Source of the DNA: Escherichia phage iGC_PHA_EC001
Sequence record: OR437326.1
Strand: one strand, 5' to 3'
Length of the DNA: 64,000 bases
Shown: in pieces, positions 1 to 64,000 of the stretch
Position numbering within the stretch: position 1 is the stretch's first letter
Layout of the letters: every line of letters begins with the position of its first letter
Notes under the pieces: generated by a model
Told to the model about the DNA's origin: nothing
The model's input: the letters and a program-made list of their open reading frames with translations, nothing else
The model's database searches: none
Made by a program: the position numbers and the translations under genes

Positions 1-330
1 ACCTTCGTTATCCAACATTTCAGCACAATGGTTAAAGAACTTAATGGCAAGACTAGCATTTTTTCCAAACGGAGGATTACCGACAAAAGCAGTTACACTA
101 CCAACAGACTCAACAGATTGAGCTAAAAAATCTGCCTCAATACAATCTTCAAACTTAGGGTCAATATCAAAAGAAGTTATGTTTTTAAAACAAGAAGAGA
201 AAGCCCCTTCTCCCGCAGATGGTTCTACGTAGTTAGCTTCCTCTCCAAAAATTTCTTTGATCTTATCACATAAGAACCCCGCATAAGCGGGGTTAGTGTA
301 ATATTGATCAAGTGTGTTCAACTTGCTCAA
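1..330 (-). CDS. N6-adenine DNA methyltransferase, gamma class (M.TaqI-like), N-terminal part; gene continues beyond left window edge
   Basis: Own minus-strand translation (not in ORF track): ..LDQYYTNPAYAGF..VEPSAGEGAF..SFDIDPKF..FVGNPPFGKN; motif I (EPSAGxGxF) followed by NPPF motif IV; putative TTG start 328-330 after RBS aggagg. Confidence 0.6.
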   Translation of the reverse strand, partial: MSKLNTLDQYYTNPAYAGFLCDKIKEIFGEEANYVEPSAGEGAFSSCFKNITSFDIDPKFEDCIEADFLAQSVESVGSVTAFVGNPPFGKNASLAIKFFNHCAEMLDNEG

Positions 331-339
331 TAGTCCTCC

Positions 340-771
340 TTAGTTGTTAGCGAACTCAATAGTGAGGTCAACTTTACCATCGTCAGAAATAACCATGTTT
401 TTGGTATTTTTAAAGATGATATCTACTTTACCTTCACTTACACGACAGAATGCAACACCATCTGCAACTTTATCGATATAATATTTGTAAGAAAGAATAC
501 CCACTTTACTACGACCAGCACCTTTTGTGAAAGAAGGGTTTACATCGAAACGGAAACCTTTAGAAGAAACAACACGGTAAGAACGTCCAGTTGGAAGATG
601 TTCAATAACAGAGACATTATTCTCAACAACTTTTACAGCAAACTCTTCAGGATGATCCTCAACAATCACATGTGGGATGGCAAATGCCAACGCTTGTTTG
701 TGTTTAATAACACCAGCACCCAGAGCACCAGCAGCTTTAACTTTTGCATTCAGATCGATTGTCATACGCAT
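340..771 (-). CDS. hypothetical protein (143 aa)
   Basis: ORF-track ORF, co-oriented in tight array; no motif recognised. Confidence 0.55.
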   Translation of the reverse strand: MRMTIDLNAKVKAAGALGAGVIKHKQALAFAIPHVIVEDHPEEFAVKVVENNVSVIEHLPTGRSYRVVSSKGFRFDVNPSFTKGAGRSKVGILSYKYYIDKVADGVAFCRVSEGKVDIIFKNTKNMVISDDGKVDLTIEFANN

Positions 772-848
772 TTTTACTTCTCCTCTTGTTTGGTTGATGA
801 GACAAGTATAAGTCCCTTCCGTAAAGTTGTCAACAGGTATTTTTAATA

Positions 849-866
849 AAAGGGCCGAAGCCCTTA
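849..866 (-). terminator. terminator hairpin after primase-helicase gene
   Basis: aagggc-cgaa-gccctt followed on minus strand by ttttatt. Confidence 0.55.
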
Positions 867-2642
867 ATAGTTGCTATCCGTAGGCAAATTAGCAGGATTG
901 TTGAAATACTGCTCTTTGTCATGCAGAGTTGCAGTTCTAATGTCATAGTAAAACTGCCCTGCCGGACCAGTTTCCGAGAACTCACGGTTTTTTAGGATAA
1001 AGCAATGAGTCGTATTGCGTTCTACAGGGTCTTCAGCGGCTTTATCTCGTTCCAAAGCTAAGGTAATACCAGCACCTTTAGCCAAGAAACTACTACCCAT
1101 TGCATCGTCCTCTGTTAAGTGTTCATTGCCACCATTAGCCGATTTCTTAACGTGCGAGATGACGATAATAGTTATAGCATACTCTTTCATGATGCGCTTC
1201 AACCATGTTGCTAACTCTTCCTGGGCTTGAACATCCATACCAGAAAGCAAATCAGAATAAGGGTCGATAACAAGAATTGTTACTCCAAAATAGATGATCA
1301 TCTCCAAAACTTTTTCTTTGATAGACTCCACATCTGCTCCACGATCATCACACACATAAAAACGTGGTGATCCATCTTCTCTTTCGTAAAAATCTAGGAT
1401 TTTTTCTTTATTCTCTTCCAAGATTTGAAATTTCTCTTCCGGTGTTTTCCTGTGTAGAGGAATATGCAGGAACGAGGACAACAGGTTACGAGAATATTTC
1501 TTATAAGTTGCTTCCAAGGACAGAATACCTAGGGTATGTTCTGGGTGCGCAACAATAATATGTTTGGTGATCTCGTTCACCATCAAAGTTTTACCGATAC
1601 TGGTCTTTGCCAGGATGACTGTAATCTCTTCCTCTACTAAACCACCACCCAGCATATTTGCAGCAACACGCATAAAAGGAGGCAAGGTAATCATCTTGGA
1701 TTCCAAGCATTCTAATGCAGCTTCATACAAGACATTAGAAGCATAAACACCTGCTGGGGTGTATAGACGAGCACTCCAAAAAGCTTTTACGAAATCTTTT
1801 GCACGACCTTCTTCCAGATACTGATTGGCATCCTTAAGATCCATCTGCATACGGTAGACTTTGTTACGAGGTAGCACCTTAACAATATTTTCAAATGCCT
1901 CATTACCTGCTTTGTCATTATCCATGCAAACAATAATCTTCTTAAATTTTTCAAAGAAAGGATATTGTGCCTGAACTTGTTTATACATACTGGTTTCACC
2001 AGTTGTGCCACTAACTACTGCTGGAAGTTCATATTTGTTGTCCAAGTTTTCAGACAGCATTTGATAAGCTGCCAGAGCATCGTGTTCACCACCTGTAATT
2101 ACCACAGTATGAGAACGGTCTGCAAAACGAATTTGTCCAAAAAGATCTACATCTTTACCTACTTGACCAATAGGTTTACTGAAATCTTTAGGATGAATAC
2201 GACGCTTAAAACCAACCAATTCTTTACCGATGGTAGTTGGATATAAACAACTTTCTACTACCATCTGATCCCCTTCCTGACGGTATTCATAACGCACACC
2301 ATAGAAAGATGAAACTTTTTCTTTAATGCCTCGATAACCACGTGGGTTGGTTGATGTTTCTTGAACAATTTTACGATGAATCTGTTTATTAAATTCCGAA
2401 CCCACAATCTCCTCCTCTTCTTCTAAAACTTCACCATTTTCTCGTAACCATTCTACGCTAGGAATAGTGTATTCACACGCAAAGCACTTAGCACCTTTAT
2501 GCTCTCCATTAGAATCTAATCCATAAACCATCAGGTTATTACGAGAGCGATCCTTGCCATTTTTCATGCAGCGCGGACAACCTGTATGCCCTTCCTTGCT
2601 AAGATCAACATCAAATCCATATTTAGTTATAATGTGCGACAC
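864..2642 (-). CDS. DNA primase-helicase (zinc finger + TOPRIM + DnaB-like helicase; T7 gp4-like architecture)
   Basis: N-terminal CPRC..CFAC zinc-binding motif, TOPRIM signatures VVITGGEHDALAAYQ and IVCMDNDKAG, P-loop ILAKTSIGKT and Walker B ILVIDPYSDL. Confidence 0.85.
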   Translation of the reverse strand: MSHIITKYGFDVDLSKEGHTGCPRCMKNGKDRSRNNLMVYGLDSNGEHKGAKCFACEYTIPSVEWLRENGEVLEEEEEIVGSEFNKQIHRKIVQETSTNPRGYRGIKEKVSSFYGVRYEYRQEGDQMVVESCLYPTTIGKELVGFKRRIHPKDFSKPIGQVGKDVDLFGQIRFADRSHTVVITGGEHDALAAYQMLSENLDNKYELPAVVSGTTGETSMYKQVQAQYPFFEKFKKIIVCMDNDKAGNEAFENIVKVLPRNKVYRMQMDLKDANQYLEEGRAKDFVKAFWSARLYTPAGVYASNVLYEAALECLESKMITLPPFMRVAANMLGGGLVEEEITVILAKTSIGKTLMVNEITKHIIVAHPEHTLGILSLEATYKKYSRNLLSSFLHIPLHRKTPEEKFQILEENKEKILDFYEREDGSPRFYVCDDRGADVESIKEKVLEMIIYFGVTILVIDPYSDLLSGMDVQAQEELATWLKRIMKEYAITIIVISHVKKSANGGNEHLTEDDAMGSSFLAKGAGITLALERDKAAEDPVERNTTHCFILKNREFSETGPAGQFYYDIRTATLHDKEQYFNNPANLPTDSNY

Positions 2643-2654
2643 TTTGTTCTCCTG

Positions 2655-2933
2655 TTAAAATGGTTCGTTAGTCTCCATCATATATTCTGCTTCTAGTTCT
2701 TCCATATGCTTTCTAAATTGGAAAGCAATTTCTGCTACAGTTACATTTAAATCTTTTTCAAAAACTTCTGTAGAGCCTTCATAAAAACGAATACCGTCAA
2801 TTAAAAGCCCTCCGTGGTAATCCCAATCACTTTCACGAGAAAGCGGGTTAGGCTCTTCATAATAGTAATCCACCTCCACAACTAAGGCTTTCCCGTTACG
2901 AGTGGTGTATTCAAAATCAAAAGTGTTAATCAT
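2655..2933 (-). CDS. hypothetical protein (92 aa)
   Basis: ORF in gene array, stop/start abutting neighbours. Confidence 0.5.
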   Translation of the reverse strand: MINTFDFEYTTRNGKALVVEVDYYYEEPNPLSRESDWDYHGGLLIDGIRFYEGSTEVFEKDLNVTVAEIAFQFRKHMEELEAEYMMETNEPF

Positions 2934-3877
2934 TATAGCTCCTCAAATAAAAGTCTACGACGCTCATTCAACACATCAATGTGATAATGAGTCCTGACAT
3001 ACTTAGCTAATGCTAATCCTTTCTCCATGCAAACATCGGGAGCACTTAATAAGTATTCCGTAATATCTTTCCACTCGGAAGGTGTTTCAGCAAAGAATAA
3101 CAAATCTTTAAACTCTTGTGGATGATAATTCTCACGAGGAGAACAGATCAAAGGTAAACCCTTAGCACCTGCCTCAAGAATTTTAAGATTGCTTTTTGCA
3201 TTATTAAACACGTTATCAATCAATGGCGCAAGACTGATTTGATGACCATCGTAAGATTCCATGTAGTTGGCATATGGTCTTACACCTTCATAAACACAAG
3301 TTGGTGCTACATTTTCTCTGATCACAGACCATTCACGACTACTTAAAACTTCAGAATCCCTACGAAAACCACATATTGTAAGATCTTTACCAAAATCGGG
3401 CAAGATAGCCAAATCTTGTTTATGTGTTTCACTTCCAGCCCAGACTAATGGAGTTTTGGAGTAGCGATCACGGGTCAACACAAATTGACCTTCATCGTAA
3501 GGAAGTCCATTAGGGATTATGTGCACATTATCATTGTATTGTGAAAGTTCAACTTGCAAAGCAGGTGTCGTAGTTGTAACAAGATCGCTGTGCTCTAAAA
3601 ACCATTTTAAATGTTCACGAATACCTGATTCAAAAATACCTTCTAGCATGTGTCCTTTTGGAATAACTAAAGAGTCATCCAAATCCATAACCATTTTAAA
3701 ACCTAGGTTTTTAAGGGCTAAAAAGCCCTCTTTACCTTTTGTTGGCACCCCGTTAAAAACGAAAACGTTGTGTTTAGGTTGTGAAGAGAACTGCCTTGAG
3801 TAAGGCAGCACTACCCTATGGAAATCGCAGACACTATAATTGATTCCGTTACGATTGTCAAGAATTATTTGTCCCAT
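2933..3877 (-). CDS. putative GT-B fold glycosyltransferase (paralog 1)
   Basis: Clear paralog of 3885..4871 (shared CDYHR, VWAG, NxKSNLKILEAGAKG(L/I)P); C-terminal KILEAGAKGLPLI resembles GT1/GT4 family motif. Confidence 0.5.
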   Translation of the reverse strand: MGQIILDNRNGINYSVCDFHRVVLPYSRQFSSQPKHNVFVFNGVPTKGKEGFLALKNLGFKMVMDLDDSLVIPKGHMLEGIFESGIREHLKWFLEHSDLVTTTTPALQVELSQYNDNVHIIPNGLPYDEGQFVLTRDRYSKTPLVWAGSETHKQDLAILPDFGKDLTICGFRRDSEVLSSREWSVIRENVAPTCVYEGVRPYANYMESYDGHQISLAPLIDNVFNNAKSNLKILEAGAKGLPLICSPRENYHPQEFKDLLFFAETPSEWKDITEYLLSAPDVCMEKGLALAKYVRTHYHIDVLNERRRLLFEEL

Positions 3878-3884
3878 ACTTCAC

Positions 3885-4871
3885 CTACAAACTTTCAATA
3901 ACCTGGCGTCGCAACTCGTTTGCATCTGCCAGATTATAATGTGTTCGAACATGTTCAGCCAAGAACAAGCCACGATCTTCCCGATAGTTTGGATTGCGAA
4001 GAAGCTTAACAATTTCGTAATGCCATTCTGCTTTATTCTCTGCGTAAGCAACAGCGCGAGCATCTACAGGGTTAAAATAAGGTAATACCTTAGAACAAAC
4101 AATTGGAATACCTTTTGCTCCAGCTTCCAGGATTTTGAGATTACTTTTACAATTATTAAAATCGTTATCTACCAAAGGAGCTATAGCAATAGCATGACTT
4201 TCGTAAACACTCATGTAATTATCTAAATCTTTTACAGCGGCTTTATATTTGGCATTTGGTAAATTTCTGCGAATCTTAATCCACTCTTGTCCCGTGATGC
4301 TTTGTGATGCTTCATATCCCGCAATAGTAAGAAGTTCATCATCGAAAGTATTAGAGACTAATCGTAAATCTGGTTCGTGACTAGCACCGCCAGCCCATAC
4401 AACAGGGGTACCGGATGAACGATCATTTGACAAAGTGAATTGTCCGCTATCAAAAGGAAGTGCATTTCGGATCACAACGACATTTCTATTTAAGTGACGG
4501 ATCTTATATGCCAAATATTCTGTAGTCACAATAACCACATCAGCAAGCTTAACCATAGCTACAATAGCATGAGTGTTTGACTCGTATAGACTTGCTAAAT
4601 AATGCTCTGGATTAAGTTGGTAAAAATCATCTAAATCTACAACAACCTTAACACCTTGACGTTTCAAAGATAAAACGTATTCTGCACCTTTAGAGTGGAT
4701 ACGGTTAAACACAACAATATCTTTCTTAGGTTGAAAATTATTGTTGTTAAATGGCATAACAATACGATGATAGTCACAACCGCTATGAGGTTTTGCATCA
4801 ATTTTTAGTTTAGACCATTTTTTATTTGACATGTGCCAGTGCCTCCTCATAGGAAATTCGGATTTTCCCAT
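3885..4871 (-). CDS. putative GT-B fold glycosyltransferase (paralog 2)
   Basis: Paralog of 2933..3877; start uncertain (Met1 at 4871 or Met14 at 4832, both with upstream RBS-like sequence). Confidence 0.5.
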   Translation of the reverse strand: MGKSEFPMRRHWHMSNKKWSKLKIDAKPHSGCDYHRIVMPFNNNNFQPKKDIVVFNRIHSKGAEYVLSLKRQGVKVVVDLDDFYQLNPEHYLASLYESNTHAIVAMVKLADVVIVTTEYLAYKIRHLNRNVVVIRNALPFDSGQFTLSNDRSSGTPVVWAGGASHEPDLRLVSNTFDDELLTIAGYEASQSITGQEWIKIRRNLPNAKYKAAVKDLDNYMSVYESHAIAIAPLVDNDFNNCKSNLKILEAGAKGIPIVCSKVLPYFNPVDARAVAYAENKAEWHYEIVKLLRNPNYREDRGLFLAEHVRTHYNLADANELRRQVIESL

Positions 4872-5505
4872 TTTTAATATCCTCTAAAGATGCTTTATAT
4901 TCTTCCCAGTTAATCCCGATAGCAGCTTCTTTCTCTTCTTTTGTCAGATTAGCAAAAGGCATAGGGTTGTTTCCAAAAACATCGTCTGGGTGGATATAAG
5001 CCATGATACGAAGTGGACAAGGTGTTGCCTGAATACCATGATTCAAACCAGCAGCTTGCAAACGGTGTCCCCATTCAGCATCTTCAAAACCATAGCCGTG
5101 AGTGTAAGGACGGAAATAACCCATCTTCTCAACAACGGCACGAGAATACATTGCAAATTGACACATTGCAAGTTCCCAGAGAATAACTTCTCCTTTGCTT
5201 CCAACAACTTTATCTTTGAAATACTCCGGCATACCAAAGAAATCCCATCCTCCAGAGACAGCTTGATCTACAAAGTATGTTTCCCATCCCTCCATGACTG
5301 GGTAGCAATCGTCGTCAAAAATAAACCAATAATCATAACCTTCTTCATAAAACTGGTGCATAAGTTCATTCCTGGCATAAGCTACACCTTTACGATCTGG
5401 ATCGTTGAATACTCGAAAATCTGCACGTGGATCTGTTACAAGGTAGTCTTTAAGTGGACGGACACCTACAGTGATAACACCCACTCCAATTTTAATATTT
5501 TCCAT
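4822..5505 (-). CDS. glycosyltransferase family 2-like (GT-A fold)
   Basis: DYWFIFDDDCYP (DxD-type motif) and HGYGFEDAEWGHR motif typical of GT-A galactosyl/glucosyltransferases. Confidence 0.6.
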   Translation of the reverse strand: MENIKIGVGVITVGVRPLKDYLVTDPRADFRVFNDPDRKGVAYARNELMHQFYEEGYDYWFIFDDDCYPVMEGWETYFVDQAVSGGWDFFGMPEYFKDKVVGSKGEVILWELAMCQFAMYSRAVVEKMGYFRPYTHGYGFEDAEWGHRLQAAGLNHGIQATPCPLRIMAYIHPDDVFGNNPMPFANLTKEEKEAAIGINWEEYKASLEDIKNGKIRISYEEALAHVK

Positions 5506-5513
5506 TTTCTCTC

Positions 5514-6077
5514 CTAAATAGTTTTACTGTGATCATGACAGTGTAATAAATGATGTATAGACCGTTGAGGATTTGTTTGACCTAATCTGTAAATGTGAAA
5601 CAGATACATTCCCCGCATCAATCCTAACCTCTTTCCTTTTTCATGTAAAGTGCGAGAGAAAATTAAGTCGAATTGGATAGATTTTTCTTCGAAAGGAATT
5701 TCATTCCACAATGATTTTCTAAAAAGCAAGAAGAAACCTGCCAGAGGTGTTCCGAAAGGAACTTCTTCAACACTCACTTTATGATATTCTCTTGCAATCT
5801 TAGCATATTCTATATGGTTTAGAATATCTGGATCATCATTAATTTGGTTAGAGAAAAGCTGATAACCACTGCCTAACCTGTTACAAGTTGCACCTATTAC
5901 ATCAAAAGGCGGGTTTGACATAACAAGCTCTTCAAGCATAGATGGTTGATCAGGTAGGAGGAACATTGTATCGGTATCTCTTAAACACACCCAACTATCA
6001 TCTGGAAGAACGGCAATGGCTTCATTGATAGCCTTGCCGATATTTCCTGTCAGATAGGGAGTAATATAATAAATCAT
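5514..6077 (-). CDS. putative nucleotide-sugar glycosyltransferase (GT-A-like)
   Basis: N-terminal YYITPY..N.G..NEAI..D.W..LRDTDTMF pattern reminiscent of GT-A Rossmann-like start; weak. Confidence 0.4.
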   Translation of the reverse strand: MIYYITPYLTGNIGKAINEAIAVLPDDSWVCLRDTDTMFLLPDQPSMLEELVMSNPPFDVIGATCNRLGSGYQLFSNQINDDPDILNHIEYAKIAREYHKVSVEEVPFGTPLAGFFLLFRKSLWNEIPFEEKSIQFDLIFSRTLHEKGKRLGLMRGMYLFHIYRLGQTNPQRSIHHLLHCHDHSKTI

Positions 6078-6094
6078 TCTCCCCCTCCGTTATA

Positions 6095-6286
6095 TTAACT
6101 GTCAGCTACAATCCCACGTTTAATCATTTCTTGTTGAATCTGGATCACACGATCTCGTGCTTCCATATATTCTTTAAAAGATTCTTGGAGATGGTCACGG
6201 GCTACGTCCCGTAGTTTAATCAGTTTGTCGTTTGTCACTTCTTGAAGAGAGATCTCGCCAGTTTCATTGGTCCCAAGCGTTTTCAT
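6095..6286 (-). CDS. hypothetical protein (63 aa)
   Basis: Small ORF in array. Confidence 0.4.
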   Translation of the reverse strand: MKTLGTNETGEISLQEVTNDKLIKLRDVARDHLQESFKEYMEARDRVIQIQQEMIKRGIVADS

Positions 6287-6542
6287 TTACAACCTCCTTA
6301 ATAGCTACTGCACAGTTCTTACAAATACATTGACCTTTGTTCTTAGAAATTTCAATGTAAGGTTCATTTTCGTTTTCTCCGCGTCGTGAGTCGTATATTA
6401 CTGTATTGAAGCAGACAACGCAAATGTTTTTAATAACGACATATTTTTGCACTTTCTGTTTAGTGCGAAAATTGACTTCAATGACTTCTCCCATCAATGA
6501 ATCTCCCCTAAAATGTTGTTTTGAGACATTACTGCGGAGCAT
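6264..6542 (-). CDS. hypothetical Cys-rich protein (92 aa)
   Basis: CVVC..CICKNC spacing suggests zinc ribbon. Confidence 0.45.
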   Translation of the reverse strand: MLRSNVSKQHFRGDSLMGEVIEVNFRTKQKVQKYVVIKNICVVCFNTVIYDSRRGENENEPYIEISKNKGQCICKNCAVAIKEVVNENAWDQ

Positions 6543-6778
6543 TCTACAGCATCATGAGTCCTTGCAAAACGCTCCCACAACACAGCATCTACTTTAAGAA
6601 CCATACAAGGATAAATACTGTCGTTGATCATATCAATGCTATATTTATCTACATCCTTTTCATCTTCCATAAACAAAGTAGCGTATGCTTCTAAATGCTT
6701 ACGGGTGTAGTATACATCCTCTTCAGTAAGACCGACAACCAGGTAACTTGCTACAACAACAGTATTATCTTCTTGCAT
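6494..6778 (-). CDS. hypothetical protein (94 aa from refined start)
   Basis: ORF-track ORF 6494..6841 trimmed to Met22 (MQEDNTVV) which has RBS aaggggag and abuts the upstream stop. Confidence 0.45.
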   Translation of the reverse strand: MQEDNTVVVASYLVVGLTEEDVYYTRKHLEAYATLFMEDEKDVDKYSIDMINDSIYPCMVLKVDAVLWERFARTHDAVECSAVMSQNNILGEIH

Positions 6779-6779
6779 T

Positions 6780-7301
6780 TTAACTCCCCTTTGGTAGATA
6801 GAAACCATGCACTTTATCTCGATAAACAAGACGCATATCACGTTCCCAGTGTGTCCTTATATTCCGTTTCTTGAAGTATAGAGCACCTTTAGTAACATCT
6901 AAAACAGACCGCAATTCAGGAAAATGTTTCTCTAAATAAAGTAAACGCTCCGCTATTGCTTTTGCTTCCTGCCACTTATCTTTCTCTGTTACGTTAAAAG
7001 TTTTCGCATATGAGAATTGTCCTTTCTGGAACAAGACTCCTCTGACTGTGTTAGGGAAGTAGGTATCATTTCTTCTGTTGATTACCACATTCCCAACGGC
7101 ATTCATTCCTTTTTTACCCAGACCGCGACCTTCTGCGTAAATTGCACAAGCTAATAGAATTTTATCATTATATTGCTTTGTACATTTGTGAACTACTTTA
7201 GCGGTTTTTACGTTTGCAGCTTCGGCTTTCGCCACAACAGGTGTAAATGTAAAAGCAGTTAAGGATAGTAACGCAACTGTTACAAAGTTTTTTATCAGCA
7301 A
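6780..7301 (-). CDS. SleB/CwlJ-like cell wall hydrolase with signal peptide
   Basis: N-terminal hydrophobic leader ending AKA; LLACAIYAEGRG and GNVVINRRN match the Hydrolase_2 (SleB) family pattern; TTG start after RBS aaggagg. Confidence 0.7.
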   Translation of the reverse strand: MLIKNFVTVALLSLTAFTFTPVVAKAEAANVKTAKVVHKCTKQYNDKILLACAIYAEGRGLGKKGMNAVGNVVINRRNDTYFPNTVRGVLFQKGQFSYAKTFNVTEKDKWQEAKAIAERLLYLEKHFPELRSVLDVTKGALYFKKRNIRTHWERDMRLVYRDKVHGFYLPKGS

Positions 7302-7324
7302 ATTTTGCCTCCTTTTTAAGTTAA

Positions 7325-7362
7325 CGAATTTCTAGTATAACACGATAGAGGCTTTATTGCAA
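7325..7362 (-). promoter_or_regulatory. sigma70-like promoter for the SleB-like gene
   Basis: Minus strand ttgcaa-N17-tatact upstream of RBS aaggagg. Confidence 0.45.
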
Positions 7363-7382
7363 GAGGGGGATTTCTCCCCCTC
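7363..7382 (-). terminator. hairpin terminator after the TerD gene
   Basis: gaggggga-tttc-tccccctc hairpin just downstream of the TerD stop. Confidence 0.5.
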
Positions 7383-7400
7383 AAAATCATTTGTTAATTA

Positions 7401-8003
7401 TTATGGACATTCATACCATTCTTTTTTACCACCGAAGGCCATCACCACATCACAAATATCCAGACCAGCTTTACCTACACCATATGCTTTCAGCTTCCAT
7501 TCCCCATCTTCACGAACCAAGGAAGCCACGTGGCAGATTGTGTTGCCAGCTACTTCAGGAGCCAGGAAGTCAAAATCCAGAATTTCCACATTGCGCTCGG
7601 AGTCGAAGATTTTAAGCATACCTTCAGAAGCATGACCAAAACGTTTCAGACCTGTATCATCATCAATGGTCAGAACAAAGGCAATCTCTTGTGCATCAGG
7701 AGAGATTTTAGCCAGAGTAATATCAATCTGCTCCATGCTGCCAGTTCCATCACGAACATCGTCACCAGCGAAGGTAGAACGTTCAGGATCAAACTTGTTA
7801 GCATAGCAAACCAGATGACGTGCAGACAGCATTTCAGGATTACCAGCGGCATTGTGACGACAAACCAGTGCACTTACATCCAGATCCAGTTTAGAATCAG
7901 ATTTCCAAGAGAATTCCAGGCGCAGTTCTTTCAGAGCCGGAGCAACTTTCTTCAGGGAAATTTTTTCGCTAGAGCCTTTTTTCAGGGAAATTTTATCAGT
8001 CAT
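7401..8003 (-). CDS. TerD-domain protein (tellurite-resistance TerD family)
   Basis: Aligns along its length with E. coli TerD as recalled: DLDVSAL, FAGDDVRDGTGSMEQIDI (Ca-binding GDN..GDGDDE region), FVLTIDD, EDGEWKLKAYGVGK. Confidence 0.9.
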   Translation of the reverse strand: MTDKISLKKGSSEKISLKKVAPALKELRLEFSWKSDSKLDLDVSALVCRHNAAGNPEMLSARHLVCYANKFDPERSTFAGDDVRDGTGSMEQIDITLAKISPDAQEIAFVLTIDDDTGLKRFGHASEGMLKIFDSERNVEILDFDFLAPEVAGNTICHVASLVREDGEWKLKAYGVGKAGLDICDVVMAFGGKKEWYECP

Positions 8004-8018
8004 CTTTTGTCTCCTCTA

Positions 8019-8288
8019 TTATTTAAGTGTAATACCAGTTACAGTCAATTCTACTTCCAAAAGCTTAGATGTGTTTTGGATTGATACTAATTGTGCATGA
8101 TGGTTTAGTTCTACAGCAGAATAATCATTTTCCCCATCATCTACTTTTAAATAAACAATGATTTCACTAAGGTCTAAACCATTTTCGTCAAATGCATTTT
8201 CATAGACGAAAGTATCTCCTACATCCAAATCTTTAATGGTAAGGCATCGTTTATTTACTTTTTGCTCATCAATTTCGAAGTTTAACAC
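8019..8288 (-). CDS. hypothetical protein, small paralog family (copy preceding TerD)
   Basis: Paralog of 9310..9588 (shared DLDVG.TF.Y, GLD, V.L.VT.ITLK). Confidence 0.55.
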   Translation of the reverse strand: MLNFEIDEQKVNKRCLTIKDLDVGDTFVYENAFDENGLDLSEIIVYLKVDDGENDYSAVELNHHAQLVSIQNTSKLLEVELTVTGITLK

Positions 8289-8517
8289 TTCTTCCTCCTA
8301 ATGTTATCTCCGGTTTGTATATACGAAGAATTATAGCATTTTCATTTTCTTTGTCAACCCATTCTTCATAATCGGGCCATACATGAATCTCTACTCTACT
8401 TACAATATCTTCCATTCGCACAGTCCCAATGAAATACTCTTTGAGACTGCGCATAATGAAAGCTTCTCTCTCGCGCCAATAATTTTCTATGACTTGAGAG
8501 GCAAGCTCGTCGATCAT
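8269..8517 (-). CDS. hypothetical protein (82 aa)
   Basis: ORF in operon between vWA and TerD genes. Confidence 0.45.
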   Translation of the reverse strand: MIDELASQVIENYWREREAFIMRSLKEYFIGTVRMEDIVSRVEIHVWPDYEEWVDKENENAIILRIYKPEITLGGRSVKLRN

Positions 8518-9308
8518 TTTTTAGCACCCACTTTAACAACCCACTCTCCGAACTCTTCAGATAAGAGTTTGTCATAAAGCTCTGAATCTGTCAAGTCTAA
8601 ATCTTTAATGCCAATAAAACCAACATTATCATAAGCATTTGCCAGTTCTTTCAGGAAGCCAAACTTCTCATTACCAACGCCAACCATGAACCAATAAATA
8701 GGTTTATTCTTATTCTCTTCGATAAGACGACGAACAGCACTAGGATCACCATTCTCACCATCCGTCTGGAAGAATACAACACTAGGGGTAACGTCAGCAC
8801 CTGGTTCAGATACAGCTACAACTTTTTCACGCTCTACAGACACTGTTTCAGTTTTACCAAGCAGACGATTAAAGAAGCCTTTCTTTGGAGCCTCCTCTTG
8901 TACCACTTGTTTAGTGGTAATATATTTAGTAACAGTGCCAAAATACTCATCGTAGATATCCGCCATTACAGGGGCGTAATTTGTTCCACCTCCGATACGA
9001 ACATTACGCATACATTTACCAACATAGTCATCGTAAACATCTGCTGTTGCTGGAGTAAGCTCTTGGGAACTCGTATTGAAGGCCCACATATCAATTTGTT
9101 GATTATCGTCGAACAGCATACCAAAAGGAAGCAGTTTACCTACAAAATCACTCACTACCCCACTAGAATATAGACCATGCATACTACCAGAAATATCTAG
9201 AGCACATGCTACACGAAGAACAATCTTACCTTCATTCAGGTTCTTATTCTTTTTCAGAGAGAAAGCAAGGTTTTCTTGACGTTTTTTCAGGCTGATTTTC
9301 TCGGACAT
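8514..9308 (-). CDS. von Willebrand factor A (vWA) domain protein with TerD-like N-terminus (TerY/TerF-like)
   Basis: MIDAS motif DISGSM; N-terminal KISLKK..FSLKK repeats like the TerD N-terminus. Confidence 0.7.
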   Translation of the reverse strand: MSEKISLKKRQENLAFSLKKNKNLNEGKIVLRVACALDISGSMHGLYSSGVVSDFVGKLLPFGMLFDDNQQIDMWAFNTSSQELTPATADVYDDYVGKCMRNVRIGGGTNYAPVMADIYDEYFGTVTKYITTKQVVQEEAPKKGFFNRLLGKTETVSVEREKVVAVSEPGADVTPSVVFFQTDGENGDPSAVRRLIEENKNKPIYWFMVGVGNEKFGFLKELANAYDNVGFIGIKDLDLTDSELYDKLLSEEFGEWVVKVGAKK

Positions 9309-9309
9309 A

Positions 9310-9588
9310 TTATTTCTCCTTTTTAAGTGTAATATTGGTAACTTCTAAATCTACTTCCACCATATTTGTATCTGGTGGGATGCAATGAGTATAGCCTCGT
9401 TGTGCTAGTGATCCATTAATACAAATCGCACTGTTTGTGGAATTTTTAATGAACACCAAGTTACGGTAGGTATCCAACCCTGCGTCTTCATAGGCATCAT
9501 AATACATGAATGTTGCCCCTACGTCAAGATCTTCGAAAGCAATAGGTAAATCTTGACTTTTTTCTTCTTGAATATTGAATCTAAACAC
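9310..9588 (-). CDS. hypothetical protein, small paralog family (copy preceding vWA gene)
   Basis: ORF-track ORF 9310..9654 trimmed to in-frame GTG with RBS gaggagg; paralog of 8019..8288. Confidence 0.5.
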   Translation of the reverse strand: MFRFNIQEEKSQDLPIAFEDLDVGATFMYYDAYEDAGLDTYRNLVFIKNSTNSAICINGSLAQRGYTHCIPPDTNMVEVDLEVTNITLKKEK

Positions 9589-10144
9589 GCATACCTCCTC
9601 TACCAATTTTGAAGCCCAAATCGTAAGCTTCCTTAGTGATCTTTTGTAACTCACTTATAGGAAGTGTTACAAGAGGATCATCTTCTTCAATTTCCATCTT
9701 GTCATCTTCTGTTTCAATGAGAGTATTATGCACTTTGTGATAAGGGTTGTCAACACGTTTAAACTTATTCTTTTCTGTGCTGAAAAAACAATCTGGATCT
9801 TCTTCACCATCACCCCAACCTTGGTTAGGATCTCCGTCAGATTGTTCTGTAGGGATTTCACCTGTAAAGTACTCTTCCAGCACCATAGCGATACCGTCCC
9901 TTGGATTTGAGGAATGCATCAAATCACAAACCTTACTCCAATCCATAGCCCATTCAAATCGTTCACGAACGCCGTTTTCATCCTCCTTTCCAGAGAAAAC
10001 ACAACCATAACTATCATAGTTGCCATACATCTCTTCAATAACAACACCGTCCTTCAAAAGAAAAAGATAACAAGGTGATCCGTCGAAAGAAGTAGAAAGG
10101 GCAGCTTTGCCCGATTCTTTGCACAAAAAGCTAAAACAACCCAT
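9581..10144 (-). CDS. hypothetical protein (187 aa), acidic
   Basis: ORF in operon. Confidence 0.5.
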   Translation of the reverse strand: MGCFSFLCKESGKAALSTSFDGSPCYLFLLKDGVVIEEMYGNYDSYGCVFSGKEDENGVRERFEWAMDWSKVCDLMHSSNPRDGIAMVLEEYFTGEIPTEQSDGDPNQGWGDGEEDPDCFFSTEKNKFKRVDNPYHKVHNTLIETEDDKMEIEEDDPLVTLPISELQKITKEAYDLGFKIGRGGMRV

Positions 10145-10347
10145 TACAAACCCTCCTTCAGATTATCAAGAGCTATAGTGGTTTCACAAGAGTCTCCATA
10201 AGTTTTATGATGTTCCAGAAAAGCTTCGGGTCCACCCCAGTCATTATCTTGCGTATTCCAGCCATCAATAAAAGCATCTTCAATGATTGTGATCAGTTCT
10301 TGTCGGGTTAACTGGATAATATTAGGATCGTTATCGTAGTTAAACAT
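10144..10347 (-). CDS. hypothetical protein (67 aa)
   Basis: ORF in operon, start overlaps upstream stop. Confidence 0.45.
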   Translation of the reverse strand: MFNYDNDPNIIQLTRQELITIIEDAFIDGWNTQDNDWGGPEAFLEHHKTYGDSCETTIALDNLKEGL

Positions 10348-10513
10348 CTTCTTCCTCCTCTAAAATATGGAACCCGTAATTACAATAATCCTGAAAGGTT
10401 TCGTGCGCAAGATCTTCTATATCCTCTTGAGACATATCATCTTCAATTTCGATATCCACAACCTCATTGCATCCACACCAAGCAGTTTCAATATTCACTC
10501 GTAATATTTTCAT
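10340..10513 (-). CDS. hypothetical small protein (57 aa)
   Basis: Own translation MKILRVNIETAWCGCNEVVD..; TAATG coupling to upstream gene and ATG overlap with downstream gene. Confidence 0.4.
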   Translation of the reverse strand: MKILRVNIETAWCGCNEVVDIEIEDDMSQEDIEDLAHETFQDYCNYGFHILEEEEDV

Positions 10514-10713
10514 TACTCCTCCTCCTCCTCATTGAAGTCAATATCTGCAATGAGTTCGAATTTACGGAAGTTACGACAACCTTCATAAATATAACAATCA
10601 CGACAAACTGCTAGAACACTTGGGGGATATATACCTCCCATCGGTGCGAATCGTTTTTCGTCATCATAACGGACACCAATGTCTTCATCAATTATATAGA
10701 TACGGATTCTCAT
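10513..10713 (-). CDS. hypothetical protein (66 aa)
   Basis: ORF in operon. Confidence 0.45.
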   Translation of the reverse strand: MRIRIYIIDEDIGVRYDDEKRFAPMGGIYPPSVLAVCRDCYIYEGCRNFRKFELIADIDFNEEEEE

Positions 10714-11822
10714 TTACCAAGCCCTCGTTTCACAGCAGCTACCATCCCGTCTTCCAGAGATTGAACTTCATTAATATAATCAACACGAGCAGCACGGGCT
10801 TCCGTATTGATGCGGTTAGTTTCTTCCAACATCTTAACCAAGTTTTCCTGATCGTGACGCAGAGTTTCAATATCCAACACTTGACGGTTAGCCAGTGCTG
10901 CTGCTTCGATCTGATTCTGTGTGGCAAGATCGCTACCCAGTTTAATTGCTAGGTTAAATTCATCAAGAACGTTATTCTGCGTCTCTGCTGCTTTCATTTG
11001 ACGTAAGCTCTCGATATACATTGAGAAGTTAGCAGAGTAAGCAGGAATAACATTATTTACTATGTTACGCGCAGATCGCATTAAGCTTGCAGAAACTTTT
11101 TGCATACCTTGTACACGCGGTCCCATTTGGACACACAGTAGGCGCAATGCTTTTAAATCTGCAATACGAATCTCCAGAAGATCCAAAGTATCTCGGATCA
11201 CTTGTCGCTGTTCTACTGCATCTTCTGGAAGAGCAGCCAAAGCTTGTTCTTCTTTTTCATAGGTTGCTGTTAGAAGCTGCATATCTCGGTTCAAACTTGC
11301 AGCATATTGTCCAATAGCTTGATGTAGCTTTTCAAGATATACCAAGGAATCTTCTTCTTTGCGAATATCCATTTGAAGGTTCTTTACCAACTCTTCAATA
11401 CGGTTATTAACATTATCAAACTCCCCAAACAGGTCTTCTTTCATACCCATAACTTTTTTAATGAGTTTAGTAATACCCTTGCTTTGTTTAATAGAGTTTG
11501 GATCAAGTTGTTTTGCCTGTTTAATCAAAGCTGTGAGTCGTTCACTCATCTGATCGCCTTGATTACTACGTTGATGTTTTAATACCTCGGCATTCAAGGA
11601 GCGCAAGGTTGTTCCTGCCTCTGCCCCAATCTCTTCGATCTCTTGTCGGGTCATAGAAGGCAAAACTGGAACTTCTTGCGGTGCCGCTGGTGCATAAACA
11701 GGACTGGCATCTAACACGCTTGGAGCGAATACAGATTTACTTGCATCTGTTGTTGCAGCAAATACGCTCATTTCAGGCTTCTTCTGACCACCAGTAGCTG
11801 CTTTTAAAAATGGACTTGTCAT
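10710..11822 (-). CDS. TelA-like toxic anion resistance family protein
   Basis: About 370 aa coiled-coil protein; N-terminal region (..KHQRSNQGDQMSERLTALIKQAKQLDPN) matches my recollection of the TelA N-terminal signature (D.GE....LT.L....K...P); size and architecture fit the TelA/KlaA family. Confidence 0.6.
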   Translation of the reverse strand: MTSPFLKAATGGQKKPEMSVFAATTDASKSVFAPSVLDASPVYAPAAPQEVPVLPSMTRQEIEEIGAEAGTTLRSLNAEVLKHQRSNQGDQMSERLTALIKQAKQLDPNSIKQSKGITKLIKKVMGMKEDLFGEFDNVNNRIEELVKNLQMDIRKEEDSLVYLEKLHQAIGQYAASLNRDMQLLTATYEKEEQALAALPEDAVEQRQVIRDTLDLLEIRIADLKALRLLCVQMGPRVQGMQKVSASLMRSARNIVNNVIPAYSANFSMYIESLRQMKAAETQNNVLDEFNLAIKLGSDLATQNQIEAAALANRQVLDIETLRHDQENLVKMLEETNRINTEARAARVDYINEVQSLEDGMVAAVKRGLGK

Positions 11823-12409
11823 TCTTCATTCTCCTCTTCTGCATCTCTTATATATGGTGAAACACCGTACTCTTTAGCTACTTTAACCCAATCGTCCCAT
11901 TTATACAACCATAATTTTCCTTCGGTCCCTTCTTTATCTGATTTCAACCACATATTAGGTTGCTTACCTGGGTACATGCGATTAGGTTTACGATTATAAC
12001 CTCTAACACATCTTGTCGCAAACCTATCTACCAGAACAAGAACATATTTATACTCGTGGTTCAACGGCTCTTTGGAAGTGGCTTTAGGATTAGCCCCTAA
12101 TTCTGCTGCCAGTTTTTGCCAATGAGCACCGTGCCTACTAAACTTACCCATACAACCATCAATAGCATGAGCAATTTCGTGCTTCATTGTATCCACGATC
12201 ATATCTCTTGTGGAGTTCTTATGCAAGTGCCAATTTACAACAACAATTTTATCTCGGTAGTTGCACCAACCGAAAGAGTTATTCACTTTGTTTCTAACAC
12301 AAGCTTTATATCCTGCTTCACGTAACATGTTGTAGTAAACAGGAAAATCTTCTTTTATTTCCTGCATCACTTCCCACCACAAGAGTTGCAAGTCTCTCTC
12401 GGTATGCAT
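11819..12409 (-). CDS. SprT-like zinc metalloprotease domain protein
   Basis: HEIAHAIDG (HExxH) within a SprT-like context (TMKHEIAHA..G..SRHGAHW). Confidence 0.6.
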   Translation of the reverse strand: MHTERDLQLLWWEVMQEIKEDFPVYYNMLREAGYKACVRNKVNNSFGWCNYRDKIVVVNWHLHKNSTRDMIVDTMKHEIAHAIDGCMGKFSRHGAHWQKLAAELGANPKATSKEPLNHEYKYVLVLVDRFATRCVRGYNRKPNRMYPGKQPNMWLKSDKEGTEGKLWLYKWDDWVKVAKEYGVSPYIRDAEEENEE

Positions 12410-12412
12410 AAC

Positions 12413-13006
12413 TTACACCTTAAAAGCGAAATGCGTGGTCGTGGCTTCAAAATCAGGGCCAGATAAACTTGCACTGAAATCTGAAATATTTGTAATTAAA
12501 AAGCTTTTATGCATACCTAACACAGCCACGCTTTCAATATCTTCTACTAACATTTCAATCATGTTAGAAACATGGCTGAACGTATAGTTTTGTTTTTTGA
12601 TGGTGTAGAAAGAAAGACTCCCACCTGCTGTATAAGATACCTCTTCAAAATCTTTAATCGTATATTGTGTGCCATCAGTAAAGAAAATGGTAGCTTTATT
12701 AGTAGCACGTTTCTTGTTTTTTGGTCCTTTTTTACGTTTACTGCGAGTAGGCAAACCGTTTGGAAATACTGTAGCTACAAATTCTTCAGGAGAAACCTCC
12801 TTACCGAAATCATAACCGTAAGAAACAGCGTCTATAAACTCGTCGTCTTCATTTTTAAAATAATGGAAATAGGGCCAATTTGAGAGATTATCGAGCATCT
12901 TATGCTCATCCACAGCAGAGAACGTATCCCTCAAAGCGCGTGTGATTTGCAAAGCATTAGGCAAACTTTTAACACCTGTAATGGAAGTACGAATAGAAAT
13001 TGTCAT
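12413..13006 (-). CDS. hypothetical protein (197 aa)
   Basis: ORF in operon. Confidence 0.5.
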   Translation of the reverse strand: MTISIRTSITGVKSLPNALQITRALRDTFSAVDEHKMLDNLSNWPYFHYFKNEDDEFIDAVSYGYDFGKEVSPEEFVATVFPNGLPTRSKRKKGPKNKKRATNKATIFFTDGTQYTIKDFEEVSYTAGGSLSFYTIKKQNYTFSHVSNMIEMLVEDIESVAVLGMHKSFLITNISDFSASLSGPDFEATTTHFAFKV

Positions 13007-13020
13007 TGTTTTTCTCCTTA

Positions 13021-13458
13021 TTAACGTCGCTTGCTACGAGATGAACTCTTTTTACTTAAAGGGCTATTGTAAGATTTGCGAGTTGTATAGCTACTATTTG
13101 TTTTAAAAGTTTGTCTCGGCTTTTCATAAGTTTTTATCTCTTGTTTAGGCTTACCATAAAAATTAGTTTTCGGTTTAGGTGTATTATAATGCTTATTAAT
13201 AATCGTTCTGTTATCGTTATAATCCCCACTGTTACGATTACTACCACCACTCATCATATGCCCTAACAACATACCTGTAGCAAACTCACCAACACCGCTA
13301 CTACTAGAACCGCCACCATTGTTGATAATAGTTGTATCTCCGTCAGATCCTTGTTGAGCGTATTGTTGAGGAGGTTGTTGGTATTGTGCAGGATTTGTTT
13401 CATCCTCGCAAGCTGTTAAAAAGATACAACCAATTAAAATCAGGGCTAGTTTTTTCAT
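13021..13458 (-). CDS. putative lipoprotein, Gly/Ser-rich with basic C-terminus
   Basis: ORF-track ORF trimmed to Met26: MKKLALILIGCIFLTAC = signal peptide plus lipobox (LTAC); RBS gaggaaag upstream. Confidence 0.55.
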   Translation of the reverse strand: MKKLALILIGCIFLTACEDETNPAQYQQPPQQYAQQGSDGDTTIINNGGGSSSSGVGEFATGMLLGHMMSGGSNRNSGDYNDNRTIINKHYNTPKPKTNFYGKPKQEIKTYEKPRQTFKTNSSYTTRKSYNSPLSKKSSSRSKRR

Positions 13459-13645
13459 ATTTGCTTTCCTCATTTTGACTATTAATACATCTGTGTTTGA
13501 AATCTCCAGAGAAGCAATAAAGTTGCTCTCCATCTCGGTATAAACTCACTTTACTGCCGTTGATTACGCTTGTCAATACAAAAATTACAACAAACAACCC
13601 TATTGCAAAACAAATATTTTCAAACACAATCAACAAGTATTTCAT
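13400..13645 (-). CDS. possible small membrane protein (overlaps lipoprotein gene start)
   Basis: Hydrophobic N-terminus; overlap makes it doubtful. Confidence 0.25.
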   Translation of the reverse strand: MKYLLIVFENICFAIGLFVVIFVLTSVINGSKVSLYRDGEQLYCFSGDFKHRCINSQNEESKYEKTSPDFNWLYLFNSLRG

Positions 13646-13992
13646 TTTAAAAATACCTCATCATCAGTTTCATTATCCCAGAAGAACAAATCCCAACCAT
13701 TCGGATCATTCCATTTGGCTGCTGGAGAAGTCCATATTTGTTCGATATCAATATTCAAAACTTCACCGTTTCGTTTTGAAACAGCTTTAGTTAATTCCCA
13801 ACGAGATACAGGCTCTACTTCCCCTGAACCACTCCCACAACAAGCTACCACGTTAGGAGGCAAATTAATTGGATCTTTGGTCACGATCATAACGCTTACC
13901 CCAGGGTAAACTTTTGAAAGATAATCTAAAACGTAATCCACATCACCAGATAAATCCCAAACAAGTTCTTGAATTTCATCAAAATTATTCAT
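13642..13992 (-). CDS. hypothetical protein (116 aa)
   Basis: ORF-track ORF. Confidence 0.5.
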   Translation of the reverse strand: MNNFDEIQELVWDLSGDVDYVLDYLSKVYPGVSVMIVTKDPINLPPNVVACCGSGSGEVEPVSRWELTKAVSKRNGEVLNIDIEQIWTSPAAKWNDPNGWDLFFWDNETDDEVFLK

Positions 13993-14008
13993 AAGTCTCT
14001 CCTATAAA

Positions 14009-14026
14009 ATAGCCTCCCGAAGGAGG
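14009..14026 (-). terminator. hairpin terminator after the TerC gene
   Basis: agcctcc-cgaa-ggaggct hairpin, T-rich on minus strand. Confidence 0.5.
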
Positions 14027-14034
14027 CTCATCTA

Positions 14035-15009
14035 TTAAACAGCAGCTTCTTCTTTTTCAGGGAAGATAAAGCTTGCAATAACACCAAGAGCTAATGTGCC
14101 TAGAACAATCATCAGACTTACGTTAGGGGAAATATCATGCGGGAGGAATGACCACTTGGCATGAAGTGTTTCACCGAACGGGTGATACATAAGTTTAGCA
14201 CCGACAAATACCAGAACCACAGCAACAGCTTTCTCTAAGTGAACCAGATATTTCACAGCCACACTTAACACAAAGAAAAGTGCACGTAAACCAAGAACAG
14301 CCATCAGCATTGCAGAATAAACTAGCAGAGGTTCTTGTGTCACACCGATCACAGCCGGAACTGAATCAAAAGAGAAGACAATATCTGTAAGCTCAATAAC
14401 AAACACACAAAGAAGAGCAGGAGTTGCATATTTAATACCATTCTTAATGGTGATGAACTTTTCACCATCCAGTGCATTGTGCACAGGCAGAACTTTACCT
14501 ACTAAACGAACAGCCCAATGCTTAGAGTAATCAATATCCTCTTCTTCGTCACCACCTTTGATGATAGCCACGGCAGACCAAGCTACAATCAAACCGAACA
14601 ACACTTGGACCGACCAATGAAGGTTAAACAAAGCGGTCCCTGCTGCAACAAAAATACCTCGGAAGACAATGGCTCCTGCAATTCCCCAAAGTAAAATCTT
14701 ATGTTGGAGATGTGTGCTCTTAATTCCAAAGCTTGCAAAAATTGCCATGAACACCATCAGGTTATCTACAGAAAGACTCTTTTCCAACACATAGCCACTT
14801 AGGAAAAGCGCGGCAAACTCTTTACCATGTTCTACCCAAATGAATGCGTAATATCCTAAAGCTAAAGCAATCCAAAAAACAGACCAAAGCAAAGCAGATT
14901 TAATTCCAATTTCTTTATTCTCTTTATGACCAAAGAAATCAATACCAATAGACAATGCTAAAATACCAACTAAAACAACTACATCAATAATGGGGAAACC
15001 GAGTTGCAT
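14035..15009 (-). CDS. TerC-family integral membrane protein
   Basis: Multi-pass hydrophobic protein with the family signature EKSLSVDN. Confidence 0.8.
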   Translation of the reverse strand: MQLGFPIIDVVVLVGILALSIGIDFFGHKENKEIGIKSALLWSVFWIALALGYYAFIWVEHGKEFAALFLSGYVLEKSLSVDNLMVFMAIFASFGIKSTHLQHKILLWGIAGAIVFRGIFVAAGTALFNLHWSVQVLFGLIVAWSAVAIIKGGDEEEDIDYSKHWAVRLVGKVLPVHNALDGEKFITIKNGIKYATPALLCVFVIELTDIVFSFDSVPAVIGVTQEPLLVYSAMLMAVLGLRALFFVLSVAVKYLVHLEKAVAVVLVFVGAKLMYHPFGETLHAKWSFLPHDISPNVSLMIVLGTLALGVIASFIFPEKEEAAV

Positions 15010-15026
15010 TCTTTTCTCCTCTCTTT

Positions 15027-15085
15027 GCGGGGAACTATTCCCCGCTTCATGTGATATATCTTACTCTTTTTAAGAACTATGTCAA
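15027..15085 (-). promoter_or_regulatory. early-type promoter plus 5-prime stem-loop cassette (minus-strand copy) driving TerC gene
   Basis: Minus strand: ttgaca-N16-taagat, then gcggggaatagttccccgc hairpin, RBS agagaggag, ATG; same architecture as the 18 plus-strand cassettes. Confidence 0.6.
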
Positions 15086-15088
15086 CAC

Positions 15089-15310
15089 TTATTTTGTTGA
15101 ATGAGAGGAAAAGATTCCTCGTAATACAGCCAGAATAAACGAAACACAAACCACGGTCCAGAAGGTTACTGGGACAGTGATATCTGCATGACCCATAACT
15201 TCAGCAACATAGTTGTAAGCCAGCAACAGTAACCAAGCTGGAATCAAACTAAGCATAAAAGCAATAACAAAAAAGCTTACCACTGCAACAATACCTGCAA
15301 AAACACCCAT
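15089..15310 (-). CDS. small hydrophobic membrane protein (73 aa)
   Basis: Two predicted TM helices. Confidence 0.45.
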   Translation of the reverse strand: MGVFAGIVAVVSFFVIAFMLSLIPAWLLLLAYNYVAEVMGHADITVPVTFWTVVCVSFILAVLRGIFSSHSTK

Positions 15311-15322
15311 ACTAATCTCCTC

Positions 15323-15796
15323 TTAAAGTTTATAAATAGTCACATCGTGACCTGTTTTTACTAAAGTTTCTTCAATCATCACTTGGATGATAGCCCAATT
15401 ACCTCCAGCATATCCAGCGCCAATCATAGGTAAGCCGATCTTACATTTTTGGTCACGGAGAAGCAAATCATTAGCCATAGCTATTAGTGCATCATAAAGT
15501 GCATCATAGTCCAACTGACGACCTTTAGCATTGTATCCGTAACGGTATTGCCCGTATAGATTATATACCAAAGGGTCTGATTGTTCGTCTGGCACCCCTA
15601 AACTAAAACAACCTAGTTTACTTTGATCACCAGCCATTGTGTCTAAGTCTGCTGCATATGCGTAAGGAAATGCTCGTTTGATTTGTGGGGCAATACCTGC
15701 CCCCATATTACACATACAATTGCAACAATGAGCAATAACAGTTACTTCACCTGCTTTAGCGGCATCAATAAGATTACCTGTTTTAATTTTAAGCAT
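15323..15796 (-). CDS. macro domain (ADP-ribose binding/processing) protein
   Basis: Trimmed to Met36 with RBS aaggag; VIAHCCNCMCNMGAGIA and IGLPMIGAGYAGG resemble macro-domain motifs. Confidence 0.55.
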   Translation of the reverse strand: MLKIKTGNLIDAAKAGEVTVIAHCCNCMCNMGAGIAPQIKRAFPYAYAADLDTMAGDQSKLGCFSLGVPDEQSDPLVYNLYGQYRYGYNAKGRQLDYDALYDALIAMANDLLLRDQKCKIGLPMIGAGYAGGNWAIIQVMIEETLVKTGHDVTIYKL

Positions 15797-15809
15797 TTTT
15801 AGCTCCTTA

Positions 15810-16637
15810 TTACAGAATGTGTTGTTTTGTGTAACGATCCAAGAATTCAAAGTTTTCAGCATACTTTGAAATTCGGTTGTAACCTTCTCCCAAGCATCCA
15901 AAGAAAAGTTGCTCTACATAGTAATGTGGCAATTGGCTAAGAATGATTTTGAAGTCTTCATGATTTTGGCCCATAAGATACTTAATAGGACGAACAAGAC
16001 ACTGTGCATCACGTTCTTCATTAATCATTTTAACAAACGCTTCTGGTGTATTAATGTAGTTAAAATTCAGTTTAGCTTCGGTATCTGCTTGATTACCTTC
16101 GTATTTTGCAAAATACAGGAAGTAAACATCATTTTTAACTTGATTTTCATCAAGGATCTCAATCAGTTTGTCTTCATGCGTTCCAGTGATATTTACATCA
16201 TCAATGAATACAAGCTTCTTATCACCCCAGAATTCTTTGTTGCAGTAGAATGTATCCCCATCAATAAGTTTCTTACGACTAGCTTTATCCAAGAAACCAT
16301 AATCGTTGATATAGCTAACTTTACGATGAATAATGTCCAGTTCTGCTGAACGACCTTGATCATATTGTGATTGCAACATATTAAAGTAATTAATAAAATG
16401 ATCTGTCATCATTGTTGCAGCATTATGCACATGGTTATAAGGAGAAGGAATGATAACAAATTGTTCCCCAATATGTTTCATTGCCACTTGAGCAAAAAAC
16501 TGAAGTGCCAATTCTTTACCCATACGACGCGCAGCTTGGTTACTACCAAATTTCAATTTTGAATAATCTTGGATATCAAAAGTAGCAGTTTCCAGGTCAT
16601 CAAATTTATTTGCAAAAATTTGAGTTTGATTACGCAT
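15810..16637 (-). CDS. phosphoribosyltransferase (type I PRTase fold) domain protein
   Basis: PRPP-binding motif KKLVFIDDVNITGTH. Confidence 0.6.
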   Translation of the reverse strand: MRNQTQIFANKFDDLETATFDIQDYSKLKFGSNQAARRMGKELALQFFAQVAMKHIGEQFVIIPSPYNHVHNAATMMTDHFINYFNMLQSQYDQGRSAELDIIHRKVSYINDYGFLDKASRKKLIDGDTFYCNKEFWGDKKLVFIDDVNITGTHEDKLIEILDENQVKNDVYFLYFAKYEGNQADTEAKLNFNYINTPEAFVKMINEERDAQCLVRPIKYLMGQNHEDFKIILSQLPHYYVEQLFFGCLGEGYNRISKYAENFEFLDRYTKQHIL

Positions 16638-17286
16638 TTACAATTTCTCCTCTTTTAAGTTTCTCTAGTAAGTCGTTAGGGTTCTTAATATGACAGAAGT
16701 TAAATCCTAAGTCAACACATTTTCCATCATATTCTTCACTATCGCCTACGTGCAACACTTCGTGCCCTAACAGAGGGATCGGAGAATACGTGAGCGTGCG
16801 AGCAAAGAATCGCGGATCTGGTTTACAAAGTAAAGCTTCATCCGAGAAATGGGTGAACTCAAAACAATTCCAACTATCAAACTTACAAGCACGACGCAGG
16901 ATATCCCCTGATATGAAGTTGGTATTGCTCTTAATACTCAAATCATAACGCCCCGAAAGATACAGCAAGTACATCGGCAGATCCACGGCTACGTGTGGTG
17001 GAAACTTAAGGAACCACTGTTCACACTCGAAACGAAGCTTTGCAGACTTCCAAGGCGTTATCCCAAGTTCAGAACCAAGTCTTTCCCAGGCATATGCTGC
17101 ACACTCGGCTTTGCCTTGAAGTGCTGCATTATCCAGTTCCTTTTTGATCTTTTTATAAGCTGCTCTTGCTTCCACTTCCGTAATATCTCCATATTTTGCG
17201 ATAGTCCAGGCTCGCATGTCTGCATAATTGGAGTTTGCTGTGATCAGTGTGTTCCATACATCAAAAGAGATATGTTTAATAGTCAT
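16630..17286 (-). CDS. HAD-superfamily hydrolase (subfamily IA-like)
   Basis: Motif I FDVWNTL, motif III-like KPDPRFF, motif IV HVGDS. Confidence 0.6.
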   Translation of the reverse strand: MTIKHISFDVWNTLITANSNYADMRAWTIAKYGDITEVEARAAYKKIKKELDNAALQGKAECAAYAWERLGSELGITPWKSAKLRFECEQWFLKFPPHVAVDLPMYLLYLSGRYDLSIKSNTNFISGDILRRACKFDSWNCFEFTHFSDEALLCKPDPRFFARTLTYSPIPLLGHEVLHVGDSEEYDGKCVDLGFNFCHIKNPNDLLEKLKRGEIVNA

Positions 17287-17287
17287 A

Positions 17288-17893
17288 TTAAGCCCACCAT
17301 GCGTCTAAGTTAAGATTACTGTCCACTACCACTTGTTCTATGTGGTAGCCTTTTATCTGTATCCCACTGTTCAAGAGCATATCATACGCTTCATTGAAAC
17401 GCAACTTATCTTCTGCGGAATATAAGCGAGCATTATAAAATCGGTAATCAACTTCTTCAGCATTAGAAGAAATACGGAAGAAGTTTGTTTCTACTTCGGG
17501 ATCACTTGCTGAAGTCTTAATGTGAACTTCTCCGTAATTTTCTTTACTTAGATCCATGAAAAGAACACAGGCAACATGTTTAAACATTCGTTCCAGTTTG
17601 TAACGAACAACATTGAAACCTGCATTCTCAAGTTTTTCTACACACTGCAACATTAAAGTAGTGTCGAGATCGCTTTGATACTTTGTTAACATACGATCAC
17701 GTTGAGACTTTGTATCCCGATGTAAATCAATTGTTGTGCATTTGGCACCAATAATCTTAGCTGCTTTCATCAACTCTTCAGAACTAACGTTAGATAAAGT
17801 AAGATGAAAATGGGCTTTCCACACTTTTTTAGCAGGGACACCAAAAGATTTATCCCCACTATTCGGCATGTTGACTACTACACTATGTTGCAT
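17288..17893 (-). CDS. hypothetical protein (201 aa)
   Basis: One HxTx motif (HLTL) reminiscent of 2H phosphoesterases but the second motif is not evident; unassigned. Confidence 0.45.
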   Translation of the reverse strand: MQHSVVVNMPNSGDKSFGVPAKKVWKAHFHLTLSNVSSEELMKAAKIIGAKCTTIDLHRDTKSQRDRMLTKYQSDLDTTLMLQCVEKLENAGFNVVRYKLERMFKHVACVLFMDLSKENYGEVHIKTSASDPEVETNFFRISSNAEEVDYRFYNARLYSAEDKLRFNEAYDMLLNSGIQIKGYHIEQVVVDSNLNLDAWWA

Positions 17894-17908
17894 TACTTAT
17901 CTCCTCAC

Positions 17909-18133
17909 TTAAAATGGAAGTCTTTGAAGTTCATCTCCTCCGATATCAAGTAATTTAGCAACATCTCGATCAGAAAGCAACTCTTTTCTTTGTAAAATAT
18001 CCACAAGGGTTGCAAGAATGTCCTTAACGTCCCGATCACTGTTCTTCAAAAGTTCTCCTGCCGTCCCTACTCTATCTCCTACAGCAAAATATGTAACCAT
18101 GAAACCTCCTAAGTTAATCTGATTGCCAACCAC
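17909..18133 (-). CDS. hypothetical protein (74 aa)
   Basis: ORF between HAD cluster and nrdG. Confidence 0.4.
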   Translation of the reverse strand: MVGNQINLGGFMVTYFAVGDRVGTAGELLKNSDRDVKDILATLVDILQRKELLSDRDVAKLLDIGGDELQRLPF

Positions 18134-18584
18134 TTGCCGTTTTGGTCCATAATCTTTGATTATCTGACCCTCTGAAAGGTTTTGTAGTTGGATTGTTTAT
18201 TTCATACTTTCCGTCTACAATAATGTCAACAAGATTTTTAATATACAAAGGCACTTCCTCAAAAGTATATCCTGTATACACCATTATATCTTTGCTTGAC
18301 CCATAAACGTCTCTAACCTTTTCTATAAGGTTTTTAACATTGTAAATATTCTGCGGATCTAATGGCTCTCCTCCTAAAATTGTTAAACCTTTTACAAACG
18401 GTCTTGACAAATCTTTTAAAACTTGCTCTACATTTTCGTGAGTGAACGGTTTCCCATAAGAATAAGACCAGGCTTTTTGGTTAAAACAGCCACGACAACC
18501 GTGGCTACAACCACTAACCCAGAGGGAGCACCTAACTCCCTCACCATTAATAAGATCTACAGGTTCATATCCTGCAAAATTCAA
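18114..18584 (-). CDS. nrdG: anaerobic ribonucleotide reductase activating protein (radical SAM)
   Basis: CSHGCRGC cluster (CxxxCxxC), 156 aa, similar to T4 NrdG as recalled; directly downstream of nrdD. Confidence 0.85.
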   Translation of the reverse strand: MNFAGYEPVDLINGEGVRCSLWVSGCSHGCRGCFNQKAWSYSYGKPFTHENVEQVLKDLSRPFVKGLTILGGEPLDPQNIYNVKNLIEKVRDVYGSSKDIMVYTGYTFEEVPLYIKNLVDIIVDGKYEINNPTTKPFRGSDNQRLWTKTASGWQSD

Positions 18585-20395
18585 AAATGTTTCTCCCTTT
18601 GCAAAACTTCCTGCATTTTACCTTTGTTGTAAGGGCGTGAATTAGGGGCAGAAAGATACCCTGACACACGTCTAACTACAGAAATAGTTTCTTCTTCATG
18701 GTTGCCACAATCAGGACACTCAAACCCTTTAGCCGTTGCCTTAAATTCTCCATGAAAACCACACTTAAAGCATTGATCCACGGGCTGATTAATACCAAAA
18801 TAGTGAATATGTTCATAAGCGTAGTCTACTAAAGTCTCCAAAGCTTCTAAGTTATTCTTTAAGTTTGGTGTTTCGACATAACTTATGTTACCACCATTAC
18901 TAATCTGTGCAAAACCTGCTTCATAATCCCATTTTTCAAAAGGATTTGTTACCAACCACACAGGTTGATGAAAAGAGTTAGTAAGATAGTCTCTTTCTAC
19001 CAAACCTGGGTATTTTTCATTTAAAGCTGTTGCAAACTTATAGCACAAAGATTCTGCTGGAGTTCCATAGAGACTAAACGCCAAATTAGATCGTTCTTTA
19101 AACACAGCACACACATCTTTCATATGTTGCAGAATGCTTTTACCAAGTTCCTTTTTATCTTTTTCTTCTGGATAAAGGATTTCCAAAGCTTCGGCAAGAC
19201 CTACATAACCAATACTAATAGAAGCATAACCACCTTCAAACAAAACACCAATTTCATCATTGGCATTTAAACGCGCTAAAGCCCCTTCCATGAAAAGAAT
19301 AGGGTTTTCAGATGCTTTGGTATGTCTGATACGGTTTACACGTAGCATGTGAGCATCGTAGGCTATCTCCATATGTTTATTAAGAAGATCGGTGAAAGAT
19401 TCTCCTTTACTTCTCGCTTCCGCAGCGATCAGAGGTAAGTTGATAGAAACTACTCCAAGGTTGAATCGTCCATCGTATTTTTCTCCTTGTTCGGTGGCAT
19501 AGTACGACAAAAAGGAACGACAACCCATACTCGTAACAGTACCATCTGCTGATCCCGTAACTTCTTTGTTCAAAGGAACAGAAATAAAATCTGGATAAAT
19601 ACGATCAGCACAACATGCCAAAGCTTGTTGCTTAAGGTCATAGTTAGGATCACTAGGTTTCATGTTAACACCTTCTTGTAAAAAGAAAATAACTTTAGGG
19701 AATACAGGCGTTACATGATCTTTGCCTAGACCGTTACTATGCACTTTAAGATAGTTAGCTGTAATCATTCTGCCAAAAACAGAGGTATCCAGACCCATAC
19801 TGATTGTAATAAAAGGAGATTGTCCATTAACACTCATTAAAGTATTAACCTGATACAAGAGAGTTTGCATAGCATCATATACATCTTGTTCGGTCATTTC
19901 CAGGGCTTCTTTCCTTGCATAACAACCGTAGCGACGTTTGGTTATCTCCATGTTTTTAAGGAAACTAGCTTCAACATAAGGACTAAGACCTTTATCAATG
20001 TGCGCACACGTCTGACCTCCATACTGACTGGAGGCAACAGCTTGGATGATTTGAGTTAGCACTGTGGTAGCTACTCCAATAGATTTTGGTTTTTCTATCT
20101 GTGCGGCTCCGATCTTAAAACCATTCTCTAACATATCTTGATAATTAACAAGACAACAGTTTGTAAGAGGAGAGAGTAGATAATCCAAGTCGTGAATATG
20201 TCCAAAACCTTCTGTATGCCACTCTGACAAGTTTTTTGGCAGTATCTGTGTCATTGCCATATGTTTGCTTAAAATCCCCGCCAAGAGATCCCTATGCGTG
20301 TTAACGAGGTGGGAAGGTTTGTTTGCATTCTCTCTAGTGTATGTTTCTGAAGTGCGATCTAAAAAAGAAAAAACATCTTGGTACAAATCTTTCAT
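18581..20395 (-). CDS. nrdD: anaerobic ribonucleoside-triphosphate reductase (T4-type, about 604 aa)
   Basis: Strong resemblance to T4 NrdD as recalled (NCCLV..MLENGFK.G.AQIE.PKSIGVAT; C-terminal Cys cluster and glycyl-radical motif RRVSGYL). Confidence 0.9.
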   Translation of the reverse strand: MKDLYQDVFSFLDRTSETYTRENANKPSHLVNTHRDLLAGILSKHMAMTQILPKNLSEWHTEGFGHIHDLDYLLSPLTNCCLVNYQDMLENGFKIGAAQIEKPKSIGVATTVLTQIIQAVASSQYGGQTCAHIDKGLSPYVEASFLKNMEITKRRYGCYARKEALEMTEQDVYDAMQTLLYQVNTLMSVNGQSPFITISMGLDTSVFGRMITANYLKVHSNGLGKDHVTPVFPKVIFFLQEGVNMKPSDPNYDLKQQALACCADRIYPDFISVPLNKEVTGSADGTVTSMGCRSFLSYYATEQGEKYDGRFNLGVVSINLPLIAAEARSKGESFTDLLNKHMEIAYDAHMLRVNRIRHTKASENPILFMEGALARLNANDEIGVLFEGGYASISIGYVGLAEALEILYPEEKDKKELGKSILQHMKDVCAVFKERSNLAFSLYGTPAESLCYKFATALNEKYPGLVERDYLTNSFHQPVWLVTNPFEKWDYEAGFAQISNGGNISYVETPNLKNNLEALETLVDYAYEHIHYFGINQPVDQCFKCGFHGEFKATAKGFECPDCGNHEEETISVVRRVSGYLSAPNSRPYNKGKMQEVLQREKHF

Positions 20396-20495
20396 TATTA
20401 ATCCTTATTTTGTGAGTAGAACTATTATTCTACCTCTTCCAACCGAAAAAAGCTTTGAGGAAAATCAAAAAAGGCGCAAAGTGCGCCTTTAAGTT

Positions 20496-21914
20496 TTATT
20501 GTTTGGAGAGGAATTGTCTTCCCATGATCTTACCGTTCTTTACAGCGGTCCCATCGTGTCCATTATAATCCCAAGTTCCATCAATGTTACGCAAGAAGCT
20601 ATCACGAACAGTGTAGGCTTTACCGTTCTCTACTTTACTTTCTTCAACAATAATCGCCATAACAAGCTTATTTTCAATTTCGGTAGTAACCGATTCTTTA
20701 ATACCCTCTGTAACTTCACGATCATATTGGATATAAACTCGCTCCTCGGTCACTTGCACGTCTACCACATTTTTAAATGTGTATGTCTGCTGTGTAGTGT
20801 AAAGGACACGAACAACACTCTTCTTACCTACTGGCGGCTTCTTACGAGGCTTACGGTAACGTGGTTTAGGGTTGTTAGTTGGAAGCCAACCAACAATATC
20901 CCGCTCATATCCAACATGACCCCAAGTGAAATGCGTAGCCGATCCACTATCCGTAGTTCCGTCACGAAAGAGAACTTCTACGTGACCACCACAAGGGCGG
21001 TGTCCACCATTATTATAGTTGTATTTTGCCGTGCGCGGGAGAATGAAGTATTCTTTAATCGCCCACTCTTCCAGATTGTCGATATTCCAAGTGAATACTG
21101 TTCCCTTAGCAACATCTGTTTGACCATTGTTGAAGCGAACCTGCACGAAATCTTCTGAAGGCATAACACCTGTGTTCGGCAGATATTCAAATGCAGTATC
21201 TTCCGCTACAAACTGTTCTTCCTCTTGCTCCTCAATACTTGGCACAGGCGCAGCTTCATCGTATTTCGCAGCAAACATATTTTTAAATTCTTGGGCCGTG
21301 ACTTGTACAAGGCCGCGATCACCAGTAGCAGCAGAGTGTGGGCGTGGTAAATCCCCAACTTCAATATGCATTGCATCTAAACCTGCTTGACGATCAAAGA
21401 AGATAACCTTGCGGAATTGTTTATCTTTATATTGTGGCAGTTCATACATACTTGGGTCGATTGTCTTCAAACGTTCAGCATCTTCTGGCTTCCAGAAGCT
21501 TTTACCTGTTGCAAATCTAAAGTCTACCAGTAGTTTAACAACATCTCCTAATGATAAACTATCTGCATCTACGAAAACGTCTTCGATTCCCAATAACCCT
21601 GATTTCTTAAGAATCAGATCTAACATGTAACCTCCTGTGGTTTGTTCTGCGTCTGGATAACGATCAACACTGGTGCTGGTTACACCGTTTATTTCACCAG
21701 TGGAGGCATTGTAGGAAATATATGGGAAGGTCATATCGTTCATTGCAAAATCACCTGAACAGGTTGGATCATCTTCTCCCTCCCAGCCATACACCTTCAC
21801 AATACCTTCACACAATTTGTCATACACACCAGCGCGACGTGCTGCTTCAGCAACTTCCTGTTTACGGGCAAATTTATTAATCATGATTCCTCCTGTTAAT
21901 TGCCATAGATGCAC
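20496..21914 (-). CDS. hypothetical protein (472 aa)
   Basis: Long ORF; start may be Met11 (MINKFARKQ); no confident motif. Confidence 0.55.
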   Translation of the reverse strand: MHLWQLTGGIMINKFARKQEVAEAARRAGVYDKLCEGIVKVYGWEGEDDPTCSGDFAMNDMTFPYISYNASTGEINGVTSTSVDRYPDAEQTTGGYMLDLILKKSGLLGIEDVFVDADSLSLGDVVKLLVDFRFATGKSFWKPEDAERLKTIDPSMYELPQYKDKQFRKVIFFDRQAGLDAMHIEVGDLPRPHSAATGDRGLVQVTAQEFKNMFAAKYDEAAPVPSIEEQEEEQFVAEDTAFEYLPNTGVMPSEDFVQVRFNNGQTDVAKGTVFTWNIDNLEEWAIKEYFILPRTAKYNYNNGGHRPCGGHVEVLFRDGTTDSGSATHFTWGHVGYERDIVGWLPTNNPKPRYRKPRKKPPVGKKSVVRVLYTTQQTYTFKNVVDVQVTEERVYIQYDREVTEGIKESVTTEIENKLVMAIIVEESKVENGKAYTVRDSFLRNIDGTWDYNGHDGTAVKNGKIMGRQFLSKQ

Positions 21915-22434
21915 GAGGTTCGGCTATGGCTGTTGCATAAATATATGGATGACCTTGTGGGGACAATCTTGTTCCGAATGACCCTAATTCTAAACCATTC
22001 ATGTCTTCCACGTCAAGCCCTATTTCTGTTTCTACAATTCTTGTTTGGACTTTGTAGTAGGTCCAGAAGAAGTATCGCATTTCTTCGGCATACTCTTTCA
22101 CTTCACCAAAGCTGGGATAGAACTCAATCAACTCCAGCTTCAAGAAGATGTTGAAGTGAGAATCATCCAACACTTCCTCTGTGCGGTAACATGGTGTCAG
22201 GGCCATGTAGGGATGACCAGCGATAAACTCGTAGCCATCCTTTTCCATTTGCAAGAATGATTGCTCGGCACTGGCAACATAAAACTTCCCATTAGGATGC
22301 CCCAAAGGAGCATCTTCTTTGCCAGGTGGCAGTGTGAATGCCAAAATATCTGCATCCACTAAATAAGGAACATCTAACATTTCAGCAAAGCGTCCATAAC
22401 TCTGGATGGCTTCGGCAATCACACCTGTGTTCAT
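21877..22434 (-). CDS. hypothetical protein (185 aa)
   Basis: ORF-track ORF. Confidence 0.5.
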   Translation of the reverse strand: MNTGVIAEAIQSYGRFAEMLDVPYLVDADILAFTLPPGKEDAPLGHPNGKFYVASAEQSFLQMEKDGYEFIAGHPYMALTPCYRTEEVLDDSHFNIFLKLELIEFYPSFGEVKEYAEEMRYFFWTYYKVQTRIVETEIGLDVEDMNGLELGSFGTRLSPQGHPYIYATAIAEPRASMAINRRNHD

Positions 22435-22682
22435 GACCTTCCTCCTGTGCGAAACGCACGTTTAGTAATGCTGGACATAATGATTAAATCTTGTAAAGTC
22501 ATATCTGGGAACTGTTGTTCTAAAACTCCCTCAACAGCACCTATAATATCTGATAATTCAACAAGTTGCATTATTTTGCAATCCTGTTCAACAGCATCAA
22601 AAAGTTCTTCTACTTCCTCTTTAATCTTTTCTATGCTGCCATAAGGTTGTTTCTTAATGTCTGTTATGTGATACCCCGCCAT
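22431..22682 (-). CDS. possible MazG-like nucleotide pyrophosphohydrolase domain protein (83 aa)
   Basis: EKIKEEVEELFDAVE..ELSDIIGAVEGVL resembles the EExxE..D helical motif of MazG/HisE-like enzymes; weak. Confidence 0.4.
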   Translation of the reverse strand: MAGYHITDIKKQPYGSIEKIKEEVEELFDAVEQDCKIMQLVELSDIIGAVEGVLEQQFPDMTLQDLIIMSSITKRAFRTGGRS

Positions 22683-24275
22683 TTAACGATCCTCTCTGAT
22701 TTGATTAATCTTACGAGCAAGGGCAGCTATAAGCTTATCTTCTTCGGATACAGGAGCCGTGCTCTTACCTAAACGATGCATGTCTAGAATCTCTTGAACA
22801 GTCCGGTTCCATTGTAGACATTTAATACAACGTGTATGTGCAACATACAGAAGGTTTCGTTCTGATTCTTCAAGACCTACCCACTCACCCTTCTTATCAT
22901 AATTAGAAGGAAAGTCATTTGCAACAATAACCTGATCCCACTCCAAACCTTTTGATTTGTGGGCTGTAGTTAAAGTAACTTTAGCCGTTGGAGAGTTACG
23001 GTGCATACGTAAAGTATATGCAATATTATTAGCTTTACCAGAAACAACAATGTTTAAAAGTCGTTTTGCATCAGGATCTGATTCTGCACACTCTACAAAT
23101 TCTTCCCAAGAAGTGTAAGGGAGAACTGTCTCATGCTTAACTTTGTCCAAATCACCTCTACGTAAAGCATTAACACTATCAACCATAGAAATGAAATCTT
23201 TGGTATCTACGTTAATAATAATCTCTTCTCCGTTAGCGATTCGGTCCATAGCTTCGAGCAACAGAGTCAAATTCTTACGGAAAATAATGGTGTAAGGTTT
23301 ACTATAATCTACCACATCAGAATGAAAACTTCCAGTGACAGTATCATAACCTTTGCCTACCAGCGGATGCTTCAGAGGTGAACGATCAGAAAGGATCGCA
23401 TTAGCAATTTCCGCAACTTTAGGACCAAAGCGAAAACAAGCTGTCAGAGGCAACTCAACCCCATATGTAGCCGTTTGCTTCATCATGTTCTGGCTTCCAC
23501 GGAACTGATAAATACTCTGAAATTCATCACCCACAACAACAATACGTTTAGCCGATTTAGCATTGCGAAGGATAGACAGGAATGCAGGGTTAACATCCTG
23601 GAATTCATCTCCGAAAATAATATCATATCCTAAGTCTTCTTTGCTCAATTCAAATAGTTTCACATAGGTGTCATGAGTCATAATTGTTTCTGATTTAGGA
23701 TCAATACGCTCACGCCAAAGTTGCTTCGCATATTTAACAACTTCGTTAATAAGTTTTTGTTCGTTGATGTTTTTACGTTTTAGGTCTGACATGTGCACTT
23801 TAGGAAAATGTTTATGTCCAATATGTTCATCGTCAGAAAACTCATATTTAGCTAAAGTTTGTTTTACCATTAACCCGATCATTGCACGAGTCAGTAGCAC
23901 TTTACCATTCTTATCGATCAAGTTCTGAATCTTGAATTTCTTGGCAATCTCACTACCAGTTCCAGCTACGTTAACATATTGACCTTCTGGACGAGATAAT
24001 TTGTGTCGAAGGTTTTGTGGAAGACGCTGGTAACAGATTGAATGTAGCGTTCGGCACATAACGTTAGGCGGCATTTTACGCCGAGCTTCCTCTGCCATAC
24101 TTTTGTTAAACGCCAAGTATAGAATACTATCATTTGTGCCATTAGCCAACATATACAGTGTTGACGTTTTACCTGATCCAGATTTAGCTTGAATTGTAAC
24201 GAAACGATTTTCTTTATACCCGCTTTCAATAGCGTATTGTTCCTCGGTAGGTGTAAAACTCAATTGTGTAGACAC
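22683..24275 (-). CDS. SF1 DNA helicase (Dda/RecD/UvrD-like)
   Basis: Walker A AKSGSGKTST, IIFGDEFQD, VVVGDEFQSIYQFRG, LTTAHKSKGLEWDQVIV. Confidence 0.75.
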   Translation of the reverse strand: MSTQLSFTPTEEQYAIESGYKENRFVTIQAKSGSGKTSTLYMLANGTNDSILYLAFNKSMAEEARRKMPPNVMCRTLHSICYQRLPQNLRHKLSRPEGQYVNVAGTGSEIAKKFKIQNLIDKNGKVLLTRAMIGLMVKQTLAKYEFSDDEHIGHKHFPKVHMSDLKRKNINEQKLINEVVKYAKQLWRERIDPKSETIMTHDTYVKLFELSKEDLGYDIIFGDEFQDVNPAFLSILRNAKSAKRIVVVGDEFQSIYQFRGSQNMMKQTATYGVELPLTACFRFGPKVAEIANAILSDRSPLKHPLVGKGYDTVTGSFHSDVVDYSKPYTIIFRKNLTLLLEAMDRIANGEEIIINVDTKDFISMVDSVNALRRGDLDKVKHETVLPYTSWEEFVECAESDPDAKRLLNIVVSGKANNIAYTLRMHRNSPTAKVTLTTAHKSKGLEWDQVIVANDFPSNYDKKGEWVGLEESERNLLYVAHTRCIKCLQWNRTVQEILDMHRLGKSTAPVSEEDKLIAALARKINQIREDR

Positions 24276-24289
24276 GTATTTCTCCTCTC

Positions 24290-24805
24290 TTAATAAAAAC
24301 TCTTGACAATCCTCATCATTTCCTTAGCTCTGCTGGCATAAGGTTCTTTTAGATTAGGTGGCAAATGTGCATTAATGTACCCCATTTGTTTTTCCCATGT
24401 CCACTTATCTTTAAATCTTGGCATGGTGTCTCCTGCTAAACTGTTTTCTTTTCGTGTTTGAATAATCCAATTACATGGAAAATGCACACCACCTTTACGG
24501 AAAGGAATATAATGTCCCAATGTGAATGCCTTATTGTTCTTTAAACGTCCAGCTAAATTAAGATTAACAATAAGACTACGAAACACGTAGTATTGATAAA
24601 GATTGTCAACAGTATATACAGAGTAGTATGCTCTAAGTGCATTATCTCGACTAAGATTACCAACATCCAAACTACACCAGTTTAAATTACTTGGATCGTA
24701 GTTGTGATTATCAATCCATTCTTCTCTTTCCTCAAATTCTGCATTAACAGCAGACTGCCCTGCTGTAGATACAAAAAGAGAATTTGCATCAAAGAACATA
24801 CTCAC
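24290..24805 (-). CDS. hypothetical protein (171 aa)
   Basis: ORF-track ORF. Confidence 0.5.
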   Translation of the reverse strand: MSMFFDANSLFVSTAGQSAVNAEFEEREEWIDNHNYDPSNLNWCSLDVGNLSRDNALRAYYSVYTVDNLYQYYVFRSLIVNLNLAGRLKNNKAFTLGHYIPFRKGGVHFPCNWIIQTRKENSLAGDTMPRFKDKWTWEKQMGYINAHLPPNLKEPYASRAKEMMRIVKSFY

Positions 24806-24812
24806 TCCCCCT

Positions 24813-25166
24813 TTAGTTTACATCGTTTAGAGCATTACCAATCTTTAAGATAATAACATCATTAAGAGCTTCTTCTCCATTAAGGCCAGAGAAAGCAGGA
24901 GTAACGAAAGTTACCATATAATAATGGTCTTCTTGTAGAATTGCGATAACGCCGTCTAGTTTAACATCTCCTGTGAAACGAAAAACTTTCAACTTTTGTT
25001 CTAAAGGAAGATCTCCTTCAACATTTAAAACCATATCTCCGACACCAAACTTTTCTGCCCCGATGTAGATGTAAGCTTGGTCCTCTTTTTTATGATAATA
25101 CAATGTTGCTTGTTTGTCTTGTAGTGTTGTGATACCAAACACATCTACATCAATAATATTTTTCAA
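24813..25166 (-). CDS. hypothetical protein (117 aa)
   Basis: ORF-track ORF. Confidence 0.5.
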   Translation of the reverse strand: MKNIIDVDVFGITTLQDKQATLYYHKKEDQAYIYIGAEKFGVGDMVLNVEGDLPLEQKLKVFRFTGDVKLDGVIAILQEDHYYMVTFVTPAFSGLNGEEALNDVIILKIGNALNDVN

Positions 25167-25178
25167 AAAATTCTCCTC

Positions 25179-25721
25179 TTATTTTGTGTTGACCTTATTT
25201 CGCATTAACCTGTGGGATACAGAGTTGCGAGATCTGTTTAGAACCTTACCAATCCCTGCATGACTATACCCTTCACTATTTAACTTTTCAAGAATCTGGT
25301 CTTCTTCCTCTGTCCAGTAGCGGCGTTTAGCTTGTCTATCATCCACACCATACATGATAGGTTGCTTTACATCCATCACTTTTAGCAATCTGACAGCCTC
25401 TTCCGCTTTCTCTTTTTTGAAACGGAGATAAGGGATTAAATTCTCAAGCAATCTTATCACACTTTCTCTGCTGCTAACATTGATATTATACATCAAATTA
25501 TCATATTTTTCAGCCCAAGCTACGCGCGATGTGAAAGAGACAGTATATCCATAACTTTCCAACTCTTTAGCCAAATCGGTCATTTCTTCTGCCGATCTCT
25601 CGTGTTGTGTAAGGTTTACTGTGTAGGAGTCTGAAGTCTCCCTGTTTCTGCTTATAATAGATCCATCACAATCTATGCAACCTGCGTAGTAAGCATAAAA
25701 CAGTTGTTCTTTTATGTCCAC
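25179..25721 (-). CDS. LAGLIDADG-like homing-endonuclease-type protein with C-terminal Myb/HTH-like DNA-binding region
   Basis: N-terminal FYAYYAGCIDCDGSIIS matches LAGLIDADG motif (LAGFVDGDGSI); C-terminal WTEEEDQILEKL..G..IGKVLNRSRNSVSHRL resembles Myb/SANT-type HTH. Confidence 0.5.
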   Translation of the reverse strand: MDIKEQLFYAYYAGCIDCDGSIISRNRETSDSYTVNLTQHERSAEEMTDLAKELESYGYTVSFTSRVAWAEKYDNLMYNINVSSRESVIRLLENLIPYLRFKKEKAEEAVRLLKVMDVKQPIMYGVDDRQAKRRYWTEEEDQILEKLNSEGYSHAGIGKVLNRSRNSVSHRLMRNKVNTK

Positions 25722-25725
25722 AATA

Positions 25726-26088
25726 TTAACCTAAACACATACGTGCGATCAGACCATGGATGAGCTTATCTGCTTCTTCACGATCATAGTCGGTATCTTC
25801 TATACCACCATCTTCGTCACGATAAACTTTACCTTCCAGGTACCCAGCATCGATCAAACCAATAATCAAATCGAACTGCCAGCAAGAGTTACCGAAAGGG
25901 CGTTTTCCACTGAAGCTATCTTCTTCTTCCCAAAGCGTAGAGAGCAGTCGTCTGAAATATTCACGCACAGTAACAGTGCCAAGATCATCGTCTTCAAAAA
26001 CAACATCTAAAGCATCTGGTTCAGCTTTCTCTACAACAGGCACATAACGTTGACCATTAATAACAACATCTACGATTGTTTCTCTCAT
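25726..26088 (-). CDS. hypothetical protein (120 aa)
   Basis: ORF-track ORF. Confidence 0.5.
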   Translation of the reverse strand: MRETIVDVVINGQRYVPVVEKAEPDALDVVFEDDDLGTVTVREYFRRLLSTLWEEEDSFSGKRPFGNSCWQFDLIIGLIDAGYLEGKVYRDEDGGIEDTDYDREEADKLIHGLIARMCLG

Positions 26089-26447
26089 TTTTCCTCCTTT
26101 TTGTATTCAATGAACATATCTGCATAGTAAGCTTTACGTTCTTCAAATTTAGCAGGGTTTACCACAATGAACAACACCTTTCTGTTGTCTTGTGGTTCTT
26201 TGACTGTAATATATAAATCTTTTGTGCAATAGAAACCTGTGGCTTTGTAAGCGTCACCCCAATTATCCACTCCACGATCTATACGATCAAACTTGCAGTT
26301 ATACTTTTTATCATCCACTTGGTAGACAGCCTCCCCACCATACCAAGTGAAGAATTGGCTACCTTCCACCCCAATCTTGAAACCATCACGGGCGGCTGTA
26401 GCATTGGTGGCAATCATCAACATCATGACACAAGGTAGCCTTTTCAT
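26085..26447 (-). CDS. secreted protein with signal peptide (120 aa)
   Basis: MKRLPCVMMLMIATNATAA leader. Confidence 0.5.
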   Translation of the reverse strand: MKRLPCVMMLMIATNATAARDGFKIGVEGSQFFTWYGGEAVYQVDDKKYNCKFDRIDRGVDNWGDAYKATGFYCTKDLYITVKEPQDNRKVLFIVVNPAKFEERKAYYADMFIEYKKEEK

Positions 26448-26753
26448 TTAGAATTCCTCTTCAGTCTTCTGTCGGTTTTTGAAGAATACTACGTCATATA
26501 CCTCTCCGTAACCATCATTTACACAGAACATAATAAAACGATCATCTTCTGCTGTTGGTGCGCGATGTTCAAGTTCAAAACTTTCAATAAAACCGCGTGA
26601 ATTTACGTAGTAGATTTCATCCTCGCCAGAGAACATCCAATCCCTGTCTATCAGATAGAAAGCTAAACTCACAGGCGACAACTCATCCTTCACAGAATCA
26701 TTGTACAGCATGTGGGCTGCAACTGCCAAGCTTAAAGTCGGGTTATACAACAT
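26448..26753 (-). CDS. hypothetical protein, tandem paralog a
   Basis: Paralog of 26753..27061 (E.E.R.P..EDD/E.FIM(F/Y).VN.G.GE...VVF.K). Confidence 0.5.
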   Translation of the reverse strand: MLYNPTLSLAVAAHMLYNDSVKDELSPVSLAFYLIDRDWMFSGEDEIYYVNSRGFIESFELEHRAPTAEDDRFIMFCVNDGYGEVYDVVFFKNRQKTEEEF

Positions 26754-27061
26754 TACACCTCCTCGTCAGACTCATCTGCTTTAGAGAATACAACATTAAA
26801 CGTTTCACCGCAACCATTATTTACGAAATACATGATAAAGTTTTCATCTTCGTCTACAGGGCCACGGTATTCCAGTTCGTAGCTATACAGAGAACTATCG
26901 CTTGTGGCTCCCTGCGGATACCAGAAATAGATCTCATCGAAAGATTTAACCCACTTCAAACCTGTACGATCCTCAAACACTAATGAGGAAGGATTGTCAG
27001 CATCTTTGACAGCTTCTTCATAATCTTGGTGGAACTTGACTGCTGTTGATAATGTGCTCAT
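26753..27061 (-). CDS. hypothetical protein, tandem paralog b
   Basis: ORF-track ORF trimmed to Met14 with RBS gaggagg. Confidence 0.5.
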   Translation of the reverse strand: MSTLSTAVKFHQDYEEAVKDADNPSSLVFEDRTGLKWVKSFDEIYFWYPQGATSDSSLYSYELEYRGPVDEDENFIMYFVNNGCGETFNVVFSKADESDEEV

Positions 27062-27234
27062 TATGCCTCCTCGTAATGTTTGCAAACAACGTGTCTCCAC
27101 GTCTTCTTATAATGTTCTCGCTTCGTCATAGCTTCTTGATAAGAGGGAATACGCTGTAACAGAAGTCTCCATTCACAATCTACGCCCATACGTCCGTACA
27201 AAGCATAACGAACATTGTTTTTCTTGTCTTGCAT
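27061..27234 (-). CDS. hypothetical small protein (57 aa)
   Basis: Own translation MQDKKNNVRYALYGRMGVDCEW..; RBS ggaggg; TAATG coupling to downstream gene. Confidence 0.35.
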   Translation of the reverse strand: MQDKKNNVRYALYGRMGVDCEWRLLLQRIPSYQEAMTKREHYKKTWRHVVCKHYEEA

Positions 27235-27253
27235 ACTCCCTCCGATCAGTTAA

Positions 27254-27451
27254 TTAAACTTTTCCCCAAGTACCAAAAGCACAGGAAGGGTAGATTCCAA
27301 CTTGAGGGTTTCCGTTATCATCTTTGAAAGTAAAACTGTTATTGTCTTTATCAAGAACTGTAGAATAAATCTTACCAACAGTAACGCAGTTGGAAGCTTG
27401 ACCCAGTTCAGTGAGAGTAAGACATTTCATTTTCTGTTTCTTTGTAGCCAT
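27254..27451 (-). CDS. hypothetical protein (65 aa)
   Basis: ORF-track ORF. Confidence 0.4.
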   Translation of the reverse strand: MATKKQKMKCLTLTELGQASNCVTVGKIYSTVLDKDNNSFTFKDDNGNPQVGIYPSCAFGTWGKV

Positions 27452-27533
27452 TTATAAAATCTCCTTAGTAAGTGAATCTTTATTCTACACAAAGAGCTTT
27501 GCACATGTCAAGTAACTCTTTGTCAGATTAGTC

Positions 27534-27803
27534 TTAATGATTAGTGATGTTGATGACAATCTTAGTTTCAACCTTAGCCCAACAGTAATCTGCTTCATTA
27601 AAACGACTAGTCACAATGTATTCTCCTGCACGAGAACCTGTTAAGCACACTGCACCTGTATCTGTAGCTAAGTAGTAGTCCCGTTCTTGTTCACTTACTT
27701 CTGAATCGTAGTAGTAGAAAACAGACATAGGTTCAATTTCAGATAAACGGTATAACTTTGGAACAGGGGATTTCTCGATAAACTCAACAGAAGTTTTACT
27801 CAT
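27534..27803 (-). CDS. hypothetical protein (89 aa)
   Basis: ORF-track ORF. Confidence 0.45.
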   Translation of the reverse strand: MSKTSVEFIEKSPVPKLYRLSEIEPMSVFYYYDSEVSEQERDYYLATDTGAVCLTGSRAGEYIVTSRFNEADYCWAKVETKIVINITNH

Positions 27804-28036
27804 TTGTTTTCTCCTAGATCTAAACTAATTAAGAAGTCACGAAGGATGATCATTTGTTCTGTAGACAATGATAATACACCTTCTCCATAAATATCACCAG
27901 ACCATTCGGTAGTTAGATCTAGTGTACCAGTACCAGGAAACCAATCAATAGTGATCTGATTACCATTAGAGTCAGGTAGTATTTCACTGACTAACATAAC
28001 ACACTCTCCTATTATTGTTCTTGATCTTACGATCAT
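27800..28036 (-). CDS. hypothetical protein (78 aa)
   Basis: ORF-track ORF. Confidence 0.45.
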   Translation of the reverse strand: MIVRSRTIIGECVMLVSEILPDSNGNQITIDWFPGTGTLDLTTEWSGDIYGEGVLSLSTEQMIILRDFLISLDLGENK

Positions 28037-28111
28037 CTACCGATAAGAACAAGTACTTAAATCTCTGTTCTTCGAACATCTAACGATAGAGATTAATCTA
28101 TTACATAATCT

Positions 28112-28172
28112 ATACTCGCTATCGCTCGACCCTTCGGGGTTAGGGTAGCATATTTTTTGAAAAAAGTCAACA
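28112..28172. repeat. about 60-bp repeated intergenic element, copy 1
   Basis: ctatactcgctatcgctcg..ttagggtagcatattttttgaaaaaagtcaa; second copy at 60237..60293 differs only in a short central segment. Confidence 0.6.
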
Positions 28173-28523
28173 CTTATTTTTGGTAAGTAGATAAATCAAT
28201 TGTTCACCTGCTTCTGGTGCATATAGTGCTTTAGTATCGAAGTCAAAGAAGTGAGTGACTCCTGTTACTTTGGATGCATGAATAGATGATCGTGCAAGCT
28301 TAAGCAGATTATCCATTTCCGCAATCTTTGCACGAAATACTGCACGTGTAGCGTCAAAAGCTGCATGTGGCATGTATTTACGATTTAGACTACTACGTTT
28401 AAATTTACGATAGTCTGCAATGATCCTGTTACGTTCTTTGTTCAAGTGCTTTACCAGTGCAGTATATACATGTGGTTCTTTGTTAGCCATTGTTAATCTC
28501 CTCTTCATATGTTGGTAGTGCAT
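28167..28523 (-). CDS. hypothetical protein (118 aa)
   Basis: ORF-track ORF. Confidence 0.5.
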   Translation of the reverse strand: MHYQHMKRRLTMANKEPHVYTALVKHLNKERNRIIADYRKFKRSSLNRKYMPHAAFDATRAVFRAKIAEMDNLLKLARSSIHASKVTGVTHFFDFDTKALYAPEAGEQLIYLLTKNKC

Positions 28524-28695
28524 GGTATGCGATCACAGGTGCCAAGTCAAAATAAAAATGACCATTGATAACAGCTATCGTGCCATTGCGTGTTTTGTTA
28601 ACTTCACAGAATCCCTTCTTGCCGTTTGCCATGATTACAAGCCACTCTCCGATAGGAACATCCTCGGTACCAGATACTTTAATCCATCCAATCAC
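28483..28695 (-). CDS. hypothetical protein (70 aa)
   Basis: ORF-track ORF; overlaps neighbour. Confidence 0.4.
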   Translation of the reverse strand: MIGWIKVSGTEDVPIGEWLVIMANGKKGFCEVNKTRNGTIAVINGHFYFDLAPVIAYHALPTYEEEINNG

Positions 28696-28952
28696 TTTAC
28701 TTCCCCTTTGTAATCGGACACTATACCAGGTCTTACTTTTGCCTTAAGATGTTTCAACTCTGCCATAGGAGTTGCCACTTGTATAAGGTTAATAATTTCA
28801 ACCTCGTAGATAGTATACTCATAACCCGCATACTTCCCGATGGAATGCAGGTATTTGATAGCATGTTCAGGTGAATCTGCTTCAACATACCCCAAATCTT
28901 TTGTAGTGCGGCCTTCACAGTCGCCTTCTGTAGTTACGTGATAAAGTGTCAT
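28692..28952 (-). CDS. hypothetical protein (86 aa)
   Basis: ORF-track ORF. Confidence 0.45.
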   Translation of the reverse strand: MTLYHVTTEGDCEGRTTKDLGYVEADSPEHAIKYLHSIGKYAGYEYTIYEVEIINLIQVATPMAELKHLKAKVRPGIVSDYKGEVK

Positions 28953-29098
28953 AAAACCTCCTCATAGTAAGGTAAAGCCTTGATCAATTGTTCTGAAGCA
29001 CCATTCTCTATCCATGTAGCCCCGTTGTCAAGAGAAACATACCCTTTCTTATCGATAAATTTACGAAGACAACCAGTGAACTTGTTTTTGTAGATCAT
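28949..29098 (-). CDS. hypothetical small protein (49 aa)
   Basis: Own translation MIYKNKFTGCLRKFIDKKGYVSLDNGATWIENGASEQLIKALPYYEEVL; ATGA overlaps at both ends. Confidence 0.35.
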   Translation of the reverse strand: MIYKNKFTGCLRKFIDKKGYVSLDNGATWIENGASEQLIKALPYYEEVL

Positions 29099-29538
29099 TT
29101 CTTCTTTCCTTTCTTTAATTTGTTGTGACCTTTACCCTTATAAAGCTTGTGATTACGAGCAGACGGGTTATTTTGGTTCTCCAGTCGGCTAACAGGTGTA
29201 TTCCAAAGGTTTCCTGCTACAAAAGATGCTGCCACAAGTTCTTCCAGGTATACAAAATCCAAAGCAGGTATCTTTGTTTCCCTAACCTCGCGTTCTACAT
29301 TAGACAACACGCCTTCTTCCTTACTGTCTTCTTTTTCAATTACAGACCAACCCTCTTCCTGCCAAGCTTCCCCTCTGAACCAAGTTTCCATGTTATAACC
29401 TTGTTCGTCGAGAATAACACCATCTCGCATCTCAAACCATTCGCCACCACAAAAATGGCGGTGCTCAACACGTCTACCTTCCTTCATTGCTTCTTTAGCT
29501 TCGGGCCAAGTCAGTTTGATGTTTTGGATGTTTTGCAT
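29095..29538 (-). CDS. hypothetical protein (147 aa), first gene of leftward block
   Basis: ORF-track ORF; Lys-rich C-terminus. Confidence 0.5.
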   Translation of the reverse strand: MQNIQNIKLTWPEAKEAMKEGRRVEHRHFCGGEWFEMRDGVILDEQGYNMETWFRGEAWQEEGWSVIEKEDSKEEGVLSNVEREVRETKIPALDFVYLEELVAASFVAGNLWNTPVSRLENQNNPSARNHKLYKGKGHNKLKKGKKK

Positions 29539-29652
29539 TTGTTTTCTCCTTTTGTTTGGTAGTAGTTGATCTTAACAAGATTAAAAAGTATGTCAATACT
29601 TGATCTGAAATTATTTTCAGGTATCATATATGAACATTAACAAGAGAGGTAG
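29539..29652. promoter_or_regulatory. divergent (strand-switch) control region
   Basis: Only gap between leftward and rightward gene blocks; AT-rich with ttgatc/ttaaca and tatcat hexamers on both strands. Confidence 0.4.
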
Positions 29653-29946
29653 ATGATGAACATTACTTTAGCAACTAAGAATATTTCTGAAACAATTAAC
29701 GGTTTTGGTGTGATTGTAGCCTTGCACGGTAACAATGAGAAATGGTTGGCTTCTTTTGAAGAGGATCGTCAGCACAACATCATTTTAGATGCTCCTATAA
29801 AAGTTATGCATATTGTTGGTGAAAGCAAAGTGCTCACTTCCTCCCGTTCAAAGGAACAAATTACAAACGAATTAGTAAAACTGCTTGACAATGTTCTTAA
29901 CATGTTTGATAATGCACCCATCGACACAAAACGTGTCTTAATGTGA
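29653..29946 (+). CDS. hypothetical protein (97 aa)
   Basis: ORF with RBS agaggtag. Confidence 0.5.
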   Translation: MMNITLATKNISETINGFGVIVALHGNNEKWLASFEEDRQHNIILDAPIKVMHIVGESKVLTSSRSKEQITNELVKLLDNVLNMFDNAPIDTKRVLM

Positions 29947-29958
29947 AAGGAGAACAAA

Positions 29959-30246
29959 ATGTACTATTCACAAGACGAAGTAGCAAACATTAAACTGGCA
30001 GTGGGAGATCTTATTGTGTCACCTAACTACTATTGGGATAACAGAGATTTGGTTGAAGTAGTAACCTATGTTGGAGTTGAAGGTATTGTGCTCTACACAC
30101 TAGGTGGAGGTGTTGTTGGGGAAATGGAACGTTATACGACAACGAAGAAACTGGTAAGCTCTTATCACATGTTTTTACACCAAGGTTCGGAAGAGTATAC
30201 AGCTTTCTTGTTGAAATTAGATGCAGATCGGGAGAAGGCACGATGA
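29959..30246 (+). CDS. hypothetical protein (95 aa)
   Basis: RBS aaggagaac. Confidence 0.5.
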   Translation: MYYSQDEVANIKLAVGDLIVSPNYYWDNRDLVEVVTYVGVEGIVLYTLGGGVVGEMERYTTTKKLVSSYHMFLHQGSEEYTAFLLKLDADREKAR

Positions 30247-30599
30247 AAATTGTACACGATGAAATTCAAATAGAAGAAAGTGACCTGATGGATTTGGATG
30301 CAGTTTTGGGGAAGGTAATCTATGCAGGAATTAAAGCCTTCCGTGAGAAGGCAAACAATAGCACGTTTGTCATGATCCCCACTAAACTGATGCGTGTTTT
30401 GTATCCAAATAGAAGTGCGCCGTATACAGATGAAGAAGAGGAGACAGGTAGAAGAGAGTGGTTAAATATTTTAGAAAAGATGGAGAATGCTTTTATTGAT
30501 AGTGGTAATCCAGAAATCGTGTATGCTGAAGATCAAAGGAAGGCACGATTAGAGGGCCGTCTTTTATTCGCTAGTTATTTTGATAATCTTTGGAGCTAA
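30243..30599 (+). CDS. hypothetical protein (118 aa)
   Basis: ORF-track ORF. Confidence 0.5.
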   Translation: MKIVHDEIQIEESDLMDLDAVLGKVIYAGIKAFREKANNSTFVMIPTKLMRVLYPNRSAPYTDEEEETGRREWLNILEKMENAFIDSGNPEIVYAEDQRKARLEGRLLFASYFDNLWS

Positions 30600-30601
30600 A
30601 T

Positions 30602-30778
30602 ATGTCTGAATTCTTCACAATGGCTTTCTTAGGGATCTATCTGATTATTAGTGCTGTTGGCTTAATCATGTCTCTAATAGAGGAAATGGGAATTAAGTGG
30701 AATTGTGTATTCGGTATAGCTCTTATGCTCACTCCGGTTTGGATCTACATCTGCAAAGCAGTTGAACTAATTGGTTAA
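30602..30778 (+). CDS. small membrane protein
   Basis: Trimmed to MSEFF; two hydrophobic segments. Confidence 0.45.
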   Translation: MSEFFTMAFLGIYLIISAVGLIMSLIEEMGIKWNCVFGIALMLTPVWIYICKAVELIG

Positions 30779-30789
30779 TATGGGGTAAT

Positions 30790-31041
30790 ATGATTCAGTT
30801 CCAAAAAGGTCAAAAGATGACGGTATACGACGCAAAAGATATGGAATTTGCACTTGAACTTCTCGAAGATGCAGGTTTTGTGTGGATCAACGGCGGAGAG
30901 AAGCCTACGGCTTGGCTTCCACATGAAAAAGTAGTCAACCACACCTTTCCTGACAGTATCAACTGGCATTCTGATGGTAAGATTTGCCGTGGAAGTTACC
31001 CAACAGGTGTCGAGTGGACCATTAAATTAGGAGGGCTTTAA
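30790..31041 (+). CDS. hypothetical protein (83 aa)
   Basis: ORF-track ORF. Confidence 0.45.
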   Translation: MIQFQKGQKMTVYDAKDMEFALELLEDAGFVWINGGEKPTAWLPHEKVVNHTFPDSINWHSDGKICRGSYPTGVEWTIKLGGL

Positions 31042-31042
31042 T

Positions 31043-31381
31043 ATGTTTAGTAAAGAGATGAGAGACGTAATTGCCACTCTGGTAGTTGATCATGGTGTTG
31101 AAGTTGAGCGTCACGTTTGGAAAGATGAGCCTCCTTTCTTTGATTTGGCATCACGGGCTAAAAGTCACATGTATCTCCTTGAAGATGATAAGGATTTTAT
31201 TCTGCGTATGCGTTATGATCGAGAGTTTAGAATTCCTCTTGACACAGATCCTGATGATGTAGTATTGTGGTTGGCAGAGCATTTCGCATTTAACGCTCTA
31301 CATGGAAGAAGTTTTGGTAATGAACGTTGGGATACCATTTGTCGTAAACATAATATTGAACCAGAATACGGGAGTATGTAA
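31043..31381 (+). CDS. hypothetical protein (112 aa)
   Basis: ORF-track ORF. Confidence 0.5.
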   Translation: MFSKEMRDVIATLVVDHGVEVERHVWKDEPPFFDLASRAKSHMYLLEDDKDFILRMRYDREFRIPLDTDPDDVVLWLAEHFAFNALHGRSFGNERWDTICRKHNIEPEYGSM

Positions 31382-31632
31382 TGTTAAGCGTTAAGCCTAA
31401 GATGATCAGTGAAGACCAGAAAGATTTCATTTACAAGTGTGGACGAATCTGGAGAGAGTATACCAAGGGTAACGAGGTCGTGGTGGTTACTGAACACCAG
31501 ATTGAAATCTCTGATCTTTTCGGTGATTATTTGCAAGTGATCAAATTAGGCATTGACAGAGGTTTGGTGCAGGTGTTAACATTATCCCAAGTTGAAGCAG
31601 AACACTTAGACAAAATCATTGTCGAGTTCTAA
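31381..31632 (+). CDS. hypothetical protein (83 aa)
   Basis: ORF-track ORF. Confidence 0.45.
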   Translation: MLSVKPKMISEDQKDFIYKCGRIWREYTKGNEVVVVTEHQIEISDLFGDYLQVIKLGIDRGLVQVLTLSQVEAEHLDKIIVEF

Positions 31633-31645
31633 GAGGAGAAAGAAT

Positions 31646-31810
31646 ATGATCTCTTTAGAATCAATAGCTTTTAAGAAAGGGTATACCGCAGGGTTCAAGT
31701 TTGGTATGTTTAATAAAGTAAATCCATACTGTCCAATGACACACAAAAAGGAATTCGAAGAATGGGAAGATGGATTTTCTAAAGGCTACCAGGCAAAGGG
31801 TTGGTTGTAA
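31646..31810 (+). CDS. hypothetical small protein (54 aa)
   Basis: Trimmed to Met10 with RBS aggagaaag. Confidence 0.4.
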   Translation: MISLESIAFKKGYTAGFKFGMFNKVNPYCPMTHKKEFEEWEDGFSKGYQAKGWL

Positions 31811-31819
31811 GGAGAGAAT

Positions 31820-31984
31820 ATGATTTTAAACTTCATCATCAACTTGTGTTTGACATTGGGACTACTCTGTGCAATAGTATCCCCTCTGGTTGGTGAATAT
31901 TGTTCTGAACTGGCGATGTTTATAGTTCTTGGTGCAGCTATTGCTAATATGTTTGTCGCTGCGATTTGTATGTTGTGGGAATAG
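31820..31984 (+). CDS. small membrane protein (54 aa)
   Basis: Own translation MILNFIINLCLTLGLLCAIVSPLVGEYCSELAMFIVLGAAIANMFVAAICMLWE; RBS aaggagag. Confidence 0.4.
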   Translation: MILNFIINLCLTLGLLCAIVSPLVGEYCSELAMFIVLGAAIANMFVAAICMLWE

Positions 31985-31995
31985 GAGGGAAGTTT

Positions 31996-32325
31996 ATGAA
32001 AAAATTAATCTTAGCCACATTGCTGGCTACCGTAAGCTTCACCACTTACGCTCAAAAATTTGTAGCAGTTAAAACGGATATTGGTAAAGATGTTGTGATC
32101 ACAGGCAACAAATTTTACTATACCCCTGGAAATGGTGTTCTAGAAGAGTGCCAAGATGTTGAGGCATATACAGGAAAAGAAGATAACACGGAACGTCCTT
32201 TTTATTCGATTATAGCTACTTGCAAAAATGAAATAGTAGCTATTAAACAATACAAAGATGCCCCTGGAGGAGAGTACTTATTAATCAAGAATATTAAGAG
32301 TGAAAAACTACAAAGTTTACAGTAA
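31996..32325 (+). CDS. secreted protein with signal peptide
   Basis: Trimmed to MKKLILATLLATVSFTTYA (signal peptide), RBS aggaggg. Confidence 0.5.
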   Translation: MKKLILATLLATVSFTTYAQKFVAVKTDIGKDVVITGNKFYYTPGNGVLEECQDVEAYTGKEDNTERPFYSIIATCKNEIVAIKQYKDAPGGEYLLIKNIKSEKLQSLQ

Positions 32326-32350
32326 TTATTTTAAAAGGAGAAACGTTCTA

Positions 32351-33490
32351 ATGAAATACACTATTTTTGGAGATGTGGCTGTTGTAAATAAGGAATATGG
32401 TGTTGAAGCTAATAAACTTCCTGCTGGAGTTTGGGTTGTCAACTGCGATCCGCACGGTAACTACTCTTTAGTGCGTGGCGAAAGTTTCTCTCTTCCGAAC
32501 ACTCTTTATGGGGAAACTAAAGACCGCGCCGCACATGTTATTAAAACATTTGCTCGTCGTAGTAAAGAAGGTAAAAATACTGGGGTGTTACTGACAGGAA
32601 CAAAGGGCAGTGGTAAGACGATGTTAGCTAAACTGATTAGCATGTCCCTAATGTCCACAGAAGGTTTAGGTATTCCAACCATTTTGGTGACACAGCCTTA
32701 CACAGATGCTGGATTCTTAGAATTTATGAGTAAAATTACAGATCGTGCTGTTGTTTTATTTGACGAGTTTGATAAAGTGTACGCTAAGAAAGAAGATCAG
32801 GAAGCACTGTTGACCTTGTTGGATGGAACAGGAAGTGGAAATAAACTTTACATCCTCACTAAAAATAGTGGCTATATCTCGGAATATTTTGTAAACCGTC
32901 CTAGTCGTATCTACTACAGTTTCAATTACGATAAACTGTCTAGTGAAACTATGTTAGATTACTTGGATAAGAACTTGGTAAATAAAAAGCACGTAGATAA
33001 CTTCCAACGTTTATGGGATGTTAGCACAGAGTTGTCTTTCGATGTTATTCAAGGCATTGTAGAAGAATTGAATTTCTATCCAAAAATGACTTTTAAAGAA
33101 TGTCTTGAAATGATGGGTATTTCTTTAGGGAACGATGCTAAATGGAATGTGGCTTCTATCGTAGCTAATGGCAAAACCTTGAAGGTGAATTGGATCAATA
33201 ACTGGCACGACTTCACCCCTACTAAGTTTTTGTCGGGTGCTTGTTCCCTGAACATCTATCTACAAAGTTTGAAAGATGATGAAGTGGAAGCAATAGAAAC
33301 CAACAGTTATGTTATCCTGGATGAAGATGGTGATCCACATATTGATCTATGTGCAACGGCGGATGGTCTAACTTGCGATCTGATTGAAGGTGGTAAGATT
33401 CTTGTGATGAGCACTACACCAGGAAACACTCTGCGAGTGGTGCTGGAGCCTGTAACACAACGTTCCACCACACTTGGTAGCGTGTTCTAA
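32351..33490 (+). CDS. P-loop ATPase (AAA-like)
   Basis: Walker A GTKGSGKT, Walker B VVLFDEFD; trimmed to MKYTIFG with RBS aaaggag. Confidence 0.6.
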   Translation: MKYTIFGDVAVVNKEYGVEANKLPAGVWVVNCDPHGNYSLVRGESFSLPNTLYGETKDRAAHVIKTFARRSKEGKNTGVLLTGTKGSGKTMLAKLISMSLMSTEGLGIPTILVTQPYTDAGFLEFMSKITDRAVVLFDEFDKVYAKKEDQEALLTLLDGTGSGNKLYILTKNSGYISEYFVNRPSRIYYSFNYDKLSSETMLDYLDKNLVNKKHVDNFQRLWDVSTELSFDVIQGIVEELNFYPKMTFKECLEMMGISLGNDAKWNVASIVANGKTLKVNWINNWHDFTPTKFLSGACSLNIYLQSLKDDEVEAIETNSYVILDEDGDPHIDLCATADGLTCDLIEGGKILVMSTTPGNTLRVVLEPVTQRSTTLGSVF

Positions 33491-33494
33491 TAAA

Positions 33495-33519
33495 GATGCC
33501 CCGCAAGGGGCATTTCTTA
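33495..33519 (+). terminator. rho-independent terminator
   Basis: gatgccccgcaaggggcat hairpin followed by ttcttat. Confidence 0.55.
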
Positions 33520-33531
33520 TAGGATGAAATC

Positions 33532-34740
33532 ATGAGTAAAGCTAAAAGTTGGGAAGAATATAAAGCAGAATGCGAGATCATAGCTCTCTCTAAAGGATAT
33601 AAAATTTTAGGCCATAAAGAATGGAAAGGGTGTGAGACTAAACTCCTGATAGAATGTCCTGTGCACGGTGTATGGGATACTTGTAAAATATCTAACTTTA
33701 AAAGTGGGAAGTCTTGCCCTTCTTGTGGTGAATTAACAAAAAGGGAGAAGAGAACGAAGAGCAGAGAGGACCAAGAGAAAGAGTGTGAAGAAGAAGCGTT
33801 AAAAAGAGGTTGGCGCTTCTTGGGTATCTATGGAGAATGGCTGAAAGCTAAAAAGACACGAGTAATCTTACGTTGTGATAGGGGTCACGAGTTTAACACA
33901 TCTACCATAGACAACTTTAAGAATAATAAACAAGGTTGTCCAGTTTGTCGTTTAGAGGATATAGGTAAACACAATAAGCTTTCAGACGATCAGCACATAC
34001 AAGATTTCATGAGTACGGGTGTGTTTCCCGAAGGCACTACCTTCACTAATACAGGGGAAAAAGCTGGGAGGAGCGAAATACTTTGGAGTGTATTTTGCCC
34101 TATCTGTGCTATAGATGAGTTTTCCAAAGCTGGGGTAGGAACGGGATATTTTATCGGTAGAGGTAGTTCATTAAAACAGGGTATGCGCCCTTGTCGTTGT
34201 TCTGCCAGTTACAAATATTCTGAAGAAGAGATGACATTTAGAGCAAAAAGTGACGTAGAACGTAGAGGGTACGTGTGGTTGGGGTGGATCGGGAAAGCTT
34301 CTATACTTGGGGATTTTGAATATGGTTGCAAGGATCATGGGAAACATGTGTGTAGTGCTAACAATTGGTTAAATAAGGGGTGTGGTTGCCCTGGTTGTGC
34401 AGGTATGAATCAACAACAAGCCTACATTAATTATATTTACGATGAGCAAGATATTATCTGTGCACTGAAGTTTGGTATTGCTAATAATAGTAATCGCCGT
34501 ATCAAAGAACAAAATAGTCGTAATGTGTTTACTATGAAACAGAGCCAAGTGTGGCACTTCCCTACTGTGAAGCAATGCAAAGATGCAGAAAAGCGTTGTA
34601 AGCGTGTCCTTCACACGGAAGCAGTGAGCAAATATTCTATGCCAGATGGCTACACAGAGACAGTGGAGTTATCTTGCATGGCATCAATACAAAATATTTA
34701 TAAACTTTATGGTGGAACATTACAGGAGGAAACATGTTAG
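33532..34740 (+). CDS. Cys-rich protein with four tandem zinc-ribbon-like modules and a C-terminal GIY-YIG/T5orf172-like region
   Basis: Repeated about 60-aa module ..G(Y/W)..LG...W......L.C..GH.......NFK..K..CP.C; C-terminus YINYIYDEQD..ALKFGIANN. Confidence 0.45.
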   Translation: MSKAKSWEEYKAECEIIALSKGYKILGHKEWKGCETKLLIECPVHGVWDTCKISNFKSGKSCPSCGELTKREKRTKSREDQEKECEEEALKRGWRFLGIYGEWLKAKKTRVILRCDRGHEFNTSTIDNFKNNKQGCPVCRLEDIGKHNKLSDDQHIQDFMSTGVFPEGTTFTNTGEKAGRSEILWSVFCPICAIDEFSKAGVGTGYFIGRGSSLKQGMRPCRCSASYKYSEEEMTFRAKSDVERRGYVWLGWIGKASILGDFEYGCKDHGKHVCSANNWLNKGCGCPGCAGMNQQQAYINYIYDEQDIICALKFGIANNSNRRIKEQNSRNVFTMKQSQVWHFPTVKQCKDAEKRCKRVLHTEAVSKYSMPDGYTETVELSCMASIQNIYKLYGGTLQEETC

Positions 34741-35099
34741 TTGACGTTCAAATTATGCGCAACGAAAGAATGGACTTCTTTGAAGCAGTAGAGAAACATC
34801 TGATCAGATGGGACTATGAATTTGTTCCTGCTGGATGTGGACCAGTAGAGCATTTAGCGGAAGACGACGATGTATACATGATCATTCGTCAAGTGTACCA
34901 GACAGACCAGTGTGAAGAAACTCCCGAACTAATTTTGTTTGAGTGCAAAGATCTTGCAAAATATTTTGACTATGGCGGAAAAGAGGGTCATAATCTCTCC
35001 AGATACAATAAACGTCTACTTATCTTAGACTACATGCGGAACAACAAACACAAACTCATCGACGCAGACGCAGTTTATGGCTACTGGTGGATGGACTAA
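34734..35099 (+). CDS. hypothetical protein (121 aa)
   Basis: ORF-track ORF. Confidence 0.5.
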   Translation: MLVDVQIMRNERMDFFEAVEKHLIRWDYEFVPAGCGPVEHLAEDDDVYMIIRQVYQTDQCEETPELILFECKDLAKYFDYGGKEGHNLSRYNKRLLILDYMRNNKHKLIDADAVYGYWWMD

Positions 35100-35112
35100 C
35101 AAAGGAGAAACT

Positions 35113-35292
35113 ATGGCACGTTTAGCAGATCATGAAATCTTTAAACCTATTCTGAACCACTATGATGAACTTAAAGCAGTGTTGGATTGTTATAAAGAGG
35201 ATGAAGAACGCTTGGAAGTCAATCTTAAGATAGTTCTGATGAAAGCTTTTCAAGACGGGCAAGCTAAAGTCTTAGAAGGTATGAAAAAATGA
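35113..35292 (+). CDS. hypothetical protein (59 aa)
   Basis: Trimmed to MARLADHEIF with RBS aaaggag. Confidence 0.4.
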   Translation: MARLADHEIFKPILNHYDELKAVLDCYKEDEERLEVNLKIVLMKAFQDGQAKVLEGMKK

Positions 35293-35831
35293 GAATAACT
35301 GACGAATATGTATTCTTCTTTTCACATAAAGATGTTTTTAGTAATTGGTATATTGCACCCTTTACAGAAACCGAACCAGGTTACAATCAGACATTTAATT
35401 GTGTCGAACAATACATGATGTGGCGTAAAGCTTTGCTTTTTAATGACCACAACACTGCACAGGCTATTCTGACTCATAGTTTGATACGGAAAGATGAGAA
35501 GATCCAAGCTTATTACAAACGTATGGGTAGGGCAGTGTCGGATTTTGATAACAATATGTGGGAAGAGAACCGTGAGCGTATTGTTATGCGAGGTTTATGC
35601 TTGAAATATGTACAGAATCCAGATTTGTATGCAGACTTACACCTTTACCAATACAAAACGTTTGTTGAAGCAAGCCCCTACGATAAGGTTTACGGAATTG
35701 GAATGGGGATGTATGAACCAGGGGTGCTAAACCCTGCCACCTGGAAAGGACAGAATCTTTTAGGCAAATATCATAATAAACTGATCGAAATACTTTTCCC
35801 AGACAAAATACCGCAAAGACGATATTTGTGA
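35289..35831 (+). CDS. NADAR-domain protein (YbiA/DUF1768-like N-glycosidase family)
   Basis: FSNWYIAPF, EQYMMWRKALLF, MGRAVSDFD..W, LKYVQNPDL, VEASPYDKVYGIGMG match the YbiA/NADAR family pattern as recalled. Confidence 0.7.
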   Translation: MRITDEYVFFFSHKDVFSNWYIAPFTETEPGYNQTFNCVEQYMMWRKALLFNDHNTAQAILTHSLIRKDEKIQAYYKRMGRAVSDFDNNMWEENRERIVMRGLCLKYVQNPDLYADLHLYQYKTFVEASPYDKVYGIGMGMYEPGVLNPATWKGQNLLGKYHNKLIEILFPDKIPQRRYL

Positions 35832-35886
35832 TATTTTAACTTTTTTCATTTTTAGAACAAAGGTGTCACTTTGTAGCACAGAAATA

Positions 35887-35925
35887 AGGCTCCTACAGCA
35901 CCGTAGAGAGCCTGTTATTTTGTCC
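35887..35925 (+). terminator. rho-independent terminator after NADAR gene
   Basis: ggctcctac-agcacc-gtagagagcc hairpin followed by tgttattttg. Confidence 0.5.
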
Positions 35926-36071
35926 TATACAAACCCTTGTCTTTTTCAGTTTGCATCACTAGGATTCGATCTGAGTGGGTTCCTGAAGGTCTGCCAATAA
36001 GATTAAAGGTTATCTCAAACTCCCATTACCTATTATCTCAAAAATCCCTCAAATTATTTAAACTTTTTAAG

Positions 36072-36260
36072 AATTTACAAAAGTGAAAGTTGAAAACCAA
36101 AATTTAAAGTTTAGGAAAATTATCTTAAAATGTCAGATACAAAACAAAACTCAAAAGTCAAGGAAAATTTTAAAAATTTTGCGCGCCCACAGTATTTAAA
36201 GTTTTTTTGCTTTTACAAAAATGAAAGTACAAAAGCAAAATTTAAAGTTTACAAAAATTT
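36072..36260. repeat. two imperfect direct repeats (about 45 bp) in AT-rich noncoding DNA
   Basis: ttacaaaagtgaaagttgaaaaccaaaatttaaagtttaggaaaatt (about 36072-36121) and ttacaaaaatgaaagtacaaaagcaaaatttaaagtttacaaaaatt (about 36211-36260). Confidence 0.55.
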
Positions 36261-36298
36261 ATGCAGATGGGAATGAGAAGAGTTCTCATATGGAAATG

Positions 36299-36322
36299 CA
36301 AATGATAATGATTCGCATTTAG
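36299..36322. promoter_or_regulatory. Fur-box-like palindromic motif, copy L1
   Basis: aatgataatgattcgcatttag; compare E. coli Fur box consensus gataatgataatcattatc. Confidence 0.35.
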
Positions 36323-36357
36323 GTTTATAAATGAGATTGATTCTTATTTGATAAGGT

Positions 36358-36388
36358 AAATGATAATCATTCTCATTTAGAGAATGAC
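36358..36388. promoter_or_regulatory. Fur-box-like palindromic motif, copy L2
   Basis: aaatgataatcattctcatttagagaatgac; near-perfect dyad. Confidence 0.4.
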
Positions 36389-36636
36389 GCGCAGGGGCGG
36401 TGTTTGTCTCGCGCTCCCGTGTCCCCTCGCCATGTAATAAGAATAACAGATCCAGCCAGGAAAGCAAGCGATTATTTTATCTTTACATTTCTTTACAAAT
36501 ATATAGCGCCCAGCCTACCGGCGATCAACCTTCCAACCAGTGCCCCTGGTATGTTAGCCCCGCCTTTACGCCGTGGGGTGGCGCTTCCTCTTCTGTATGT
36601 AAAACAGTATAAGCCCGATCCCTGGGCTTGTCAAGA

Positions 36637-36903
36637 TTATTTTTTGTTTTCTTGCCAGGTCAGGACACCTAGCCAAAAATGAATATCACCTTTTCCCCAA
36701 TGTGGTATATTGCTTTCTTTCCCACCTTCACGCGCCCAGGTAAAACCGCCCGTGTAACTTTGTAATTGATAACTATCCTCGACCTTATAATCTGATAGGT
36801 TGAGAACGGTTTCAACCTTTAAGCCCGTTGCGCTTGCTACCTGGTGCACCGTGCCGCCTTGCCAGCCCAATGAGTGCATAAGATGTAATGTAGTATTTGT
36901 CAT
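36637..36903 (-). CDS. hypothetical protein (88 aa) on opposite strand within GC-rich island
   Basis: Only sizeable ORF in the GC-rich segment 36390-37000; codon composition unlike flanking genes. Confidence 0.35.
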   Translation of the reverse strand: MTNTTLHLMHSLGWQGGTVHQVASATGLKVETVLNLSDYKVEDSYQLQSYTGGFTWAREGGKESNIPHWGKGDIHFWLGVLTWQENKK

Positions 36904-37012
36904 GGTGTCGCCCTTTCTTTGTTGTGCGCCCTGGTTGGCGCGGTAGAAAGATGATAGCCCTTTCCTTTATATATAGCAAGCAAAAAGAAAATAAAAAAGA
37001 TTGAAAAAGTGG

Positions 37013-37070
37013 TTGACGTTCGCCAGGTGGCGGCATAATATTTACCACGTAGCGCGGCAATGGTGCCGCT
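37013..37070 (+). promoter_or_regulatory. early promoter plus 5-prime stem-loop cassette 1
   Basis: ttgacg-N17-cataat then gcggcaatggtgccgc hairpin; RBS; ATG 37091. Confidence 0.6.
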
Positions 37071-37090
37071 CACTATTTGGAGTTAAGATC

Positions 37091-37288
37091 ATGGCAACAT
37101 TGCACATTGTGGCGAAAGCTGGACAAATCAACGTAATAGTAAACGGTTTTACTGAGTTCAGTCATCCCCAGGATGATCATGAAACGGTTTTATCTTTCAT
37201 TGATTCCCTGTTAGAAATGGGAGTCATTACAGAAGACCAGCACGCTACAAAATGCAAGCGCGTTAATCAAATTGCAGGGATAGAATAA
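37091..37288 (+). CDS. hypothetical protein (65 aa)
   Basis: Trimmed to MATLHIV downstream of cassette 1. Confidence 0.5.
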   Translation: MATLHIVAKAGQINVIVNGFTEFSHPQDDHETVLSFIDSLLEMGVITEDQHATKCKRVNQIAGIE

Positions 37289-37294
37289 AAAGTA

Positions 37295-37353
37295 TTGACA
37301 ACAAACAACAACCTGATAAGATGTATCACATAGGGCGGGAAGTGGTTTCCCGC
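37295..37353 (+). promoter_or_regulatory. early promoter plus 5-prime stem-loop cassette 2
   Basis: ttgaca..ctgataagatgtatcacata gggcgggaagtggtttcccgc; ATG 37379. Confidence 0.6.
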
Positions 37354-37378
37354 TCGTAACAGAAGAGAGATTATCATC

Positions 37379-37651
37379 ATGGCATCATATAGCGCAACAA
37401 TGATCGTAGCTGGCACAACTGGTAAACCTATGAGCGGTGTCGGATCTTTCGCTAATATCAATATTGACGGGCGTTTATCCCTGGACGCAGCGATTGCCAT
37501 TGCACGGGAAACATTTAAGAAAGAATGTAATTTCAACAAGCAAGATTATCTCGGTTTCGCTATTGAAAAAACCGCGCGCTTTGTTGATTATAAAAGCCCG
37601 AAAATGGTTGATACTACACTAAAAGCGCAAGATGTAGCGTTTTTGCTTTAA
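37379..37651 (+). CDS. hypothetical protein (90 aa)
   Basis: Follows cassette 2 with RBS agagagatt. Confidence 0.55.
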   Translation: MASYSATMIVAGTTGKPMSGVGSFANINIDGRLSLDAAIAIARETFKKECNFNKQDYLGFAIEKTARFVDYKSPKMVDTTLKAQDVAFLL

Positions 37652-37654
37652 GGC

Positions 37655-37710
37655 TTGACATTAACGAATAATTTGTTAATATGTTACATAAAGCGGGAAT
37701 AGTTCCCGCT
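37655..37710 (+). promoter_or_regulatory. early promoter plus 5-prime stem-loop cassette 3
   Basis: ttgaca-N17-taatat, gcgggaatagttcccgc; ATG 37728. Confidence 0.6.
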
Positions 37711-37727
37711 ATTTGTAAGGTGGTAGA

Positions 37728-37985
37728 ATGTTTTACATCAAATTAAAAGGTCACGTGATCGCGTTCAAAGATAACGCTTTTTACAGATTAGCAAAATATG
37801 CGTTAATACATCCCCACTATGTTTATATAAGGGGGCGTGACGAAATAAATATCTTTGATCAAACAACATGCGAAAACATCGAGATCCGCAAGGTTGGCGT
37901 ACGTGATTATCGTACATCTTTCTACCCTTGCAAGGATTCAGCAAGTCTTTTTAAGGTATGTCAATTGTTGAAAAAAGGTGGTTAA
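37728..37985 (+). CDS. hypothetical protein (85 aa)
   Basis: Follows cassette 3. Confidence 0.55.
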   Translation: MFYIKLKGHVIAFKDNAFYRLAKYALIHPHYVYIRGRDEINIFDQTTCENIEIRKVGVRDYRTSFYPCKDSASLFKVCQLLKKGG

Positions 37986-37986
37986 T

Positions 37987-38544
37987 ATGGGCCGCGAATA
38001 TGTGATCCAGTCTTGGGTAAAACATGAAGCAGATGATCCGCGCATCATTCCCGATCATCTTATCGATGAATCCACGGGATATAGCGGTGAGCAAATAGGT
38101 AACAGATTAGCACGTAGTAACGGCAACATAAAAGCGCGTTATGTGCGCCCTGGCTGGCTGGCAAATGGTAACGCTGATTTATCCAGTGCGGAAGATGCGA
38201 GCGACGGCGCGAAAGATAATCCTTTGTACAAAATTGATCCGGCTTTTCGTGTCCTGGATGAATACCCCAGCAAGATAGCGGCGCTTGATGAAGCATTGGA
38301 AAGTAAGCGCATCTCCTGGACCGCTTACAACATGGCAAAAAACGTACTTGATGGTAAATTGATTCAAGCTGAAAGAAAATTAGCCAAAATTGCAGCCATA
38401 GCCCAGGAGGAAGACGAGGAGACAACGGAAGAGGAAGAGTACGAAGAGATCCCGCCGTTGTTGTGTGTTGATGCTTTTCCTGATTATCAGCCGACAGAGG
38501 AAGAAAAAAGGATCGCACTAGAAAACTTTGAAAATAGTCTTTGA
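37987..38544 (+). CDS. hypothetical protein with acidic C-terminus
   Basis: Trimmed to MGREYVIQ (RBS aaaggtgg). Confidence 0.5.
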   Translation: MGREYVIQSWVKHEADDPRIIPDHLIDESTGYSGEQIGNRLARSNGNIKARYVRPGWLANGNADLSSAEDASDGAKDNPLYKIDPAFRVLDEYPSKIAALDEALESKRISWTAYNMAKNVLDGKLIQAERKLAKIAAIAQEEDEETTEEEEYEEIPPLLCVDAFPDYQPTEEEKRIALENFENSL

Positions 38545-38599
38545 CATATCGCCGCCACTGGCATAATATTTACCACGTAGGGCGGCAATGGTGCCGCTC
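38541..38599 (+). promoter_or_regulatory. early promoter plus 5-prime stem-loop cassette 4
   Basis: ttgaca-N17-cataat, gggcggcaatggtgccgctc. Confidence 0.6.
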
Positions 38600-38626
38600 A
38601 TAGTGAAATTATGCAAGAGGTTTACA

Positions 38627-38722
38627 ATGATTGATAAAGAAAATAGCTTGACGGTTGGAACGATTAACGCTATCATTCTTGCCGTTCCATTTTGGATTGT
38701 ATTAGCGGCTATTATTTTCTAA
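38627..38722 (+). CDS. small membrane peptide (31 aa)
   Basis: Own translation MIDKENSLTVGTINAIILAVPFWIVLAAIIF after cassette 4. Confidence 0.35.
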   Translation: MIDKENSLTVGTINAIILAVPFWIVLAAIIF

Positions 38723-38731
38723 AAAATATTC

Positions 38732-38792
38732 TTGACAACGTTTTTTAATCTGATAAGATGTATCACATAGGGCGGCGGAATACTTCCCCGCC
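38732..38792 (+). promoter_or_regulatory. early promoter plus 5-prime stem-loop cassette 5
   Basis: ttgaca..ctgataagatgtatcacata gggcggcggaatacttccccgcc; ATG 38814. Confidence 0.6.
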
Positions 38793-38813
38793 AAAACAAA
38801 AAAGGGTAACACA

Positions 38814-39176
38814 ATGAGCAAGCAAATCAATACTATCATGTTTAATCTGGTATCTTTCCGCGATGATATGAAAAATTTACCACGTGAAACGGTTGATATT
38901 CATGTTTCAGCTTATCGCGCCCTTATTGATATGTTACCGCTAAAACGTGATCAACATGCCGCTAATATGATGCTTAATGCTATGCTTAAAAAGATGATTC
39001 AAACGGATCTTACTCTGGCGTATGAGTATCAAGGGCGCTTATATGCTACTTACAACAAAGCGGTACCTGGTCTGGGAAGTACCGAAGAGTTGCACGGCTT
39101 AAACCTGGATCAAAACACTTGGGATAGTATGCGCCGCGTTATGGTATGGGCCGAAAGCGGTAAAATTTACGAATAA
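38814..39176 (+). CDS. hypothetical protein (120 aa)
   Basis: Follows cassette 5. Confidence 0.55.
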   Translation: MSKQINTIMFNLVSFRDDMKNLPRETVDIHVSAYRALIDMLPLKRDQHAANMMLNAMLKKMIQTDLTLAYEYQGRLYATYNKAVPGLGSTEELHGLNLDQNTWDSMRRVMVWAESGKIYE

Positions 39177-39182
39177 AAACGG

Positions 39183-39240
39183 TTGACACTGTTTAAAATT
39201 CTGGTATAGTTTATCACGTAGGGCGGCAATGGTGCCGCCA
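39183..39240 (+). promoter_or_regulatory. early promoter plus 5-prime stem-loop cassette 6
   Basis: ttgaca-N17-tatagt, gggcggcaatggtgccgcc. Confidence 0.6.
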
Positions 39241-39259
39241 ATAATGAAAGGTTAACATC

Positions 39260-39439
39260 ATGGCTATCATTGCAAAAACTGAGATTATAGGTTTAGATCC
39301 GATCCTCCTGGCTTATGAGGAAACTTTAAAAATGTATGTAGTGACCTATGGTGATTATGTGCGTGAATACGAATACATTGATCTTGCTTTCGAATGTTAC
39401 ATTCGCCAGGTCAATAAAGCCTATAACGATTATCGTTAA
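39260..39439 (+). CDS. hypothetical protein (59 aa)
   Basis: Own translation MAIIAKTEIIGLDPILLAYEETLKMYVV.. after cassette 6. Confidence 0.5.
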   Translation: MAIIAKTEIIGLDPILLAYEETLKMYVVTYGDYVREYEYIDLAFECYIRQVNKAYNDYR

Positions 39440-39450
39440 AAGTTTTAGTC

Positions 39451-39487
39451 TTATACTATTGACAATGAGTGATAGTATAAGCATAAT
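39451..39487 (+). promoter_or_regulatory. sigma70-like promoter with flanking 9-bp inverted repeat (operator-like), no stem-loop
   Basis: TTATACTAT-ttgacaatgagtg-ATAGTATAA then cataat; upstream of gene 39535. Confidence 0.45.
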
Positions 39488-39534
39488 AACTTTTATCGGG
39501 AATACTCCTAACTAATCAAAAGAGATTAAAGACT

Positions 39535-39900
39535 ATGGCTAAAAATATCAATGTTTCTGCTTATGCTACCCTGGCTAACACTGCTAAAATTGAACTATCC
39601 AGCATTGAAGCGGTACATATTAGCGCCCGTCGCTGGTTTCAAAAGTCTTATGGTAATACTTATTTCTCTTTGATGGTTGACGTTGAGATCGGCGGTAAAC
39701 TGATCGAAGTGGTTAACGTTCCGTTTCAATATGGCTATGGGGATCATTTTGATACCGTCGCCCTAGAAGAGTTTAGCAAGGTTATCAACCTGGAAGGTAA
39801 AGAGTTTTCAAATTATGCCTACCTTTCCCGTTTTTGCCGTGACAATGGGATCACTGTATACAGTCATGCGAGCGATGTAAAACGTAAAAAAGATTTATAA
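39535..39900 (+). CDS. hypothetical protein (121 aa)
   Basis: ORF-track ORF, RBS aaagag. Confidence 0.55.
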   Translation: MAKNINVSAYATLANTAKIELSSIEAVHISARRWFQKSYGNTYFSLMVDVEIGGKLIEVVNVPFQYGYGDHFDTVALEEFSKVINLEGKEFSNYAYLSRFCRDNGITVYSHASDVKRKKDL

Positions 39901-39905
39901 AAAGC

Positions 39906-39965
39906 ATTGACAGCACGAATAAAAAGAGTAAACTGTATTACATAGAGAGCGGGAACACTTCCCGC
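39906..39965 (+). promoter_or_regulatory. early promoter plus 5-prime stem-loop cassette 7
   Basis: ttgaca..gtaaactgtattacata, gcgggaacacttcccgc; ATG 39990. Confidence 0.6.
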
Positions 39966-39989
39966 CTCACTGAAAAAGAGAGAAAAATC

Positions 39990-40229
39990 ATGGCTAAATC
40001 TAAAATGTACAACGGTCACAAAAACAAAACTCATTGGAATGTAAGCCTTTGGATTAATAACGATGAATCGTTATACCGGTTGGCCCAAGATTTTATTAAC
40101 GCTAATGCTAATCGTAATGATGCGGCGCGGGATATGATGCTTTTTCTGGAACAAACTGGACAAGATAAAACGCCAGACGGTTTCAAATATAGCACTACTG
40201 CGATCCGTGCCGCGATGGTTGGAATGTAA
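39990..40229 (+). CDS. hypothetical protein (79 aa)
   Basis: Follows cassette 7. Confidence 0.55.
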   Translation: MAKSKMYNGHKNKTHWNVSLWINNDESLYRLAQDFINANANRNDAARDMMLFLEQTGQDKTPDGFKYSTTAIRAAMVGM

Positions 40230-40238
40230 TAAAAACAG

Positions 40239-40298
40239 TTGACAACGTTTAAAATTAGTGTAAGATGTATCACATAGGGCGGGAAGTGGTTTCCCGCC
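40239..40298 (+). promoter_or_regulatory. early promoter plus 5-prime stem-loop cassette 8
   Basis: ttgaca..gtaagatgtatcacata gggcgggaagtggtttcccgcc; ATG 40320. Confidence 0.6.
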
Positions 40299-40319
40299 AA
40301 AACAGAGAGATTAAAGATT

Positions 40320-40547
40320 ATGGCTATCAATATTGTTCGCGTATCCGGCACCGTTGGCACTTCCCAGGTTATTGCAGTTGTAACAAACAAAAAGATTAAT
40401 GATGTATGTGAGATCTTGAATAAGTGGGCTATTGCTAATTTTGGGGAATATGCAAGCGTCGAGTACATCGAATCCTACCAGGTGCCAACCATCAGCCTAA
40501 CCGATCTCAACGTTGATCGCCTGTTATGCCTGGATGAATTGATCTGA
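40320..40547 (+). CDS. hypothetical protein (75 aa)
   Basis: Follows cassette 8. Confidence 0.55.
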   Translation: MAINIVRVSGTVGTSQVIAVVTNKKINDVCEILNKWAIANFGEYASVEYIESYQVPTISLTDLNVDRLLCLDELI

Positions 40548-40556
40548 AAAAGATTG

Positions 40557-40614
40557 TTGACACCGGAAAGAAAAAGAGTAAACTGTATTACGTAGGGCGG
40601 CAATGGTGCCGCTC
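40557..40614 (+). promoter_or_regulatory. early promoter plus 5-prime stem-loop cassette 9
   Basis: ttgaca..gtaaactgtattacgta gggcggcaatggtgccgctc; ATG 40638. Confidence 0.6.
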
Positions 40615-40637
40615 ACAACAAAAGAGAGATTATTACG

Positions 40638-40850
40638 ATGGCTAATATCCGCACACTGTTAAAAAATGCAAGTCAAGTTTTATTTTCTGATCACGATCAT
40701 TTTAATAAAGATATTACAGGCGTGAAGAATATCAAAGATGTAAAAAGTGTTATGGGTATATATTGCAATGTTAAACGTGTTGGAACTTTCGGTGATAAAG
40801 TATTGTACCAATCAGGGGATTACAATTTTACTTTGACAATTATTTCATAA
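40638..40850 (+). CDS. hypothetical protein (70 aa)
   Basis: Follows cassette 9. Confidence 0.55.
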   Translation: MANIRTLLKNASQVLFSDHDHFNKDITGVKNIKDVKSVMGIYCNVKRVGTFGDKVLYQSGDYNFTLTIIS

Positions 40851-40856
40851 AACCGC

Positions 40857-40918
40857 TTGCAATCTTAATAAAATAAAGTAAACTGTATTACATCAAGGCG
40901 GCGGAATGGTCCACCGCC
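40857..40918 (+). promoter_or_regulatory. early promoter plus 5-prime stem-loop cassette 10
   Basis: ttgcaa..gtaaactgtattacatca ggcggcggaatggtccaccgcc; ATG 40943. Confidence 0.55.
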
Positions 40919-40942
40919 TAACAAAGAGAAGAGGAAAATATC

Positions 40943-41164
40943 ATGATCACTTTCGCTATTGTCGCCGTTGTCGCTGGTCAGGTTTACGTAAACGATACAT
41001 TCACCACAGAAGACAAGGCCGCAGGAGACATAACCGCCGTTTACAACGAGTGCAAGGCAGTAGAAAGGATGTTAGCGCCTTGTATGTTAATGAGTGAACG
41101 CCAGGACGGGATAACAGTGTTTACTAACATTGAAACAGGGTACCAAATGGTAGTAACAAAATAA
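40943..41164 (+). CDS. hypothetical protein (73 aa)
   Basis: Follows cassette 10. Confidence 0.55.
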   Translation: MITFAIVAVVAGQVYVNDTFTTEDKAAGDITAVYNECKAVERMLAPCMLMSERQDGITVFTNIETGYQMVVTK

Positions 41165-41167
41165 AGC

Positions 41168-41224
41168 TTGACACGGATTTAATTTTCAGTAAACTGTTAC
41201 ACGTAGGGCGGGAATAGTTCCCGC
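41168..41224 (+). promoter_or_regulatory. early promoter plus 5-prime stem-loop cassette 11
   Basis: ttgaca..gtaaactgttacacgta gggcgggaatagttcccgc; ATG 41243. Confidence 0.6.
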
Positions 41225-41242
41225 TAAAAAGAGAGAAAGACC

Positions 41243-41596
41243 ATGAAAGCACAAAATGCAATTAAAGAGTACATCCTTGCCGCTATCGATTTTAATGATT
41301 ACGGTATTACAACCGAAAAAGAGAAGATCGCGGAATTGATGCGCCGTTTTAATTCCGAGTACTGGTACCCTGATAATCAATCACGTTTTAATTATAGTAT
41401 TGTTAAAGCACTTGCATCATGGTTACAAGGCTTGCCATCAGATATTAACATAGCTTTCGAATATTGGGAAATTGATCGTTTGTTAACATCCTGGGGATAC
41501 ATTAAAGAGAATAGCAGCGATGATAAAATCCAACGAGAAAGGGAAAATTATTGGCTTTATATTGCAGGCGTGATCCTTGCTTGCTCTTATGAATGA
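41243..41596 (+). CDS. hypothetical protein (117 aa)
   Basis: Follows cassette 11. Confidence 0.55.
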   Translation: MKAQNAIKEYILAAIDFNDYGITTEKEKIAELMRRFNSEYWYPDNQSRFNYSIVKALASWLQGLPSDINIAFEYWEIDRLLTSWGYIKENSSDDKIQRERENYWLYIAGVILACSYE

Positions 41597-41602
41597 TAAA
41601 CC

Positions 41603-41657
41603 TTGACAATTTTACAAAACAGTTTAAATTAATAATATAGCGGCAATGGTGCCGCTC
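41603..41657 (+). promoter_or_regulatory. early promoter plus 5-prime stem-loop cassette 12
   Basis: ttgaca-N17-taatat, gcggcaatggtgccgctc; ATG 41676. Confidence 0.55.
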
Positions 41658-41675
41658 ATATAAAGAGGAAACAAA

Positions 41676-41822
41676 ATGAATACATCTAATCGCGCAGAAA
41701 AAATTCAATCTTCCAAGATCCGCAAGGCCTGGAACGAGGAAGTGATCCGCAAAGGCGACAAGCGTAATAAAACAAAGCGCGGGAAGAGTGACAAATATAA
41801 TTGGATGGATTTAGAGGATTAA
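41676..41822 (+). CDS. small basic protein (48 aa)
   Basis: Own translation MNTSNRAEKIQSSKIRKAWNEEVIRKGDKRNKTKRGKSDKYNWMDLED after cassette 12. Confidence 0.45.
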   Translation: MNTSNRAEKIQSSKIRKAWNEEVIRKGDKRNKTKRGKSDKYNWMDLED

Positions 41823-41829
41823 CATAACA

Positions 41830-41858
41830 AGGGCGCACCAAGCGCCCTTTCTTTTTAC
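41830..41858 (+). terminator. rho-independent terminator (repeated hairpin family, copy 1)
   Basis: agggcgcaccaagcgccct followed by ttctttttac. Confidence 0.65.
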
Positions 41859-41877
41859 ATGTAGAGGATAAACAAAA

Positions 41878-42063
41878 ATGACTTTAAACGAGCTTAAAAC
41901 AGCCTACAACGCAACATTAAAAATAGCCGTGCGTTACCGTGACGAATACGGTTTTATTGCGCAGGGCGTTATCCTGGGCTTTTCTGACGATGGTTTGATC
42001 TATGTTGATGCACATCACAACAAGGTTAAACCGGAAAACGTTATCAGTATAAAATATCTTTAA
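41878..42063 (+). CDS. hypothetical protein (61 aa)
   Basis: ORF-track ORF, RBS agaggataa. Confidence 0.45.
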   Translation: MTLNELKTAYNATLKIAVRYRDEYGFIAQGVILGFSDDGLIYVDAHHNKVKPENVISIKYL

Positions 42064-42068
42064 AAGTG

Positions 42069-42128
42069 GTTGACACCATAACCGGACCTGTTAAACTGTA
42101 TTACATCAGGCGGGGAATAGTTCCCACC
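42069..42128 (+). promoter_or_regulatory. early promoter plus 5-prime stem-loop cassette 13
   Basis: ttgaca..gttaaactgtattacatca ggcggggaatagttcccacc; ATG 42148. Confidence 0.55.
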
Positions 42129-42147
42129 ATACAAAAAGGTAAATATT

Positions 42148-42354
42148 ATGATCACCGCAAAACAAGAAAAAATCATTATCGACGTTGCAGCCGTAGCCGC
42201 TATTGCTATTATCGGTACCTACTATGACACCGCGCGTCCTTCCTCCTTGCATGAGATCGCCGCCGTTGCATCAGTTGGCGTACTGTTTTACGTTGGTAAA
42301 CGCTATTTATCACCAATGATTAACAAGCTGACACCGTGGAAAAATAAAGGTTGA
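42148..42354 (+). CDS. small membrane protein (68 aa)
   Basis: Hydrophobic segment AAVAAIAIIGTYY; follows cassette 13. Confidence 0.5.
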   Translation: MITAKQEKIIIDVAAVAAIAIIGTYYDTARPSSLHEIAAVASVGVLFYVGKRYLSPMINKLTPWKNKG

Positions 42355-42405
42355 TCCTGTTTTATATTGTGTTATAGTTATCGTGTAGGGCGGCAATGGT
42401 GCCGC
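42351..42405 (+). promoter_or_regulatory. early promoter plus 5-prime stem-loop cassette 14
   Basis: ttgatc..ttatagttatcgtgta gggcggcaatggtgccgc; ATG 42426. Confidence 0.5.
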
Positions 42406-42425
42406 GCCCCTTTGAGGATGCAATC

Positions 42426-42710
42426 ATGAGTAAAGCTAACACCGTGCTAATGTTTTCCCTGATTAATGATCCCGCTTACTTGTCCAACATGACGCAGGAG
42501 GGTAACACATTAACGGCAACATTCACCAATAAGCTTGACCGAGTGATCATCATCTCACTGAAAACAGTTAGTAAAGGCTTTTACTCGTTAGCTTATCATT
42601 GGATCACTGATACCGATGAGACAAGCCAGGACTATAGCGCCCCTTTCCCTGAATCAATGGCACGGGAGATCATCGCCGCCGTTGTAAATGATGGTTTGTT
42701 TACTGGATAA
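42426..42710 (+). CDS. hypothetical protein (94 aa)
   Basis: Trimmed to MSKANTVLMF after cassette 14. Confidence 0.5.
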   Translation: MSKANTVLMFSLINDPAYLSNMTQEGNTLTATFTNKLDRVIIISLKTVSKGFYSLAYHWITDTDETSQDYSAPFPESMAREIIAAVVNDGLFTG

Positions 42711-42728
42711 AATAATTCAGAAAAAGGC

Positions 42729-42785
42729 TTGCAATCATTTTGGGATAATGTATATTTAATGCATAGGGCGGCGGGAATAGTTCCC
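42729..42785 (+). promoter_or_regulatory. early promoter plus 5-prime stem-loop cassette 15
   Basis: ttgcaa-N17-tatatt..gcata gggcggcgggaatagttccc; ATG 42809. Confidence 0.5.
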
Positions 42786-42808
42786 AAAGCAAACGAGAGG
42801 ATTACACG

Positions 42809-42928
42809 ATGAGCAAGTACACAGTAGAATACACGGTAGAGAATCCGGCAGTATCCGAAGGTAAAAAGATGACATTTGCCATCAGTATAATCGCTTTCGT
42901 TGTCACTATCTTATCAATCATCTTATAA
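42809..42928 (+). CDS. small membrane peptide (39 aa)
   Basis: Own translation MSKYTVEYTVENPAVSEGKKMTFAISIIAFVVTILSIIL. Confidence 0.4.
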   Translation: MSKYTVEYTVENPAVSEGKKMTFAISIIAFVVTILSIIL

Positions 42929-42938
42929 GGTGCACACC

Positions 42939-43100
42939 ATGAAAACAACAGATATTATCAAAGAGATCGCCCTTGCCGCTGACGTTGAGATCGAGGAAGT
43001 GATCGCGCTCAATCTTACAGAAAACGATCTGCGCAACTATGAAGCGGAAAGCGTGAAAGCAAGTGGCGCGGTCCTGGCATATAATCCGGCTAACAAATAG
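42939..43100 (+). CDS. hypothetical protein (53 aa)
   Basis: Trimmed to MKTTDIIKEIA. Confidence 0.4.
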   Translation: MKTTDIIKEIALAADVEIEEVIALNLTENDLRNYEAESVKASGAVLAYNPANK

Positions 43101-43101
43101 T

Positions 43102-43159
43102 TTGACAAGCTGAATCAACCTGATAAGATGTATCACATAGGGGCGACAAGCGCCCCGCC
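43102..43159 (+). promoter_or_regulatory. early promoter plus 5-prime stem-loop cassette 16
   Basis: ttgaca..ctgataagatgtatcacata ggggcgacaagcgccccgcc; ATG 43181. Confidence 0.6.
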
Positions 43160-43180
43160 TAACAGAAGAGAGAAAAAATC

Positions 43181-43459
43181 ATGACCATCGTTAAATTAAC
43201 AACCGAAGAAATGAAAACAATGTTAACCACTAATTTACAAAATTGGAAAATTGGTGTTGACGTTGAAACAGTGTGCAAGTTGAACGACAAACTAACACCG
43301 GACGACATTGAAACGATCATCCGTGCAGATTTCTATGATGCTTTATACGATGATTCCACAGTCCTTGAAACGATGTTGGATAACGCTTGGATCAATCCCG
43401 ATTTGGCGGCTTATGGTCATCTTGCCTTTGAAGCCATCCATAATGTTTATAATCGTTAA
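43181..43459 (+). CDS. hypothetical protein (92 aa)
   Basis: Follows cassette 16. Confidence 0.55.
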   Translation: MTIVKLTTEEMKTMLTTNLQNWKIGVDVETVCKLNDKLTPDDIETIIRADFYDALYDDSTVLETMLDNAWINPDLAAYGHLAFEAIHNVYNR

Positions 43460-43469
43460 GGGGGATAAC

Positions 43470-43580
43470 ATGAATCCGAAAGATATGCAAGCATGGAAAG
43501 GGTACGACGATCTAAGCGCCTTGCGCAATAAGTCAAGCCGTAACCTTAGACGGTTGGAAGCAAAGAAAAAGAAAAAATAG
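43470..43580 (+). CDS. small basic protein (36 aa)
   Basis: MNPKDMQAWKGYDDLSALRNKSSRNLRRLEAKKKKK with RBS aagggggat. Confidence 0.4.
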   Translation: MNPKDMQAWKGYDDLSALRNKSSRNLRRLEAKKKKK

Positions 43581-43581
43581 T

Positions 43582-43640
43582 TTGACAAGTCCGCCTAGTC
43601 TGATAATATGTATCTTGTAGGGCGGCAATGGTGCCGCTCA
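43582..43640 (+). promoter_or_regulatory. early promoter plus 5-prime stem-loop cassette 17
   Basis: ttgaca..ctgataatatgtatcttgta gggcggcaatggtgccgctc; ATG 43659. Confidence 0.6.
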
Positions 43641-43658
43641 CAAGAAGAGAGAAAAATC

Positions 43659-43943
43659 ATGAAAATAACAAAAAGCCTAACTAATTATGCAGCACGTCGC
43701 GGATTATGTTTAACCGTTGAAAACTTAGGGAAAGAAGACTTTTTGTGTTTTTGGGAGCTTGAAAATGATTGCGAGTGGATGTTTTCTTATTCTATCTGCG
43801 AAGATCAAAACGGTTGTTTGTTAACCTGGCGCGGTAATATCTATTTACCGGAAGAAATCAAAGAGGAACTACCAGGCACGATCATGACTGAGAAACAGCT
43901 TAAGGAAGTGATCAATTTTGTAGGGCAAAACATTAAAAAATAA
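43659..43943 (+). CDS. hypothetical protein (94 aa)
   Basis: Trimmed to MKITKSLTNY after cassette 17. Confidence 0.55.
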   Translation: MKITKSLTNYAARRGLCLTVENLGKEDFLCFWELENDCEWMFSYSICEDQNGCLLTWRGNIYLPEEIKEELPGTIMTEKQLKEVINFVGQNIKK

Positions 43944-43947
43944 TAAT

Positions 43948-44011
43948 TTGACAGTAGGCAAACAACGTAGTAAAGTTTATTACATAGAGCGGCGGAATGG
44001 TCCACCGCTCA
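43948..44011 (+). promoter_or_regulatory. early promoter plus 5-prime stem-loop cassette 18
   Basis: ttgaca..gtaaagtttattacata gagcggcggaatggtccaccgctc; cassette ATG at 44031 opens only an 11-codon frame. Confidence 0.55.
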
Positions 44012-44050
44012 CAACAGAAGAGAAACAAATCATGATCCCGACTATGTTTT

Positions 44051-44362
44051 ATGTATCGCGCAAAGGTTAATCTCGTTGGTTATCTGACAGATGAAACTAT
44101 CCGTAAAAATTGGCGTAATGCTGATTTACTGGCTTGCTTATTGATTAATAGTGTCGCTGATGCTTTCCAGTGTGAAACAGCCGAGAGCCTGGAGGCAAAC
44201 TTGTTCGACAATATGGATCAAGCCATTGAAACCTATATTCAATCAAATTTAGATAGCTGGAACAGTAAAACATGGCCTGACAGCTTACGCGATACAACTG
44301 ATCAACTGATCCGCCTTGCCCTGATGGTTGAACGCGATAACGTTTACAACCGCACAAAGTAA
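44051..44362 (+). CDS. hypothetical protein (103 aa); start ambiguous (possible frameshift relative to cassette ATG at 44031)
   Basis: ORF-track ORF; the RBS-positioned ATG at 44031 is in another frame. Confidence 0.45.
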   Translation: MYRAKVNLVGYLTDETIRKNWRNADLLACLLINSVADAFQCETAESLEANLFDNMDQAIETYIQSNLDSWNSKTWPDSLRDTTDQLIRLALMVERDNVYNRTK

Positions 44363-44371
44363 GATTGTACA

Positions 44372-44395
44372 AGGGGCGCACTAAGCGCCCTTTAA
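44372..44395 (+). terminator. terminator hairpin (repeated family, copy 2)
   Basis: aggggcgcactaagcgccctt then tt. Confidence 0.55.
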
Positions 44396-44421
44396 CGTAA
44401 AGAAATGTAAATAATGCGCTA

Positions 44422-44457
44422 TCCCCTATTGACAGGGGATCGGCGTTATATTATATT
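44422..44457 (+). promoter_or_regulatory. sigma70-like promoter with palindrome over -35
   Basis: tcccctaTTGACAgggga-..-tatatt; precedes gene 44503. Confidence 0.45.
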
Positions 44458-44502
44458 TAACTCACTGGCAGCAAACAACGAAACGAAACAAAGGACAACA
44501 CC

Positions 44503-44922
44503 ATGAACATTAAATCAAATAATCCAGCTTACTCCTTCGATAACGCTTTTTGTCACGGTAGCGCCGCCAAAGGCTTCGAAATCGATGGTAAATTGGTTAT
44601 CGTGAACGTTGACGGGGAAGAGGTTGCAGTGTATCCGGTAAACGATGTTAAAAGCCGTTTACAATGCCGCATGGATGTTACCGCATATCAGCTTGATCCG
44701 GTCCGTGTAGTTGCCCTGGTATTAGAGGAAGAGATCAAAGCAATGCATCATAGCAATAAGTTTATTGGTGACGCGCAGGACAATATGAACGTTTGCCGCC
44801 ATAAAGTTAATGAAGCCTTGAAAGAATGCGGTTTTAAGGATCTGATGATCAAACGTGATGAAAAATTCCGCTTTCGTAATGACCTGGCAAACCGGATCTA
44901 CTCAATCTATGAAGCGTTATAA
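44503..44922 (+). CDS. hypothetical protein (139 aa)
   Basis: ORF-track ORF. Confidence 0.55.
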   Translation: MNIKSNNPAYSFDNAFCHGSAAKGFEIDGKLVIVNVDGEEVAVYPVNDVKSRLQCRMDVTAYQLDPVRVVALVLEEEIKAMHHSNKFIGDAQDNMNVCRHKVNEALKECGFKDLMIKRDEKFRFRNDLANRIYSIYEAL

Positions 44923-44935
44923 TTGACAACAAAAC

Positions 44936-44965
44936 AAGGGGCGCACTAAGCGCCCTTTCTTTTTG
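44936..44965 (+). terminator. rho-independent terminator (repeated family, copy 3)
   Basis: aaggggcgcactaagcgccctt followed by tctttttg. Confidence 0.65.
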
Positions 44966-45926
44966 CCTGAATAATGTTGATAGATTCCGCCTATGGAAAA
45001 CAGACACAGAACAAAACTGAATAAATAGCGGTATCAAGCTAATCAACCATTAAACGAATAACCATACCTCCCAGGGTAACAGGCTGTTAGAGAGCCATTT
45101 ATAGCGGTTAAAATCGATCAACAACCAACAACAAACCATCAAAAACACCCTTTTACCTCCTTTCTAGTGCAATGATAACCATTATCATCTATCCATGTTT
45201 ATCTATGCAATATAAGTGCATAACTATAATGTTGATAATAGTTCGCAACAACTAACTAACCAACAACCTAAAACAATAAGCAAACTAATCATAATCAAAG
45301 GAATAATAGCAAGATGATTGATAACGACAAACAATCAAACCATGATGAATACTAAGCAAGATAACGATAACACGACAAAACAACCAACTAACGAACAATA
45401 ACAAACGAAACCATTAAAATAATAACTATTAGCAAAATAGTGCCTGAATGAAATCATTACAAAACGAATCATTCCCAGGATCATCATTAGCACGCTATGC
45501 CGGACACATAGCGAGCTAATAATAAGCCAACTACACCCCAACAATCATAACCATCGGTGATGGTTATTTCTTGTTACTGCGTAGCTTGCAATAATTGCAA
45601 GCGTAATGACGCTTACACTTATTGCGCTGGCTTATTATTAGCATTATATGTAATTACCAAGATCATAACATTAGCGCAATAACAATAATCATTGTAGTAA
45701 TTACAAGATGAAATCATTAGCAAGATGAATAATTGCACGTAGCAACATGAGCGAATAGCGACAGGTTGCATAGTGTGCACATAGTGTATAAACATACAGG
45801 AAAATAAAGGCTAATCTTTTGGGGGCGAATACTATCGCGTAGCGATATGTTGAGCATCTTCTCTTAAACGTAAATAAAATCAGAAAATTCTTGATTTATT
45901 TTAGTTTTTATGTTAATAAACGTTTA

Positions 45927-45948
45927 AATAATAATCATTCTCATATAA
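45927..45948. promoter_or_regulatory. Fur-box-like palindromic motif, copy R1
   Basis: aataataatcattctcatataa. Confidence 0.3.
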
Positions 45949-46105
45949 ATAATAGTCTGCTTGTCATGAGCGGGATCAGTTGACAATGTTCCGTCATATG
46001 ATGAGGTTGCCAAACCATTGATAAATAAGTGTTTGTGTGATTTATAATCAAGTGGCCCACCTTGTCGCTACGTTGGCATGAGCCTTGCATAAGTCATTGA
46101 ATACG

Positions 46106-46127
46106 AATGATAATTATTCTCATTCGC
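46106..46127. promoter_or_regulatory. Fur-box-like palindromic motif, copy R2
   Basis: aatgataattattctcattcgc. Confidence 0.35.
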
Positions 46128-46466
46128 ATGATATTTGGGAATTGTCGCTGCGTGGACCTGACGGCCCGAAAATTCGCGTTAAGCACTTCTTACGTATGCG
46201 CCATGATTTTTTGCCATATGATATTGATTCTATTAGATATTCTTGCCATGATTGCCATGAAACAGGGTGTGTCGAAATAATCTCTCCCCGTAGATATTTT
46301 GGGTTACTTTTTATACAAGAGTGGGGTGTCAAAAATAATCGGTATATATGGGATAATTGATAGGAATCCCCTATGATAATTCTATTGTAATTCCCTAAGA
46401 TCGATCGTATGATGTTGGTGATTGATGATTGCCATGAAAGATGGCTAACGATGAGAGGAGATTATC

Positions 46467-46871
46467 ATGCAAGAGAGTAAAAATGTTCCGTTGAGTAGTG
46501 CAGAATTGATTCGATTCTACAAAGCATGGATGGCTGATCACTTCAGCATGGATCGCACGAAGAATGGTCTGTGCACTTGTCTTGTAAATTTCCTAGCCTC
46601 AACACTACAACCTGAAAACCCGACAGAGGATCAATGGATAACCTACTTAAAGATACGTAATAAGATTGTAAGAGAGATGAAATCTCAATTTCTTTGTGCT
46701 AACCTGTCTTATGTCTTTCCATTTAATATGGGCTTCCAAGATTATGAAAATGAAGTCAAACACAAAAGGTGTCATGAAAACCAACTACGTGTGCAATGGG
46801 TTAAGGACAGAATTGAAGATTGTTTGAATAATTATGAGGATGTGTTATGCGAACAAAACAAATCTCGTTAA
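46467..46871 (+). CDS. paralog family A member 1 (FY..W..../GLC/CHxN/WVKD signature)
   Basis: LIRFYKAWMADHF..NGLCTCL..PFN..CHENQLRVQWVKDRIEDC. Confidence 0.6.
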   Translation: MQESKNVPLSSAELIRFYKAWMADHFSMDRTKNGLCTCLVNFLASTLQPENPTEDQWITYLKIRNKIVREMKSQFLCANLSYVFPFNMGFQDYENEVKHKRCHENQLRVQWVKDRIEDCLNNYEDVLCEQNKSR

Positions 46872-47212
46872 GTAGTACAATGTTGTTGATGTTTTATAAA
46901 AGGTGGTTGGAAGGAGATACTTCCCTTAATCGCACAGAGCACGGGTTGTGTTTATGTATTAATCATTTTGTGCGAAGTCATTATGCAAAGGATGTGCATA
47001 GTCCCAGATGGTATGATGACATGGCGAACAGCTTGGTATATGAAATGCGCAAGCAATTTGAAGAAGCTGGTCTTTGTGCTATTAATCCATTTAACAAAGA
47101 ATATGCAGATTACTTCTTTGAAGTTGAGAACAAAATGTGTCATCTGAATCCGCTTCGCATTCAGTGGGTGAAAGATCGCATTGAAGATGCAAATAATGCT
47201 TGCATTGAATAA
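46847..47212 (+). CDS. paralog family A member 2
   Basis: MFYKRWLEGD..HGLCLCI..NPFN..CHLNPLRIQWVKDRIED. Confidence 0.6.
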   Translation: MRTKQISLSSTMLLMFYKRWLEGDTSLNRTEHGLCLCINHFVRSHYAKDVHSPRWYDDMANSLVYEMRKQFEEAGLCAINPFNKEYADYFFEVENKMCHLNPLRIQWVKDRIEDANNACIE

Positions 47213-47262
47213 AGATGTTTGTATAATGGATGACATAACAGATAGCCAATGAGGAGATTGAA

Positions 47263-47472
47263 ATGTCAAATATGAAAACTGTATCCTTGTATTTAGCTAA
47301 CACGGATCGTGTGCACACCCTTGCTAATGCAAGTCGTGTACTCGTGCAGTTCCGAAACTTTGCACCGTCCGTTGTGACAGGCAGTGAAACGTGTGTTATC
47401 GATTTCATTAACGAATACTTCCGAGGGAATCCGGTTAGTCGTTACTTTATTAAGGGTCTGAAGGATGCATAA
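47263..47472 (+). CDS. hypothetical protein (69 aa)
   Basis: ORF-track ORF, RBS gaggag. Confidence 0.5.
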   Translation: MSNMKTVSLYLANTDRVHTLANASRVLVQFRNFAPSVVTGSETCVIDFINEYFRGNPVSRYFIKGLKDA

Positions 47473-47473
47473 T

Positions 47474-47695
47474 ATGAAACGCATGAAAATTCGTATTGAG
47501 AATGATGGTGGTTATAAAGGATTGGCACATGCAAAATTTCCACTTGTGCTGGAAGCTACTGTGGAATACAGTGGGCTTGCGCATGTGCGATTCTCGAAGA
47601 TGATGGAAGTGCAGGAATGGTTTTGGGACGAGATAGATGCACGAGAAGGGGAAGATTATGTTTTCTTTCCTCATGAATATAACATTATCTATTAA
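47474..47695 (+). CDS. hypothetical protein, paralog pair B (copy 1)
   Basis: Trimmed to MKRMKIRIEN; paralog of 51415..51636 (MKIR(I/V)..FP/IPFV(L/V)EA..W..E...DYVFF..E.N). Confidence 0.5.
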   Translation: MKRMKIRIENDGGYKGLAHAKFPLVLEATVEYSGLAHVRFSKMMEVQEWFWDEIDAREGEDYVFFPHEYNIIY

Positions 47696-47707
47696 AGGTT
47701 GTGTGCA

Positions 47708-47947
47708 ATGATCACACCACAACAGAATGAAGCAGCAATGGATCTTCTTGATAGTTTGTATTTCGATAATTGGTACTCTGAATGTGAATGGATGAATATG
47801 CAAACTCTGAAAGAGAAGACAGAAGCGTTGATTACAGTAGATCAATTTCTTGCAGAGACGGAAAGAATGAATTATGATATGGCATCTCGCGCACGACGCG
47901 TTTCCATTTTCAATAAAATGTTAGCATTATGGGGAGGTAGAAAATGA
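47708..47947 (+). CDS. hypothetical protein (79 aa)
   Basis: Trimmed to MITPQQNE. Confidence 0.45.
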   Translation: MITPQQNEAAMDLLDSLYFDNWYSECEWMNMQTLKEKTEALITVDQFLAETERMNYDMASRARRVSIFNKMLALWGGRK

Positions 47948-48405
47948 GACAATTCACTATACTGGCAGCTTATGTGCAATGTGTTCACGATTATGTTAGT
48001 GCTCATACAGGTTTGCTGGAAGTTAATAGTAAAATTGAAGGCAATATGGGTACTGTCTGTGTGCAACATACTTTATCCAATGTGCCGTTTAAAGTGTTCA
48101 CTGTTGTAGCTGCCGATTACAATCGTGTAGATGTGCGTTTCTTGGATCATAATTTTCGTAACGCACTAGATAATATCGAAGATTATCTTCCCGTGAAACC
48201 TTTGTCATTTCCACCGAGTCGTGCAAATAATGTAGTGACAAACCTTAATGAAAGGAATGTGGCTATGCATAAAAAAGTCCGTCAACTGAAAACACTGATG
48301 GAAATGCAAGAAGAGATTGAAAAAGAACTGAAAGAAGATTTTGGTATGCTTCCAAAAGACGCTTTGAAATGGTATGATGAACTAGGAGGAGAAAGTTATG
48401 AATAA
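47944..48405 (+). CDS. hypothetical protein (153 aa)
   Basis: ORF-track ORF. Confidence 0.5.
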   Translation: MRQFTILAAYVQCVHDYVSAHTGLLEVNSKIEGNMGTVCVQHTLSNVPFKVFTVVAADYNRVDVRFLDHNFRNALDNIEDYLPVKPLSFPPSRANNVVTNLNERNVAMHKKVRQLKTLMEMQEEIEKELKEDFGMLPKDALKWYDELGGESYE

Positions 48406-48592
48406 AGGAACTACTGTATATTTAGTAACAAAGAATACCCCAGGCTGGAGCCAATGCAGCACTGTCCCTTACAAGATCTGTGCAACATTAGAACTAGCAC
48501 AACGTGCAGAAGCAGAAGTGGATGCCATGCAATACAGCTATGGTGAGATCATTCCTTTTACTCTTGAACAAGAAGGAGCACATCATGTTTAA
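48398..48592 (+). CDS. hypothetical protein (64 aa), related to C-terminal half of MFK family
   Basis: TTVYLVTKN..CSTVPYKICATLELAQRAEAE resembles C-terminal module of 48585..49040 and 49046..49504. Confidence 0.45.
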   Translation: MNKGTTVYLVTKNTPGWSQCSTVPYKICATLELAQRAEAEVDAMQYSYGEIIPFTLEQEGAHHV

Positions 48593-49040
48593 AGTAGGGT
48601 TTACTTATAAATTCAAAAGCGTTGCTGACCAAGGAGATATGGCAACACATGGCAAAGCAAATATTGCTGTTTGCCAAGCGATTGGAAACGAAGTTTTCAA
48701 AGTTATGAATACAGATGATAAGTATGGGCATGTTCTTGAGTTTTATATCAATGGTACCCTCTATACAGCAGGTGTTACCCCAGGGTTTAATTCGTATACT
48801 TATTTGATTGATAACGAAGAATTTAAATATTTTGAAGAAGTAAAGGAGGAAACAATGGGTAAAGCAGAACCACAGTGGCACGTTGTGATCGTAGAATCAG
48901 AGTGTGTAGATGTTTGTTCTAGTTTTGAAAAAGCTTCTGAAGTCGCTACAAAAGCTAAGAAGGCTTATCCGTCTTCGACGGTTGAGATTTACGCTCGTGT
49001 TGCAGTAGCAAACACCACAACCACTATTGATAAGGAGTAA
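48585..49040 (+). CDS. MFK-family protein (tandem paralog 1 of 3)
   Basis: Trimmed to MFKVGFTYKF (RBS agaaggag). Confidence 0.55.
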   Translation: MFKVGFTYKFKSVADQGDMATHGKANIAVCQAIGNEVFKVMNTDDKYGHVLEFYINGTLYTAGVTPGFNSYTYLIDNEEFKYFEEVKEETMGKAEPQWHVVIVESECVDVCSSFEKASEVATKAKKAYPSSTVEIYARVAVANTTTTIDKE

Positions 49041-49045
49041 AGCCA

Positions 49046-49504
49046 ATGTTCAAAGAAGGTCATGTCTACCGTTTCCAGGATGAAGATTATATGCGACTAT
49101 ATTCTACCTTTGATAACAGTATTGCTGCTATCATTGGAGAGAATTTTTTCGAGGTGTTGAGCACTGATGCAAATGGTAATATCTTGTCAATGGTTGTAAT
49201 AGGTATGAGAGACGGTATTATCACTGCTGGTGACGGGGATCGTTACATAATCAATTCTGCTCATATAGATTATTTTGTTGACGGTGGTATTCGCGGTGGT
49301 CGTGGAAAACCCCAAGAAGAACCTGTTGATACAACAAAAGAAGAGTGGTATGTTGTAATGACTGATGACACCTGTATTTCTGGATTTGAAAGTTATGAAG
49401 AAGCTTTGAAAGAAGCAGCAGAGCATAAAATGGCTAATCCTACAGAAGAGGTTGAAGTTTATAAACGTTTGGTTGTTGCTACCATCGGCGTATCTTTTGT
49501 TTAA
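49046..49504 (+). CDS. MFK-family protein (tandem paralog 2 of 3)
   Basis: MFKEGHVYRF..; C-terminal EWYVVMTDDTCISGFESYEEALKEA matches paralog 1. Confidence 0.55.
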   Translation: MFKEGHVYRFQDEDYMRLYSTFDNSIAAIIGENFFEVLSTDANGNILSMVVIGMRDGIITAGDGDRYIINSAHIDYFVDGGIRGGRGKPQEEPVDTTKEEWYVVMTDDTCISGFESYEEALKEAAEHKMANPTEEVEVYKRLVVATIGVSFV

Positions 49505-49516
49505 AAGGGGAATGTT

Positions 49517-49954
49517 ATGTTTAAAGTTAATGCTGTTTACTGTTTCAAAACTAAAGCTGCCCGTGAAGCTTTCTCTATGATCTCTGATGAAAATTTCAAA
49601 ATGGCAGCTTTGATTGAAGGGTCTTGTTTCCGCGTCGAAGATGTTAGTGAATCAGGCTCTGTTTGCTCATTGACTTTATTGGACAGCGGGGATATTATTG
49701 AAGCTGGACAGTATCCGTTCAGAAGTTGGGGGATGTTGTTAGCTCGCGGAGAGCGTAACTTTTTTATGTGCGTGTCTGCGGGGGAAGTTGTGAAAGAAAC
49801 TAAGGATGTTTCTGTTTACAATTCTGAATTTATAAGTTATAGTGAGTATCAACATCTGGAAGGCATTGTTGGTCACTTGTTATCTCTGATTGACATTGAA
49901 TGTGACCTGCCTGAATCATTGAAAGAAGAGTTGAAAGCATTAGATCTGTTATAA
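49517..49954 (+). CDS. MFK-family protein (tandem paralog 3 of 3)
   Basis: MFKVNAVYCF.. N-terminal signature. Confidence 0.5.
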   Translation: MFKVNAVYCFKTKAAREAFSMISDENFKMAALIEGSCFRVEDVSESGSVCSLTLLDSGDIIEAGQYPFRSWGMLLARGERNFFMCVSAGEVVKETKDVSVYNSEFISYSEYQHLEGIVGHLLSLIDIECDLPESLKEELKALDLL

Positions 49955-49981
49955 TGTTTCGCACAACGAAAGGAGAATAAG

Positions 49982-50281
49982 ATGAATCTGACCGAACAGT
50001 TACGCCGTATTGCAAAAGAAGCTTCCTTCAACTTCCCTGTTGAAGAAGTGATCGAGACATGCTTTGCTGAAGCACGAGCGGGAAACTCTTCAAGAAATTT
50101 CACGCCATCTGATTTTGGTCTGAATAATTCTCCCACCCACCCAGAGCAGATCTACAATCAGGTGAAGTGGATGGATGAAGCAGTAGCAATTCTTCGTGAG
50201 CGTGGGCTTATTGTTTATAAAGAAATGGATCTGAACGGGGCATACGAGTGGATCACTATTGATTGGTCCGAGGTGAAATGA
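49982..50281 (+). CDS. hypothetical protein (99 aa)
   Basis: ORF-track ORF. Confidence 0.5.
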   Translation: MNLTEQLRRIAKEASFNFPVEEVIETCFAEARAGNSSRNFTPSDFGLNNSPTHPEQIYNQVKWMDEAVAILRERGLIVYKEMDLNGAYEWITIDWSEVK

Positions 50282-50514
50282 TGAAAGGTAACAAGATGAA
50301 AGTTAATCAAGTGCCTAGCGCATACACTTTGTGGCTTGCGCGAGCGTTACACCAGACGATCAAAGACCCTAAGAAGCCAATGAAGAGTGGGAAGAAGTTT
50401 ATGTCTAAGGGCAAAACAACTTTTGGCTTCACTCGTATGTCTGTTAAGATGAAAAGGTTGGGGTACAAGCCAAACTACGCTCGTTACCCTTCCGAATACA
50501 ACTGGTTTGACTAA
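50278..50514 (+). CDS. hypothetical basic protein (78 aa)
   Basis: ATGA-coupled start; K-rich. Confidence 0.45.
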   Translation: MMKGNKMKVNQVPSAYTLWLARALHQTIKDPKKPMKSGKKFMSKGKTTFGFTRMSVKMKRLGYKPNYARYPSEYNWFD

Positions 50515-50527
50515 AAGGAGAAAGACT

Positions 50528-50704
50528 ATGGCTACTTTTCAACAACTGAAAGATGTTTCACGTTTAGTAAGAAAAATCCGAGAAGCAGACGCTGCTGTGC
50601 GGAATGCATTAACGCCAGCAGAGCGTGAAGATCTTGAAGAGGAGGTGAAAACAGCCGAGAATGCTTTTGCTGTGTATCTTTCAACACTGTATACAGGAGG
50701 TTAA
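50528..50704 (+). CDS. hypothetical protein (58 aa)
   Basis: Trimmed to MATFQQLKD with RBS aaaggagaaag. Confidence 0.45.
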   Translation: MATFQQLKDVSRLVRKIREADAAVRNALTPAEREDLEEEVKTAENAFAVYLSTLYTGG

Positions 50705-51019
50705 ATGTCAGAAGAACTTAAAGAATTTTATCAGGCATATCATAACTGGCTGTTAGCTGGTGCTCCAGATAATAATCCTTTCTGGCATGATAAAGGATTA
50801 TGTAGTTGCCTCTACCTTTGGACTGGAGGTTATGATGATCTAAATTATGAAATGCAAATGCAATTCCGTGAGGCAGGATTGTCTGAAGAATACCCGTTTG
50901 ATGAAGGAGACTGGTTTAAATATGATTTTGCACAAAGAAACGGGCTATTGCATTTGAATGCTGCCCGTATAAAATGGGTAAAAGACCATGCTACACAGGA
51001 GGATGTGCAATGCCAATAG
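50705..51019 (+). CDS. paralog family A member 3
   Basis: EFYQAYHNWLLAGAPDNNPF..KGLCSCL..YPFDEG..LHLNAARIKWVKDH. Confidence 0.6.
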   Translation: MSEELKEFYQAYHNWLLAGAPDNNPFWHDKGLCSCLYLWTGGYDDLNYEMQMQFREAGLSEEYPFDEGDWFKYDFAQRNGLLHLNAARIKWVKDHATQEDVQCQ

Positions 51020-51210
51020 TGTTTAGTTTCTTAGTAATTGTTATGATTGTTCTTTTCGCGGCATGGCTTTGGGATTTTGACCCAGGAGCAGCGCAGCAAA
51101 GAGCTACAGACTGGAAAGAACAATGTATTGTGCTCAAACATGAACGAAATGCGGAGAAATTTCTTGACCTAGAGTGTGATCGCCTTGTAAGATACAAGCA
51201 AGATAAATAA
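51010..51210 (+). CDS. small membrane protein (66 aa)
   Basis: Trimmed to MPIVFSFLVIVMIVLFAAWLW (TM helix), RBS aggagg. Confidence 0.45.
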   Translation: MPIVFSFLVIVMIVLFAAWLWDFDPGAAQQRATDWKEQCIVLKHERNAEKFLDLECDRLVRYKQDK

Positions 51211-51212
51211 CC

Positions 51213-51413
51213 TTGAGGTGCAAAATGGTAATTGAGATTAAACTTGAATATGCTGGGGCTGTTGCCCTGATCGCACAAATGTTGGGAGCAAAGATTGAAG
51301 AAGTGTGTATCAATGCCTGGAGTGTAGAGATTAATGTTCCTATGGATAACATTGCTAATCGCTTGCTGGTAGCAGAGTGTGAACGCACCAACATAATCTA
51401 CAAAGGAGCATAA
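51213..51413 (+). CDS. hypothetical protein (66 aa)
   Basis: ORF-track ORF. Confidence 0.45.
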   Translation: MRCKMVIEIKLEYAGAVALIAQMLGAKIEEVCINAWSVEINVPMDNIANRLLVAECERTNIIYKGA

Positions 51414-51414
51414 T

Positions 51415-51636
51415 ATGAAAATTAGAGTTTGTGATGTATTGGGTTATGTTGGTTTTGAGAATGTTCAGATTCCTTTTGTTGTTGAAGCACATCTTGTTAG
51501 CGATGACATGACAACATTCTTTGTTACGATAGAAGAAATGTCCAAAGTTGAGGGATGGGAGTGGTTTGAAGAAGATGTTTGGGAAGGTTGTGATTACGTA
51601 TTTTTCTCTGATGAAGTGAATGTTCTTTCGGAGTAG
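51415..51636 (+). CDS. hypothetical protein, paralog pair B (copy 2)
   Basis: Paralog of 47474..47695. Confidence 0.5.
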   Translation: MKIRVCDVLGYVGFENVQIPFVVEAHLVSDDMTTFFVTIEEMSKVEGWEWFEEDVWEGCDYVFFSDEVNVLSE

Positions 51637-51638
51637 GT

Positions 51639-51845
51639 ATGTCTCGTTTTACAAAAGCAGTGTCCATATGTAAGAAACAGTATGAAAGTGATTACGGAAT
51701 ATTTAATATTCCAGTGGATCATACGAAGTATTGTTCATGTGGTGGCAGAATGAAGAAAACAGTGATTTATGCGGATAGTGGAGACGAACTTGTTCCGGTT
51801 ATGGTTTGCAAAGCTTGTCATTCTGTTAAAACATTAAAAGCGTAA
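51639..51845 (+). CDS. hypothetical Cys-rich protein (68 aa)
   Basis: C..C....CSCGG..and CKACH pairs suggest zinc ribbon. Confidence 0.45.
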   Translation: MSRFTKAVSICKKQYESDYGIFNIPVDHTKYCSCGGRMKKTVIYADSGDELVPVMVCKACHSVKTLKA

Positions 51846-51849
51846 GGAG

Positions 51850-51915
51850 TCGGGACACCCGACGATTGGAGCTAAAAATTTTGCGTACAACCCTTTCCGC
51901 CCAACAGGGGCGCGT
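51850..51915 (+). other. structured GC-rich leader/terminator region
   Basis: gtcgggacacccgac hairpin and cgcccaacaggggcg hairpin between genes. Confidence 0.3.
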
Positions 51916-51940
51916 CGGGTAAATAAAGAGGAGAGTTTAT

Positions 51941-52339
51941 ATGAAAAAGATCATCGTAGGTTTCTTGTTACTCATTGCATCACTTGGAACAGCAAATGCG
52001 TCTCAAGTTTATGAGTGTGTGTCAGATGTGGTTGTTAAAAATCTGAAAGGTGAAGTGATTTCTGGTCCTAAGAAAATGGCTTCTGTTGTCATTAATAAAG
52101 ATAACTCCTTTATCCTTAAAAATTCAGGTGGTGCTTTGATGAGTGGCATTCTGCAATACACAGGAGAAAAAAGTAAAGATGGTAGTGCTATGTATGGTTC
52201 ACAACAATTTATTGGCACTACTGAAGTTGTGATGATGCGCACAGAGTATCGAGACACTTTGGCTTGGTTTGCATTTCTAAAAAATGATAAAACAATAACG
52301 AATGTTCTTACTCTAGAAGCTGATTGTACGCAACGATAA
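51941..52339 (+). CDS. secreted protein with signal peptide (132 aa)
   Basis: MKKIIVGFLLLIASLGTANA leader. Confidence 0.55.
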   Translation: MKKIIVGFLLLIASLGTANASQVYECVSDVVVKNLKGEVISGPKKMASVVINKDNSFILKNSGGALMSGILQYTGEKSKDGSAMYGSQQFIGTTEVVMMRTEYRDTLAWFAFLKNDKTITNVLTLEADCTQR

Positions 52340-52348
52340 GGGGGATTT

Positions 52349-52804
52349 ATGACTAAAATGAGACATTACGCTGTAAACTGCAACGATGCTTGGTGTTTGT
52401 GTCCTGATGATCCGACAGAAGGCACATTTGTAAGATATGAGGATTATAAAGAGTTATCGGATGCTGTGATCGCATTGTTAACTGATATCCGTTCACGTTA
52501 TCCAGGACAAGATTTCACTTGCCCTCACATCAAACTTCTTGCCCTTCTGGTAGAAGGGGAGGAACAAGTGGAAGATGGCTTCAAGCGTGTAGAGTATCAA
52601 GGTGAAACTTTAGAGGTTCCTGAATTTGTTAATTATATTGCAACAGATTCGAATGGCGAGCGTTATGGTTACAGTCATAAACCGGAGATTCCAGATTTCG
52701 CTTATGCGTGGCGTATTCCTTATCAAGTTTTTAATGCTGCGGATTACTGGTATTTAGGAGAAGGAGATAGCCGTAATTGGCGTGACTCCTTGGCTCAGGT
52801 TTAA
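52349..52804 (+). CDS. hypothetical protein (151 aa)
   Basis: ORF-track ORF. Confidence 0.5.
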   Translation: MTKMRHYAVNCNDAWCLCPDDPTEGTFVRYEDYKELSDAVIALLTDIRSRYPGQDFTCPHIKLLALLVEGEEQVEDGFKRVEYQGETLEVPEFVNYIATDSNGERYGYSHKPEIPDFAYAWRIPYQVFNAADYWYLGEGDSRNWRDSLAQV

Positions 52805-52808
52805 TACT

Positions 52809-53072
52809 ATGAAAGAAACATTACCAGCAGCCTACCGTCTGAATGATGAACGTATTTGGGAGTGGACCGACGTTTCTTGTTTTTACCCTGAAATAGTTCA
52901 ATATTGGCGAGCGAAAGGGTGTGTTGTAGTTATCAACCCTTGTGGACCAGTAGATGAAGATTGCTTGTATCTCGATGGAAAGTGGCACAGTTATTGTCGC
53001 TGGCCTTTTGAGTGGATGTGTAAAGAAGATCTACCAGAGAGTTGGGAGTATCCAAAAGCAAATAGGAGATAA
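52809..53072 (+). CDS. hypothetical protein (87 aa)
   Basis: Trimmed to MKETLPAAY; start uncertain. Confidence 0.4.
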   Translation: MKETLPAAYRLNDERIWEWTDVSCFYPEIVQYWRAKGCVVVINPCGPVDEDCLYLDGKWHSYCRWPFEWMCKEDLPESWEYPKANRR

Positions 53073-53073
53073 T

Positions 53074-53436
53074 ATGTCTAAAGATTTTGTTGAAGTATTT
53101 GTCAAAGATGAAGAAACTGGTTTAGGCACGGGTTTCATTTGTGAAGAAACTTTTAAGCGTGAACAAGAAAAAGCTATTCTTATGCACCGCTATGATCATG
53201 CACTAGAACAATGGAAAAATGCAGAACAAAAATGCAAAAACCTTTACGCAGAAAATAGAAAACTACAAGATCAAATGGAGTTGTTAGCTATCAGTTTACG
53301 ATCTCTCATTTTGGCTGTAGAAGATGGCTTTAAAAATCCAGATGGTTTTCCTGTGAGCGATATTGAACATGATTTGTATCTTGCTCGTGGTGCTTACTTC
53401 TATGTTAAACAGAAGTGTGTAGAAGGAGAGAAGTGA
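53074..53436 (+). CDS. hypothetical coiled-coil protein (120 aa)
   Basis: Trimmed to MSKDFVEVF with RBS aggagat. Confidence 0.5.
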   Translation: MSKDFVEVFVKDEETGLGTGFICEETFKREQEKAILMHRYDHALEQWKNAEQKCKNLYAENRKLQDQMELLAISLRSLILAVEDGFKNPDGFPVSDIEHDLYLARGAYFYVKQKCVEGEK

Positions 53437-53633
53437 TGGAAGAAAAACTGGAACGTATTATCGAGTTAGCCATGTCTATTGGCTACGACGATTGTTTTCT
53501 CCAAACTATTGGAGAAACACAGAACGATTACGACTCTTGGGTGAAAGAGTTGGAAGAACTCAAAACTTCCTTGATTGCTGACTTTGCTGAAGCAGAGGAT
53601 AAAGCAGATCGTTACAACCATCTGTGTCGATAA
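53436..53633 (+). CDS. hypothetical protein (65 aa)
   Basis: Trimmed to MEEKLERIIEL, RBS gaaggagag. Confidence 0.45.
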   Translation: MEEKLERIIELAMSIGYDDCFLQTIGETQNDYDSWVKELEELKTSLIADFAEAEDKADRYNHLCR

Positions 53634-53636
53634 GCC

Positions 53637-53666
53637 TTGACATTTATTTTATGTATGGTGTACATT
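53637..53666 (+). promoter_or_regulatory. sigma70-like promoter
   Basis: ttgaca-N18-tacatt upstream of gene 53692. Confidence 0.4.
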
Positions 53667-53691
53667 ATCAACGTGAGCAAGGTGGTGTAAT

Positions 53692-53964
53692 ATGAATAAA
53701 GATCGGTTTCTTTCTTTAGTCGCGGAAGCGCCTTTTGATGTTCTTGGGGTGAGATTATGGAAAGACAGAAACTATGGGTTAGATGTTCAAACATACTCTC
53801 TTTGGTTGGTTGGGGAGCACAGCTTAGATGAAAGCTTGTGCATGGGTAGGGATTCTCGTTCCCTCTGTTTAAAGTTCAGAAGCTTAGAACGCGCAAACAA
53901 AGAGCAAGAAAAACTAACGAGGTGGCTAAATGAAAACAAGCGCAAGGTTGATGGAGTTTTATAA
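53692..53964 (+). CDS. hypothetical protein (90 aa)
   Basis: ORF-track ORF. Confidence 0.5.
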   Translation: MNKDRFLSLVAEAPFDVLGVRLWKDRNYGLDVQTYSLWLVGEHSLDESLCMGRDSRSLCLKFRSLERANKEQEKLTRWLNENKRKVDGVL

Positions 53965-54256
53965 AATTTATCTAGCATGGATTGATGTTGGTGCTCCTGA
54001 TGGTAAACCTTTTCGGCGGGATTGCGGTTTGTGTGCCAACTTATTCGACTATGTGCACGCGGATGGCTACAATCCCCTTATAACAACCTTGTCAGATGAA
54101 ATGCACGCACAGTTTTACCACAAAGGGTTGAGTCAAGAATTACCCTTCAATGAGAACTACGATGCATATGTCTTAGAATCAGATGCAGAGGTATGTCACC
54201 TGAATGTGGACAGGATTAATTGGGTAAGAGATTGTATTGCAGAGGAGGATGAATAA
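53930..54256 (+). CDS. paralog family A member 4
   Basis: EFYKIYLAWIDVGAPDGKPF..CGLCANL..LPFNEN..CHLNVDRINWVRD. Confidence 0.6.
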   Translation: MKTSARLMEFYKIYLAWIDVGAPDGKPFRRDCGLCANLFDYVHADGYNPLITTLSDEMHAQFYHKGLSQELPFNENYDAYVLESDAEVCHLNVDRINWVRDCIAEEDE

Positions 54257-54426
54257 TGTCGGATTATAACTGGTATGAACTTGAGGCTGTTTGTCAGTTT
54301 TATGACTCAATAGTTCTGCGTGATCCAATCTGTCAAGAATTGAGTCGCCGTGCAAGTGCATTGGCAATCCGTGTTAAAATAAACGGTTGGAACGCAGATT
54401 TGGAAAAGAGTTGGAATTTCTCTTAG
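54256..54426 (+). CDS. hypothetical small protein (56 aa)
   Basis: Own translation MSDYNWYELEAVCQFYDSIVLRDPICQELSRR..; TAATG coupling. Confidence 0.4.
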   Translation: MSDYNWYELEAVCQFYDSIVLRDPICQELSRRASALAIRVKINGWNADLEKSWNFS

Positions 54427-54478
54427 AAAACACGCGGGTCTTCCGCAAAGTGTTCCCTGAATGGTTTGAGATGGAAGA

Positions 54479-54697
54479 ATGATCATGTGGATTGTGCGTC
54501 TTAAGTATGATGGCAAGTTTCCGTGGGAGAAAGATGTTTGTGCTTGTGATTCGGCAGCACATGCCAAAGCAGCGGGTCAGGCAGTAGTTGACATGTATAA
54601 CAACACTTCCGTTGATCCAGAAATGGCAGGTGTTACAATGAGCATGTTCACTTACTATTCTTTTGAGGTTTACTATCATGAAGGAGAGTGGAAATGA
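54479..54697 (+). CDS. hypothetical protein (72 aa)
   Basis: ORF-track ORF. Confidence 0.45.
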   Translation: MIMWIVRLKYDGKFPWEKDVCACDSAAHAKAAGQAVVDMYNNTSVDPEMAGVTMSMFTYYSFEVYYHEGEWK

Positions 54698-55014
54698 GCG
54701 AAGAACTATTAACATTTTACCGCACGTATTTGGCATGGTTGGAAGCTGGTGCTCCTGAAGGCGAACCGTTCACCCGTTGCACAGGTTTGTGCTCGAACCT
54801 CTATGATTTTTACGATATGGGTGAAAGCGAACGATACGAACCCGTACTGGATGAAATGCATGAACAGTTCTACCACAAAGATTTGGTTATGGTGTTGCCT
54901 TTCAACAGTAATTTTGGAAAGTACACCTTAGAAGCGGAAAAAAGCCGTTGTCATTTGAATGTGGATCGTGTGAACTGGGTAAAAGAACGTGTAGCAGAAG
55001 AAATAAATAGTTGA
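54694..55014 (+). CDS. paralog family A member 5
   Basis: Trimmed to MSEELLTFYRTYLAWLEAGAPEGEPF..TGLCSNL..LPFNSN..CHLNVDRVNWVKE. Confidence 0.6.
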   Translation: MSEELLTFYRTYLAWLEAGAPEGEPFTRCTGLCSNLYDFYDMGESERYEPVLDEMHEQFYHKDLVMVLPFNSNFGKYTLEAEKSRCHLNVDRVNWVKERVAEEINS

Positions 55015-55039
55015 CAGAAGGATCTGTCTTTGTCATAAT
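55011..55039 (+). promoter_or_regulatory. sigma70-like promoter with palindrome over -35
   Basis: ttGACAGAaggaTCTGTCtttgt cataat. Confidence 0.45.
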
Positions 55040-55068
55040 CATCTCATCGAAACAAAGAGGAGAAAATC

Positions 55069-55482
55069 ATGAAAAAGTTTATTTGCACCCGTTCCACTAA
55101 CAGTGATATCCTTGTAGGTAAGGTTATCAAAGGAGAACTCTTCCATGCAAACGGTAAGAAATATATTCTGCTGAAAGATTCTTTCAACGGGGAATATCCG
55201 CGCTGCACTTTCTTCAATTACAACACTCCATTTGCTTTAGAAGGAGATGCTTGGGACTGGGCTGAACTCAATCCTTGTTGTGAAGAAGAAGAATCTATGT
55301 TCTCAGGTTTAAACGTTTACCGTGTAGATTACACCATGTGCGGAGCGGAACATTCTGTTCGCGTAGAAGCCGAATCCAAGCTACAAGCACCTTTCAAGGC
55401 GGGATTGACTTTGGGTCATTGTTTGGCAAACATTGAAGATGTTGTGATCCAAAGAGTTGTTTTAGAGAAAGAGGCTATTTGA
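55069..55482 (+). CDS. hypothetical protein (137 aa)
   Basis: ORF-track ORF, RBS aagaggag. Confidence 0.55.
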   Translation: MKKFICTRSTNSDILVGKVIKGELFHANGKKYILLKDSFNGEYPRCTFFNYNTPFALEGDAWDWAELNPCCEEEESMFSGLNVYRVDYTMCGAEHSVRVEAESKLQAPFKAGLTLGHCLANIEDVVIQRVVLEKEAI

Positions 55483-55507
55483 CAGAAAACGGTGCAATAT
55501 TTAAAAT
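55479..55507 (+). promoter_or_regulatory. sigma70-like promoter
   Basis: ttgaca-N17-taaaat. Confidence 0.45.
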
Positions 55508-55535
55508 ATAAAGATTAACCACAAAAGGAGAGAAA

Positions 55536-55835
55536 ATGCAAGTTGAAGACCTGATCCAGATTCTGAATAAAGCCAAAGAGAAGGGTGCTATCAAAGACTG
55601 GAAACGTGAAACGAGTGAAGACCTATCTCACTGTTGCCGAGAATTTTACATCGAAGGTATTGCTGACGATCATTATATTATCGAATGGTATATCAACTTA
55701 ATGACTCTTAAGCACGGTTCGTTTGAGATTTGGTTTGATGACATTGATGTAAATGGTTTTCATCCTGGCTATAAAATCGCTATGCAGTTGTCTTATCGTA
55801 GAGAAGTTGTAGCACATTTGGGTTTACATAACTAA
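55536..55835 (+). CDS. hypothetical protein (99 aa)
   Basis: ORF-track ORF, RBS aaaggagag. Confidence 0.55.
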   Translation: MQVEDLIQILNKAKEKGAIKDWKRETSEDLSHCCREFYIEGIADDHYIIEWYINLMTLKHGSFEIWFDDIDVNGFHPGYKIAMQLSYRREVVAHLGLHN

Positions 55836-55845
55836 GGAGAAAAGA

Positions 55846-56169
55846 ATGGAAGCAGTTGTTAACGAAGCTATTATGAACTTATCCTTCTTGTTAGCTGGTT
55901 TAGGAGGTGTTCTCATAGGTTTGGCTCTTATCTGGTGTATTCGTCGATTAATCGGGTACCGACAAAAAGGTGTTTCATGTTTTGTATCTTACAATTTTAC
56001 AACTGCTTACAGCAATGAAGTTGGATCTGGTAATGCTCAAGCATTTTTACCAACATATCCTCCTACGGTGGAGGATATTCGAAACTTGGAAGTAGAACTT
56101 ATGGGACTAGGTGATAACTATACATCTCTAGTTATTCAAAATATTTTTCGACTAAAACAGGAGGCGTGA
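55846..56169 (+). CDS. membrane protein (107 aa)
   Basis: TM helix LSFLLAGLGGVLIGLALIWCI. Confidence 0.5.
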   Translation: MEAVVNEAIMNLSFLLAGLGGVLIGLALIWCIRRLIGYRQKGVSCFVSYNFTTAYSNEVGSGNAQAFLPTYPPTVEDIRNLEVELMGLGDNYTSLVIQNIFRLKQEA

Positions 56170-56382
56170 ATGAAGGTACATTACCCTCATCCCTTTGATC
56201 CTAAAAACAAAGCCGTAATTCTTCGTCAGTGGCAACGGATTTGTCGTACTAAATGTCCAATCAATAGCCCACACAATGTAGACAAGGACTATCTTGGGAC
56301 ATTTGTTGAATACACTTACATAGACAAAAACAAGCGTAAACAACATGTCGAGGAATACTGCTTAAGAGTAGAATGGCTGTAA
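56170..56382 (+). CDS. hypothetical protein (70 aa)
   Basis: ORF-track ORF. Confidence 0.45.
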   Translation: MKVHYPHPFDPKNKAVILRQWQRICRTKCPINSPHNVDKDYLGTFVEYTYIDKNKRKQHVEEYCLRVEWL

Positions 56383-56394
56383 ATAATAAATACC

Positions 56395-56423
56395 TTGACA
56401 AGTGTTTATTCGTTTTGTAAAGT
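56395..56423 (+). promoter_or_regulatory. sigma70-like promoter
   Basis: ttgaca-N17-taaagt upstream of recombinase gene. Confidence 0.4.
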
Positions 56424-56452
56424 GAGAATACAGCAATAGTTTAGGAGTGGTT

Positions 56453-57124
56453 ATGAAAAAGTTTGTTGTTTACAGTCGTCTTTCTAAACAGAAAAAAGGT
56501 GAGGCACAATATGGTATGGAGAGCCAAGAGAATGATATCCGTTACTTCTTAGACTCTGTGCCTGATGCGGAAGTTATTGGTCAATTTTCTGAATACTATT
56601 CGGGTAAGGGCGATTGGAAGCAACGTAAGGAACTGGTTAAAGCGGTTGAAATGTGTAAAGCTACCGGAGCAACTTTATTGGTAGCTAAAGTTGACCGCTT
56701 GGGTCGTAACAACGCCTCCGTAGCAACTCTTCTAGAAATGATCGATGTTAAGATAGCCATCATGCCAGACGCAGATAAAATGGTTATACAGCTTCTGTCT
56801 GTTCTGGCTGAACAAGAAGTTAGAGGTATTGCTGATCGTATTAAAAAGGGTCTTGCTGTAGCAAAAAGCAAAGGTGTTTTATTAGGCAGTGCTAATCCTA
56901 AAACTGCCGCTGCACGTAGAAAAGGAAAAATGGAATACAACTCTGTTAAAGCAGACGCTTTTGCAGAGACATTCCGTGAACGCTTGGAGATCCTTAGAGA
57001 TTTAAATACACCTTACAAAACTATTGCTGAAAAATTCAATAGTAAGAAAATAGCAACAGCACGTGGTGGTAAATGGGATGCTAAAACTGTTTCTCGTTTG
57101 TGTGCCAGACTGAACATTAAATAG
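56453..57124 (+). CDS. serine recombinase (resolvase/invertase family)
   Basis: Trimmed to MKKFVVYSRLSKQ; catalytic-domain motifs YSRLS..Q....GMESQ and TLLVAKVDRLGRN; C-terminal HTH-like region. Confidence 0.75.
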   Translation: MKKFVVYSRLSKQKKGEAQYGMESQENDIRYFLDSVPDAEVIGQFSEYYSGKGDWKQRKELVKAVEMCKATGATLLVAKVDRLGRNNASVATLLEMIDVKIAIMPDADKMVIQLLSVLAEQEVRGIADRIKKGLAVAKSKGVLLGSANPKTAAARRKGKMEYNSVKADAFAETFRERLEILRDLNTPYKTIAEKFNSKKIATARGGKWDAKTVSRLCARLNIK

Positions 57125-57132
57125 GAGAGGAT

Positions 57133-57555
57133 ATGAAACAAGAAAATGAATCTGTAGATCACTTAATCATGCTGTCAGCCCTTTTTGCCGGATGGGACGT
57201 ATTTTTTGAAAATTTGTTCAATTCTGCTACAGATGGTTCCGATTTTATGCGCCAGTTTAAACGACGAACTGTTGAGGACTATGCTTTCTATTCAGGTCTG
57301 ATTGAAAAAGGTTACGAAGATACAAATACAACACTCACCATTAAAGTTTTAGATGTGATGTTTAGTGTTATAGATGCTATCGACGAAAGTCTTCCGATCC
57401 TAGACAATTGTAATACGAAAGCCTATGTTTACAAAATAGCTCGTGCTTATGTGTCTGCAAACAGTTGTCTTCTTTCCACCCAGATTGCCGTGAACAATCT
57501 TGCCAACTTGTTCGATGAAGGAGAAACTTTTTATGACAATCGATTTGAAGTGTAA
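57133..57555 (+). CDS. hypothetical protein (140 aa)
   Basis: ORF-track ORF. Confidence 0.5.
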   Translation: MKQENESVDHLIMLSALFAGWDVFFENLFNSATDGSDFMRQFKRRTVEDYAFYSGLIEKGYEDTNTTLTIKVLDVMFSVIDAIDESLPILDNCNTKAYVYKIARAYVSANSCLLSTQIAVNNLANLFDEGETFYDNRFEV

Positions 57556-57898
57556 GAGGATTCTTTTAGATTTCTATAATAATTGGTTAGAACACCTCCG
57601 TCTCTTTCCAAGAGAAAGTGGTTACGCTGATGTTGGCTTATGCCGAGGTCTACGTATGTATATAAGTGATGAATTTCGGGCTGAGCATTCTTTAGCATAT
57701 TCTGTTTATGGTATGCAATTAGCCAGTTTTGAAAACGCTGGCTTAGATACAACTTTCCCATTTAACACAGCAAAATCTTTTGAGCAAGAGTGTAAGGAAA
57801 AACGTTGCATGTTTAATGAAAAACGTGTACAGTGGGTTAAGGATCAAGTTAAACAACTGGAACAAGAGTTGGATTTCTTCTATGATGAGGCAGAATAA
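57533..57898 (+). CDS. paralog family A member 6
   Basis: Trimmed to MTIDLKCKRILLDFYNNWL..VGLCRGL..FPFN..CMFNEKRVQWVKDQ. Confidence 0.55.
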   Translation: MTIDLKCKRILLDFYNNWLEHLRLFPRESGYADVGLCRGLRMYISDEFRAEHSLAYSVYGMQLASFENAGLDTTFPFNTAKSFEQECKEKRCMFNEKRVQWVKDQVKQLEQELDFFYDEAE

Positions 57899-58170
57899 TG
57901 GATAGACAAACCTTAAAAACAATGGCAGATGCCACTAATTCCCCATACTTTGAAAAAGTAAGTAAATTGGTAGCTCAAGCCGCAGAGGAAGGATATTATA
58001 ACATAAACATCCACAACCCAAGTCTTATACTAGAAATGCCAGGTGATAAGAAGATACAAGAGAGTATCTGTGAAGGTATTGTTAGTTACTGGCGCGAGCG
58101 TGGGTGTGGTGCAAACATGGCTTTAGACAGTGCAAACGTTGTAAGATATATAAATATTTCTTGGGGGTGA
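57898..58170 (+). CDS. hypothetical protein (90 aa)
   Basis: ORF-track ORF. Confidence 0.5.
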   Translation: MDRQTLKTMADATNSPYFEKVSKLVAQAAEEGYYNINIHNPSLILEMPGDKKIQESICEGIVSYWRERGCGANMALDSANVVRYINISWG

Positions 58171-58211
58171 TTTTATGATTCAATGCACTCATATCCAAAT
58201 TACTTGGAGAG

Positions 58212-58787
58212 ATGAACTTTACCATTTGGGGGCAATTTACTGTAGGGGAAACATACCCTATCATTAAACATAATCCTAACATCGCAAACTTTGACAGGAT
58301 GGTTCTTGTTGAGGACGATCTGGGTCAAACTTATTCTTTAGATCTAAAATATCCGTTTTCTTACGGCTACGATTGGATCGTTACTTTTGAAGACGTGGAG
58401 GAAAATAAAACAATGAACGAAAAAAATTCTTGGTATTATCGTTGTGAACTGCCGCCAGTAGGTGAAAAGGTTATCTTTGTTCCTGATTTGGAAAGATATT
58501 CTTGGGAAAGTTCTTATTCTGTTCCTAAAGAAGGCACCGAAGTTGAAGTTATTGCACATCGCACAACTTCGCATGGTAACGATGTAGCAGTTGTTTTCTG
58601 GGATGATGAAGGCGCTGCTTGTGCAGGTGGCTTTGTTGCAGGTAATTTTGAACCCCTGCCAGATCCTTTGAAGGAGGCAATTTTAGGCGTAGCTTCTTTT
58701 GGACTCTCTTACACATCTGCACAAGAGATCGTGGAAGGTATTTTAAACGGTACCGTTCCAAACGAAATTTTTAAACAGATTAAATAA
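58212..58787 (+). CDS. hypothetical protein (191 aa); start uncertain
   Basis: ORF-track ORF; well-placed RBS precedes an out-of-frame ATG at about 58175. Confidence 0.5.
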   Translation: MNFTIWGQFTVGETYPIIKHNPNIANFDRMVLVEDDLGQTYSLDLKYPFSYGYDWIVTFEDVEENKTMNEKNSWYYRCELPPVGEKVIFVPDLERYSWESSYSVPKEGTEVEVIAHRTTSHGNDVAVVFWDDEGAACAGGFVAGNFEPLPDPLKEAILGVASFGLSYTSAQEIVEGILNGTVPNEIFKQIK

Positions 58788-58793
58788 TAGTTG

Positions 58794-58815
58794 CACCCCG
58801 TTCTGCGGGGTGTTA
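58794..58815 (+). terminator. terminator hairpin
   Basis: caccccg-ttct-gcggggtg then ttattg. Confidence 0.5.
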
Positions 58816-58838
58816 TTGTATATGTAAAGGAGGCGCTA

Positions 58839-59177
58839 ATGTATTACACTGAAGACTACATACTGTATAACTTTTTTAAAGGTTGGTTGAAATGGGCGGA
58901 ACAAGCTCCTGTCGGAGATTGTGTTTTTCCTTGGGATTCTCGTCAAGGTTTGTGTCGTTGTTTGGAAGATTGGCTTATAACCACAAACTACAATTCAGAA
59001 ACTAAGAAATCTACATCAAACAGATTAAAAATGTTATTTGAAGAAGATGGTTTAGATCCAATTTATCCTTTCGGTGAGGAAAGTTTCCACAATGGTCTTT
59101 TCCTTGGCACTCAACATTATGATAAAGATCGCGTAGATTGGGTAAAAGAAAAGGTAGCACAGTATGAATGGGGTTAA
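58839..59177 (+). CDS. paralog family A member 7
   Basis: Trimmed to MYYTEDYILYNFFKGWLKWAE..QGLCRCL..YPFGEE..DKDRVDWVKE, RBS aaaggagg. Confidence 0.55.
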   Translation: MYYTEDYILYNFFKGWLKWAEQAPVGDCVFPWDSRQGLCRCLEDWLITTNYNSETKKSTSNRLKMLFEEDGLDPIYPFGEESFHNGLFLGTQHYDKDRVDWVKEKVAQYEWG

Positions 59178-59367
59178 GAATTATCACCGCTGGTTAGAAA
59201 GCTATCTTAAGAAATGTGAACTTGGCGTTCCAGGTTATACTTACGACACGGACGAGATCCTTGATGAAATGGAAGTTTGGTTTAAAGAGCCTCGTGAACT
59301 ATTGGAAAACATTCTAATGGCTTGGGATGGTACGGCACAAAGCATTGAAGGAGGTAGAAATGAGTAA
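59164..59367 (+). CDS. hypothetical protein (67 aa)
   Basis: ORF-track ORF. Confidence 0.45.
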   Translation: MNGVKNYHRWLESYLKKCELGVPGYTYDTDEILDEMEVWFKEPRELLENILMAWDGTAQSIEGGRNE

Positions 59368-59494
59368 GAAATTGTTTAATATTCGTGAGAACCGTGATGG
59401 ATCGTTCTCTGTAGTCAATGAGTTTAACGTTTCGGTTGGGACTTTTATTACTAAACGTCAAGCAGAACAAGTAAGAGATACTTTAAACAAGTAA
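59360..59494 (+). CDS. hypothetical small protein (44 aa)
   Basis: Own translation MSKKLFNIRENRDGSFSVVNEFNVSVGTFITKRQAEQVRDTLNK; strong RBS gaaggaggt. Confidence 0.45.
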   Translation: MSKKLFNIRENRDGSFSVVNEFNVSVGTFITKRQAEQVRDTLNK

Positions 59495-59511
59495 ATTTTT
59501 AAGGGGGACTT

Positions 59512-59931
59512 ATGTTAGGTAAGATCAAAGCCTTTTTCAAACGTATCATCGAAGGAAGTCCAACAGAAGGTGCATTAGGAAGATCTCTAACAGGAGAACC
59601 ACTTGCCATAATTTCTATCAGTCGGCATGGGGGGTATTCCATTCGACAAACACCTTTAGGTATAAAAGGTAGTATGCTTTCTTGGACAATATCTCAAGTT
59701 GGTGATAACAGACTTGCAGCTATAGCATTGCTTCGTGGGGAGTATGACTATTGTTTATCAGCATCTTGTAAAAAGCACCTCATAGAGCACATTAAAGACA
59801 GAGTAGAAAGAGAAGGCGGATACTTCTTCGAAACTAAGAGAAACGAACAAGGAACTCTTGACTTCACTAAGGTTTACTGGGACAATCATACTCGTCAAAC
59901 TGTTGAACAACTTCTGGAGGAAAGATGTTAA
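59512..59931 (+). CDS. hypothetical protein (139 aa)
   Basis: ORF-track ORF, RBS aagggggac. Confidence 0.55.
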   Translation: MLGKIKAFFKRIIEGSPTEGALGRSLTGEPLAIISISRHGGYSIRQTPLGIKGSMLSWTISQVGDNRLAAIALLRGEYDYCLSASCKKHLIEHIKDRVEREGGYFFETKRNEQGTLDFTKVYWDNHTRQTVEQLLEERC

Positions 59932-60134
59932 AAGCTTTTGCTATATACTCTACTGTAGGATTCTTTTATTGGATTATAGTTATTGTCGGATGTTGGTTAG
60001 GTTCTTCTGTTGTGATGGGAGAATGGTTAACATACAATGTATTTGAATGGGATGTAGTTTGTAGATCATTACTTGTTATATGGACTGCTATTGTTTGTTG
60101 GATAACTGTTAGTCTAACATTAGATCTATATTGA
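59925..60134 (+). CDS. small membrane protein (69 aa)
   Basis: Two hydrophobic segments. Confidence 0.45.
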   Translation: MLKAFAIYSTVGFFYWIIVIVGCWLGSSVVMGEWLTYNVFEWDVVCRSLLVIWTAIVCWITVSLTLDLY

Positions 60135-60236
60135 TTAATAGATGGTAGATAGATGATCATAGTTTATCTACCTTCACTTACGTTTCATACCTCACTATCG
60201 TGAGTAACATGAAACATTATTATATAGAAATCTACT

Positions 60237-60293
60237 ACTCGCTATCGCTCGTAAACATATGTTTAGGGTACCATATTTTTTTGAAAAAGTCAA
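60237..60293. repeat. about 60-bp repeated intergenic element, copy 2
   Basis: ctactactcgctatcgctcg..tttagggtaccatatttttttgaaaaagtcaa; see copy 1 at 28112..28172. Confidence 0.6.
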
Positions 60294-60303
60294 TGCTGAC
60301 TCA

Positions 60304-60390
60304 CCTATCAATTATCCGTTTAAGATAAGTCTTACCTATCAATCTAACTCTTAACTAGTATTGCACCTATAGTAAGACTATTCCTATAGT
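60304..60390. repeat. short direct repeats (iteron-like) in intergenic region
   Basis: cctatcaat twice and cctatagt twice within about 90 bp. Confidence 0.35.
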
Positions 60391-60427
60391 TATTAACCCT
60401 CTTCTTCTGTAGAATGTAATTAGATCC

Positions 60428-60456
60428 TTGACAAACTCACAAAGCTTGTGTTACAT
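60428..60456 (+). promoter_or_regulatory. sigma70-like promoter
   Basis: ttgaca-N17-ttacat upstream of gene 60495. Confidence 0.45.
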
Positions 60457-60494
60457 TGTGTCTCACAGGTGAATAATACCGAACAGGAGGAAGA

Positions 60495-60710
60495 ATGAGT
60501 TCCAATTTTCTATACAAAGCAAAAGATTCACGAGATGGAGAGAACCATTGGTGGTTGATCACAGCAGATGGTGTTATCATCCTACCGTGGGACGGAGAGA
60601 CGAAAGTTCAAATACTAGAGAAAGTAAAAGGTGTTAGTTTTAATGTTAGTCATGACATAACAACTTTCAAAGCTTTTGCTATGAATCCTAGTCTTGTTGC
60701 TGAATGGTAA
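60495..60710 (+). CDS. hypothetical protein (71 aa)
   Basis: RBS aggagg; C-terminal VAEW shared with next gene. Confidence 0.5.
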   Translation: MSSNFLYKAKDSRDGENHWWLITADGVIILPWDGETKVQILEKVKGVSFNVSHDITTFKAFAMNPSLVAEW

Positions 60711-60723
60711 TCCAGGAGAAAAT

Positions 60724-60942
60724 ATGACTAAAATGTATGCAGCCGTTGATAAGCTGGATGGGTCTGATTCTGTTTTTATTTTGAATAAAATGGGTGTCTT
60801 AGTTTATGCCCGAACTTCTCAAAACATAGAACACCAAGTGGAAGCAGCACAAATTTTAGAGCAAATAACCCCTCCATACCTATACTCAAATGTTGAGCGT
60901 TTTAACGATGCACTTGGTTTGACGTTAATAGCGGAATGGTAA
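60724..60942 (+). CDS. hypothetical protein (72 aa)
   Basis: Trimmed to MTKMYAAV; C-terminal IAEW. Confidence 0.5.
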   Translation: MTKMYAAVDKLDGSDSVFILNKMGVLVYARTSQNIEHQVEAAQILEQITPPYLYSNVERFNDALGLTLIAEW

Positions 60943-60944
60943 TA

Positions 60945-61142
60945 ATGGCGAAAATGTTGGAAATTGATAATGTCGTAACAATCACTACGTCCATGCCTTG
61001 TCCTCCTATGCCTTGTCCCTATTGTGGTGGTGCAGGATATGTTATGGCGGATGTAGGTCAAATTTACGAGTGTAACCCGTGCAAAACCACAGGTTATATC
61101 CAAATAGAATCAGAGGAGAAACACTATGAGCCAAAACGCTAA
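60945..61142 (+). CDS. hypothetical Cys-rich protein (65 aa)
   Basis: CPPMPCPYCGG..CNPCK suggests zinc ribbon. Confidence 0.45.
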   Translation: MAKMLEIDNVVTITTSMPCPPMPCPYCGGAGYVMADVGQIYECNPCKTTGYIQIESEEKHYEPKR

Positions 61143-61575
61143 AGAAAAAGAAGTAATCACGGTAATCCGTCAGATGGAAGGTGCCGAAAACAATGCTTTT
61201 GTTACTAAGATTCTTCTTAATATCTTTGAAGATGTTATTTTAAACAATCCTGGTCATAAAGATTATCAGTATGATGTTATGATGGGTGCTTTGCTTGAAA
61301 TTAACAAAAACACTTTTGCTGAATATGAGCAACACATGCTTTTACCAGAGGAAGATCAGGATTATTTGTTATCTGGTGCTTTAAGTGCACAAGAAAATTT
61401 CTACCACGTTCTTAATATGGCTTATGCAGATGAACTTGCTGTTTCCCTTGAAGAGCGGATTCAAATGGTTCGTGACGTAATGAATGAACAAATCCAAGAA
61501 GTTGAAGATCTGGTAGCAGAGCCTTTAGCAGAAATTCGTGCAGCTATTGAAAAACAAAAAGGAACTCAATCATGA
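61126..61575 (+). CDS. hypothetical protein (149 aa)
   Basis: ORF-track ORF. Confidence 0.5.
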   Translation: MSQNAKEKEVITVIRQMEGAENNAFVTKILLNIFEDVILNNPGHKDYQYDVMMGALLEINKNTFAEYEQHMLLPEEDQDYLLSGALSAQENFYHVLNMAYADELAVSLEERIQMVRDVMNEQIQEVEDLVAEPLAEIRAAIEKQKGTQS

Positions 61576-61739
61576 TGCAAGTAGGTGATGTGGTTTGTCT
61601 TAAAGGTGCAAACAAACAAATGACAGTAATAGAAAGTTATGGTGAATCTTGTAAAGTAACTTGGTTCGATGAAAACGGGGAATTGCAACACGCCATACTC
61701 GATCAAAAAGCTTTGAGGAAGGTTGAAGAAAAAGAATGA
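61572..61739 (+). CDS. small protein (55 aa), YodC/DUF2158-like
   Basis: Own translation MMQVGDVVCLKGANKQMTVIESYGE.. resembles the small GD.V.LKSGGP.MTV family; ATGA coupling both ends. Confidence 0.45.
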   Translation: MMQVGDVVCLKGANKQMTVIESYGESCKVTWFDENGELQHAILDQKALRKVEEKE

Positions 61740-61999
61740 GCCATCCGTCAATATTTTTCTGTTTTGTAGATCTTGAAAACGAGTCTTTAATCGTTGATAG
61801 TGAGGGTTACTTCACTTATTGGGAATCCGAGCACGAAACTATAAGTGTAGTGAAAGAAATTATGCAAACCAATCCAAACCTACCAGCGCATAAGTACGGT
61901 ATTGCAAAAGTGTTTGTTACTAAAACAGAGTACACAAAAGAGCGAAGCACTTTGTACCATAATATTGAAGTGATTCACTATTTCAAAGATGTTATTTAG
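61736..61999 (+). CDS. hypothetical protein (87 aa)
   Basis: ORF-track ORF. Confidence 0.5.
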   Translation: MSHPSIFFCFVDLENESLIVDSEGYFTYWESEHETISVVKEIMQTNPNLPAHKYGIAKVFVTKTEYTKERSTLYHNIEVIHYFKDVI

Positions 62000-62007
62000 G
62001 AGGTTAT

Positions 62008-62616
62008 ATGGAAGAGAAGATTTGGGATGGTAAAGATCCTTTAGAAGTTGGACACGTAGCGCGTGTCAAAAAATCTACTACAGGTCCTGGTTTTTCTGGT
62101 TTGTATCATATACCAGAAGAAGGTCAGCACGTTACAATTTTGGCTCGTGACAAACAAAACGGAGCAACGCCTGTGTGGATTGTTCGTTGGTATGACAAAG
62201 ATCTTAACATTTGCTTGTCACCTATTATGGCTCATTTGCTGGAAGCCCCTTGCTCTGAAGAAGCTCTAATTTTTGTTTCGGCTTTTCAGAAAGCCACAGG
62301 TTTAACATTAGATGCAAAAGATGTGCAAAAAGCATTTGACATTATTCAGGAAGACAACGATACTACATCTAACGACGAACTGGTTGAAGTTACAATCTTA
62401 TCTTCAGCAGATATCCGAGAGATTGATAATTGTGATTTTCCAATCACATTTAAAATGTCGCAGAAAGACATACAGTCATCTGGAAGTTGTTTTGGTATAC
62501 CTCGTTGGTTTTTTGATTCTATCAAAAATTCTACTACAGAGGGATCAGACTATGATCAAGATGACATGCTTTGGTTCTTAAAAAACCGAGAGATTGTTCT
62601 CTCACCACTTAAATAA
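62008..62616 (+). CDS. hypothetical protein (202 aa)
   Basis: RBS ttaggaggtt. Confidence 0.55.
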   Translation: MEEKIWDGKDPLEVGHVARVKKSTTGPGFSGLYHIPEEGQHVTILARDKQNGATPVWIVRWYDKDLNICLSPIMAHLLEAPCSEEALIFVSAFQKATGLTLDAKDVQKAFDIIQEDNDTTSNDELVEVTILSSADIREIDNCDFPITFKMSQKDIQSSGSCFGIPRWFFDSIKNSTTEGSDYDQDDMLWFLKNREIVLSPLK

Positions 62617-62625
62617 GGAGAAATA

Positions 62626-62727
62626 ATGGTTTCATTTATCGTAGGTGTAGTTGTAGGCTATCTTATTAACAAATATCAAGACGTTATCACGGCAAAAGTA
62701 AAAGACATTTTAGACTCATCTAAATAA
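62626..62727 (+). CDS. small membrane peptide (33 aa)
   Basis: Own translation MVSFIVGVVVGYLINKYQDVITAKVKDILDSSK; RBS aaggagaa. Confidence 0.4.
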   Translation: MVSFIVGVVVGYLINKYQDVITAKVKDILDSSK

Positions 62728-62739
62728 TCTATCAAAGCT

Positions 62740-62765
62740 GCATCTTCAATAGGTGCAGCCTTTTA
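62740..62765 (+). terminator. possible terminator hairpin
   Basis: gctgca-tcttcaatagg-tgcagc then ctttt. Confidence 0.35.
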
Positions 62766-62779
62766 AAAGGAGATATGGC

Positions 62780-62953
62780 ATGACTAAACGCACTGATTTT
62801 AAATGTATGCATTGTGGGAAATCTTTTGGGGATCATCAAGCTCGCACATTCAACTGTCCACGTAAAGGTCGCGGAAATTTTAAAGGTTTTAATCCCGCAC
62901 ATGTTTATTCTCCAGATTACGATAAGCCAGAAGAAGAAAAATTTGTTATTTAA
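62780..62953 (+). CDS. small zinc-ribbon-like protein (57 aa)
   Basis: Trimmed to MTKRTDFKCMHCGK..FNCPRKG; RBS aaaggagat. Confidence 0.45.
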   Translation: MTKRTDFKCMHCGKSFGDHQARTFNCPRKGRGNFKGFNPAHVYSPDYDKPEEEKFVI

Positions 62954-62965
62954 TAAGGAGGTCAT

Positions 62966-63247
62966 ATGGAACTCGTTCAAGAATTGTATAATGCTTTAGG
63001 AGCAAAAGGAAAAGATTGGCCCGAACATGCGCTTATTGCTATAAGAGACTCCGATGGTGAGATTAAGTTTTCAAGTGTAAGTAAAGAGCACATCGTAGAA
63101 ACAAAACTGGGTATTTACATGCGTGGAACTTATTGCTTATTCAACACCAGAATGGTAGAAGCTCCTGTTATTGAAGATGGAACAAAAGATTGCCCCACAA
63201 TCGTAACAAAAGCTGAATATGAGAAGTTTTTCTACGCTAAGGCTTGA
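62966..63247 (+). CDS. hypothetical protein (93 aa)
   Basis: RBS ataaggaggt. Confidence 0.55.
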   Translation: MELVQELYNALGAKGKDWPEHALIAIRDSDGEIKFSSVSKEHIVETKLGIYMRGTYCLFNTRMVEAPVIEDGTKDCPTIVTKAEYEKFFYAKA

Positions 63248-63290
63248 CACAGAAACAATACTATAGGATAGTGATCCTATCGTAGCAATA

Positions 63291-63313
63291 GAACCCGCTT
63301 CGGCGGGTTTTTC
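63291..63313 (+). terminator. terminator-like hairpin flanked by direct repeat gtagcaatag
   Basis: aacccgc-ttcg-gcgggtt followed by tttc; preceded by ttgaca and palindrome taggatagtgatccta. Confidence 0.5.
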
Positions 63314-63337
63314 ATATCTGTAGCAATAGGAGGTCGT

Positions 63338-63568
63338 GTGTTAAATAAAATCGAAGAAGGTTGTATGGCATTTTTGGTAGATAACCCGTTTCTCTTTATG
63401 GTTAAGGTCCATGTAGGAGAGTATTTAGGTTATGACGAATGGGATTGTATTATCAATAGTGAAATGCACCACTACCAACCAACAATACTTAAGACGGATC
63501 AAATGGCGCGTATTACAGTAGAGGATGAATTGATCATTGAGTTATACGAGAGAGCACTACACAAGTAA
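63338..63568 (+). CDS. hypothetical protein (76 aa), GTG start
   Basis: RBS aggagg 4 nt upstream of GTG. Confidence 0.45.
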   Translation: MLNKIEEGCMAFLVDNPFLFMVKVHVGEYLGYDEWDCIINSEMHHYQPTILKTDQMARITVEDELIIELYERALHK

Positions 63569-63610
63569 GCTAGAACCCACCTAAATCGAACAGAGACGCT
63601 CTAAAATAGA

Positions 63611-63640
63611 AAAGGCACCCACTTGGGTGCCTTTGTTTTA
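63611..63640. terminator. bidirectional rho-independent terminator between convergent genes
   Basis: aaaa-ggcaccc-actt-gggtgcc-tttgtttta. Confidence 0.7.
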
Positions 63641-63910
63641 TTCTTCGTTAGATTGCGTTTCAGACGCGTTAAATTCGGTTTCAGTACAACTTGCTAGGTA
63701 ACTTATATTTTGCATCACTACAACTACAGGTGTTTGAAGTTTATCTTCTAGCCCAGCAGCCACTTGAGCCAAAGCATTATCAATATTCGATTTCCTAACA
63801 CCTGTTCCATGTCCTGTTGCCAAGTAAAGATTACCTTCCCCTTTTTGTGTAGCATTGGCAAAGTAGTAAACGTAATGTGCAAGGTAGTAATCACGGATTT
63901 CTTCAGTCAT
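63638..63910 (-). CDS. hypothetical protein (90 aa)
   Basis: ORF-track ORF with RBS aggaga; convergent to rightward block. Confidence 0.5.
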   Translation of the reverse strand: MTEEIRDYYLAHYVYYFANATQKGEGNLYLATGHGTGVRKSNIDNALAQVAAGLEDKLQTPVVVVMQNISYLASCTETEFNASETQSNEE

Positions 63911-63928
63911 TTTATTCTCCTAATAAGA

Positions 63929-63946
63929 AAGGGGCCGAAGCCCCTT
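63929..63946 (-). other. hairpin between two leftward genes
   Basis: aaggggc-cgaa-gcccctt; same cgaa-loop hairpin type as at 849-866. Confidence 0.35.
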
Positions 63947-63953
63947 GAGTGGT

Positions 63954-64000
63954 TTATTTGTTTAAGTGGTCTTCGACCATTTTAATAAAACCTTCATTGC
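63954..64000 (-). CDS. C-terminal end of a leftward gene that starts beyond the right window edge
   Basis: In-frame open sequence ending with TAA at 63954-63956 (..AMKVLLKWSKTT). Confidence 0.3.
   Translation of the reverse strand, partial: NEGFIKMVEDHLNK

Follow-up and report, generated by a model that had tools for sequence, protein, structure and literature searches.

What does a repeat of about 60 bp do in a phage genome where it stands once among leftward genes and once in a rightward block, with its ends kept and its middle changed? We addressed this question in the 64,000-nt window, i.e., the whole stretch of DNA analysed, which is that of a phAPEC8-like Phapecoctavirus. The repeats are very probably copies of a conserved phage transcription-start module, in which an E. 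coli-type promoter pointing left is directly followed by a small, unusual hairpin. Taken as a whole, a promoter with a hairpin that caps the 5' end of its transcript is, on balance, the best explanation.

Two copies of a discrete unit

Two conserved blocks flank a divergent core at 28113-28170 and at 60236-60293, an arrangement that far exceeds chance. TACTCGCTATCGCTCG has just two occurrences in the window, 28113-28128 and 60236-60251, where 0.12 are expected with at most three mismatches and two or more were seen in 0 of 100 shuffles; TTAGGGTA(G/C)CATATTTTTT also has two, 28140-28158 and 60263-60281, with 0.08 expected. The sequence-only reading had reported two copies in the same orientation, copy 1 upstream of a leftward gene and copy 2 in a gap of the rightward block, and our reading of the sequence together with these searches confirms this; copy 1 lies between two leftward ORFs. 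The difference in run lengths between the copies (T6/A6 vs T7/A5) is also real and leaves the total length constant.

Read on the minus strand, each copy has, in this order, TTGACT, a spacer of 17 nt with TGn at its end, TACCCT, 13 nt in which the copies differ, and CGAGC-GATA-GCGAG (the box). The copies agree at 27/30 positions in the promoter part (TTGACT to TACCCTA), 2/12 in the core and 14/14 in the box (16/16 including the next TA), with only 4/15 nt upstream and 8/20 nt downstream outside the unit. We are therefore dealing with a self-contained unit of about 62-66 bp rather than with a longer common repeat of no specific placement, which the earlier reading had named as the finding that would speak against it. 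The divergent core, different as it is, forms a small palindrome in both copies (ACCCCGAAGGGT and TAAACATATGTTTA). The parts of copy 1 and its first gene are as follows:

28165..28170, minus strand: -35 hexamer TTGACT (sequence and pattern scan); contains the TGA stop codon of the upstream ORF 28167..28523
28148..28164, minus strand: 17-nt spacer TTTTTCAAAAAATATGC, a T-run/A-run dyad ending in TGc (extended -10, TG at 28150-28149)
28142..28147, minus strand: -10 hexamer TACCCT, keeping T-12, A-11 and T-7 around a C-rich middle (pattern scan and alignment)
28129..28141, minus strand: divergent core AACCCCGAAGGGT, from the discriminator to the first transcribed bases, palindrome ACCC-CGAA-GGGT
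28135, minus strand: predicted start G, placed by the usual 7-nt distance after the -10 hexamer
28115..28128, minus strand: hairpin box CGAGC-GATA-GCGAG, predicted +8 to +21 (alignment, flank covariation, RNAalifold)
27800..27997, minus strand: first gene after copy 1, 65 aa, phrog_25113, function unassigned; RBS AGGAG, predicted 5' UTR of about 138 nt

Copy 2 and its surroundings comprise the following:

60288..60293, minus strand: -35 hexamer TTGACT (sequence and pattern scan)
60271..60287, minus strand: 17-nt spacer TTTTCAAAAAAATATGG, ending in TGg, extended -10 (sequence, pattern scan and alignment)
60265..60270, minus strand: -10 hexamer TACCCT (sequence and pattern scan)
60252..60264, minus strand: divergent core AAACATATGTTTA, palindrome TAAACA/TGTTTA, with the predicted start A at 60258
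60238..60251, minus strand: hairpin box CGAGC-GATA-GCGAG; with outer pairs the hairpin covers about 60255..60234 (covariation, RNAalifold and folding)
60181..60214, minus strand: second hairpin of the predicted transcript, GTTTCAT...ATGAAAC with inner CTCAC-GATA-GTGAG
60145..60183, strand unspecified: stem-loop GGTAGATA...TATCTACC, the rho-independent terminator of the upstream rightward operon according to the annotation of a close relative

A probable leftward promoter in each copy

The reverse complement of the right-hand block gives a near-consensus -35 (5/6 match in both copies), a 17-nt spacer, TG at -15/-14 and TAnnnT, and each copy is very probably a leftward-firing extended -10 promoter of the sigma70 type. 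Among the functions listed by the sequence-only reading, promoter is the one supported. Exactly the -35, spacer length, TGn and TAnnnT positions are conserved across genera, and we regard this interpretation as well supported. The accompanying statement that the element is not simply a promoter for one strand fails, since the two copies point the same way and either would direct transcription leftward, copy 1 along with its own genes and copy 2 antisense to the rightward block. The host polymerase, carrying sigma70, would bind TTGACT, the spacer with its TGn, and TACCCT, and transcription would begin about 7 nt after the -10, near 28135 and near 60258, respectively; the exact start sites of both copies are those we infer. 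The T7 A1 promoter also has TTGACT as its -35.

The -10 hexamer counts against a promoter, as TACCCT matches the consensus at only 3/6 positions, and a simple consensus promoter scanner listed neither copy. Unlike in sigma70 extended -10 promoters of E. coli and its phages, the core CCC of the -10 is kept in nearly all copies of the phage subfamily, a conserved structured box stands at about +8, and one copy has no downstream gene; T-12, A-11 and T-7, the spacing, and the position upstream of genes (copy 1 and a third copy) are as in those promoters. Among 15 aligned copies from five lineages, no variation is seen at TT.A of the -35, TG.TACCCTA, CGAGCG and GCGAG, while spacer and core vary; TTGAC is retained in 13 of the 15, and the rest of the spacer drifts between genera around the invariant TG. 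We then scanned metagenomes for TTGAC-N15-TGn-TAnnnT-N12-16-box (23 specified bases, less than one chance match estimated), which yielded 56 distinct sequences. TACCCT is the -10 in 25 of these, and TATTCT, TATTAT, TAAGCT, TATCCT, TATAAT and others take its place elsewhere, variation within TAnnnT that appears, by its pattern, to be the drift of a real -10 element.

Distribution of the module

Whole-genome scans of phAPEC8 and phi92 returned exactly three copies each at syntenic sites, and three uncultured relatives also have three each. The third copy lies outside our window, points rightward and heads the tRNA and late region; like the structured hairpin in the left-hand block, it had escaped the sequence-only reading. 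From genus to genus, spacer and core drift, but hexamers, TG and box are retained. We found 72 distinct promoter-plus-box sequences in total, the hosts including integrase-linked elements in Citrobacter, Buttiauxella and Scandinavium, where the hairpin comes after the promoter that follows the integrase gene, and an rRNA operon, where the same GA hairpin comes after the promoter about 115 nt upstream of 16S. Neither an Rfam family nor a paper describing the promoter-hairpin module was found.

What the two copies would transcribe

Copy 1 would serve as a promoter within the leftward gene block, situated some 1.4 kb behind the divergent early control region, with 27800..27997 as its first gene; please note that the PHROG profile begins at residue 14 of the longer form of this ORF. 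Copy 2 lies within a 360-bp gap between the rightward ORFs 59925..60134 and 60495..60710, and among the window ORFs checked there is none downstream, leftward, for it to express. The RNA made from it would be non-coding, with a length of about 80-120 nt or more; it would run antisense to the 3' end of a rightward early operon and reach the terminator at 60145..60183 from the opposite side. The predicted RNA folds better than its shuffles (z = -2.9), and its second hairpin carries a motif, TnTTnCATGT, common to the copy-2 homologues of other genera and the leaders of the integrative elements.

The hairpin behind the start site

The box is the tip of a hairpin, i.e., C-G, tandem G.A/A.G, G-C, C-G and a G..A loop. 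Its arms are constant, whereas the loops are GAA, GAAA, GATA, GCA, GTAA, GGGA and similar, the first base always G and the last base A with one exception. Since the inner stem is invariant, covariation support comes from the three flanking pairs: these positions are paired in 83.8% of cells vs 72.0 +/- 2.9 in shuffled alignments (0/500), with a covariation score of 0.376 vs 0.160 in shuffles (0/500), and sliding the partners as a control left 28-48% paired. The pair adjoining the box is A-U in seven copies and C-G in six, and RNAalifold independently gave ((((..((....))..)))) with compensatory changes. The T.G pairs in the stem are compatible only with the promoter-sense strand. Copy 1 has zero outer pairs, and in copy 2 the last 3-4 nt of the core (TTTA) pair with TAG(T) beyond the box.

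The first 20-25 nt of the RNA would thus fold into a variable outer stem of 0-4 bp topped by this tip, and it is probable that the hairpin acts within RNA. It may cap transcript 5' ends as a fast-folding, nuclease-resistant structure that guards against 5'-end-dependent decay, and perhaps also offer a handle for a conserved factor. We tentatively favor stabilization of the 5' end as its main role, an RNA polymerase modifier or a replication primer being other possibilities in what we infer of its role, and a role of the box in single-stranded DNA is possible too. Like 5' stem-loop stabilizers of the ompA-leader type and PHIRE hairpins, it stands a few nucleotides from the predicted 5' end and behind several promoters per genome; unlike the ompA type, its stem is not plain Watson-Crick, having a fixed CGAGC/GCGAG core with tandem G.A. 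Counting against a stabilizer, the predicted starts leave 3-8 nt unpaired at the 5' end, at or past the limit that classic 5' stabilizers tolerate. The RNA model also leaves the core palindrome unexplained, because it is centred on the predicted start and only half of it would be transcribed.

Alternative explanations

If the hairpin acts in RNA, it could instead modify the elongating polymerase, as in processive antitermination by nut, put or rrn leaders: once the transcript is about 35 nt long, it would emerge from RNA polymerase and, by itself or together with a conserved factor, let the enzyme pass terminators in the long operons and, in the case of copy 2, the bidirectional terminator at 60145-60183. 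The box lies 11-16 nt after the -10, a near-fixed short distance from strong promoters that recurs in unrelated elements, and as in lambda nut (boxA plus boxB), rRNA antitermination leaders and HK022 put, the hairpin is near a promoter heading long operons; each of the three large transcription directions is headed by one of the three copies. Co-oriented intrinsic terminators follow copy 1 (20490..20470 and 14028..14011), many terminators are annotated inside operons of close relatives, and in the rRNA operon leader the hairpin comes just before a Gram-positive-type boxA-like sequence (AACCTTGAAAAC). Lambda boxB loops are likewise closed by a sheared G..A pair. This reading is nevertheless rather unlikely: in the phage copies boxA-like sequences are not enriched within 120 nt after the box, with hit rates no better than in random genome segments, the loops of 3-4 nt differ from the boxB pentaloop, and the hairpin is nearer the start site than in those systems. 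Also unlikely, to our reading, are transcription-primed replication origins, in which transcription from the promoter yields a primer or R-loop, and the non-template strand, once displaced, folds into a GCG(N)NAGC mini-hairpin that resists SSB and marks the entry of the phage primase-helicase. The box core GCGATAGC (GCGAAGC or GCGCAGC elsewhere) matches exactly the GCGNAGC/GCGNNAGC consensus of the mini-hairpin DNA of Hirao and colleagues, which is reported to be stabler as DNA than as RNA and to occur at ssDNA phage priming sites (G4, St-1 and alpha3), at ssiA and in N4 early promoters, and both are tied to start sites of nucleic-acid strand synthesis. As in the T7 primary origin, T4 oriF/oriG and ColE1 RNA II, the transcript of copy 2, which has no gene to express, need not code; the phage encodes a T7-like primase-helicase and a Pol I-type polymerase. 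Within 50-150 nt past the third copy, GC content drops to 8-18% in all lineages examined, and phAPEC8 additionally has GTAC-containing repeats and the local minimum of the cumulative GC skew. The integrative elements have the module at the head of roughly 1 kb of non-coding DNA, which contains direct repeats and adjoins a primase gene. However, the module also stands in front of an rRNA operon and ordinary protein-coding genes, places in which an origin would make no sense, neither copy 1 nor copy 2 has a marked AT trough past the intergenic norm, and the skew minimum at copy 3 is the point where the transcription direction switches, a coincidence noted likewise in rV5. Unlike mini-hairpin DNA, moreover, the module sits in a double-stranded genome 3' of a conventional promoter and has in addition a tandem G.A step and an outer stem that covaries and includes T.G wobble pairs, which are more typical of RNA; this extension therefore points to RNA.

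The remaining alternatives give the element a role as duplex DNA or as coding sequence. The box, and perhaps also the invariant TGCTACCCTA, might be an operator, bound by a regulator of phage or host origin, for switching the three promoters on or off together: each genome has three coordinated sites, most Stephanstirmvirinae copies strictly keep CGAGCG..GCGAG and TACCCTA though TATAAT would be the stronger -10, and integrative elements with the module could sense a helper phage. This is quite improbable, as the half-sites are a mirror repeat, neither direct nor inverted, the spacing between them differs by 1-3 bp, with the -10 anywhere from 11 to 16 nt away, the flanks covary as a stem, TAAGCT replaces TACCCT in one relative, and the motif occurs in organisms unable to share one regulator. 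Integrative element and phages have no protein in common. A site for recombination, inversion or homing, i.e., repeated DNA for segment exchange or mobile gene insertion, had been proposed in the sequence-only reading, and we find it very improbable. Genes on the transcribed side of copies 1 and 2 do differ between genera while those behind the promoter are conserved, and phAPEC8 and phi92 encode serine recombinase-like proteins; yet small early genes are variable throughout these phages, over 60 collinear genomes of Phapecoctavirus, as well as other genera, have the copies in the same place and orientation, and zero rearrangements between copies were seen in the genomes compared. What is conserved is promoter hexamers and hairpin, with the central core conserved least, the opposite of a crossover site. 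That copy 2 is protein-coding is scarcely credible, although several public records annotate an ATG-initiated ORF of 39 aa across the element (60209..60328; phAPEC8 gp264, ASO2A_058): it has no PHROG family match and no equivalent in copy 1, the run-length differences between the copies would shift its frame, and conservation tracks nucleic-acid signals rather than codons.

To return to the promoter followed by a capping hairpin, the roughly ten early promoters of this phage have a conserved hairpin of their own directly past the start site. These early-promoter hairpins correspond to the motif annotated as "PHIRE" in phAPEC8.

The repeat and its placement

The ~60-bp element lies twice in the same orientation, at 28113-28170 (copy 1) and 60236-60293 (copy 2), as the sequence-only reading had described. 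With up to three mismatches allowed, a search of the 64 kb for the left block, TACTCGCTATCGCTCG, gives exactly two sites (0.12 expected), and one for the right block, TTAGGGTA(G/C)CATATTTTTT, also gives exactly two (0.08 expected). On the minus strand, the two copies agree at 27/30 positions from TTGACT to TACCCTA, at 2/12 in the core, i.e., the divergent stretch between the -10 and the hairpin box, and at 14/14 in the box, and the identity of the flanks is near-random. With its ~62-66 bp, the repeat is a self-contained unit and does not belong to a longer one, which had been considered as a possible objection. Copy 1 sits between two leftward ORFs, ~1.4 kb into the leftward DNA-metabolism arm. 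Both copy regions have matches in more than 60 phAPEC8-like phages (Phapecoctavirus, Stephanstirmvirinae) at 95-99%, phi92-like phages being more distant; no tRNA or tmRNA genes were found in the window. The repeat is real and functional-looking. Its best reading, a promoter with a hairpin in the leader, is ordinary as phage regulatory annotation.

The probable promoter half

Each copy reads on the minus strand as TTGACT, 17 nt ending in TGn, TACCCT, A plus 12 variable nt, CGAGC-GATA-GCGAG (the box, or GA hairpin), and TA. This is the layout of a sigma70 extended -10 promoter: the -35 is near TTGACA in both copies (TTGACT; TTGAC in 13/15 aligned copies), the 17-nt spacer of both window copies falls within 16-18 nt and carries a TG at -15/-14 that is invariant in A2, one of our alignments of element copies, and TACCCT conforms to TAnnnT, with 3/6 matches to TATAAT that are the critical ones, T-12, A-11, and T-7. 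Neither copy was listed by a stricter -10 scan demanding at least 4/6 consensus matches. Transcription is predicted to start from a G at 28135 (copy 1) and an A at 60258 (copy 2), which places the box at ~+8 to +21. The invariant columns among 15 aligned copies are TT.A of the -35, TG.TACCCTA, CGAGCG, and GCGAG; the spacer and the core drift.

When metagenomes were scanned with the promoter plus box pattern TTGAC-N15-TGn-TAnnnT-N12-16-CGAGCG-N1-2-AGCGAG, 65 loci with 56 distinct sequences were found; less than one chance match is estimated because 23 bases are specified. TACCCT is the -10 in 25 of the 56 sequences, and the others have TATTCT, TATTAT, TAAGCT, TATCCT, TATAAT, TACGCT, etc.; a copy-1-type element on a 147.7-kb contig, similar in size to the relatives, has TAAGCT. 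The -10 position thus drifts as a -10 element does, and TACCCT is therefore a lineage preference rather than a separate signal. Judged from sequence, the upstream half of the element is probably a real promoter, in keeping with one of the functions first suggested for it. The two conserved ends and the variable core noticed in the sequence-only reading stand, with their parts now assigned: the right-hand end is the putative promoter, the left-hand end is the box in the initially transcribed region, and the core is the discriminator through the start-site stretch.

TACCCT resembles the sigmaS-type CTAYRCT. A special sigma signal of this kind was set aside, with TAAGCT in one relative and ordinary hexamers in other lineages. 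TACCCTA is strongly preferred in this subfamily. Most copies also have a small palindrome centred on the predicted start site, and the spacers of copies 1 and 2 contain a T-run/A-run dyad. Our literature search found no transcriptomes of this phage group.

The hairpin box

The box arms, CGAGC and GCGAG, are constant and would pair as C-G, G.A, A.G, G-C, and C-G, and 5'-CGAG-3' is the classic context of tandem sheared G.A pairs. The loop varies in both sequence and length (GAA, GAAA, GATA, GCA, GTAA, GGGA, etc.), its first base always being G and its last base being A in all but one. The pairing extends into the flanks: the mean contiguous paired run of box-flanking nucleotides is 2.56 versus 1.03 with shuffled partners (0/2000), and in alignment A3, 83.8% of the flanking cells are paired versus 72.0 +/- 2.9 in shuffles (0/500), with a covariation score of 0.376 versus 0.160 (0/500), and when the partners are slid out of register, the paired share is 28-48%. 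The pair adjoining the box is A-U in seven A3 copies and C-G in six. RNAalifold on the five copy-2 homologues alone returned the same ((((..((....))..)))) fold with compensatory changes. There are T.G pairs in the stem, and therefore the structure can form only on the promoter-sense strand, i.e., in RNA or in the non-template DNA strand.

Known 5'-terminal stem-loop mRNA stabilizers have their hairpin ~0-4 unpaired nt from the 5' end; from the predicted starts, the unpaired tail is estimated at ~3-4 nt for copy 2 and ~7 nt for copy 1, and it is mostly 3-5 or 8 nt among 72 sequences if a start 7 nt after the -10 is assumed. A terminator reading of the box, which would call for a G+C-rich hairpin with an immediate U-run, was rejected: on the minus strand, the U-run after the box is absent in both copies, and all that was listed on the plus strand of copy 1 is a weak candidate of 5 pairs whose T-run is distant. 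The "mini-hairpin DNA" consensus, GCGNAGC/GCGNNAGC, reviewed in PMC13037366, is matched on sequence by GCGATAGC in both window copies and fits 14/15 aligned copies, the exception being the copy of Citrobacter phage Tr1 (GCGAATGC). No Rfam covariance model reached its gathering score in the whole window, and permissive Rfam scans of the copy 1 surroundings, the IMG/VR palindrome, and the bacterial repeat gave chance matches or miRNA-like ones caused by the inverted repeats. For HK022 put RNA, which has two stem-loops, Rfam likewise offered no match. Literature searches with the box sequence and with its spurious translation found nothing relevant.

Copy 2 and its predicted RNA

Within the rightward early arm, copy 2 occupies a gap of 360 bp, with a predicted terminator before it (60145-60183) and a promoter after it.

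60209-60328, plus strand: 39-aa ORF over copy 2, in public records as phAPEC8 gp264 and ASO2A_058
60181-60214, minus strand: TnTTnCATGT motif in a second hairpin, 20-55 nt after the GA hairpin (alignment A5)
60428-60457, plus strand: strong rightward extended -10 promoter, TTGACA-18-TACATT with TG

The 39-aa ORF is probably a spurious gene call, and the module reading removes it from the annotation: it has no PHROG match and no counterpart at copy 1, where the run lengths are frame-shifting. The predicted copy 2 RNA folds with z = -2.9. Its TnTTnCATGT motif does not vary among copy-2 homologues from three phage lineages and five leaders of chromosomes or integrative elements, and this common motif suggests a small-RNA family. 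The rightward promoter beside copy 2 makes the two a back-to-back divergent pair. This promoter, 135 bp right of copy 2, restarts the early operon.

Copies in related phages

A scan of the whole phAPEC8 genome for further copies, a check that had been proposed at the outset, found exactly three.

phAPEC8 genome 57861-57916 (outside the window), rightward: third copy, in the divergent intergenic region that precedes the tRNA cluster and late genes
phAPEC8 genome 57861-58160 (locus L003 7861-8160): third-copy region, with GTAC-containing repeats and AT-rich palindromes after the copy

Exactly three copies, at sites corresponding to those of phAPEC8, are present in phi92; three uncultured relatives have three each, and two were found in Citrobacter phage Tr1. 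Where detected in relatives, phrog_14778 (behind copy 1) and phrog_16110 (right of copy 2) are syntenic, and the genes on the transcribed side of the copies vary. Phages of the phAPEC8-like and phi92-like kinds serve in therapy and biocontrol work; for them, the three copies are unannotated, co-conserved putative transcription start modules, and one of the three probably makes an antisense non-coding RNA.

GC content falls to 8-18% after the third copy, and the phAPEC8 region listed above holds a trough of 19-21% GC together with the local minimum of cumulative GC skew. The region looks origin-like, yet transcription also changes direction at this place. Genome ends were discarded as an explanation: the terminal repeats of phi92 are at the record ends, far from every copy. 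Some records annotate a "repeat_region" close to the third copy; it is an AT-rich repeat of 55 bp. One public assembly (nieznany) simply breaks in this region.

Integrative elements and rRNA operons

The same promoter plus box is present in Citrobacter sp. OP27 (L216, CP191518.1), Buttiauxella (L253, L265), Scandinavium (L214), and the contig L107 (IMGVR_UViG_3300011753_000040). In the integrative elements, the module comes directly after an upstream gene that is a tyrosine integrase where examined (L216, L107), and it opens a ~1-kb non-coding leader with 35-nt direct repeats, small ORFs coming after. Farther downstream, L107 has an endonuclease VII-like and a primase-like gene; L216 encodes a DUF5906 protein. 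These elements may be satellites of Stephanstirmvirinae-like phages; tblastn found no protein common to the integrative element and the phages phAPEC8 and phi92, and the leader had no match in complete E. coli genomes. P4 was rejected as a model for them, as it is without such a box.

Metagenome contigs carry the module in another setting.

L311 4652-4819 (also L281, L297, L300, L321): rRNA operon promoter, TTGACA-N17-TAT(T/C)(C/A)T

There the same CGAGCGAAAGCGAG hairpin comes after the promoter, at ~115 nt from the start of the 16S gene on its upstream side, and a Gram-positive-type boxA-like AACCTTGAAAAC comes next.

Possible function of the module

A second set of promoters in the window has hairpins as well.

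37054-43637, plus strand: early promoters, ~10 sites, TTGACA-N17-TAnnAT, hairpin at the start site (e.g., 37054-37069, 38582-38597, 39223-39238, 40597-40612, 41208-41224, 43622-43637)
20470-20490, both strands: strong bidirectional stem-loop terminator, 9-bp stem with T-runs on either side
14011-14028, leftward: second terminator

The early-promoter hairpin is conserved and G+C-rich (GGGCGGCAATGGTGCCGC or GCGGGAAnnnTTCCCGC), and an RBS and a small gene follow; these sites correspond to the "PHIRE" promoters annotated in the phAPEC8 record. Since the early promoters too carry start-site hairpins, placing one right after the start is a general feature of this genome, with the element of copies 1 and 2 forming a second class of promoter-hairpin that is less common. 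Both terminators are downstream of copy 1, within the long leftward operon.

In the best supported account, host RNA polymerase would initiate at each copy in the leftward direction, with the GA hairpin forming from the first 20-25 nt. Transcription from copy 1 would enter the leftward genes with a 5' UTR of ~138 nt, and that from copy 2 would give a structured non-coding antisense RNA. We favor the hairpin as a protective 5'-end cap, possibly doubling as a factor handle, because of where it lies, because it recurs on transcripts that are untranslated or have long leaders, and because the early promoters have hairpins that parallel it.

The hairpin might instead modify the polymerase for antitermination. 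As in nut and rrn antitermination leaders, it is promoter-proximal (boxB-like), the same hairpin occurs in the rRNA leader, and co-oriented terminators at 20490..20470 and 14028..14011 would be there to be read through; however, boxA, the other part of such leaders, is absent from the phage copies, as no consistent match to CGCTCTTA or TGCTCTTTAACAA was found within 120 nt downstream of the box, the rates being no better than in random genome segments. A transcription-primed origin using the DNA mini-hairpin would fit the orphan position of copy 2 and the GC trough plus skew minimum after the third copy, but the module also precedes rRNA and ordinary genes. As a duplex operator, the box would be bound by a regulator as double-stranded DNA, against which speak its mirror symmetry, variable spacing, and covarying flanks. 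Recombination or homing, another role initially proposed for the two same-orientation copies, is not borne out by comparison with related phages: the copies keep syntenic sites in collinear genomes, rearrangement or insertion endpoints do not coincide with the element, gene content varies on the transcribed side only with no exchange between copies, and the centre is the least conserved part.

In unrelated phages, integrase-linked elements, and an rRNA operon, this small non-Watson-Crick hairpin is found again 11-16 nt behind housekeeping-type promoters, and this breadth gives the motif moderate wider interest. Should all these hairpins share one function, such as protection of the RNA 5' end, polymerase modification, or priming, it would interest a general readership; should the hairpin be no more than a stabilizer, the finding is useful yet ordinary regulatory annotation. 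At the far end, and in our view unlikely when all its parts are taken together, the CGAGC-G(N)NA-GCGAG hairpin would be an undescribed, very widespread RNA module after strong promoters (rRNA operons, phages, integrative elements) acting on the transcription complex or a universally conserved factor (e.g., a put-like antiterminator or an anti-Rho cap), and copy 2 would encode a small RNA that shares its family with the Enterobacterales integrative-element leader, allowing phage-satellite cross-talk.

The box in palindromic repeats

The box is also the tip of abundant bacterial palindromic repeats, TGTCAT-TCC-GAGCGAAGCGAG-GAA-TCT, i.e., TGTCAT-TCC-GAGCG(N)AGCGAG-GAA-TCT, in Acidobacteria, Chloroflexi, Bacteroidales, Alphaproteobacteria, and others.

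L211, L215, L223, L229 (3206-3288), L250, L252, L268, and many further genome contigs: palindromic repeat loci
L138 2033-2161 and ~25 further podovirus-like IMG/VR contigs (L140, L149, L155, L196, others): ~130-bp palindrome

The bacterial repeats are often inverted pairs 40-90 bp apart, and their outer stems covary (ATTCC/GGAAT, ATTTC/GAAAT, ATCCC/GGGAT, ATTGC/GCAAT). They matched no Rfam family, and neither they nor the promoter plus hairpin module had a name in our Rfam or literature searches. The podovirus-like palindrome consists of two divergent copies of TACCCTATCCCCCCC(A/T)A-CGAGCG(A/G)AGCGAG and lies directly before the genes for the terminase large subunit and a SU10-type portal; judging from resemblance, this pair may be homologous to the module or may be a chance likeness multiplied by related contigs. 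Repeat families of their own with the same box are found in Desulfovibrio cuneatus and in Nocardioides oceani, the latter with six tandem units of ~144 bp (L241).

Follow-up and report, generated by a model that had tools for sequence, protein, structure and literature searches.

A NADAR-domain ortholog of AdfN-Bas60 and a separate macro-domain gene as candidate ADP-ribosylation counter-defence in a phAPEC8-like Escherichia phage

Introduction

The closest described counterparts of the two genes reported here are enzymes that remove ADP-ribose from DNA. T4 gp30.3 (AdfN-T4) is an orphan NADAR protein that removes guanine-linked ADP-ribose, strips the ADP-ribose made by DarT1 off phage DNA, and counters DarTG1 (Johannesman et al. 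2025, PMC11825919). The phage NADARs AdfN-Bas32 and AdfN-Bas60, which are unrelated, also neutralise DarT1 in cells and allow RB69, T5, and Bas25 to plate again on DarTG1 hosts; DarTG2 is countered by none of the three proteins, and AdfN-Bas60 does not rescue T5 there (PMC11825919). AdfN-T4 depends on the T-even context, whereas AdfN-Bas60 does not, and the data for AdfN-Bas60 come from ectopic plasmid expression and not from a phage knockout (PMC11825919). De-ADP-ribosylation of guanine in vitro is common to every NADAR tested, including YbiA and T4 gp30.3, yet in one study these two proteins gave cells no protection from DarT1 (PMC11125620). Because proteins active in vitro can thus be non-protective, in vivo anti-DarT1 activity cannot be read from the active site by itself.

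Enzymes with a single macrodomain do the corresponding work on thymine-linked ADP-ribose. In T4, 30.3/AdfN counters DarTG1 and the macrodomain protein Tk.4 counters DarTG2; Tk.4 was named AdfM on the finding that T4 becomes DarTG2-sensitive when tk.4 is knocked out (2025 preprint, bioRxiv 10.1101/2025.11.20.689424). A Lys-type AdfM, PhiKZ gp104, was reported independently in chimalliviruses (PMC13309987), and Gln85 of SCO6735 is essential for cleaving thymidine-linked ADP-ribose on DNA (PMC9411070). Removal of thymine-linked ADP-ribose or countering of DarTG2 is thus described for Tk.4, PhiKZ AdfM, and SCO6735. As the concept was published between 2023 and 2025, the gain reported here is incremental: counter-defence by phage NADARs was known already, and what is added is an ortholog of AdfN-Bas60 in a sister genus. 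Our literature search for Phapecoctavirus and NADAR returned no study of a Phapecoctavirus NADAR; its two apparent matches were to the author name 'Nadareishvili'.

Genomic setting of the NADAR gene

The window, by which we mean the whole stretch of 64,000 nucleotides that was analysed, belongs with the phAPEC8-like phages. In nucleotide comparisons the 4-kb stretch around the NADAR ORF shared 97% identity with Escherichia phage ESCO5 and 91-96% with many other phAPEC8-like phages of the genus Phapecoctavirus, subfamily Stephanstirmvirinae. Positions 1 to 29.5 kb are occupied by minus-strand genes for replication and nucleotide metabolism, among which Pfam scans identified a primase-helicase, NrdD, NrdG, a UvrD-type helicase, and a Ter cluster; from about 30 kb onward the coding strand is the plus strand, with small ORFs without assigned function making up most of the genes. 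The Pfam scan took in about 50 of the larger window ORFs, mostly of at least 128 aa. No ART or DarT gene was present among these ORFs or adjoining the NADAR gene. Scans of the whole window for tRNAs and Rfam families gave no match, and the gene-poor stretch 3' of the NADAR gene therefore contains no known RNA gene. The features around the NADAR gene are as follows.

34966-34994, plus strand: sigma-70-like promoter match, TTGACT-17-CATAAT, 10/12 (consensus scan only; weak evidence)
35113-35292, plus strand: small ORF of 59 aa, phrog_22330, no assigned function (sequence and PHROG match)
35289-35831, plus strand: NADAR-domain coding sequence, 180 aa, ATG start, AdfN-Bas60 ortholog (ORF, Pfam, fold, and orthology)
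35887-35922, plus strand: terminator-like hairpin (35887-35913) with U-rich tail (RNA fold and phAPEC8 annotation)

The TGA stop of the 59-aa ORF overlaps the NADAR start codon (ATGA), an arrangement that suggests translational coupling of the two genes in one operon. The phrog_22330 match spanned residues 13-71 of the 71-aa ORF called mechanically, and a 180-nt CDS overlapping the NADAR start is annotated in both ESCO5 and Schickermooser. The hairpin, 56 nt past the NADAR stop, had a folding energy of −16.2 kcal/mol (z = −4.64). It was missed by a simple consensus terminator scan; in phAPEC8 the matching position is annotated as a terminator (ARNold). Given this terminator-like hairpin 3' of the stop, we consider the NADAR gene to be the last gene of a plus-strand transcription unit. 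The promoter match at 34966-34994 lies about 300 nt upstream of the NADAR gene, and the same consensus scan, which returned 34 sites where 22 were expected, gave a stronger sigma-70-like match where the plus-strand block starts (29885-29913). The other neighbours of the NADAR gene are an AAA ATPase, a CapR-domain endonuclease, and further small ORFs without assigned function.

The NADAR protein and its active site

The initial annotation had recognised a NADAR-domain protein in ORF 35289-35831 from three quoted signatures, and this reading was borne out. FSNWYIAPF, EQYMMWRKA, and VEASPYDKVYGIGMG were all found in the translation, and the Pfam NADAR profile (PF08719) matched over positions 3-154 of 163 with E=1e-35 and 123.8 bits (cut-off 35.1), a match well past chance. 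The protein also matched phrog_1017 (E=5e-52), and its sole PDB sequence match was 8bau, a Phytophthora NADAR with ADP-ribose (E=1e-14). An AF2 model built from 60 homologs had a pLDDT of 95.8 and a pTM of 0.89; when it was compared to the PDB with Foldseek, the only significant neighbours were 8bau (E=1.4e-9, TM 0.78) and E. coli YbiA 2b3w (E=1.5e-6, TM 0.69). Both analyses fit a YbiA-like fold with an alpha-helical core flanked by small beta-hairpins.

Across six Phapecoctavirus orthologs, drawn from GenBank phage records, dN/dS was 0.05-0.15 with dS up to 1.2, from which we concluded that the NADAR gene is functional and under purifying selection. The residues that do vary among the Phapecoctavirus orthologs are clustered, 20 of the 26 variable positions lying between residues 33 and 94. 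NADAR copies at 80% identity or above occur in about 70 phage records, an IMG/VR scan found only 5 related loci, and beyond the Stephanstirmvirinae identity was at most 48%.

The predicted active site consists of S18, W20, E40, K47, K77, R81, W91, R95, E127, and D132. In 60 homologs E40, K47, G80, W91, E127, and D132 were invariant, and K77 and R81 were conserved in at least 90%. In the alignment to 8bau, whose chain numbering is the numbering in the paper plus 2, these residues aligned with PnNADAR E43, K50, K75, R79, W89, E125, and D130, which act in distal-ribose and pyrophosphate binding and in catalysis, roles defined by structure and mutagenesis (Schuller et al., PMC11543638). Mutation of E. 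coli C7 DarG1 at the equivalent residues E88, K95, or D171 led to loss of activity or of toxin rescue (PMC11543638). The catalytic Glu and Lys (Pn E43/K50) and an acidic residue at the E125/D171 position were all there in the window protein, as E40, K47, and E127.

Relationship to AdfN-Bas60 and other NADARs

Through the locus tags in the BASEL GenBank records we identified AdfN-Bas60 as bas60_0111 (QXV83846.1), to which bas61_0107 is near-identical; the NADARs of Bas60 (PaulScherrer), Bas61 (EmilieFrey), and JohannJBalmer (MZ501084) share at least 98.9% mutual identity. Bas60-62 are phi92-like phages of Justusliebigvirus, the sister genus of Phapecoctavirus within the Stephanstirmvirinae. AdfN-Bas60 and the window NADAR were 59% identical over their full length (E=2e-69). 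Both are orphan, single-domain proteins of about 180 aa, with a clade-specific insertion at about residues 62-75 and the catalytic residues, including Glu127, in common. The 41% of residues that differ are mostly in segment 33-94, and the N-terminal hairpin contains a short indel. Gene order is also shared: in Bas60/61 and in the window an AAA ATPase/FtsH-like gene lies a few genes upstream, separated from the NADAR gene by one ORF in Bas60/61 and by three in the window, and the NADAR gene is the last before a long intergenic region. By sequence and synteny, then, the window NADAR is the ortholog of AdfN-Bas60.

This orthology carries the functional assignment, as the active site is insufficient by itself. 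The protein is probably a stand-alone ('orphan') AdfN-type NADAR ADP-ribosylglycohydrolase that counters DarTG1; from the orthology we infer its substrate, the timing of its expression, and its role in vivo. The counter-defence role that had been put forward for the NADAR and macro-domain genes together is supported by homology for both, at 59% identity to AdfN-Bas60 and 36% to T4 Tk.4, and of the two the NADAR gene has the stronger support. The initial annotation had also allowed that the proteins may process NAD-derived signalling molecules, an alternative that the results neither favour nor speak against.

For most phage NADAR and Macro domains Aravind's group has proposed soluble substrates, on comparative-genomic grounds (PMC9503650, PMC7824862). 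Applied to the window protein, the proposal would have it act mainly on soluble ADP-ribose or NAD-derived molecules and not on modified DNA; such substrates would cover immune signals, toxic ADPr derivatives, and NAD-salvage intermediates. Consistent with it, in jumbo-phage-like contigs a NADAR gene adjoins a homolog of the window macro gene within NAMPT/NUDIX/SIR2/PRPP-synthetase islands. In the window, however, the NADAR gene has no NAD-metabolism neighbour, and NAD-salvage genes, which would hint at NADAR self-regulation, were absent from the approximately 50 window ORFs scanned with Pfam. The closest characterised relative counters DarT1, which modifies DNA (PMC11825919), and no NADAR of this clade is known to act on a soluble substrate. 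We therefore regard action mainly on soluble molecules as quite unlikely for this protein, and retain a DarTG1-countering DNA enzyme as the preferred reading.

Two closer identities within the family were considered and rejected. Like the window protein, T4 gp30.3 is an orphan NADAR with a Glu and Lys pair seven residues apart, whereas at the third catalytic position gp30.3 has His and the window protein Glu; BLASTP of the two proteins revealed no similarity (E=4), and we rejected membership in the T4 'phage NADAR' clade for that reason. T4 AdfN and the NADAR of the window and Bas60 were acquired independently. DarG1 (E. coli C7 and Geobacter lovleyi) shares with the window NADAR the fold and the proposed chemistry on guanine-ADPr DNA (PMC11543638). 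In contrast to the window protein, DarG1 adjoins DarT1, is extended at the N-terminus by beta1-beta2-alpha1 elements forming a basic DNA groove, and relies on the Asp D171 (PMC11543638); the core of the window NADAR begins at residue 7, lacking this extension, and the protein has Glu127 and no toxin neighbour. Identity as a DarG1 antitoxin was accordingly rejected, there being no DarT1 neighbour, no N-terminal extension, and a Glu in place of Asp.

E. coli YbiA and Phytophthora NADAR 8bau, the best structural matches, have a Glu-type active site like that of the window NADAR and are only 24-30% identical to it, E. coli YbiA being at 30%. The protein scored 113 bits against the NCBIfam equivalog-domain model TIGR02464, 'riboflavin biosynthesis intermediates N-glycosidase' (cut-off 73.7), and this passing score accounts for 'GTP cyclohydrolase II' and 'YbiA-like N-glycosidase' as labels in GenBank. 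Together with the YbiA-type Glu at 127, these labels and the TIGR02464 score would favour a metabolite-damage N-glycosidase that, like YbiA, destroys reactive intermediates of the riboflavin pathway. The anti-DarT1 protein AdfN-Bas60, however, passes TIGR02464 with a similar score (109 bits), and the model thus does not separate the two functions. Identity to E. coli YbiA is low, the protein is a single domain without RibA or RibD fusion, no riboflavin (Rib) genes occurred among the window ORFs scanned with Pfam, and it is not obvious why a lytic phage would need such an enzyme. A riboflavin-pathway function is in our judgement very improbable.

The residue at position 127 also bears on substrate range. 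The window NADAR has Glu there, the state in YbiA and in NADARs generally, whereas the residue is Asp in DarG1 and His in T4 gp30.3. NADARs active on C-ADPr as well as G-ADPr keep Glu at the E167/E125 position, and the G-only DarG1 and T4 enzymes carry Asp or His (PMC12945103); in addition, S18-x-W20 of the window protein matches Ser69 and Trp71 of SCO5665. The enzyme might on these grounds be a broader eraser that takes guanine-linked and cytosine-linked ADP-ribose off both DNA and RNA and acts against several ART toxins besides DarT1. Pierisin/ScARP-like and YarT-like ART toxins would be among its targets, and this range would extend the assignment as a DarTG1-countering enzyme without excluding it. 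The correlation with Glu, however, comes from a handful of enzymes, mutation of the accompanying Trp53 had no effect (PMC12945103), and no defence that produces C-ADPr is known in E. coli. We view the wider range as possible but doubtful.

The macro-domain gene

The initial annotation had also pointed to a separate macro-domain gene, about 20 kb from the NADAR gene and on the opposite strand. Such a gene was confirmed, 19,493 bp from the NADAR gene. The ORF called mechanically at 15323-15901 on the minus strand has as its first codon a TTG that lies within the upstream gene; the real start codon is the ATG at 15796, with AAGGAG ahead of it. With this correction the gene and its surroundings are as follows.

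14035-15009: TerC (Pfam)
15323-15796, minus strand: macro-domain coding sequence, 157 aa, ALC1-like (TARG1/DarG/SCO6735), Tk.4 homolog, start corrected
15810-16637, minus strand: PRTase_3 (ComF-like phosphoribosyltransferase), Pfam PF15610, E=2e-41
16630-17286, minus strand: HAD-type hydrolase, weak Pfam HAD match; phrog_14393 'hydrolase'

The match of the protein to the Pfam Macro profile was marginal (22.5 bits, cut-off 22), and it matched phrog_335 with E=3e-54. Searches with phmmer matched SCO6735 (5e3b, E=9e-13), BT1257, TARG1, and DarG. The AF2 model had a pLDDT of 94.8, and in Foldseek its best matches were TARG1 (E=1.5e-11), BT1257, DarG 5m3e (E=3.6e-10), Poa1p, and SCO6735. Because TARG1, BT1257, DarG, and SCO6735 were returned by both searches, we assigned the protein to the ALC1-like macrodomain class. 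Like Tk.4, PhiKZ gp104, and SCO6735, it consists of a single ALC1-like macrodomain of about 150 aa.

T4 Tk.4 was 36% identical to the window protein (E=6e-21). This likeness, together with the AdfN/AdfM pair of T4, means that the pairing of a NADAR with a macrodomain protein has an exact published precedent in T4. In 59 homologs H23, N26, Q83, and G126 were invariant and G128 was conserved in at least 90%; all five are present in T4 Tk.4. The window protein lacks the catalytic Lys of TARG1 (K84), DarG (K80), and PhiKZ AdfM, the aligned position being Q83/Y84. Q83 aligns with Gln85 of SCO6735, and T4 Tk.4 carries the same Gln. From these comparisons an anti-DarT2 role for the macro gene is plausible. 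Its identity as DarG2 was rejected: the protein lacks both the C-terminal DarT-binding domain of DarG2 and the Lys, no DarT2 gene is adjacent, and the NCBIfam DarG model gave 34.6 bits against a cut-off of 250.

The window macro gene lies in a Ter/PRTase/HAD cluster, whereas T4 Tk.4 does not. It is flanked by TerC on one side and the PRTase_3/HAD pair on the other, in a Ter cluster with TerD, vWA-TerF, TelA, and a SprT-like protein; the PRTase_3/HAD pair, immediately upstream on the same strand, is context for the macro gene and not for the NADAR gene. The macro-PRTase_3-HAD linkage is kept in relatives with macro proteins at 65% and 52% identity. In jumbo-phage-like contigs, more distant macro homologs (46-50% identity) are flanked by NAMPT, alone or with a NADAR gene, on one side and an HAD phosphatase on the other, and NUDIX, SIR2, and PRPP-synthetase genes lie near them.

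The Ter/PRTase/HAD setting fits a metabolite or signal role of the macro protein at least as well as the anti-DarT2 role, and this setting and the NAD-salvage islands of the distant homologs point to small molecules as substrates and make the metabolic reading a serious rival. In its specific form, the macro protein would function within the phage Ter module and not as the counter-defence partner of the NADAR, and would process a nucleotide-like product of PRTase_3/HAD or metabolites resembling ADPr-1''-phosphate. The order TerC-Macro-PRTase_3-HAD, with TelA, vWA-TerF, and TerD near, is kept in the 65% and 52% relatives, the distant homologs again lie between a PRTase (NAMPT) and an HAD gene, the PHROG and GenBank family label is 'phosphatase', and the Ter system is thought to use nucleotide signals made by PRTase/HAD enzymes (PMC7824862). 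Tk.4, however, lacks these neighbours in T4, and T4 without it is sensitive to DarTG2 (bioRxiv 10.1101/2025.11.20.689424), the Gln essential in SCO6735 is conserved, and gene insertions part the macro gene from PRTase_3 in some relatives. A role as part of the Ter module is thus a tentative proposal, to which we give less than even weight.

Discussion

Our preferred reading of the NADAR gene, as an enzyme that counters DarTG1, leads to the following model. The gene would be transcribed along with the small plus-strand genes of the early region. Once DarTG1 is triggered, host DarT1 would put ADP-ribose on the guanine N2 of phage DNA, where the NADAR enzyme would bind it and then cut the N-glycosidic bond between ribose and base. 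By analogy with characterised NADARs, E40 and E127 would serve in positioning and activation at the distal ribose, K47, R81, W91, R95, and D132 would hold the pyrophosphate, and W20 would stack on the base. Removal of the ADP-ribose would restore replication and allow the phage to escape DarTG1 abortive infection. The macro-domain enzyme, like T4 Tk.4/AdfM and SCO6735, would most plausibly do the corresponding work on the thymine-linked ADP-ribose made by DarT2, a step that we consider less secure.

If so, the arrangement of two erasers for two bases described for AdfN and AdfM would occur not in T-even phages alone but also in a second group of large myoviruses, unrelated to the first. Phapecoctaviruses, among them 536_P1, ESCO5, and phAPEC8, serve as therapeutic and biocontrol phages against pathogenic E. 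coli, and their possession of an enzyme that probably counters DarTG1, and of a candidate for countering DarTG2, may help to predict host range on strains that carry DarTG. The analysis also shows 'GTP cyclohydrolase II' and 'YbiA-like N-glycosidase' to be misleading as labels in GenBank, and corrects them.

A more far-reaching proposal would place the macro protein, and possibly the NADAR too, in a nucleotide-signal pathway of the phage, with the Glu-type NADAR in addition a broader eraser; we think this combination unlikely. It draws on the PRTase-Macro-HAD trio in a complete Ter cluster here and the order NAMPT-(NADAR)-Macro-HAD in distant phages. Were it true, a ribosylated small molecule would be made and trimmed by the trio and would control membrane or superinfection functions mediated by Ter, or serve to rebuild NAD, and the Glu-type NADAR of the Stephanstirmvirinae might also erase cytosine-linked and RNA-linked ADP-ribose, countering ARTs beyond DarT1.

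The conserved association of PRTase, Macro, and HAD genes in a phage Ter cluster is the less ordinary part of the finding. One of the relative contigs in which this linkage is kept (P0018) appears to carry a NADAR 56% identical to that of the window.

The macro-domain gene and its neighbours

The macro-domain gene of the window lies within a nearly complete phage-borne Ter system (7401-17893, minus strand), the gene order of which is kept in related phages. Its members are as follows, all on the minus strand:

7401-8003, TerD
8514-9308, vWA-TerF-like protein
10710-11822, TelA
11819-12409, SprT-like protein
14035-15009, TerC
between TerC and PRTase_3, Macro
15810-16637, PRTase_3
16630-17286, HAD
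17288-17893, conserved 201-aa protein of unknown function

Macro homologs with 46-50% identity to the window protein were found in three jumbo-phage-like contigs (L021, 3037-7081; L022, 2316-6084; L024, 3430-6066), and in every one the homolog was flanked by NAMPT and an HAD_SAK_2 phosphatase. This recurrent PRTase-Macro-HAD trio parallels the PRTase_3-Macro-HAD order of the window. In some of the jumbo-phage-like loci NADAR was inserted as well, and NUDIX and SIR2 genes were present near the macro homologs, together with PRPP synthetase in L021.

Surroundings of the NADAR gene

In several phage records (KX664695, MT496970, MW175890, and OR352953) the NADAR gene, at 35289-35831 in the window, is named 'GTP cyclohydrolase II', a transferred-annotation error which arose because of RibA-NADAR fusions and the NCBIfam model TIGR02464.

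Two genes upstream of NADAR is the following gene:

33532-34740, plus strand, 'endonuclease' of 402 aa that carries three CapR-homology repeats (PF21817) and has PHROG matches to endonuclease/HNH

When a 4-kb query around NADAR was compared with related phage records, many alignments began only at query position ~480-900, and the greatest difference between related phages was in the 5' part of this endonuclease gene; this divergence suggests that the nuclease is mobile or rapidly exchanging. Inside the matched 4-kb stretch, some related records carry an annotated repeat_region.

Downstream of NADAR is an intergenic region of ~800 bp (35832-36640), in which tRNA and Rfam scans gave no match. 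Within it a 72-nt sequence occurs twice as a direct repeat (36050-36121 and 36188-36259, 82% identical), and at 36272-36380 there are three palindromic units with a spacing of 29 nt. Positions 36356-36374 match, with 3 mismatches, the E. coli Fur-box consensus; 0.04 such matches were expected by chance. An origin with iterons is one possible identity for this stretch, and a regulatory region is another.

Other genes in the window

Two further genes lie near each other:

22683-24275, UvrD-type helicase
25179-25721, minus strand, LAGLIDADG/HTH ORF

As the helicase product of a related contig (L017, 1-721) is 947 aa long with a faint LAGLIDADG match, the sequences suggest an intein or homing-endonuclease insertion, differing among relatives.

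Adjoining the primase-helicase are three successive ORFs (2933-5505, minus strand) with weak glycosyltransferase matches, namely Glyco_trans_1_2, Glyco_trans_1_4, and, faintly, TET-associated glycosyltransferase; judged from these matches, they could form a module for DNA or surface sugar modification. Amid small early-type ORFs of this virulent myovirus is one further gene:

56447-57124, plus strand, protein with a domain of the serine recombinase/resolvase type (PF00239, E=5e-18)

Follow-up and report, generated by a model that had tools for sequence, protein, structure and literature searches.

Predicted host Fur boxes at both edges of the terminal early module of a Phapecoctavirus

A 19-bp dyad that recurs in two noncoding regions of a virulent Escherichia coli phage is strongly supported by its sequence as a Fur box. 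Within the roughly 90% of the genome that was scanned, the boxes lie solely at either edge of the terminal early module, where they are probably high-affinity sites for the Fur protein of the host and would act as Fur-bound boundary elements. No prior description of Fur-box arrays bracketing phage early genes was found in the literature searched. The window, which is the whole stretch of 64,000 nucleotides that was analysed, belongs to a Phapecoctavirus and is about 97% identical to phage tuntematon; the genome has 39% G+C.

The left noncoding region holds four boxes at an exact spacing of 29 bp (36272-36377; repeat family D1, with a period of 29 in Tandem Repeats Finder). Box 1 (36272-36290, AATGAGAAGAGTTCTCATA) is degenerate, with a Fur matrix score of 15.3 bits, and is in 29-bp register with boxes 2 to 4. 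Box 2 (36301-36319 within 36295-36319, AATGATAATGATTCGCATT) scores 26.5 bits and has an overlapping sub-site 6 bp upstream, at 36295 (17.0 bits); box 3 (36330-36348, AATGAGATTGATTCTTATT) scores 23.1 bits; and box 4 (36359-36377 within 36353-36377, AATGATAATCATTCTCATT) scores 29.0 bits, with an overlapping sub-site at 36353 (14.9 bits). The right noncoding region holds three boxes, at 45171-45189 (AATGATAACCATTATCATC, 21.1 bits), 45927-45945 (AATAATAATCATTCTCATA, 25.0 bits) and 46106-46124 within 46100-46124 (AATGATAATTATTCTCATT, 28.6 bits), the last with an overlapping sub-site at 46100 (20.9 bits). None of the sites is assigned to a strand. A weak and doubtful site at 45418-45436 (AATAATAACTATTAGCAAA, 19.5 bits, only 15.8 in tuntematon) may be a chance match. 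An earlier note on this DNA had reported four copies of the motif, which are confirmed as boxes 2 and 4 of the left array and the boxes at 45927 and 46106; it had overlooked the other three, as well as the 29-bp tandem array.

The first 18 nucleotides of the box at 45927 are identical to the Fur box of E. coli ryhB. The base at the centre of the dyad is C, G or T in different boxes, so that the centre is unconstrained. The offset of 6 bp in the pairs 36295/36301, 36353/36359 and 46100/46106 is the spacing reported for clusters of Fur sites (PMC2189734). The boxes therefore combine the dyad symmetry, unconstrained centre and overlapping sites offset by 6 bp by which a Fur box is recognised.

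The motif was compared with a Fur matrix generated by de novo palindromic expectation-maximisation and trained solely on 12 Fur-regulated promoters of E. coli K-12. The matrix consensus, AATGATAATCATTATCATT, is a 19-bp dyad with the same frame and consensus as the phage motif. The 11 best matches in the 64 kb all fall inside the two noncoding regions, with top scores of 29.0, 28.6, 26.5, 25.0, 23.1 and 21.1 bits and below; the genuine E. coli training sites score 15.6-27.3 bits, so that the phage sites match the matrix equally well or better. The five strongest sites depart from the Fur 7-1-7 consensus at only one or two of 14 positions. Reciprocally, when a matrix was built from the phage sites alone, its top 14 matches in 61 kb of E. 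coli DNA all fell in promoter regions under Fur control; the correlation between the matrices is r = 0.96. The resemblance to the Fur consensus, which the earlier note had pointed out, is thereby borne out in both directions. The motif is a poor fit to the consensus sequences of Zur, ArgR, LexA, CRP and FNR.

Chance similarity in AT-rich noncoding DNA, which an AT-rich motif in a genome of this composition might suggest, can be regarded as refuted. Seven sites of at least 20 bits are observed, as against 0.125 expected from 200 dinucleotide shuffles, and the highest shuffle score, 24.0 bits, is exceeded by four phage sites at 25.0-29.0 bits. A search for the 18-mer with up to three mismatches gives 12 strand-hits against 0.75 expected, a count that none of 100 shuffles reaches. 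Beyond the two noncoding regions, the window contains no match of at least 15 bits; another 100 kb scanned in the tuntematon genome gave nothing above 16.2 bits, and no site of at least 17 bits turned up elsewhere in the roughly 90% of the genome that was covered. Scoring against shuffled sequence had been proposed in the earlier note, whose view that four copies are less plausible as chance matches is upheld by the shuffles and by the independent matrix.

Conservation also argues against chance. The boxes are conserved islands with diverged flanks across eight genera of rV5/phAPEC8-like phages, and a box stands at the same place in rV5, CR8, Mydo, PVP-SE1, pEp_SNUABM_01, alia and KP13-26, including CR8 at 50.7% G+C. 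The 29-bp spacing is retained in CR8 and Mydo, and the block at left box 4 is the most conserved in alignments of four and of seven genera. In tuntematon, left boxes 3 and 4 are inverted as a single 51-bp block. Over the right-hand segment queried, the relative phiWec181 is about 70% identical and retains all three right-hand boxes while the flanks have diverged: the box at 45171 has the same sequence in phiWec181 and tuntematon, the box at 45927 is an island of 18/18 conserved positions between diverged flanks, and the box at 46106 is kept with one additional GATAAT hexamer (6 bp) inserted, which preserves the register. The motif was also found in viral contigs spanning 21-57% G+C. Strict tandem box pairs occur in 15 stretches of 596 Gb of bacterial genomes, as compared to 23 in a viral contig collection whose base total is not given.

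The physical ends of the virion DNA can be placed by means of phage Schickermooser (MK373788), in which the first 329 bp are 100% identical to the last 329 bp and map to 45853-46181 of the window. The limits of this direct terminal repeat, for which no strand is assigned, coincide with the start or end points of many sequence records, and a 328-bp terminal repeat has already been published (PMC6563267). The boxes at 45927 and 46106 both lie within the repeat and the box at 45171 lies outside it. The four-box left array is also outside; some 9.9 kb, or 6.5% of the genome, separates it from the right end. The location of two boxes in the terminal repeat, like the occurrence of the same motif in T5-like phages, is an observation that goes beyond the earlier note.

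Between the two groups of boxes, the early cassette array (37013-44958, plus strand) carries about 20 promoters of the form TTGACA-16/17-TAAnAT and is closed by a terminator at 44936-44958; each of the three cassettes inspected has a 5' hairpin, a ribosome-binding site and a small gene. On the minus strand, a strong sigma-70 promoter (36606-36634, TTGACA-17-TATACT, 11 of 12 consensus positions) points leftwards at the four-box array, and in an alignment read by eye the equivalent position carries TTGACG-17-CATAAT in CR8 and TTGCAA-17-TATATT in Mydo. This promoter is separated from the array by a conserved GC-rich element on the minus strand (36380-36605; alignments A1 and A2), a candidate structured non-coding RNA of about 230 nt that has no Rfam match and a consensus fold of 43 pairs, three of them with compensatory changes. 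On the far side of the array are AT-rich direct repeats (36050-36259, unstranded), with a 138-bp unit in two copies and with sub-repeats (families D2-D4); other genera have analogous AT-rich repeats in the equivalent position. The array itself lies between the leftward early transcript and a convergent upstream operon.

The earlier note had suggested an operator for host Fur. As a general scheme this is not supported: no box overlaps a strong sigma-70 promoter of the cassettes, of which there are roughly 20, and a single weak candidate near the genome end has a box near +1. A narrower version, in which each box represses an overlapping promoter such that a few phage transcripts are made in low iron only, is possible but rather doubtful. 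The transcripts concerned would be a rightward one from the left genome end or leftward ones starting within the array. The rightward candidate (45890-45918, plus strand, TTGATT-17-TAATAA), which was read by eye some 40 bp in from the left end of the genome, would have the box at 45927 at roughly +1 to +20; in phiWec181 its -35 hexamer and spacing are kept and its -10-like hexamer is TAAGAA. It lacks the final T of the -10 and was not called by the promoter scan. The box at 46106 overlaps TTGCAT-18-GATAAT, but the TTGCAT -35 is not kept in phiWec181. In the left array a weak TTTATA-18-TATCAT is called on the minus strand at 36331-36302. Such -10-like hexamers (GATAAT, TATCAT) are inherent to Fur boxes, and the ryhB box does lie between a -35 and a -10. 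Nevertheless, all of the candidate promoters are weak (at most 9/12, or with a -10 lacking the final T), neither strand has a gene immediately downstream of the left array, and a single operator would not need four tandem boxes.

The lack of overlap with any strong early promoter makes a general Fur operator unlikely and favours a Fur-dependent boundary over a general repressor switch. In the boundary reading, Fe2+-Fur would already be present in the cell at DNA entry and would therefore occupy the boxes immediately. The four non-overlapping boxes at 29 bp, together with the sub-sites offset by 6 bp, could seed a Fur filament covering about 110-130 bp. This would form a protein barrier that halts RNA polymerase, or another process that tracks along DNA, at either border of the early module that the host transcribes, such that events at these borders would depend on the iron status of the host. 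The box at the genome end may additionally serve one weak promoter as an operator. Several points count against Fur in this role. Known Fur operators overlap promoters, whereas most of the phage boxes do not. To our knowledge, regular non-overlapping 29-bp spacing is not a property of the Fur regulon, and we know of no established precedent for Fur as a barrier.

Fur binding could also matter through the number of sites rather than their placement. Multicopy Fur boxes derepress the Fur regulon, which is the principle of the Fur titration assay, and the 7-11 strong sites per genome could allow replicating phage genomes to soak up Fur, derepress host iron uptake and supply iron enzymes such as the ribonucleotide reductases, of which the phage encodes both an aerobic and an anaerobic form. 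This is very unlikely, however. Thousands of Fur molecules face one infecting genome, so that the effect would come only late, when host expression is probably irrelevant, and titration leaves unexplained both the fixed positions at the genome ends and module border and the absence of boxes elsewhere.

The boxes might instead be recognised, as sites or iterons, by a phage protein that is unrelated to Fur and serves, for example, in early regulation, replication initiation or packaging, with the likeness to Fur boxes due to coincidence or mimicry. The tandem 29-bp regularity and the adjoining AT-rich repeats resemble origin iterons, and the succession of strong promoter and AT-rich region recalls the transcription-activated origins established for phages T4 and T7. 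Most genes near the boxes have no assigned function. However, a phage protein as the owner of the motif is quite unlikely, given that the motif agrees with the Fur matrix at each position, down to the unconstrained centre and the offset sub-sites. The motif is also common to phage groups without detectable homologues of the T5 first-step-transfer-region proteins tested, and to contigs over the wide range of G+C given above. The inversion in tuntematon indicates that a change of box orientation is tolerated, as fits a symmetric dimer on a dyad. A Pfam scan of the four flanking genes found no DNA-binding domain, and the neighbouring genes likewise showed no initiator-like domain. The alternative of a phage regulator, raised in the earlier note, is excluded in the form of a phage-encoded Fur at the sensitivity of BLAST: neither the window nor the records of related phages contain a homologue.

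T5-like phages also carry arrays of this motif, at the boundary of first-step transfer. The T5 array extends over 9473-9630, with matrix matches at 9473 (24.9 bits), 9577 (29.0) and 9612 (24.7), which coincide with the annotated palindromes E, G and I. The estimated shear point, near 9618, falls at these matches, and the 7.9% nick (9661-9668) follows shortly to their right. Motif and type of array are thus shared with T5 "Repeat Region 3", a candidate injection stop signal with direct repeats C and palindromes E-I, and its repeats are described as palindromes, not as Fur boxes, in the T5 literature searched. The distance of the array from the genome end is 9.5 kb in T5 and 9.9 kb in the window phage, where the noncoding cluster of repeats and palindromes, at 6.5%, falls within the 6-8% expected of a T5-type stop region bounding early genes. 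Both phages have the array at the inner edge of early genes read by host RNA polymerase, followed by direct repeats, in a common layout of genome end, outward early genes, divergent promoters, inward transcription unit, Fur array and direct repeats. The spacing is 29, 35 or 58 bp in T5-like arrays and 29 bp in the window phage. In contrast to the 10-kb terminal repeat that encloses the T5 array, the window phage has a 329-bp repeat with the four-box array outside. Paired DnaA boxes adjoin the T5 array, which would also suit an initiator-type phage protein, whereas the noncoding regions of the window contain no TTWTNCACA. T5 has the A1 and A2 proteins; the window phage has neither, and tblastn with A1, A2 and other first-step-transfer proteins found nothing.

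By analogy to T5, the array might be the core of an injection stop or pause as at 8% in T5, with bound Fur helping to halt internalisation once the early module is inside; this is unlikely. The T5 stop is independent of protein synthesis in vivo, and transfer is complete in vitro with FhuA liposomes; therefore, a pre-existing host factor is implied. However, there is no known report of two-step transfer in rV5- or phAPEC8-like phages, the repeat, DnaA boxes and A1/A2 differ as described, and it is hard to see how a cytoplasmic protein on internalised DNA could block further entry. A wider proposal is equally unlikely. It extends to large virulent phages of enterobacteria from two groups that are not related, T5-like siphoviruses and rV5/phAPEC8-like myoviruses, in which host Fur-box arrays would be the common and hitherto overlooked core of a checkpoint on DNA entry or on the early module. 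Pre-existing Fur would bind the array and help to arrest internalisation or transcription-coupled progress past the terminal 6-8%, which holds the host-takeover genes. If true, Fur would be the missing host factor of the 50-year-old T5 injection stop, and infection would be gated by iron status.

Fur-bound boundary elements, as preferred here, can be set beside three other known systems. The E. coli Fur boxes of the ryhB, fhuA, fecI, fepB-entC and other operators have the same 19-bp dyad in the same register, with sub-sites offset by 6 bp, but here the boxes are carried by a virulent phage, lie clear of strong promoters and form non-overlapping 29-bp tandem arrays, with some sites within the terminal repeat. 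A host Fur site on a phage genome has a counterpart in the Fur-repressed stx1 promoter of lambdoid Shiga-toxin prophages, reportedly described by Calderwood and Mekalanos in 1987; that site is a single operator of a toxin promoter in a temperate phage, is neither in an array nor terminal, and stands outside the phage developmental layout. The replication-origin iterons of plasmids and phages likewise are short tandem repeats beside an AT-rich repeated region and a promoter. Unlike iterons, the repeats of the window are dyads that match a host regulator, their 29-bp spacing is out of helical phase, and no initiator gene was recognised next to the array; on sequence grounds, the iteron-like motif is explained by the match to Fur.

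Over 99% of its length, the region 35900-46500 matches Escherichia phage tuntematon (Phapecoctavirus, Stephanstirmvirinae) at 97.5% identity, and many other phAPEC8-like phages are also similar to it. Genes in the window run leftward to about 30 kb and rightward beyond. An earlier note had described four copies of a Fur-box-like palindrome in the noncoding regions that flank a block of small early genes, the early cassette array. That observation is confirmed: all four copies are present (boxes starting at 36301 and 36359 on the left, 45927 and 46106 on the right), and a motif search allowing up to three mismatches adds copies at 36272, 36330 and 45171. The search gave 12 strand-hits in the window, where 0.75 are expected by chance. 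The left-hand copies, at 36272, 36301, 36330 and 36359, are spaced by exactly 29 bp, which is also the period found by Tandem Repeats Finder; the annotation of tuntematon describes the same stretch merely as a "repeat region".

Fur boxes are textbook elements. Rather than adopting a ready-made consensus, the analysis derived a Fur matrix from E. coli K-12. It took about 61 kb of DNA surrounding 12 promoters well known to be Fur-regulated (fepA-fes, fepD-entS, fepB-entC, fhuA, fecI, fecA, cirA, fiu, tonB, exbB, ryhB and fur), and a palindromic motif was sought by expectation-maximisation in the 12 intergenic regions. The search converged on AATGATAATCATTATCATT, in a 19-bp frame identical to that of the phage motif. 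When the window was scanned with this matrix, the best 11 matches all fell within the two noncoding regions. Those in the left array are 36359 (29.0 bits), 36301 (26.5), 36330 (23.1), 36295 (17.0), 36272 (15.3) and 36353 (14.9), and those in the right region are 46106 (28.6), 45927 (25.0), 45171 (21.1), 46100 (20.9) and 45418 (19.5). On the same matrix, the E. coli training sites range from 15.6 to 27.3 bits, and the best scores in 200 dinucleotide shuffles of the window have a mean of 17.2 and a maximum of 24.0. This comparison with shuffled sequence had been proposed as a check on the motif, and its outcome favours Fur, with seven sites of at least 20 bits observed and 0.125 expected. Sites 46100, 36295 and 36353 each lie exactly 6 bp from a stronger one (46106, 36301 and 36359), the spacing described for clusters of Fur sites by Chen et al. 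(PMC2189734).

The search was also reversed. Of the 61 kb from E. coli, 4.1% is Fur-regulated promoter region, and the top 14 matches of a matrix built from only the seven sites of the window all fall in that fraction; the two matrices correlate with r = 0.96. The first 18 nt of box 45927 are identical to the ryhB Fur box. Matrix scores, reciprocal search and ryhB identity all agree with the Fur-box identity first suggested for the motif, a reading that can be considered well supported, as fully as sequence analysis allows. Consensus strings for Zur, ArgR, LexA, CRP, FNR and IHF were also compared with the motif and fit poorly.

Between one and four high-scoring boxes occur at the same position ahead of the early array in seven further phages: Vequintavirus rV5, Certrevirus CR8, Mydovirus Mydo, Seunavirus PVP-SE1, Henunavirus pEp_SNUABM_01, Justusliebigvirus alia and Klebsiella phage KP13-26. 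CR8 carries its boxes at 50.7% G+C, and the 29-bp spacing is retained in both CR8 and Mydo. Boxes are also found in the noncoding region after the array in rV5, CR8 and Mydo, the three phages with long flanks examined. The last box of the left array is the most conserved block in multi-genus alignments. In phiWec181, a relative with about 70% identity over the queried right-hand segment, all three right-hand boxes are retained amid diverged flanks, one of them with an extra GATAAT hexamer inserted. Boxes 3 and 4 of the left array are inverted as a 51-bp block between the window (36329-36379) and tuntematon (locus L001, 3431-3483), with 49 of the 51 positions identical after reverse complementing. 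The inversion would be harmless because the box is a dyad site, and it suggests recombination between the palindromic boxes.

The boxes are confined to these two loci across about 90% of the genome, given that the window outside the two noncoding regions holds no site of at least 15 bits and a further 100 kb of tuntematon none above 16.2 bits. The right-hand locus contains the physical genome ends. In the relative Schickermooser the first 329 bp equal the last 329 bp, a terminal repeat given as 328 bp by Korf et al. (PMC6563267), and this repeat maps to 45853-46181, where the window passes through the ends; many other phage records start or stop at the same points. Therefore, boxes 45927 and 46106 lie in the direct terminal repeat, at both ends of the virion DNA, and the right end of the genome is occupied by the early cassette array (37013-44958), with the four-box array about 9.9 kb inward of that end, or 6.5% of the genome. 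Apart from the Fur boxes, the left and right noncoding regions share no homology, and T5-style long inverted repeats are absent from the window. Conserved blocks in phiWec181 span both terminal-repeat boundaries, and these may be sequences for terminase cutting or recognition. The last cassette terminator is separated from the terminal repeat by about 0.9 kb of noncoding DNA (44960-45852) that is strongly A/C-rich on the plus strand, with CAACAA-type short repeats; the 1.5-kb right noncoding region that includes it has no convincing open reading frame.

The early cassette array has about 20 promoters of the form TTGACA-16/17-TAAnAT, and the plus-strand promoter density at 37013-44457, 8-9 per 4 kb, is about two to nine times that in the rest of the window. 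In each of the three cassettes inspected (37013-37720), a near-consensus sigma-70 promoter is followed by a GC-rich 5' stem-loop and then by a small gene with its ribosome-binding site. No box is overlapped by any of the approximately 20 cassette promoters, which argues against the boxes as general Fur operators. The four-box array lies about 230 bp ahead of the sole strong leftward promoter (TTGACA-17-TATACT, 36634-36606, minus strand), whose transcript would cross a conserved GC-rich element before the array. Beyond the array come AT-rich direct repeats, followed by the end of a convergent operon, whose last gene (35289-35831) encodes a NADAR domain (Pfam PF08719, E = 1e-35). The flanking units converge on the left array, which is therefore placed between convergent transcription units and not at a promoter. 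The operator proposal keeps one candidate, at the genome end. A weak element in the terminal repeat (TTGATT-17-TAATAA, 45890-45918) has its predicted start at about the first base of box 45927, and phiWec181 retains its -35, its spacing and a -10-like hexamer. This is the sole reasonable operator-type arrangement found, and the box at the genome end is possibly a true Fur operator.

The GC-rich noncoding element (36380-36605, minus strand, about 230 nt) is kept in at least seven genera, and the position of the sigma-70 promoter at 36634-36606 ahead of it is conserved. It contains a CCAGG...CCTGG hairpin with indels and compensatory changes, and the stem around the loop GAGACAAACAC covaries (GCG/CGC, TCG/CGA, CCGG/CCGG). 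The element is a candidate structured non-coding RNA that would end at the Fur array. Its single-sequence folding is not significant (z = -1.6 and -1.2 for the two strands), and Rfam searches of the noncoding regions, at gathering and permissive thresholds, and a tRNA scan gave no credible match and no family for the element. In Cronobacter phage CR8 and in rV5, a box and the GC-rich hairpin next to it (loop TGTTTGTCTC / GAGACAAACA) are duplicated together: in CR8 the second copy is inverted and beyond the early array (L015, about 26730-26818), and in rV5 the copies are in tandem (L014, 16137-16200). Given this joint duplication, box and hairpin behave as one module. To the left of the array, an AT-rich 138-bp direct repeat is present in two copies (36050-36259) with sub-repeats TTTACAAAAGTGAAAGT...AAAATTTAAAGTTTA, and analogous repeats of different sequence occupy the same place in other genera. 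These repeats are possibly an origin-like or phage-specific promoter element. That the boxes themselves belong to an origin element is a rival explanation. DnaA boxes are absent near the arrays, and their total in the window is below chance expectation.

A second rival is that a phage protein binds the boxes. A tblastn search with E. coli Fur matched nothing in the window or the related loci, and no DNA-binding domain was found in the flanking genes, including an 88-aa minus-strand open reading frame (four genes against Pfam; PHROGs). When 50,697 phage records were searched for Fur, no phAPEC8-, rV5- or T5-like phage was among the 20 matches listed, nor among the organism groups tallied for 31 Fur-matching records. 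The motif is also present in many IMG/VR contigs, at 21-57% G+C. The simplest prediction is that the binder is a ubiquitous host protein. Of the IMG/VR loci with one perfect box, 40 of 120 have at least three sites. Strict tandem pairs occur in 23 stretches of the viral collection, against 15 stretches in bacterial genomes totalling 596 Gb. Unrelated viral contigs (L019, L042, L073, L078, L103 and others) hold Fur-type boxes in clusters of 3-9, spaced by 23-60 bp, and some clusters lie tens of bases from a contig end (L033, L052, L089, L150, L157). Such clusters may be a general pattern, but one seen in contigs that were pre-selected for a perfect box and whose assembly repeats can break. Boxes within 700 bp of a contig end (20 of 42, against 21% expected) were given no weight because palindromic repeats can themselves break assemblies.

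Most likely, the sites are boundary elements, bound by Fur, that mark the edges of the terminal early module. No paper in the searchable literature describes conserved Fur-box arrays in virulent phages that are limited to the genome termini and the early-module border. If Fur binds the boxes, a large group of coliphages that are popular for therapy would sense host iron at the first moments of infection, which would be relevant in iron-limited host tissues.

The two remaining rivals are titration of Fur by the boxes and an entry checkpoint; the second comes from phage T5. With the left array as query, BLAST gave distant matches in T5-like phages, which carry arrays of the motif. In T5 itself, the matrix finds sites at 9473 (24.9 bits), 9577 (29.0) and 9612 (24.7), all three accompanied by a site offset by 6 bp. 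Nothing else in the first 12 kb exceeds 16 bits. These matches coincide with the annotated direct repeats C and palindromes E, G and I. They adjoin the inverted repeat of DnaA boxes and lie at the calculated first-step-transfer shear point (about 9618), just left of the 7.9% nick at 9661-9668. Transfer arrest is seen in vivo without protein synthesis and is absent in FhuA proteoliposomes; therefore, a host factor is implied. Papers of 2020, 2023 and 2026 mention no more than repeats, palindromes and DnaA boxes in this region, and no paper in the searchable literature connects Fur with the T5 stop region or with rV5-like phages. T5 and this phage share a layout of genome end, outward early genes, divergent promoters, inward unit, Fur array and direct repeats. 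Eighteen T5 left-end proteins, the first-step-transfer set including A1 and A2 plus ORF018, have no detectable homologue in this phage. Unlike T5, it is without DnaA boxes, A1, A2 and the long terminal repeat, and a T5-type stop signal was set aside as a class for this array because all of these are missing. The boundary-element reading is preferred here, and the point at which T5 DNA transfer stops carries the same motif.
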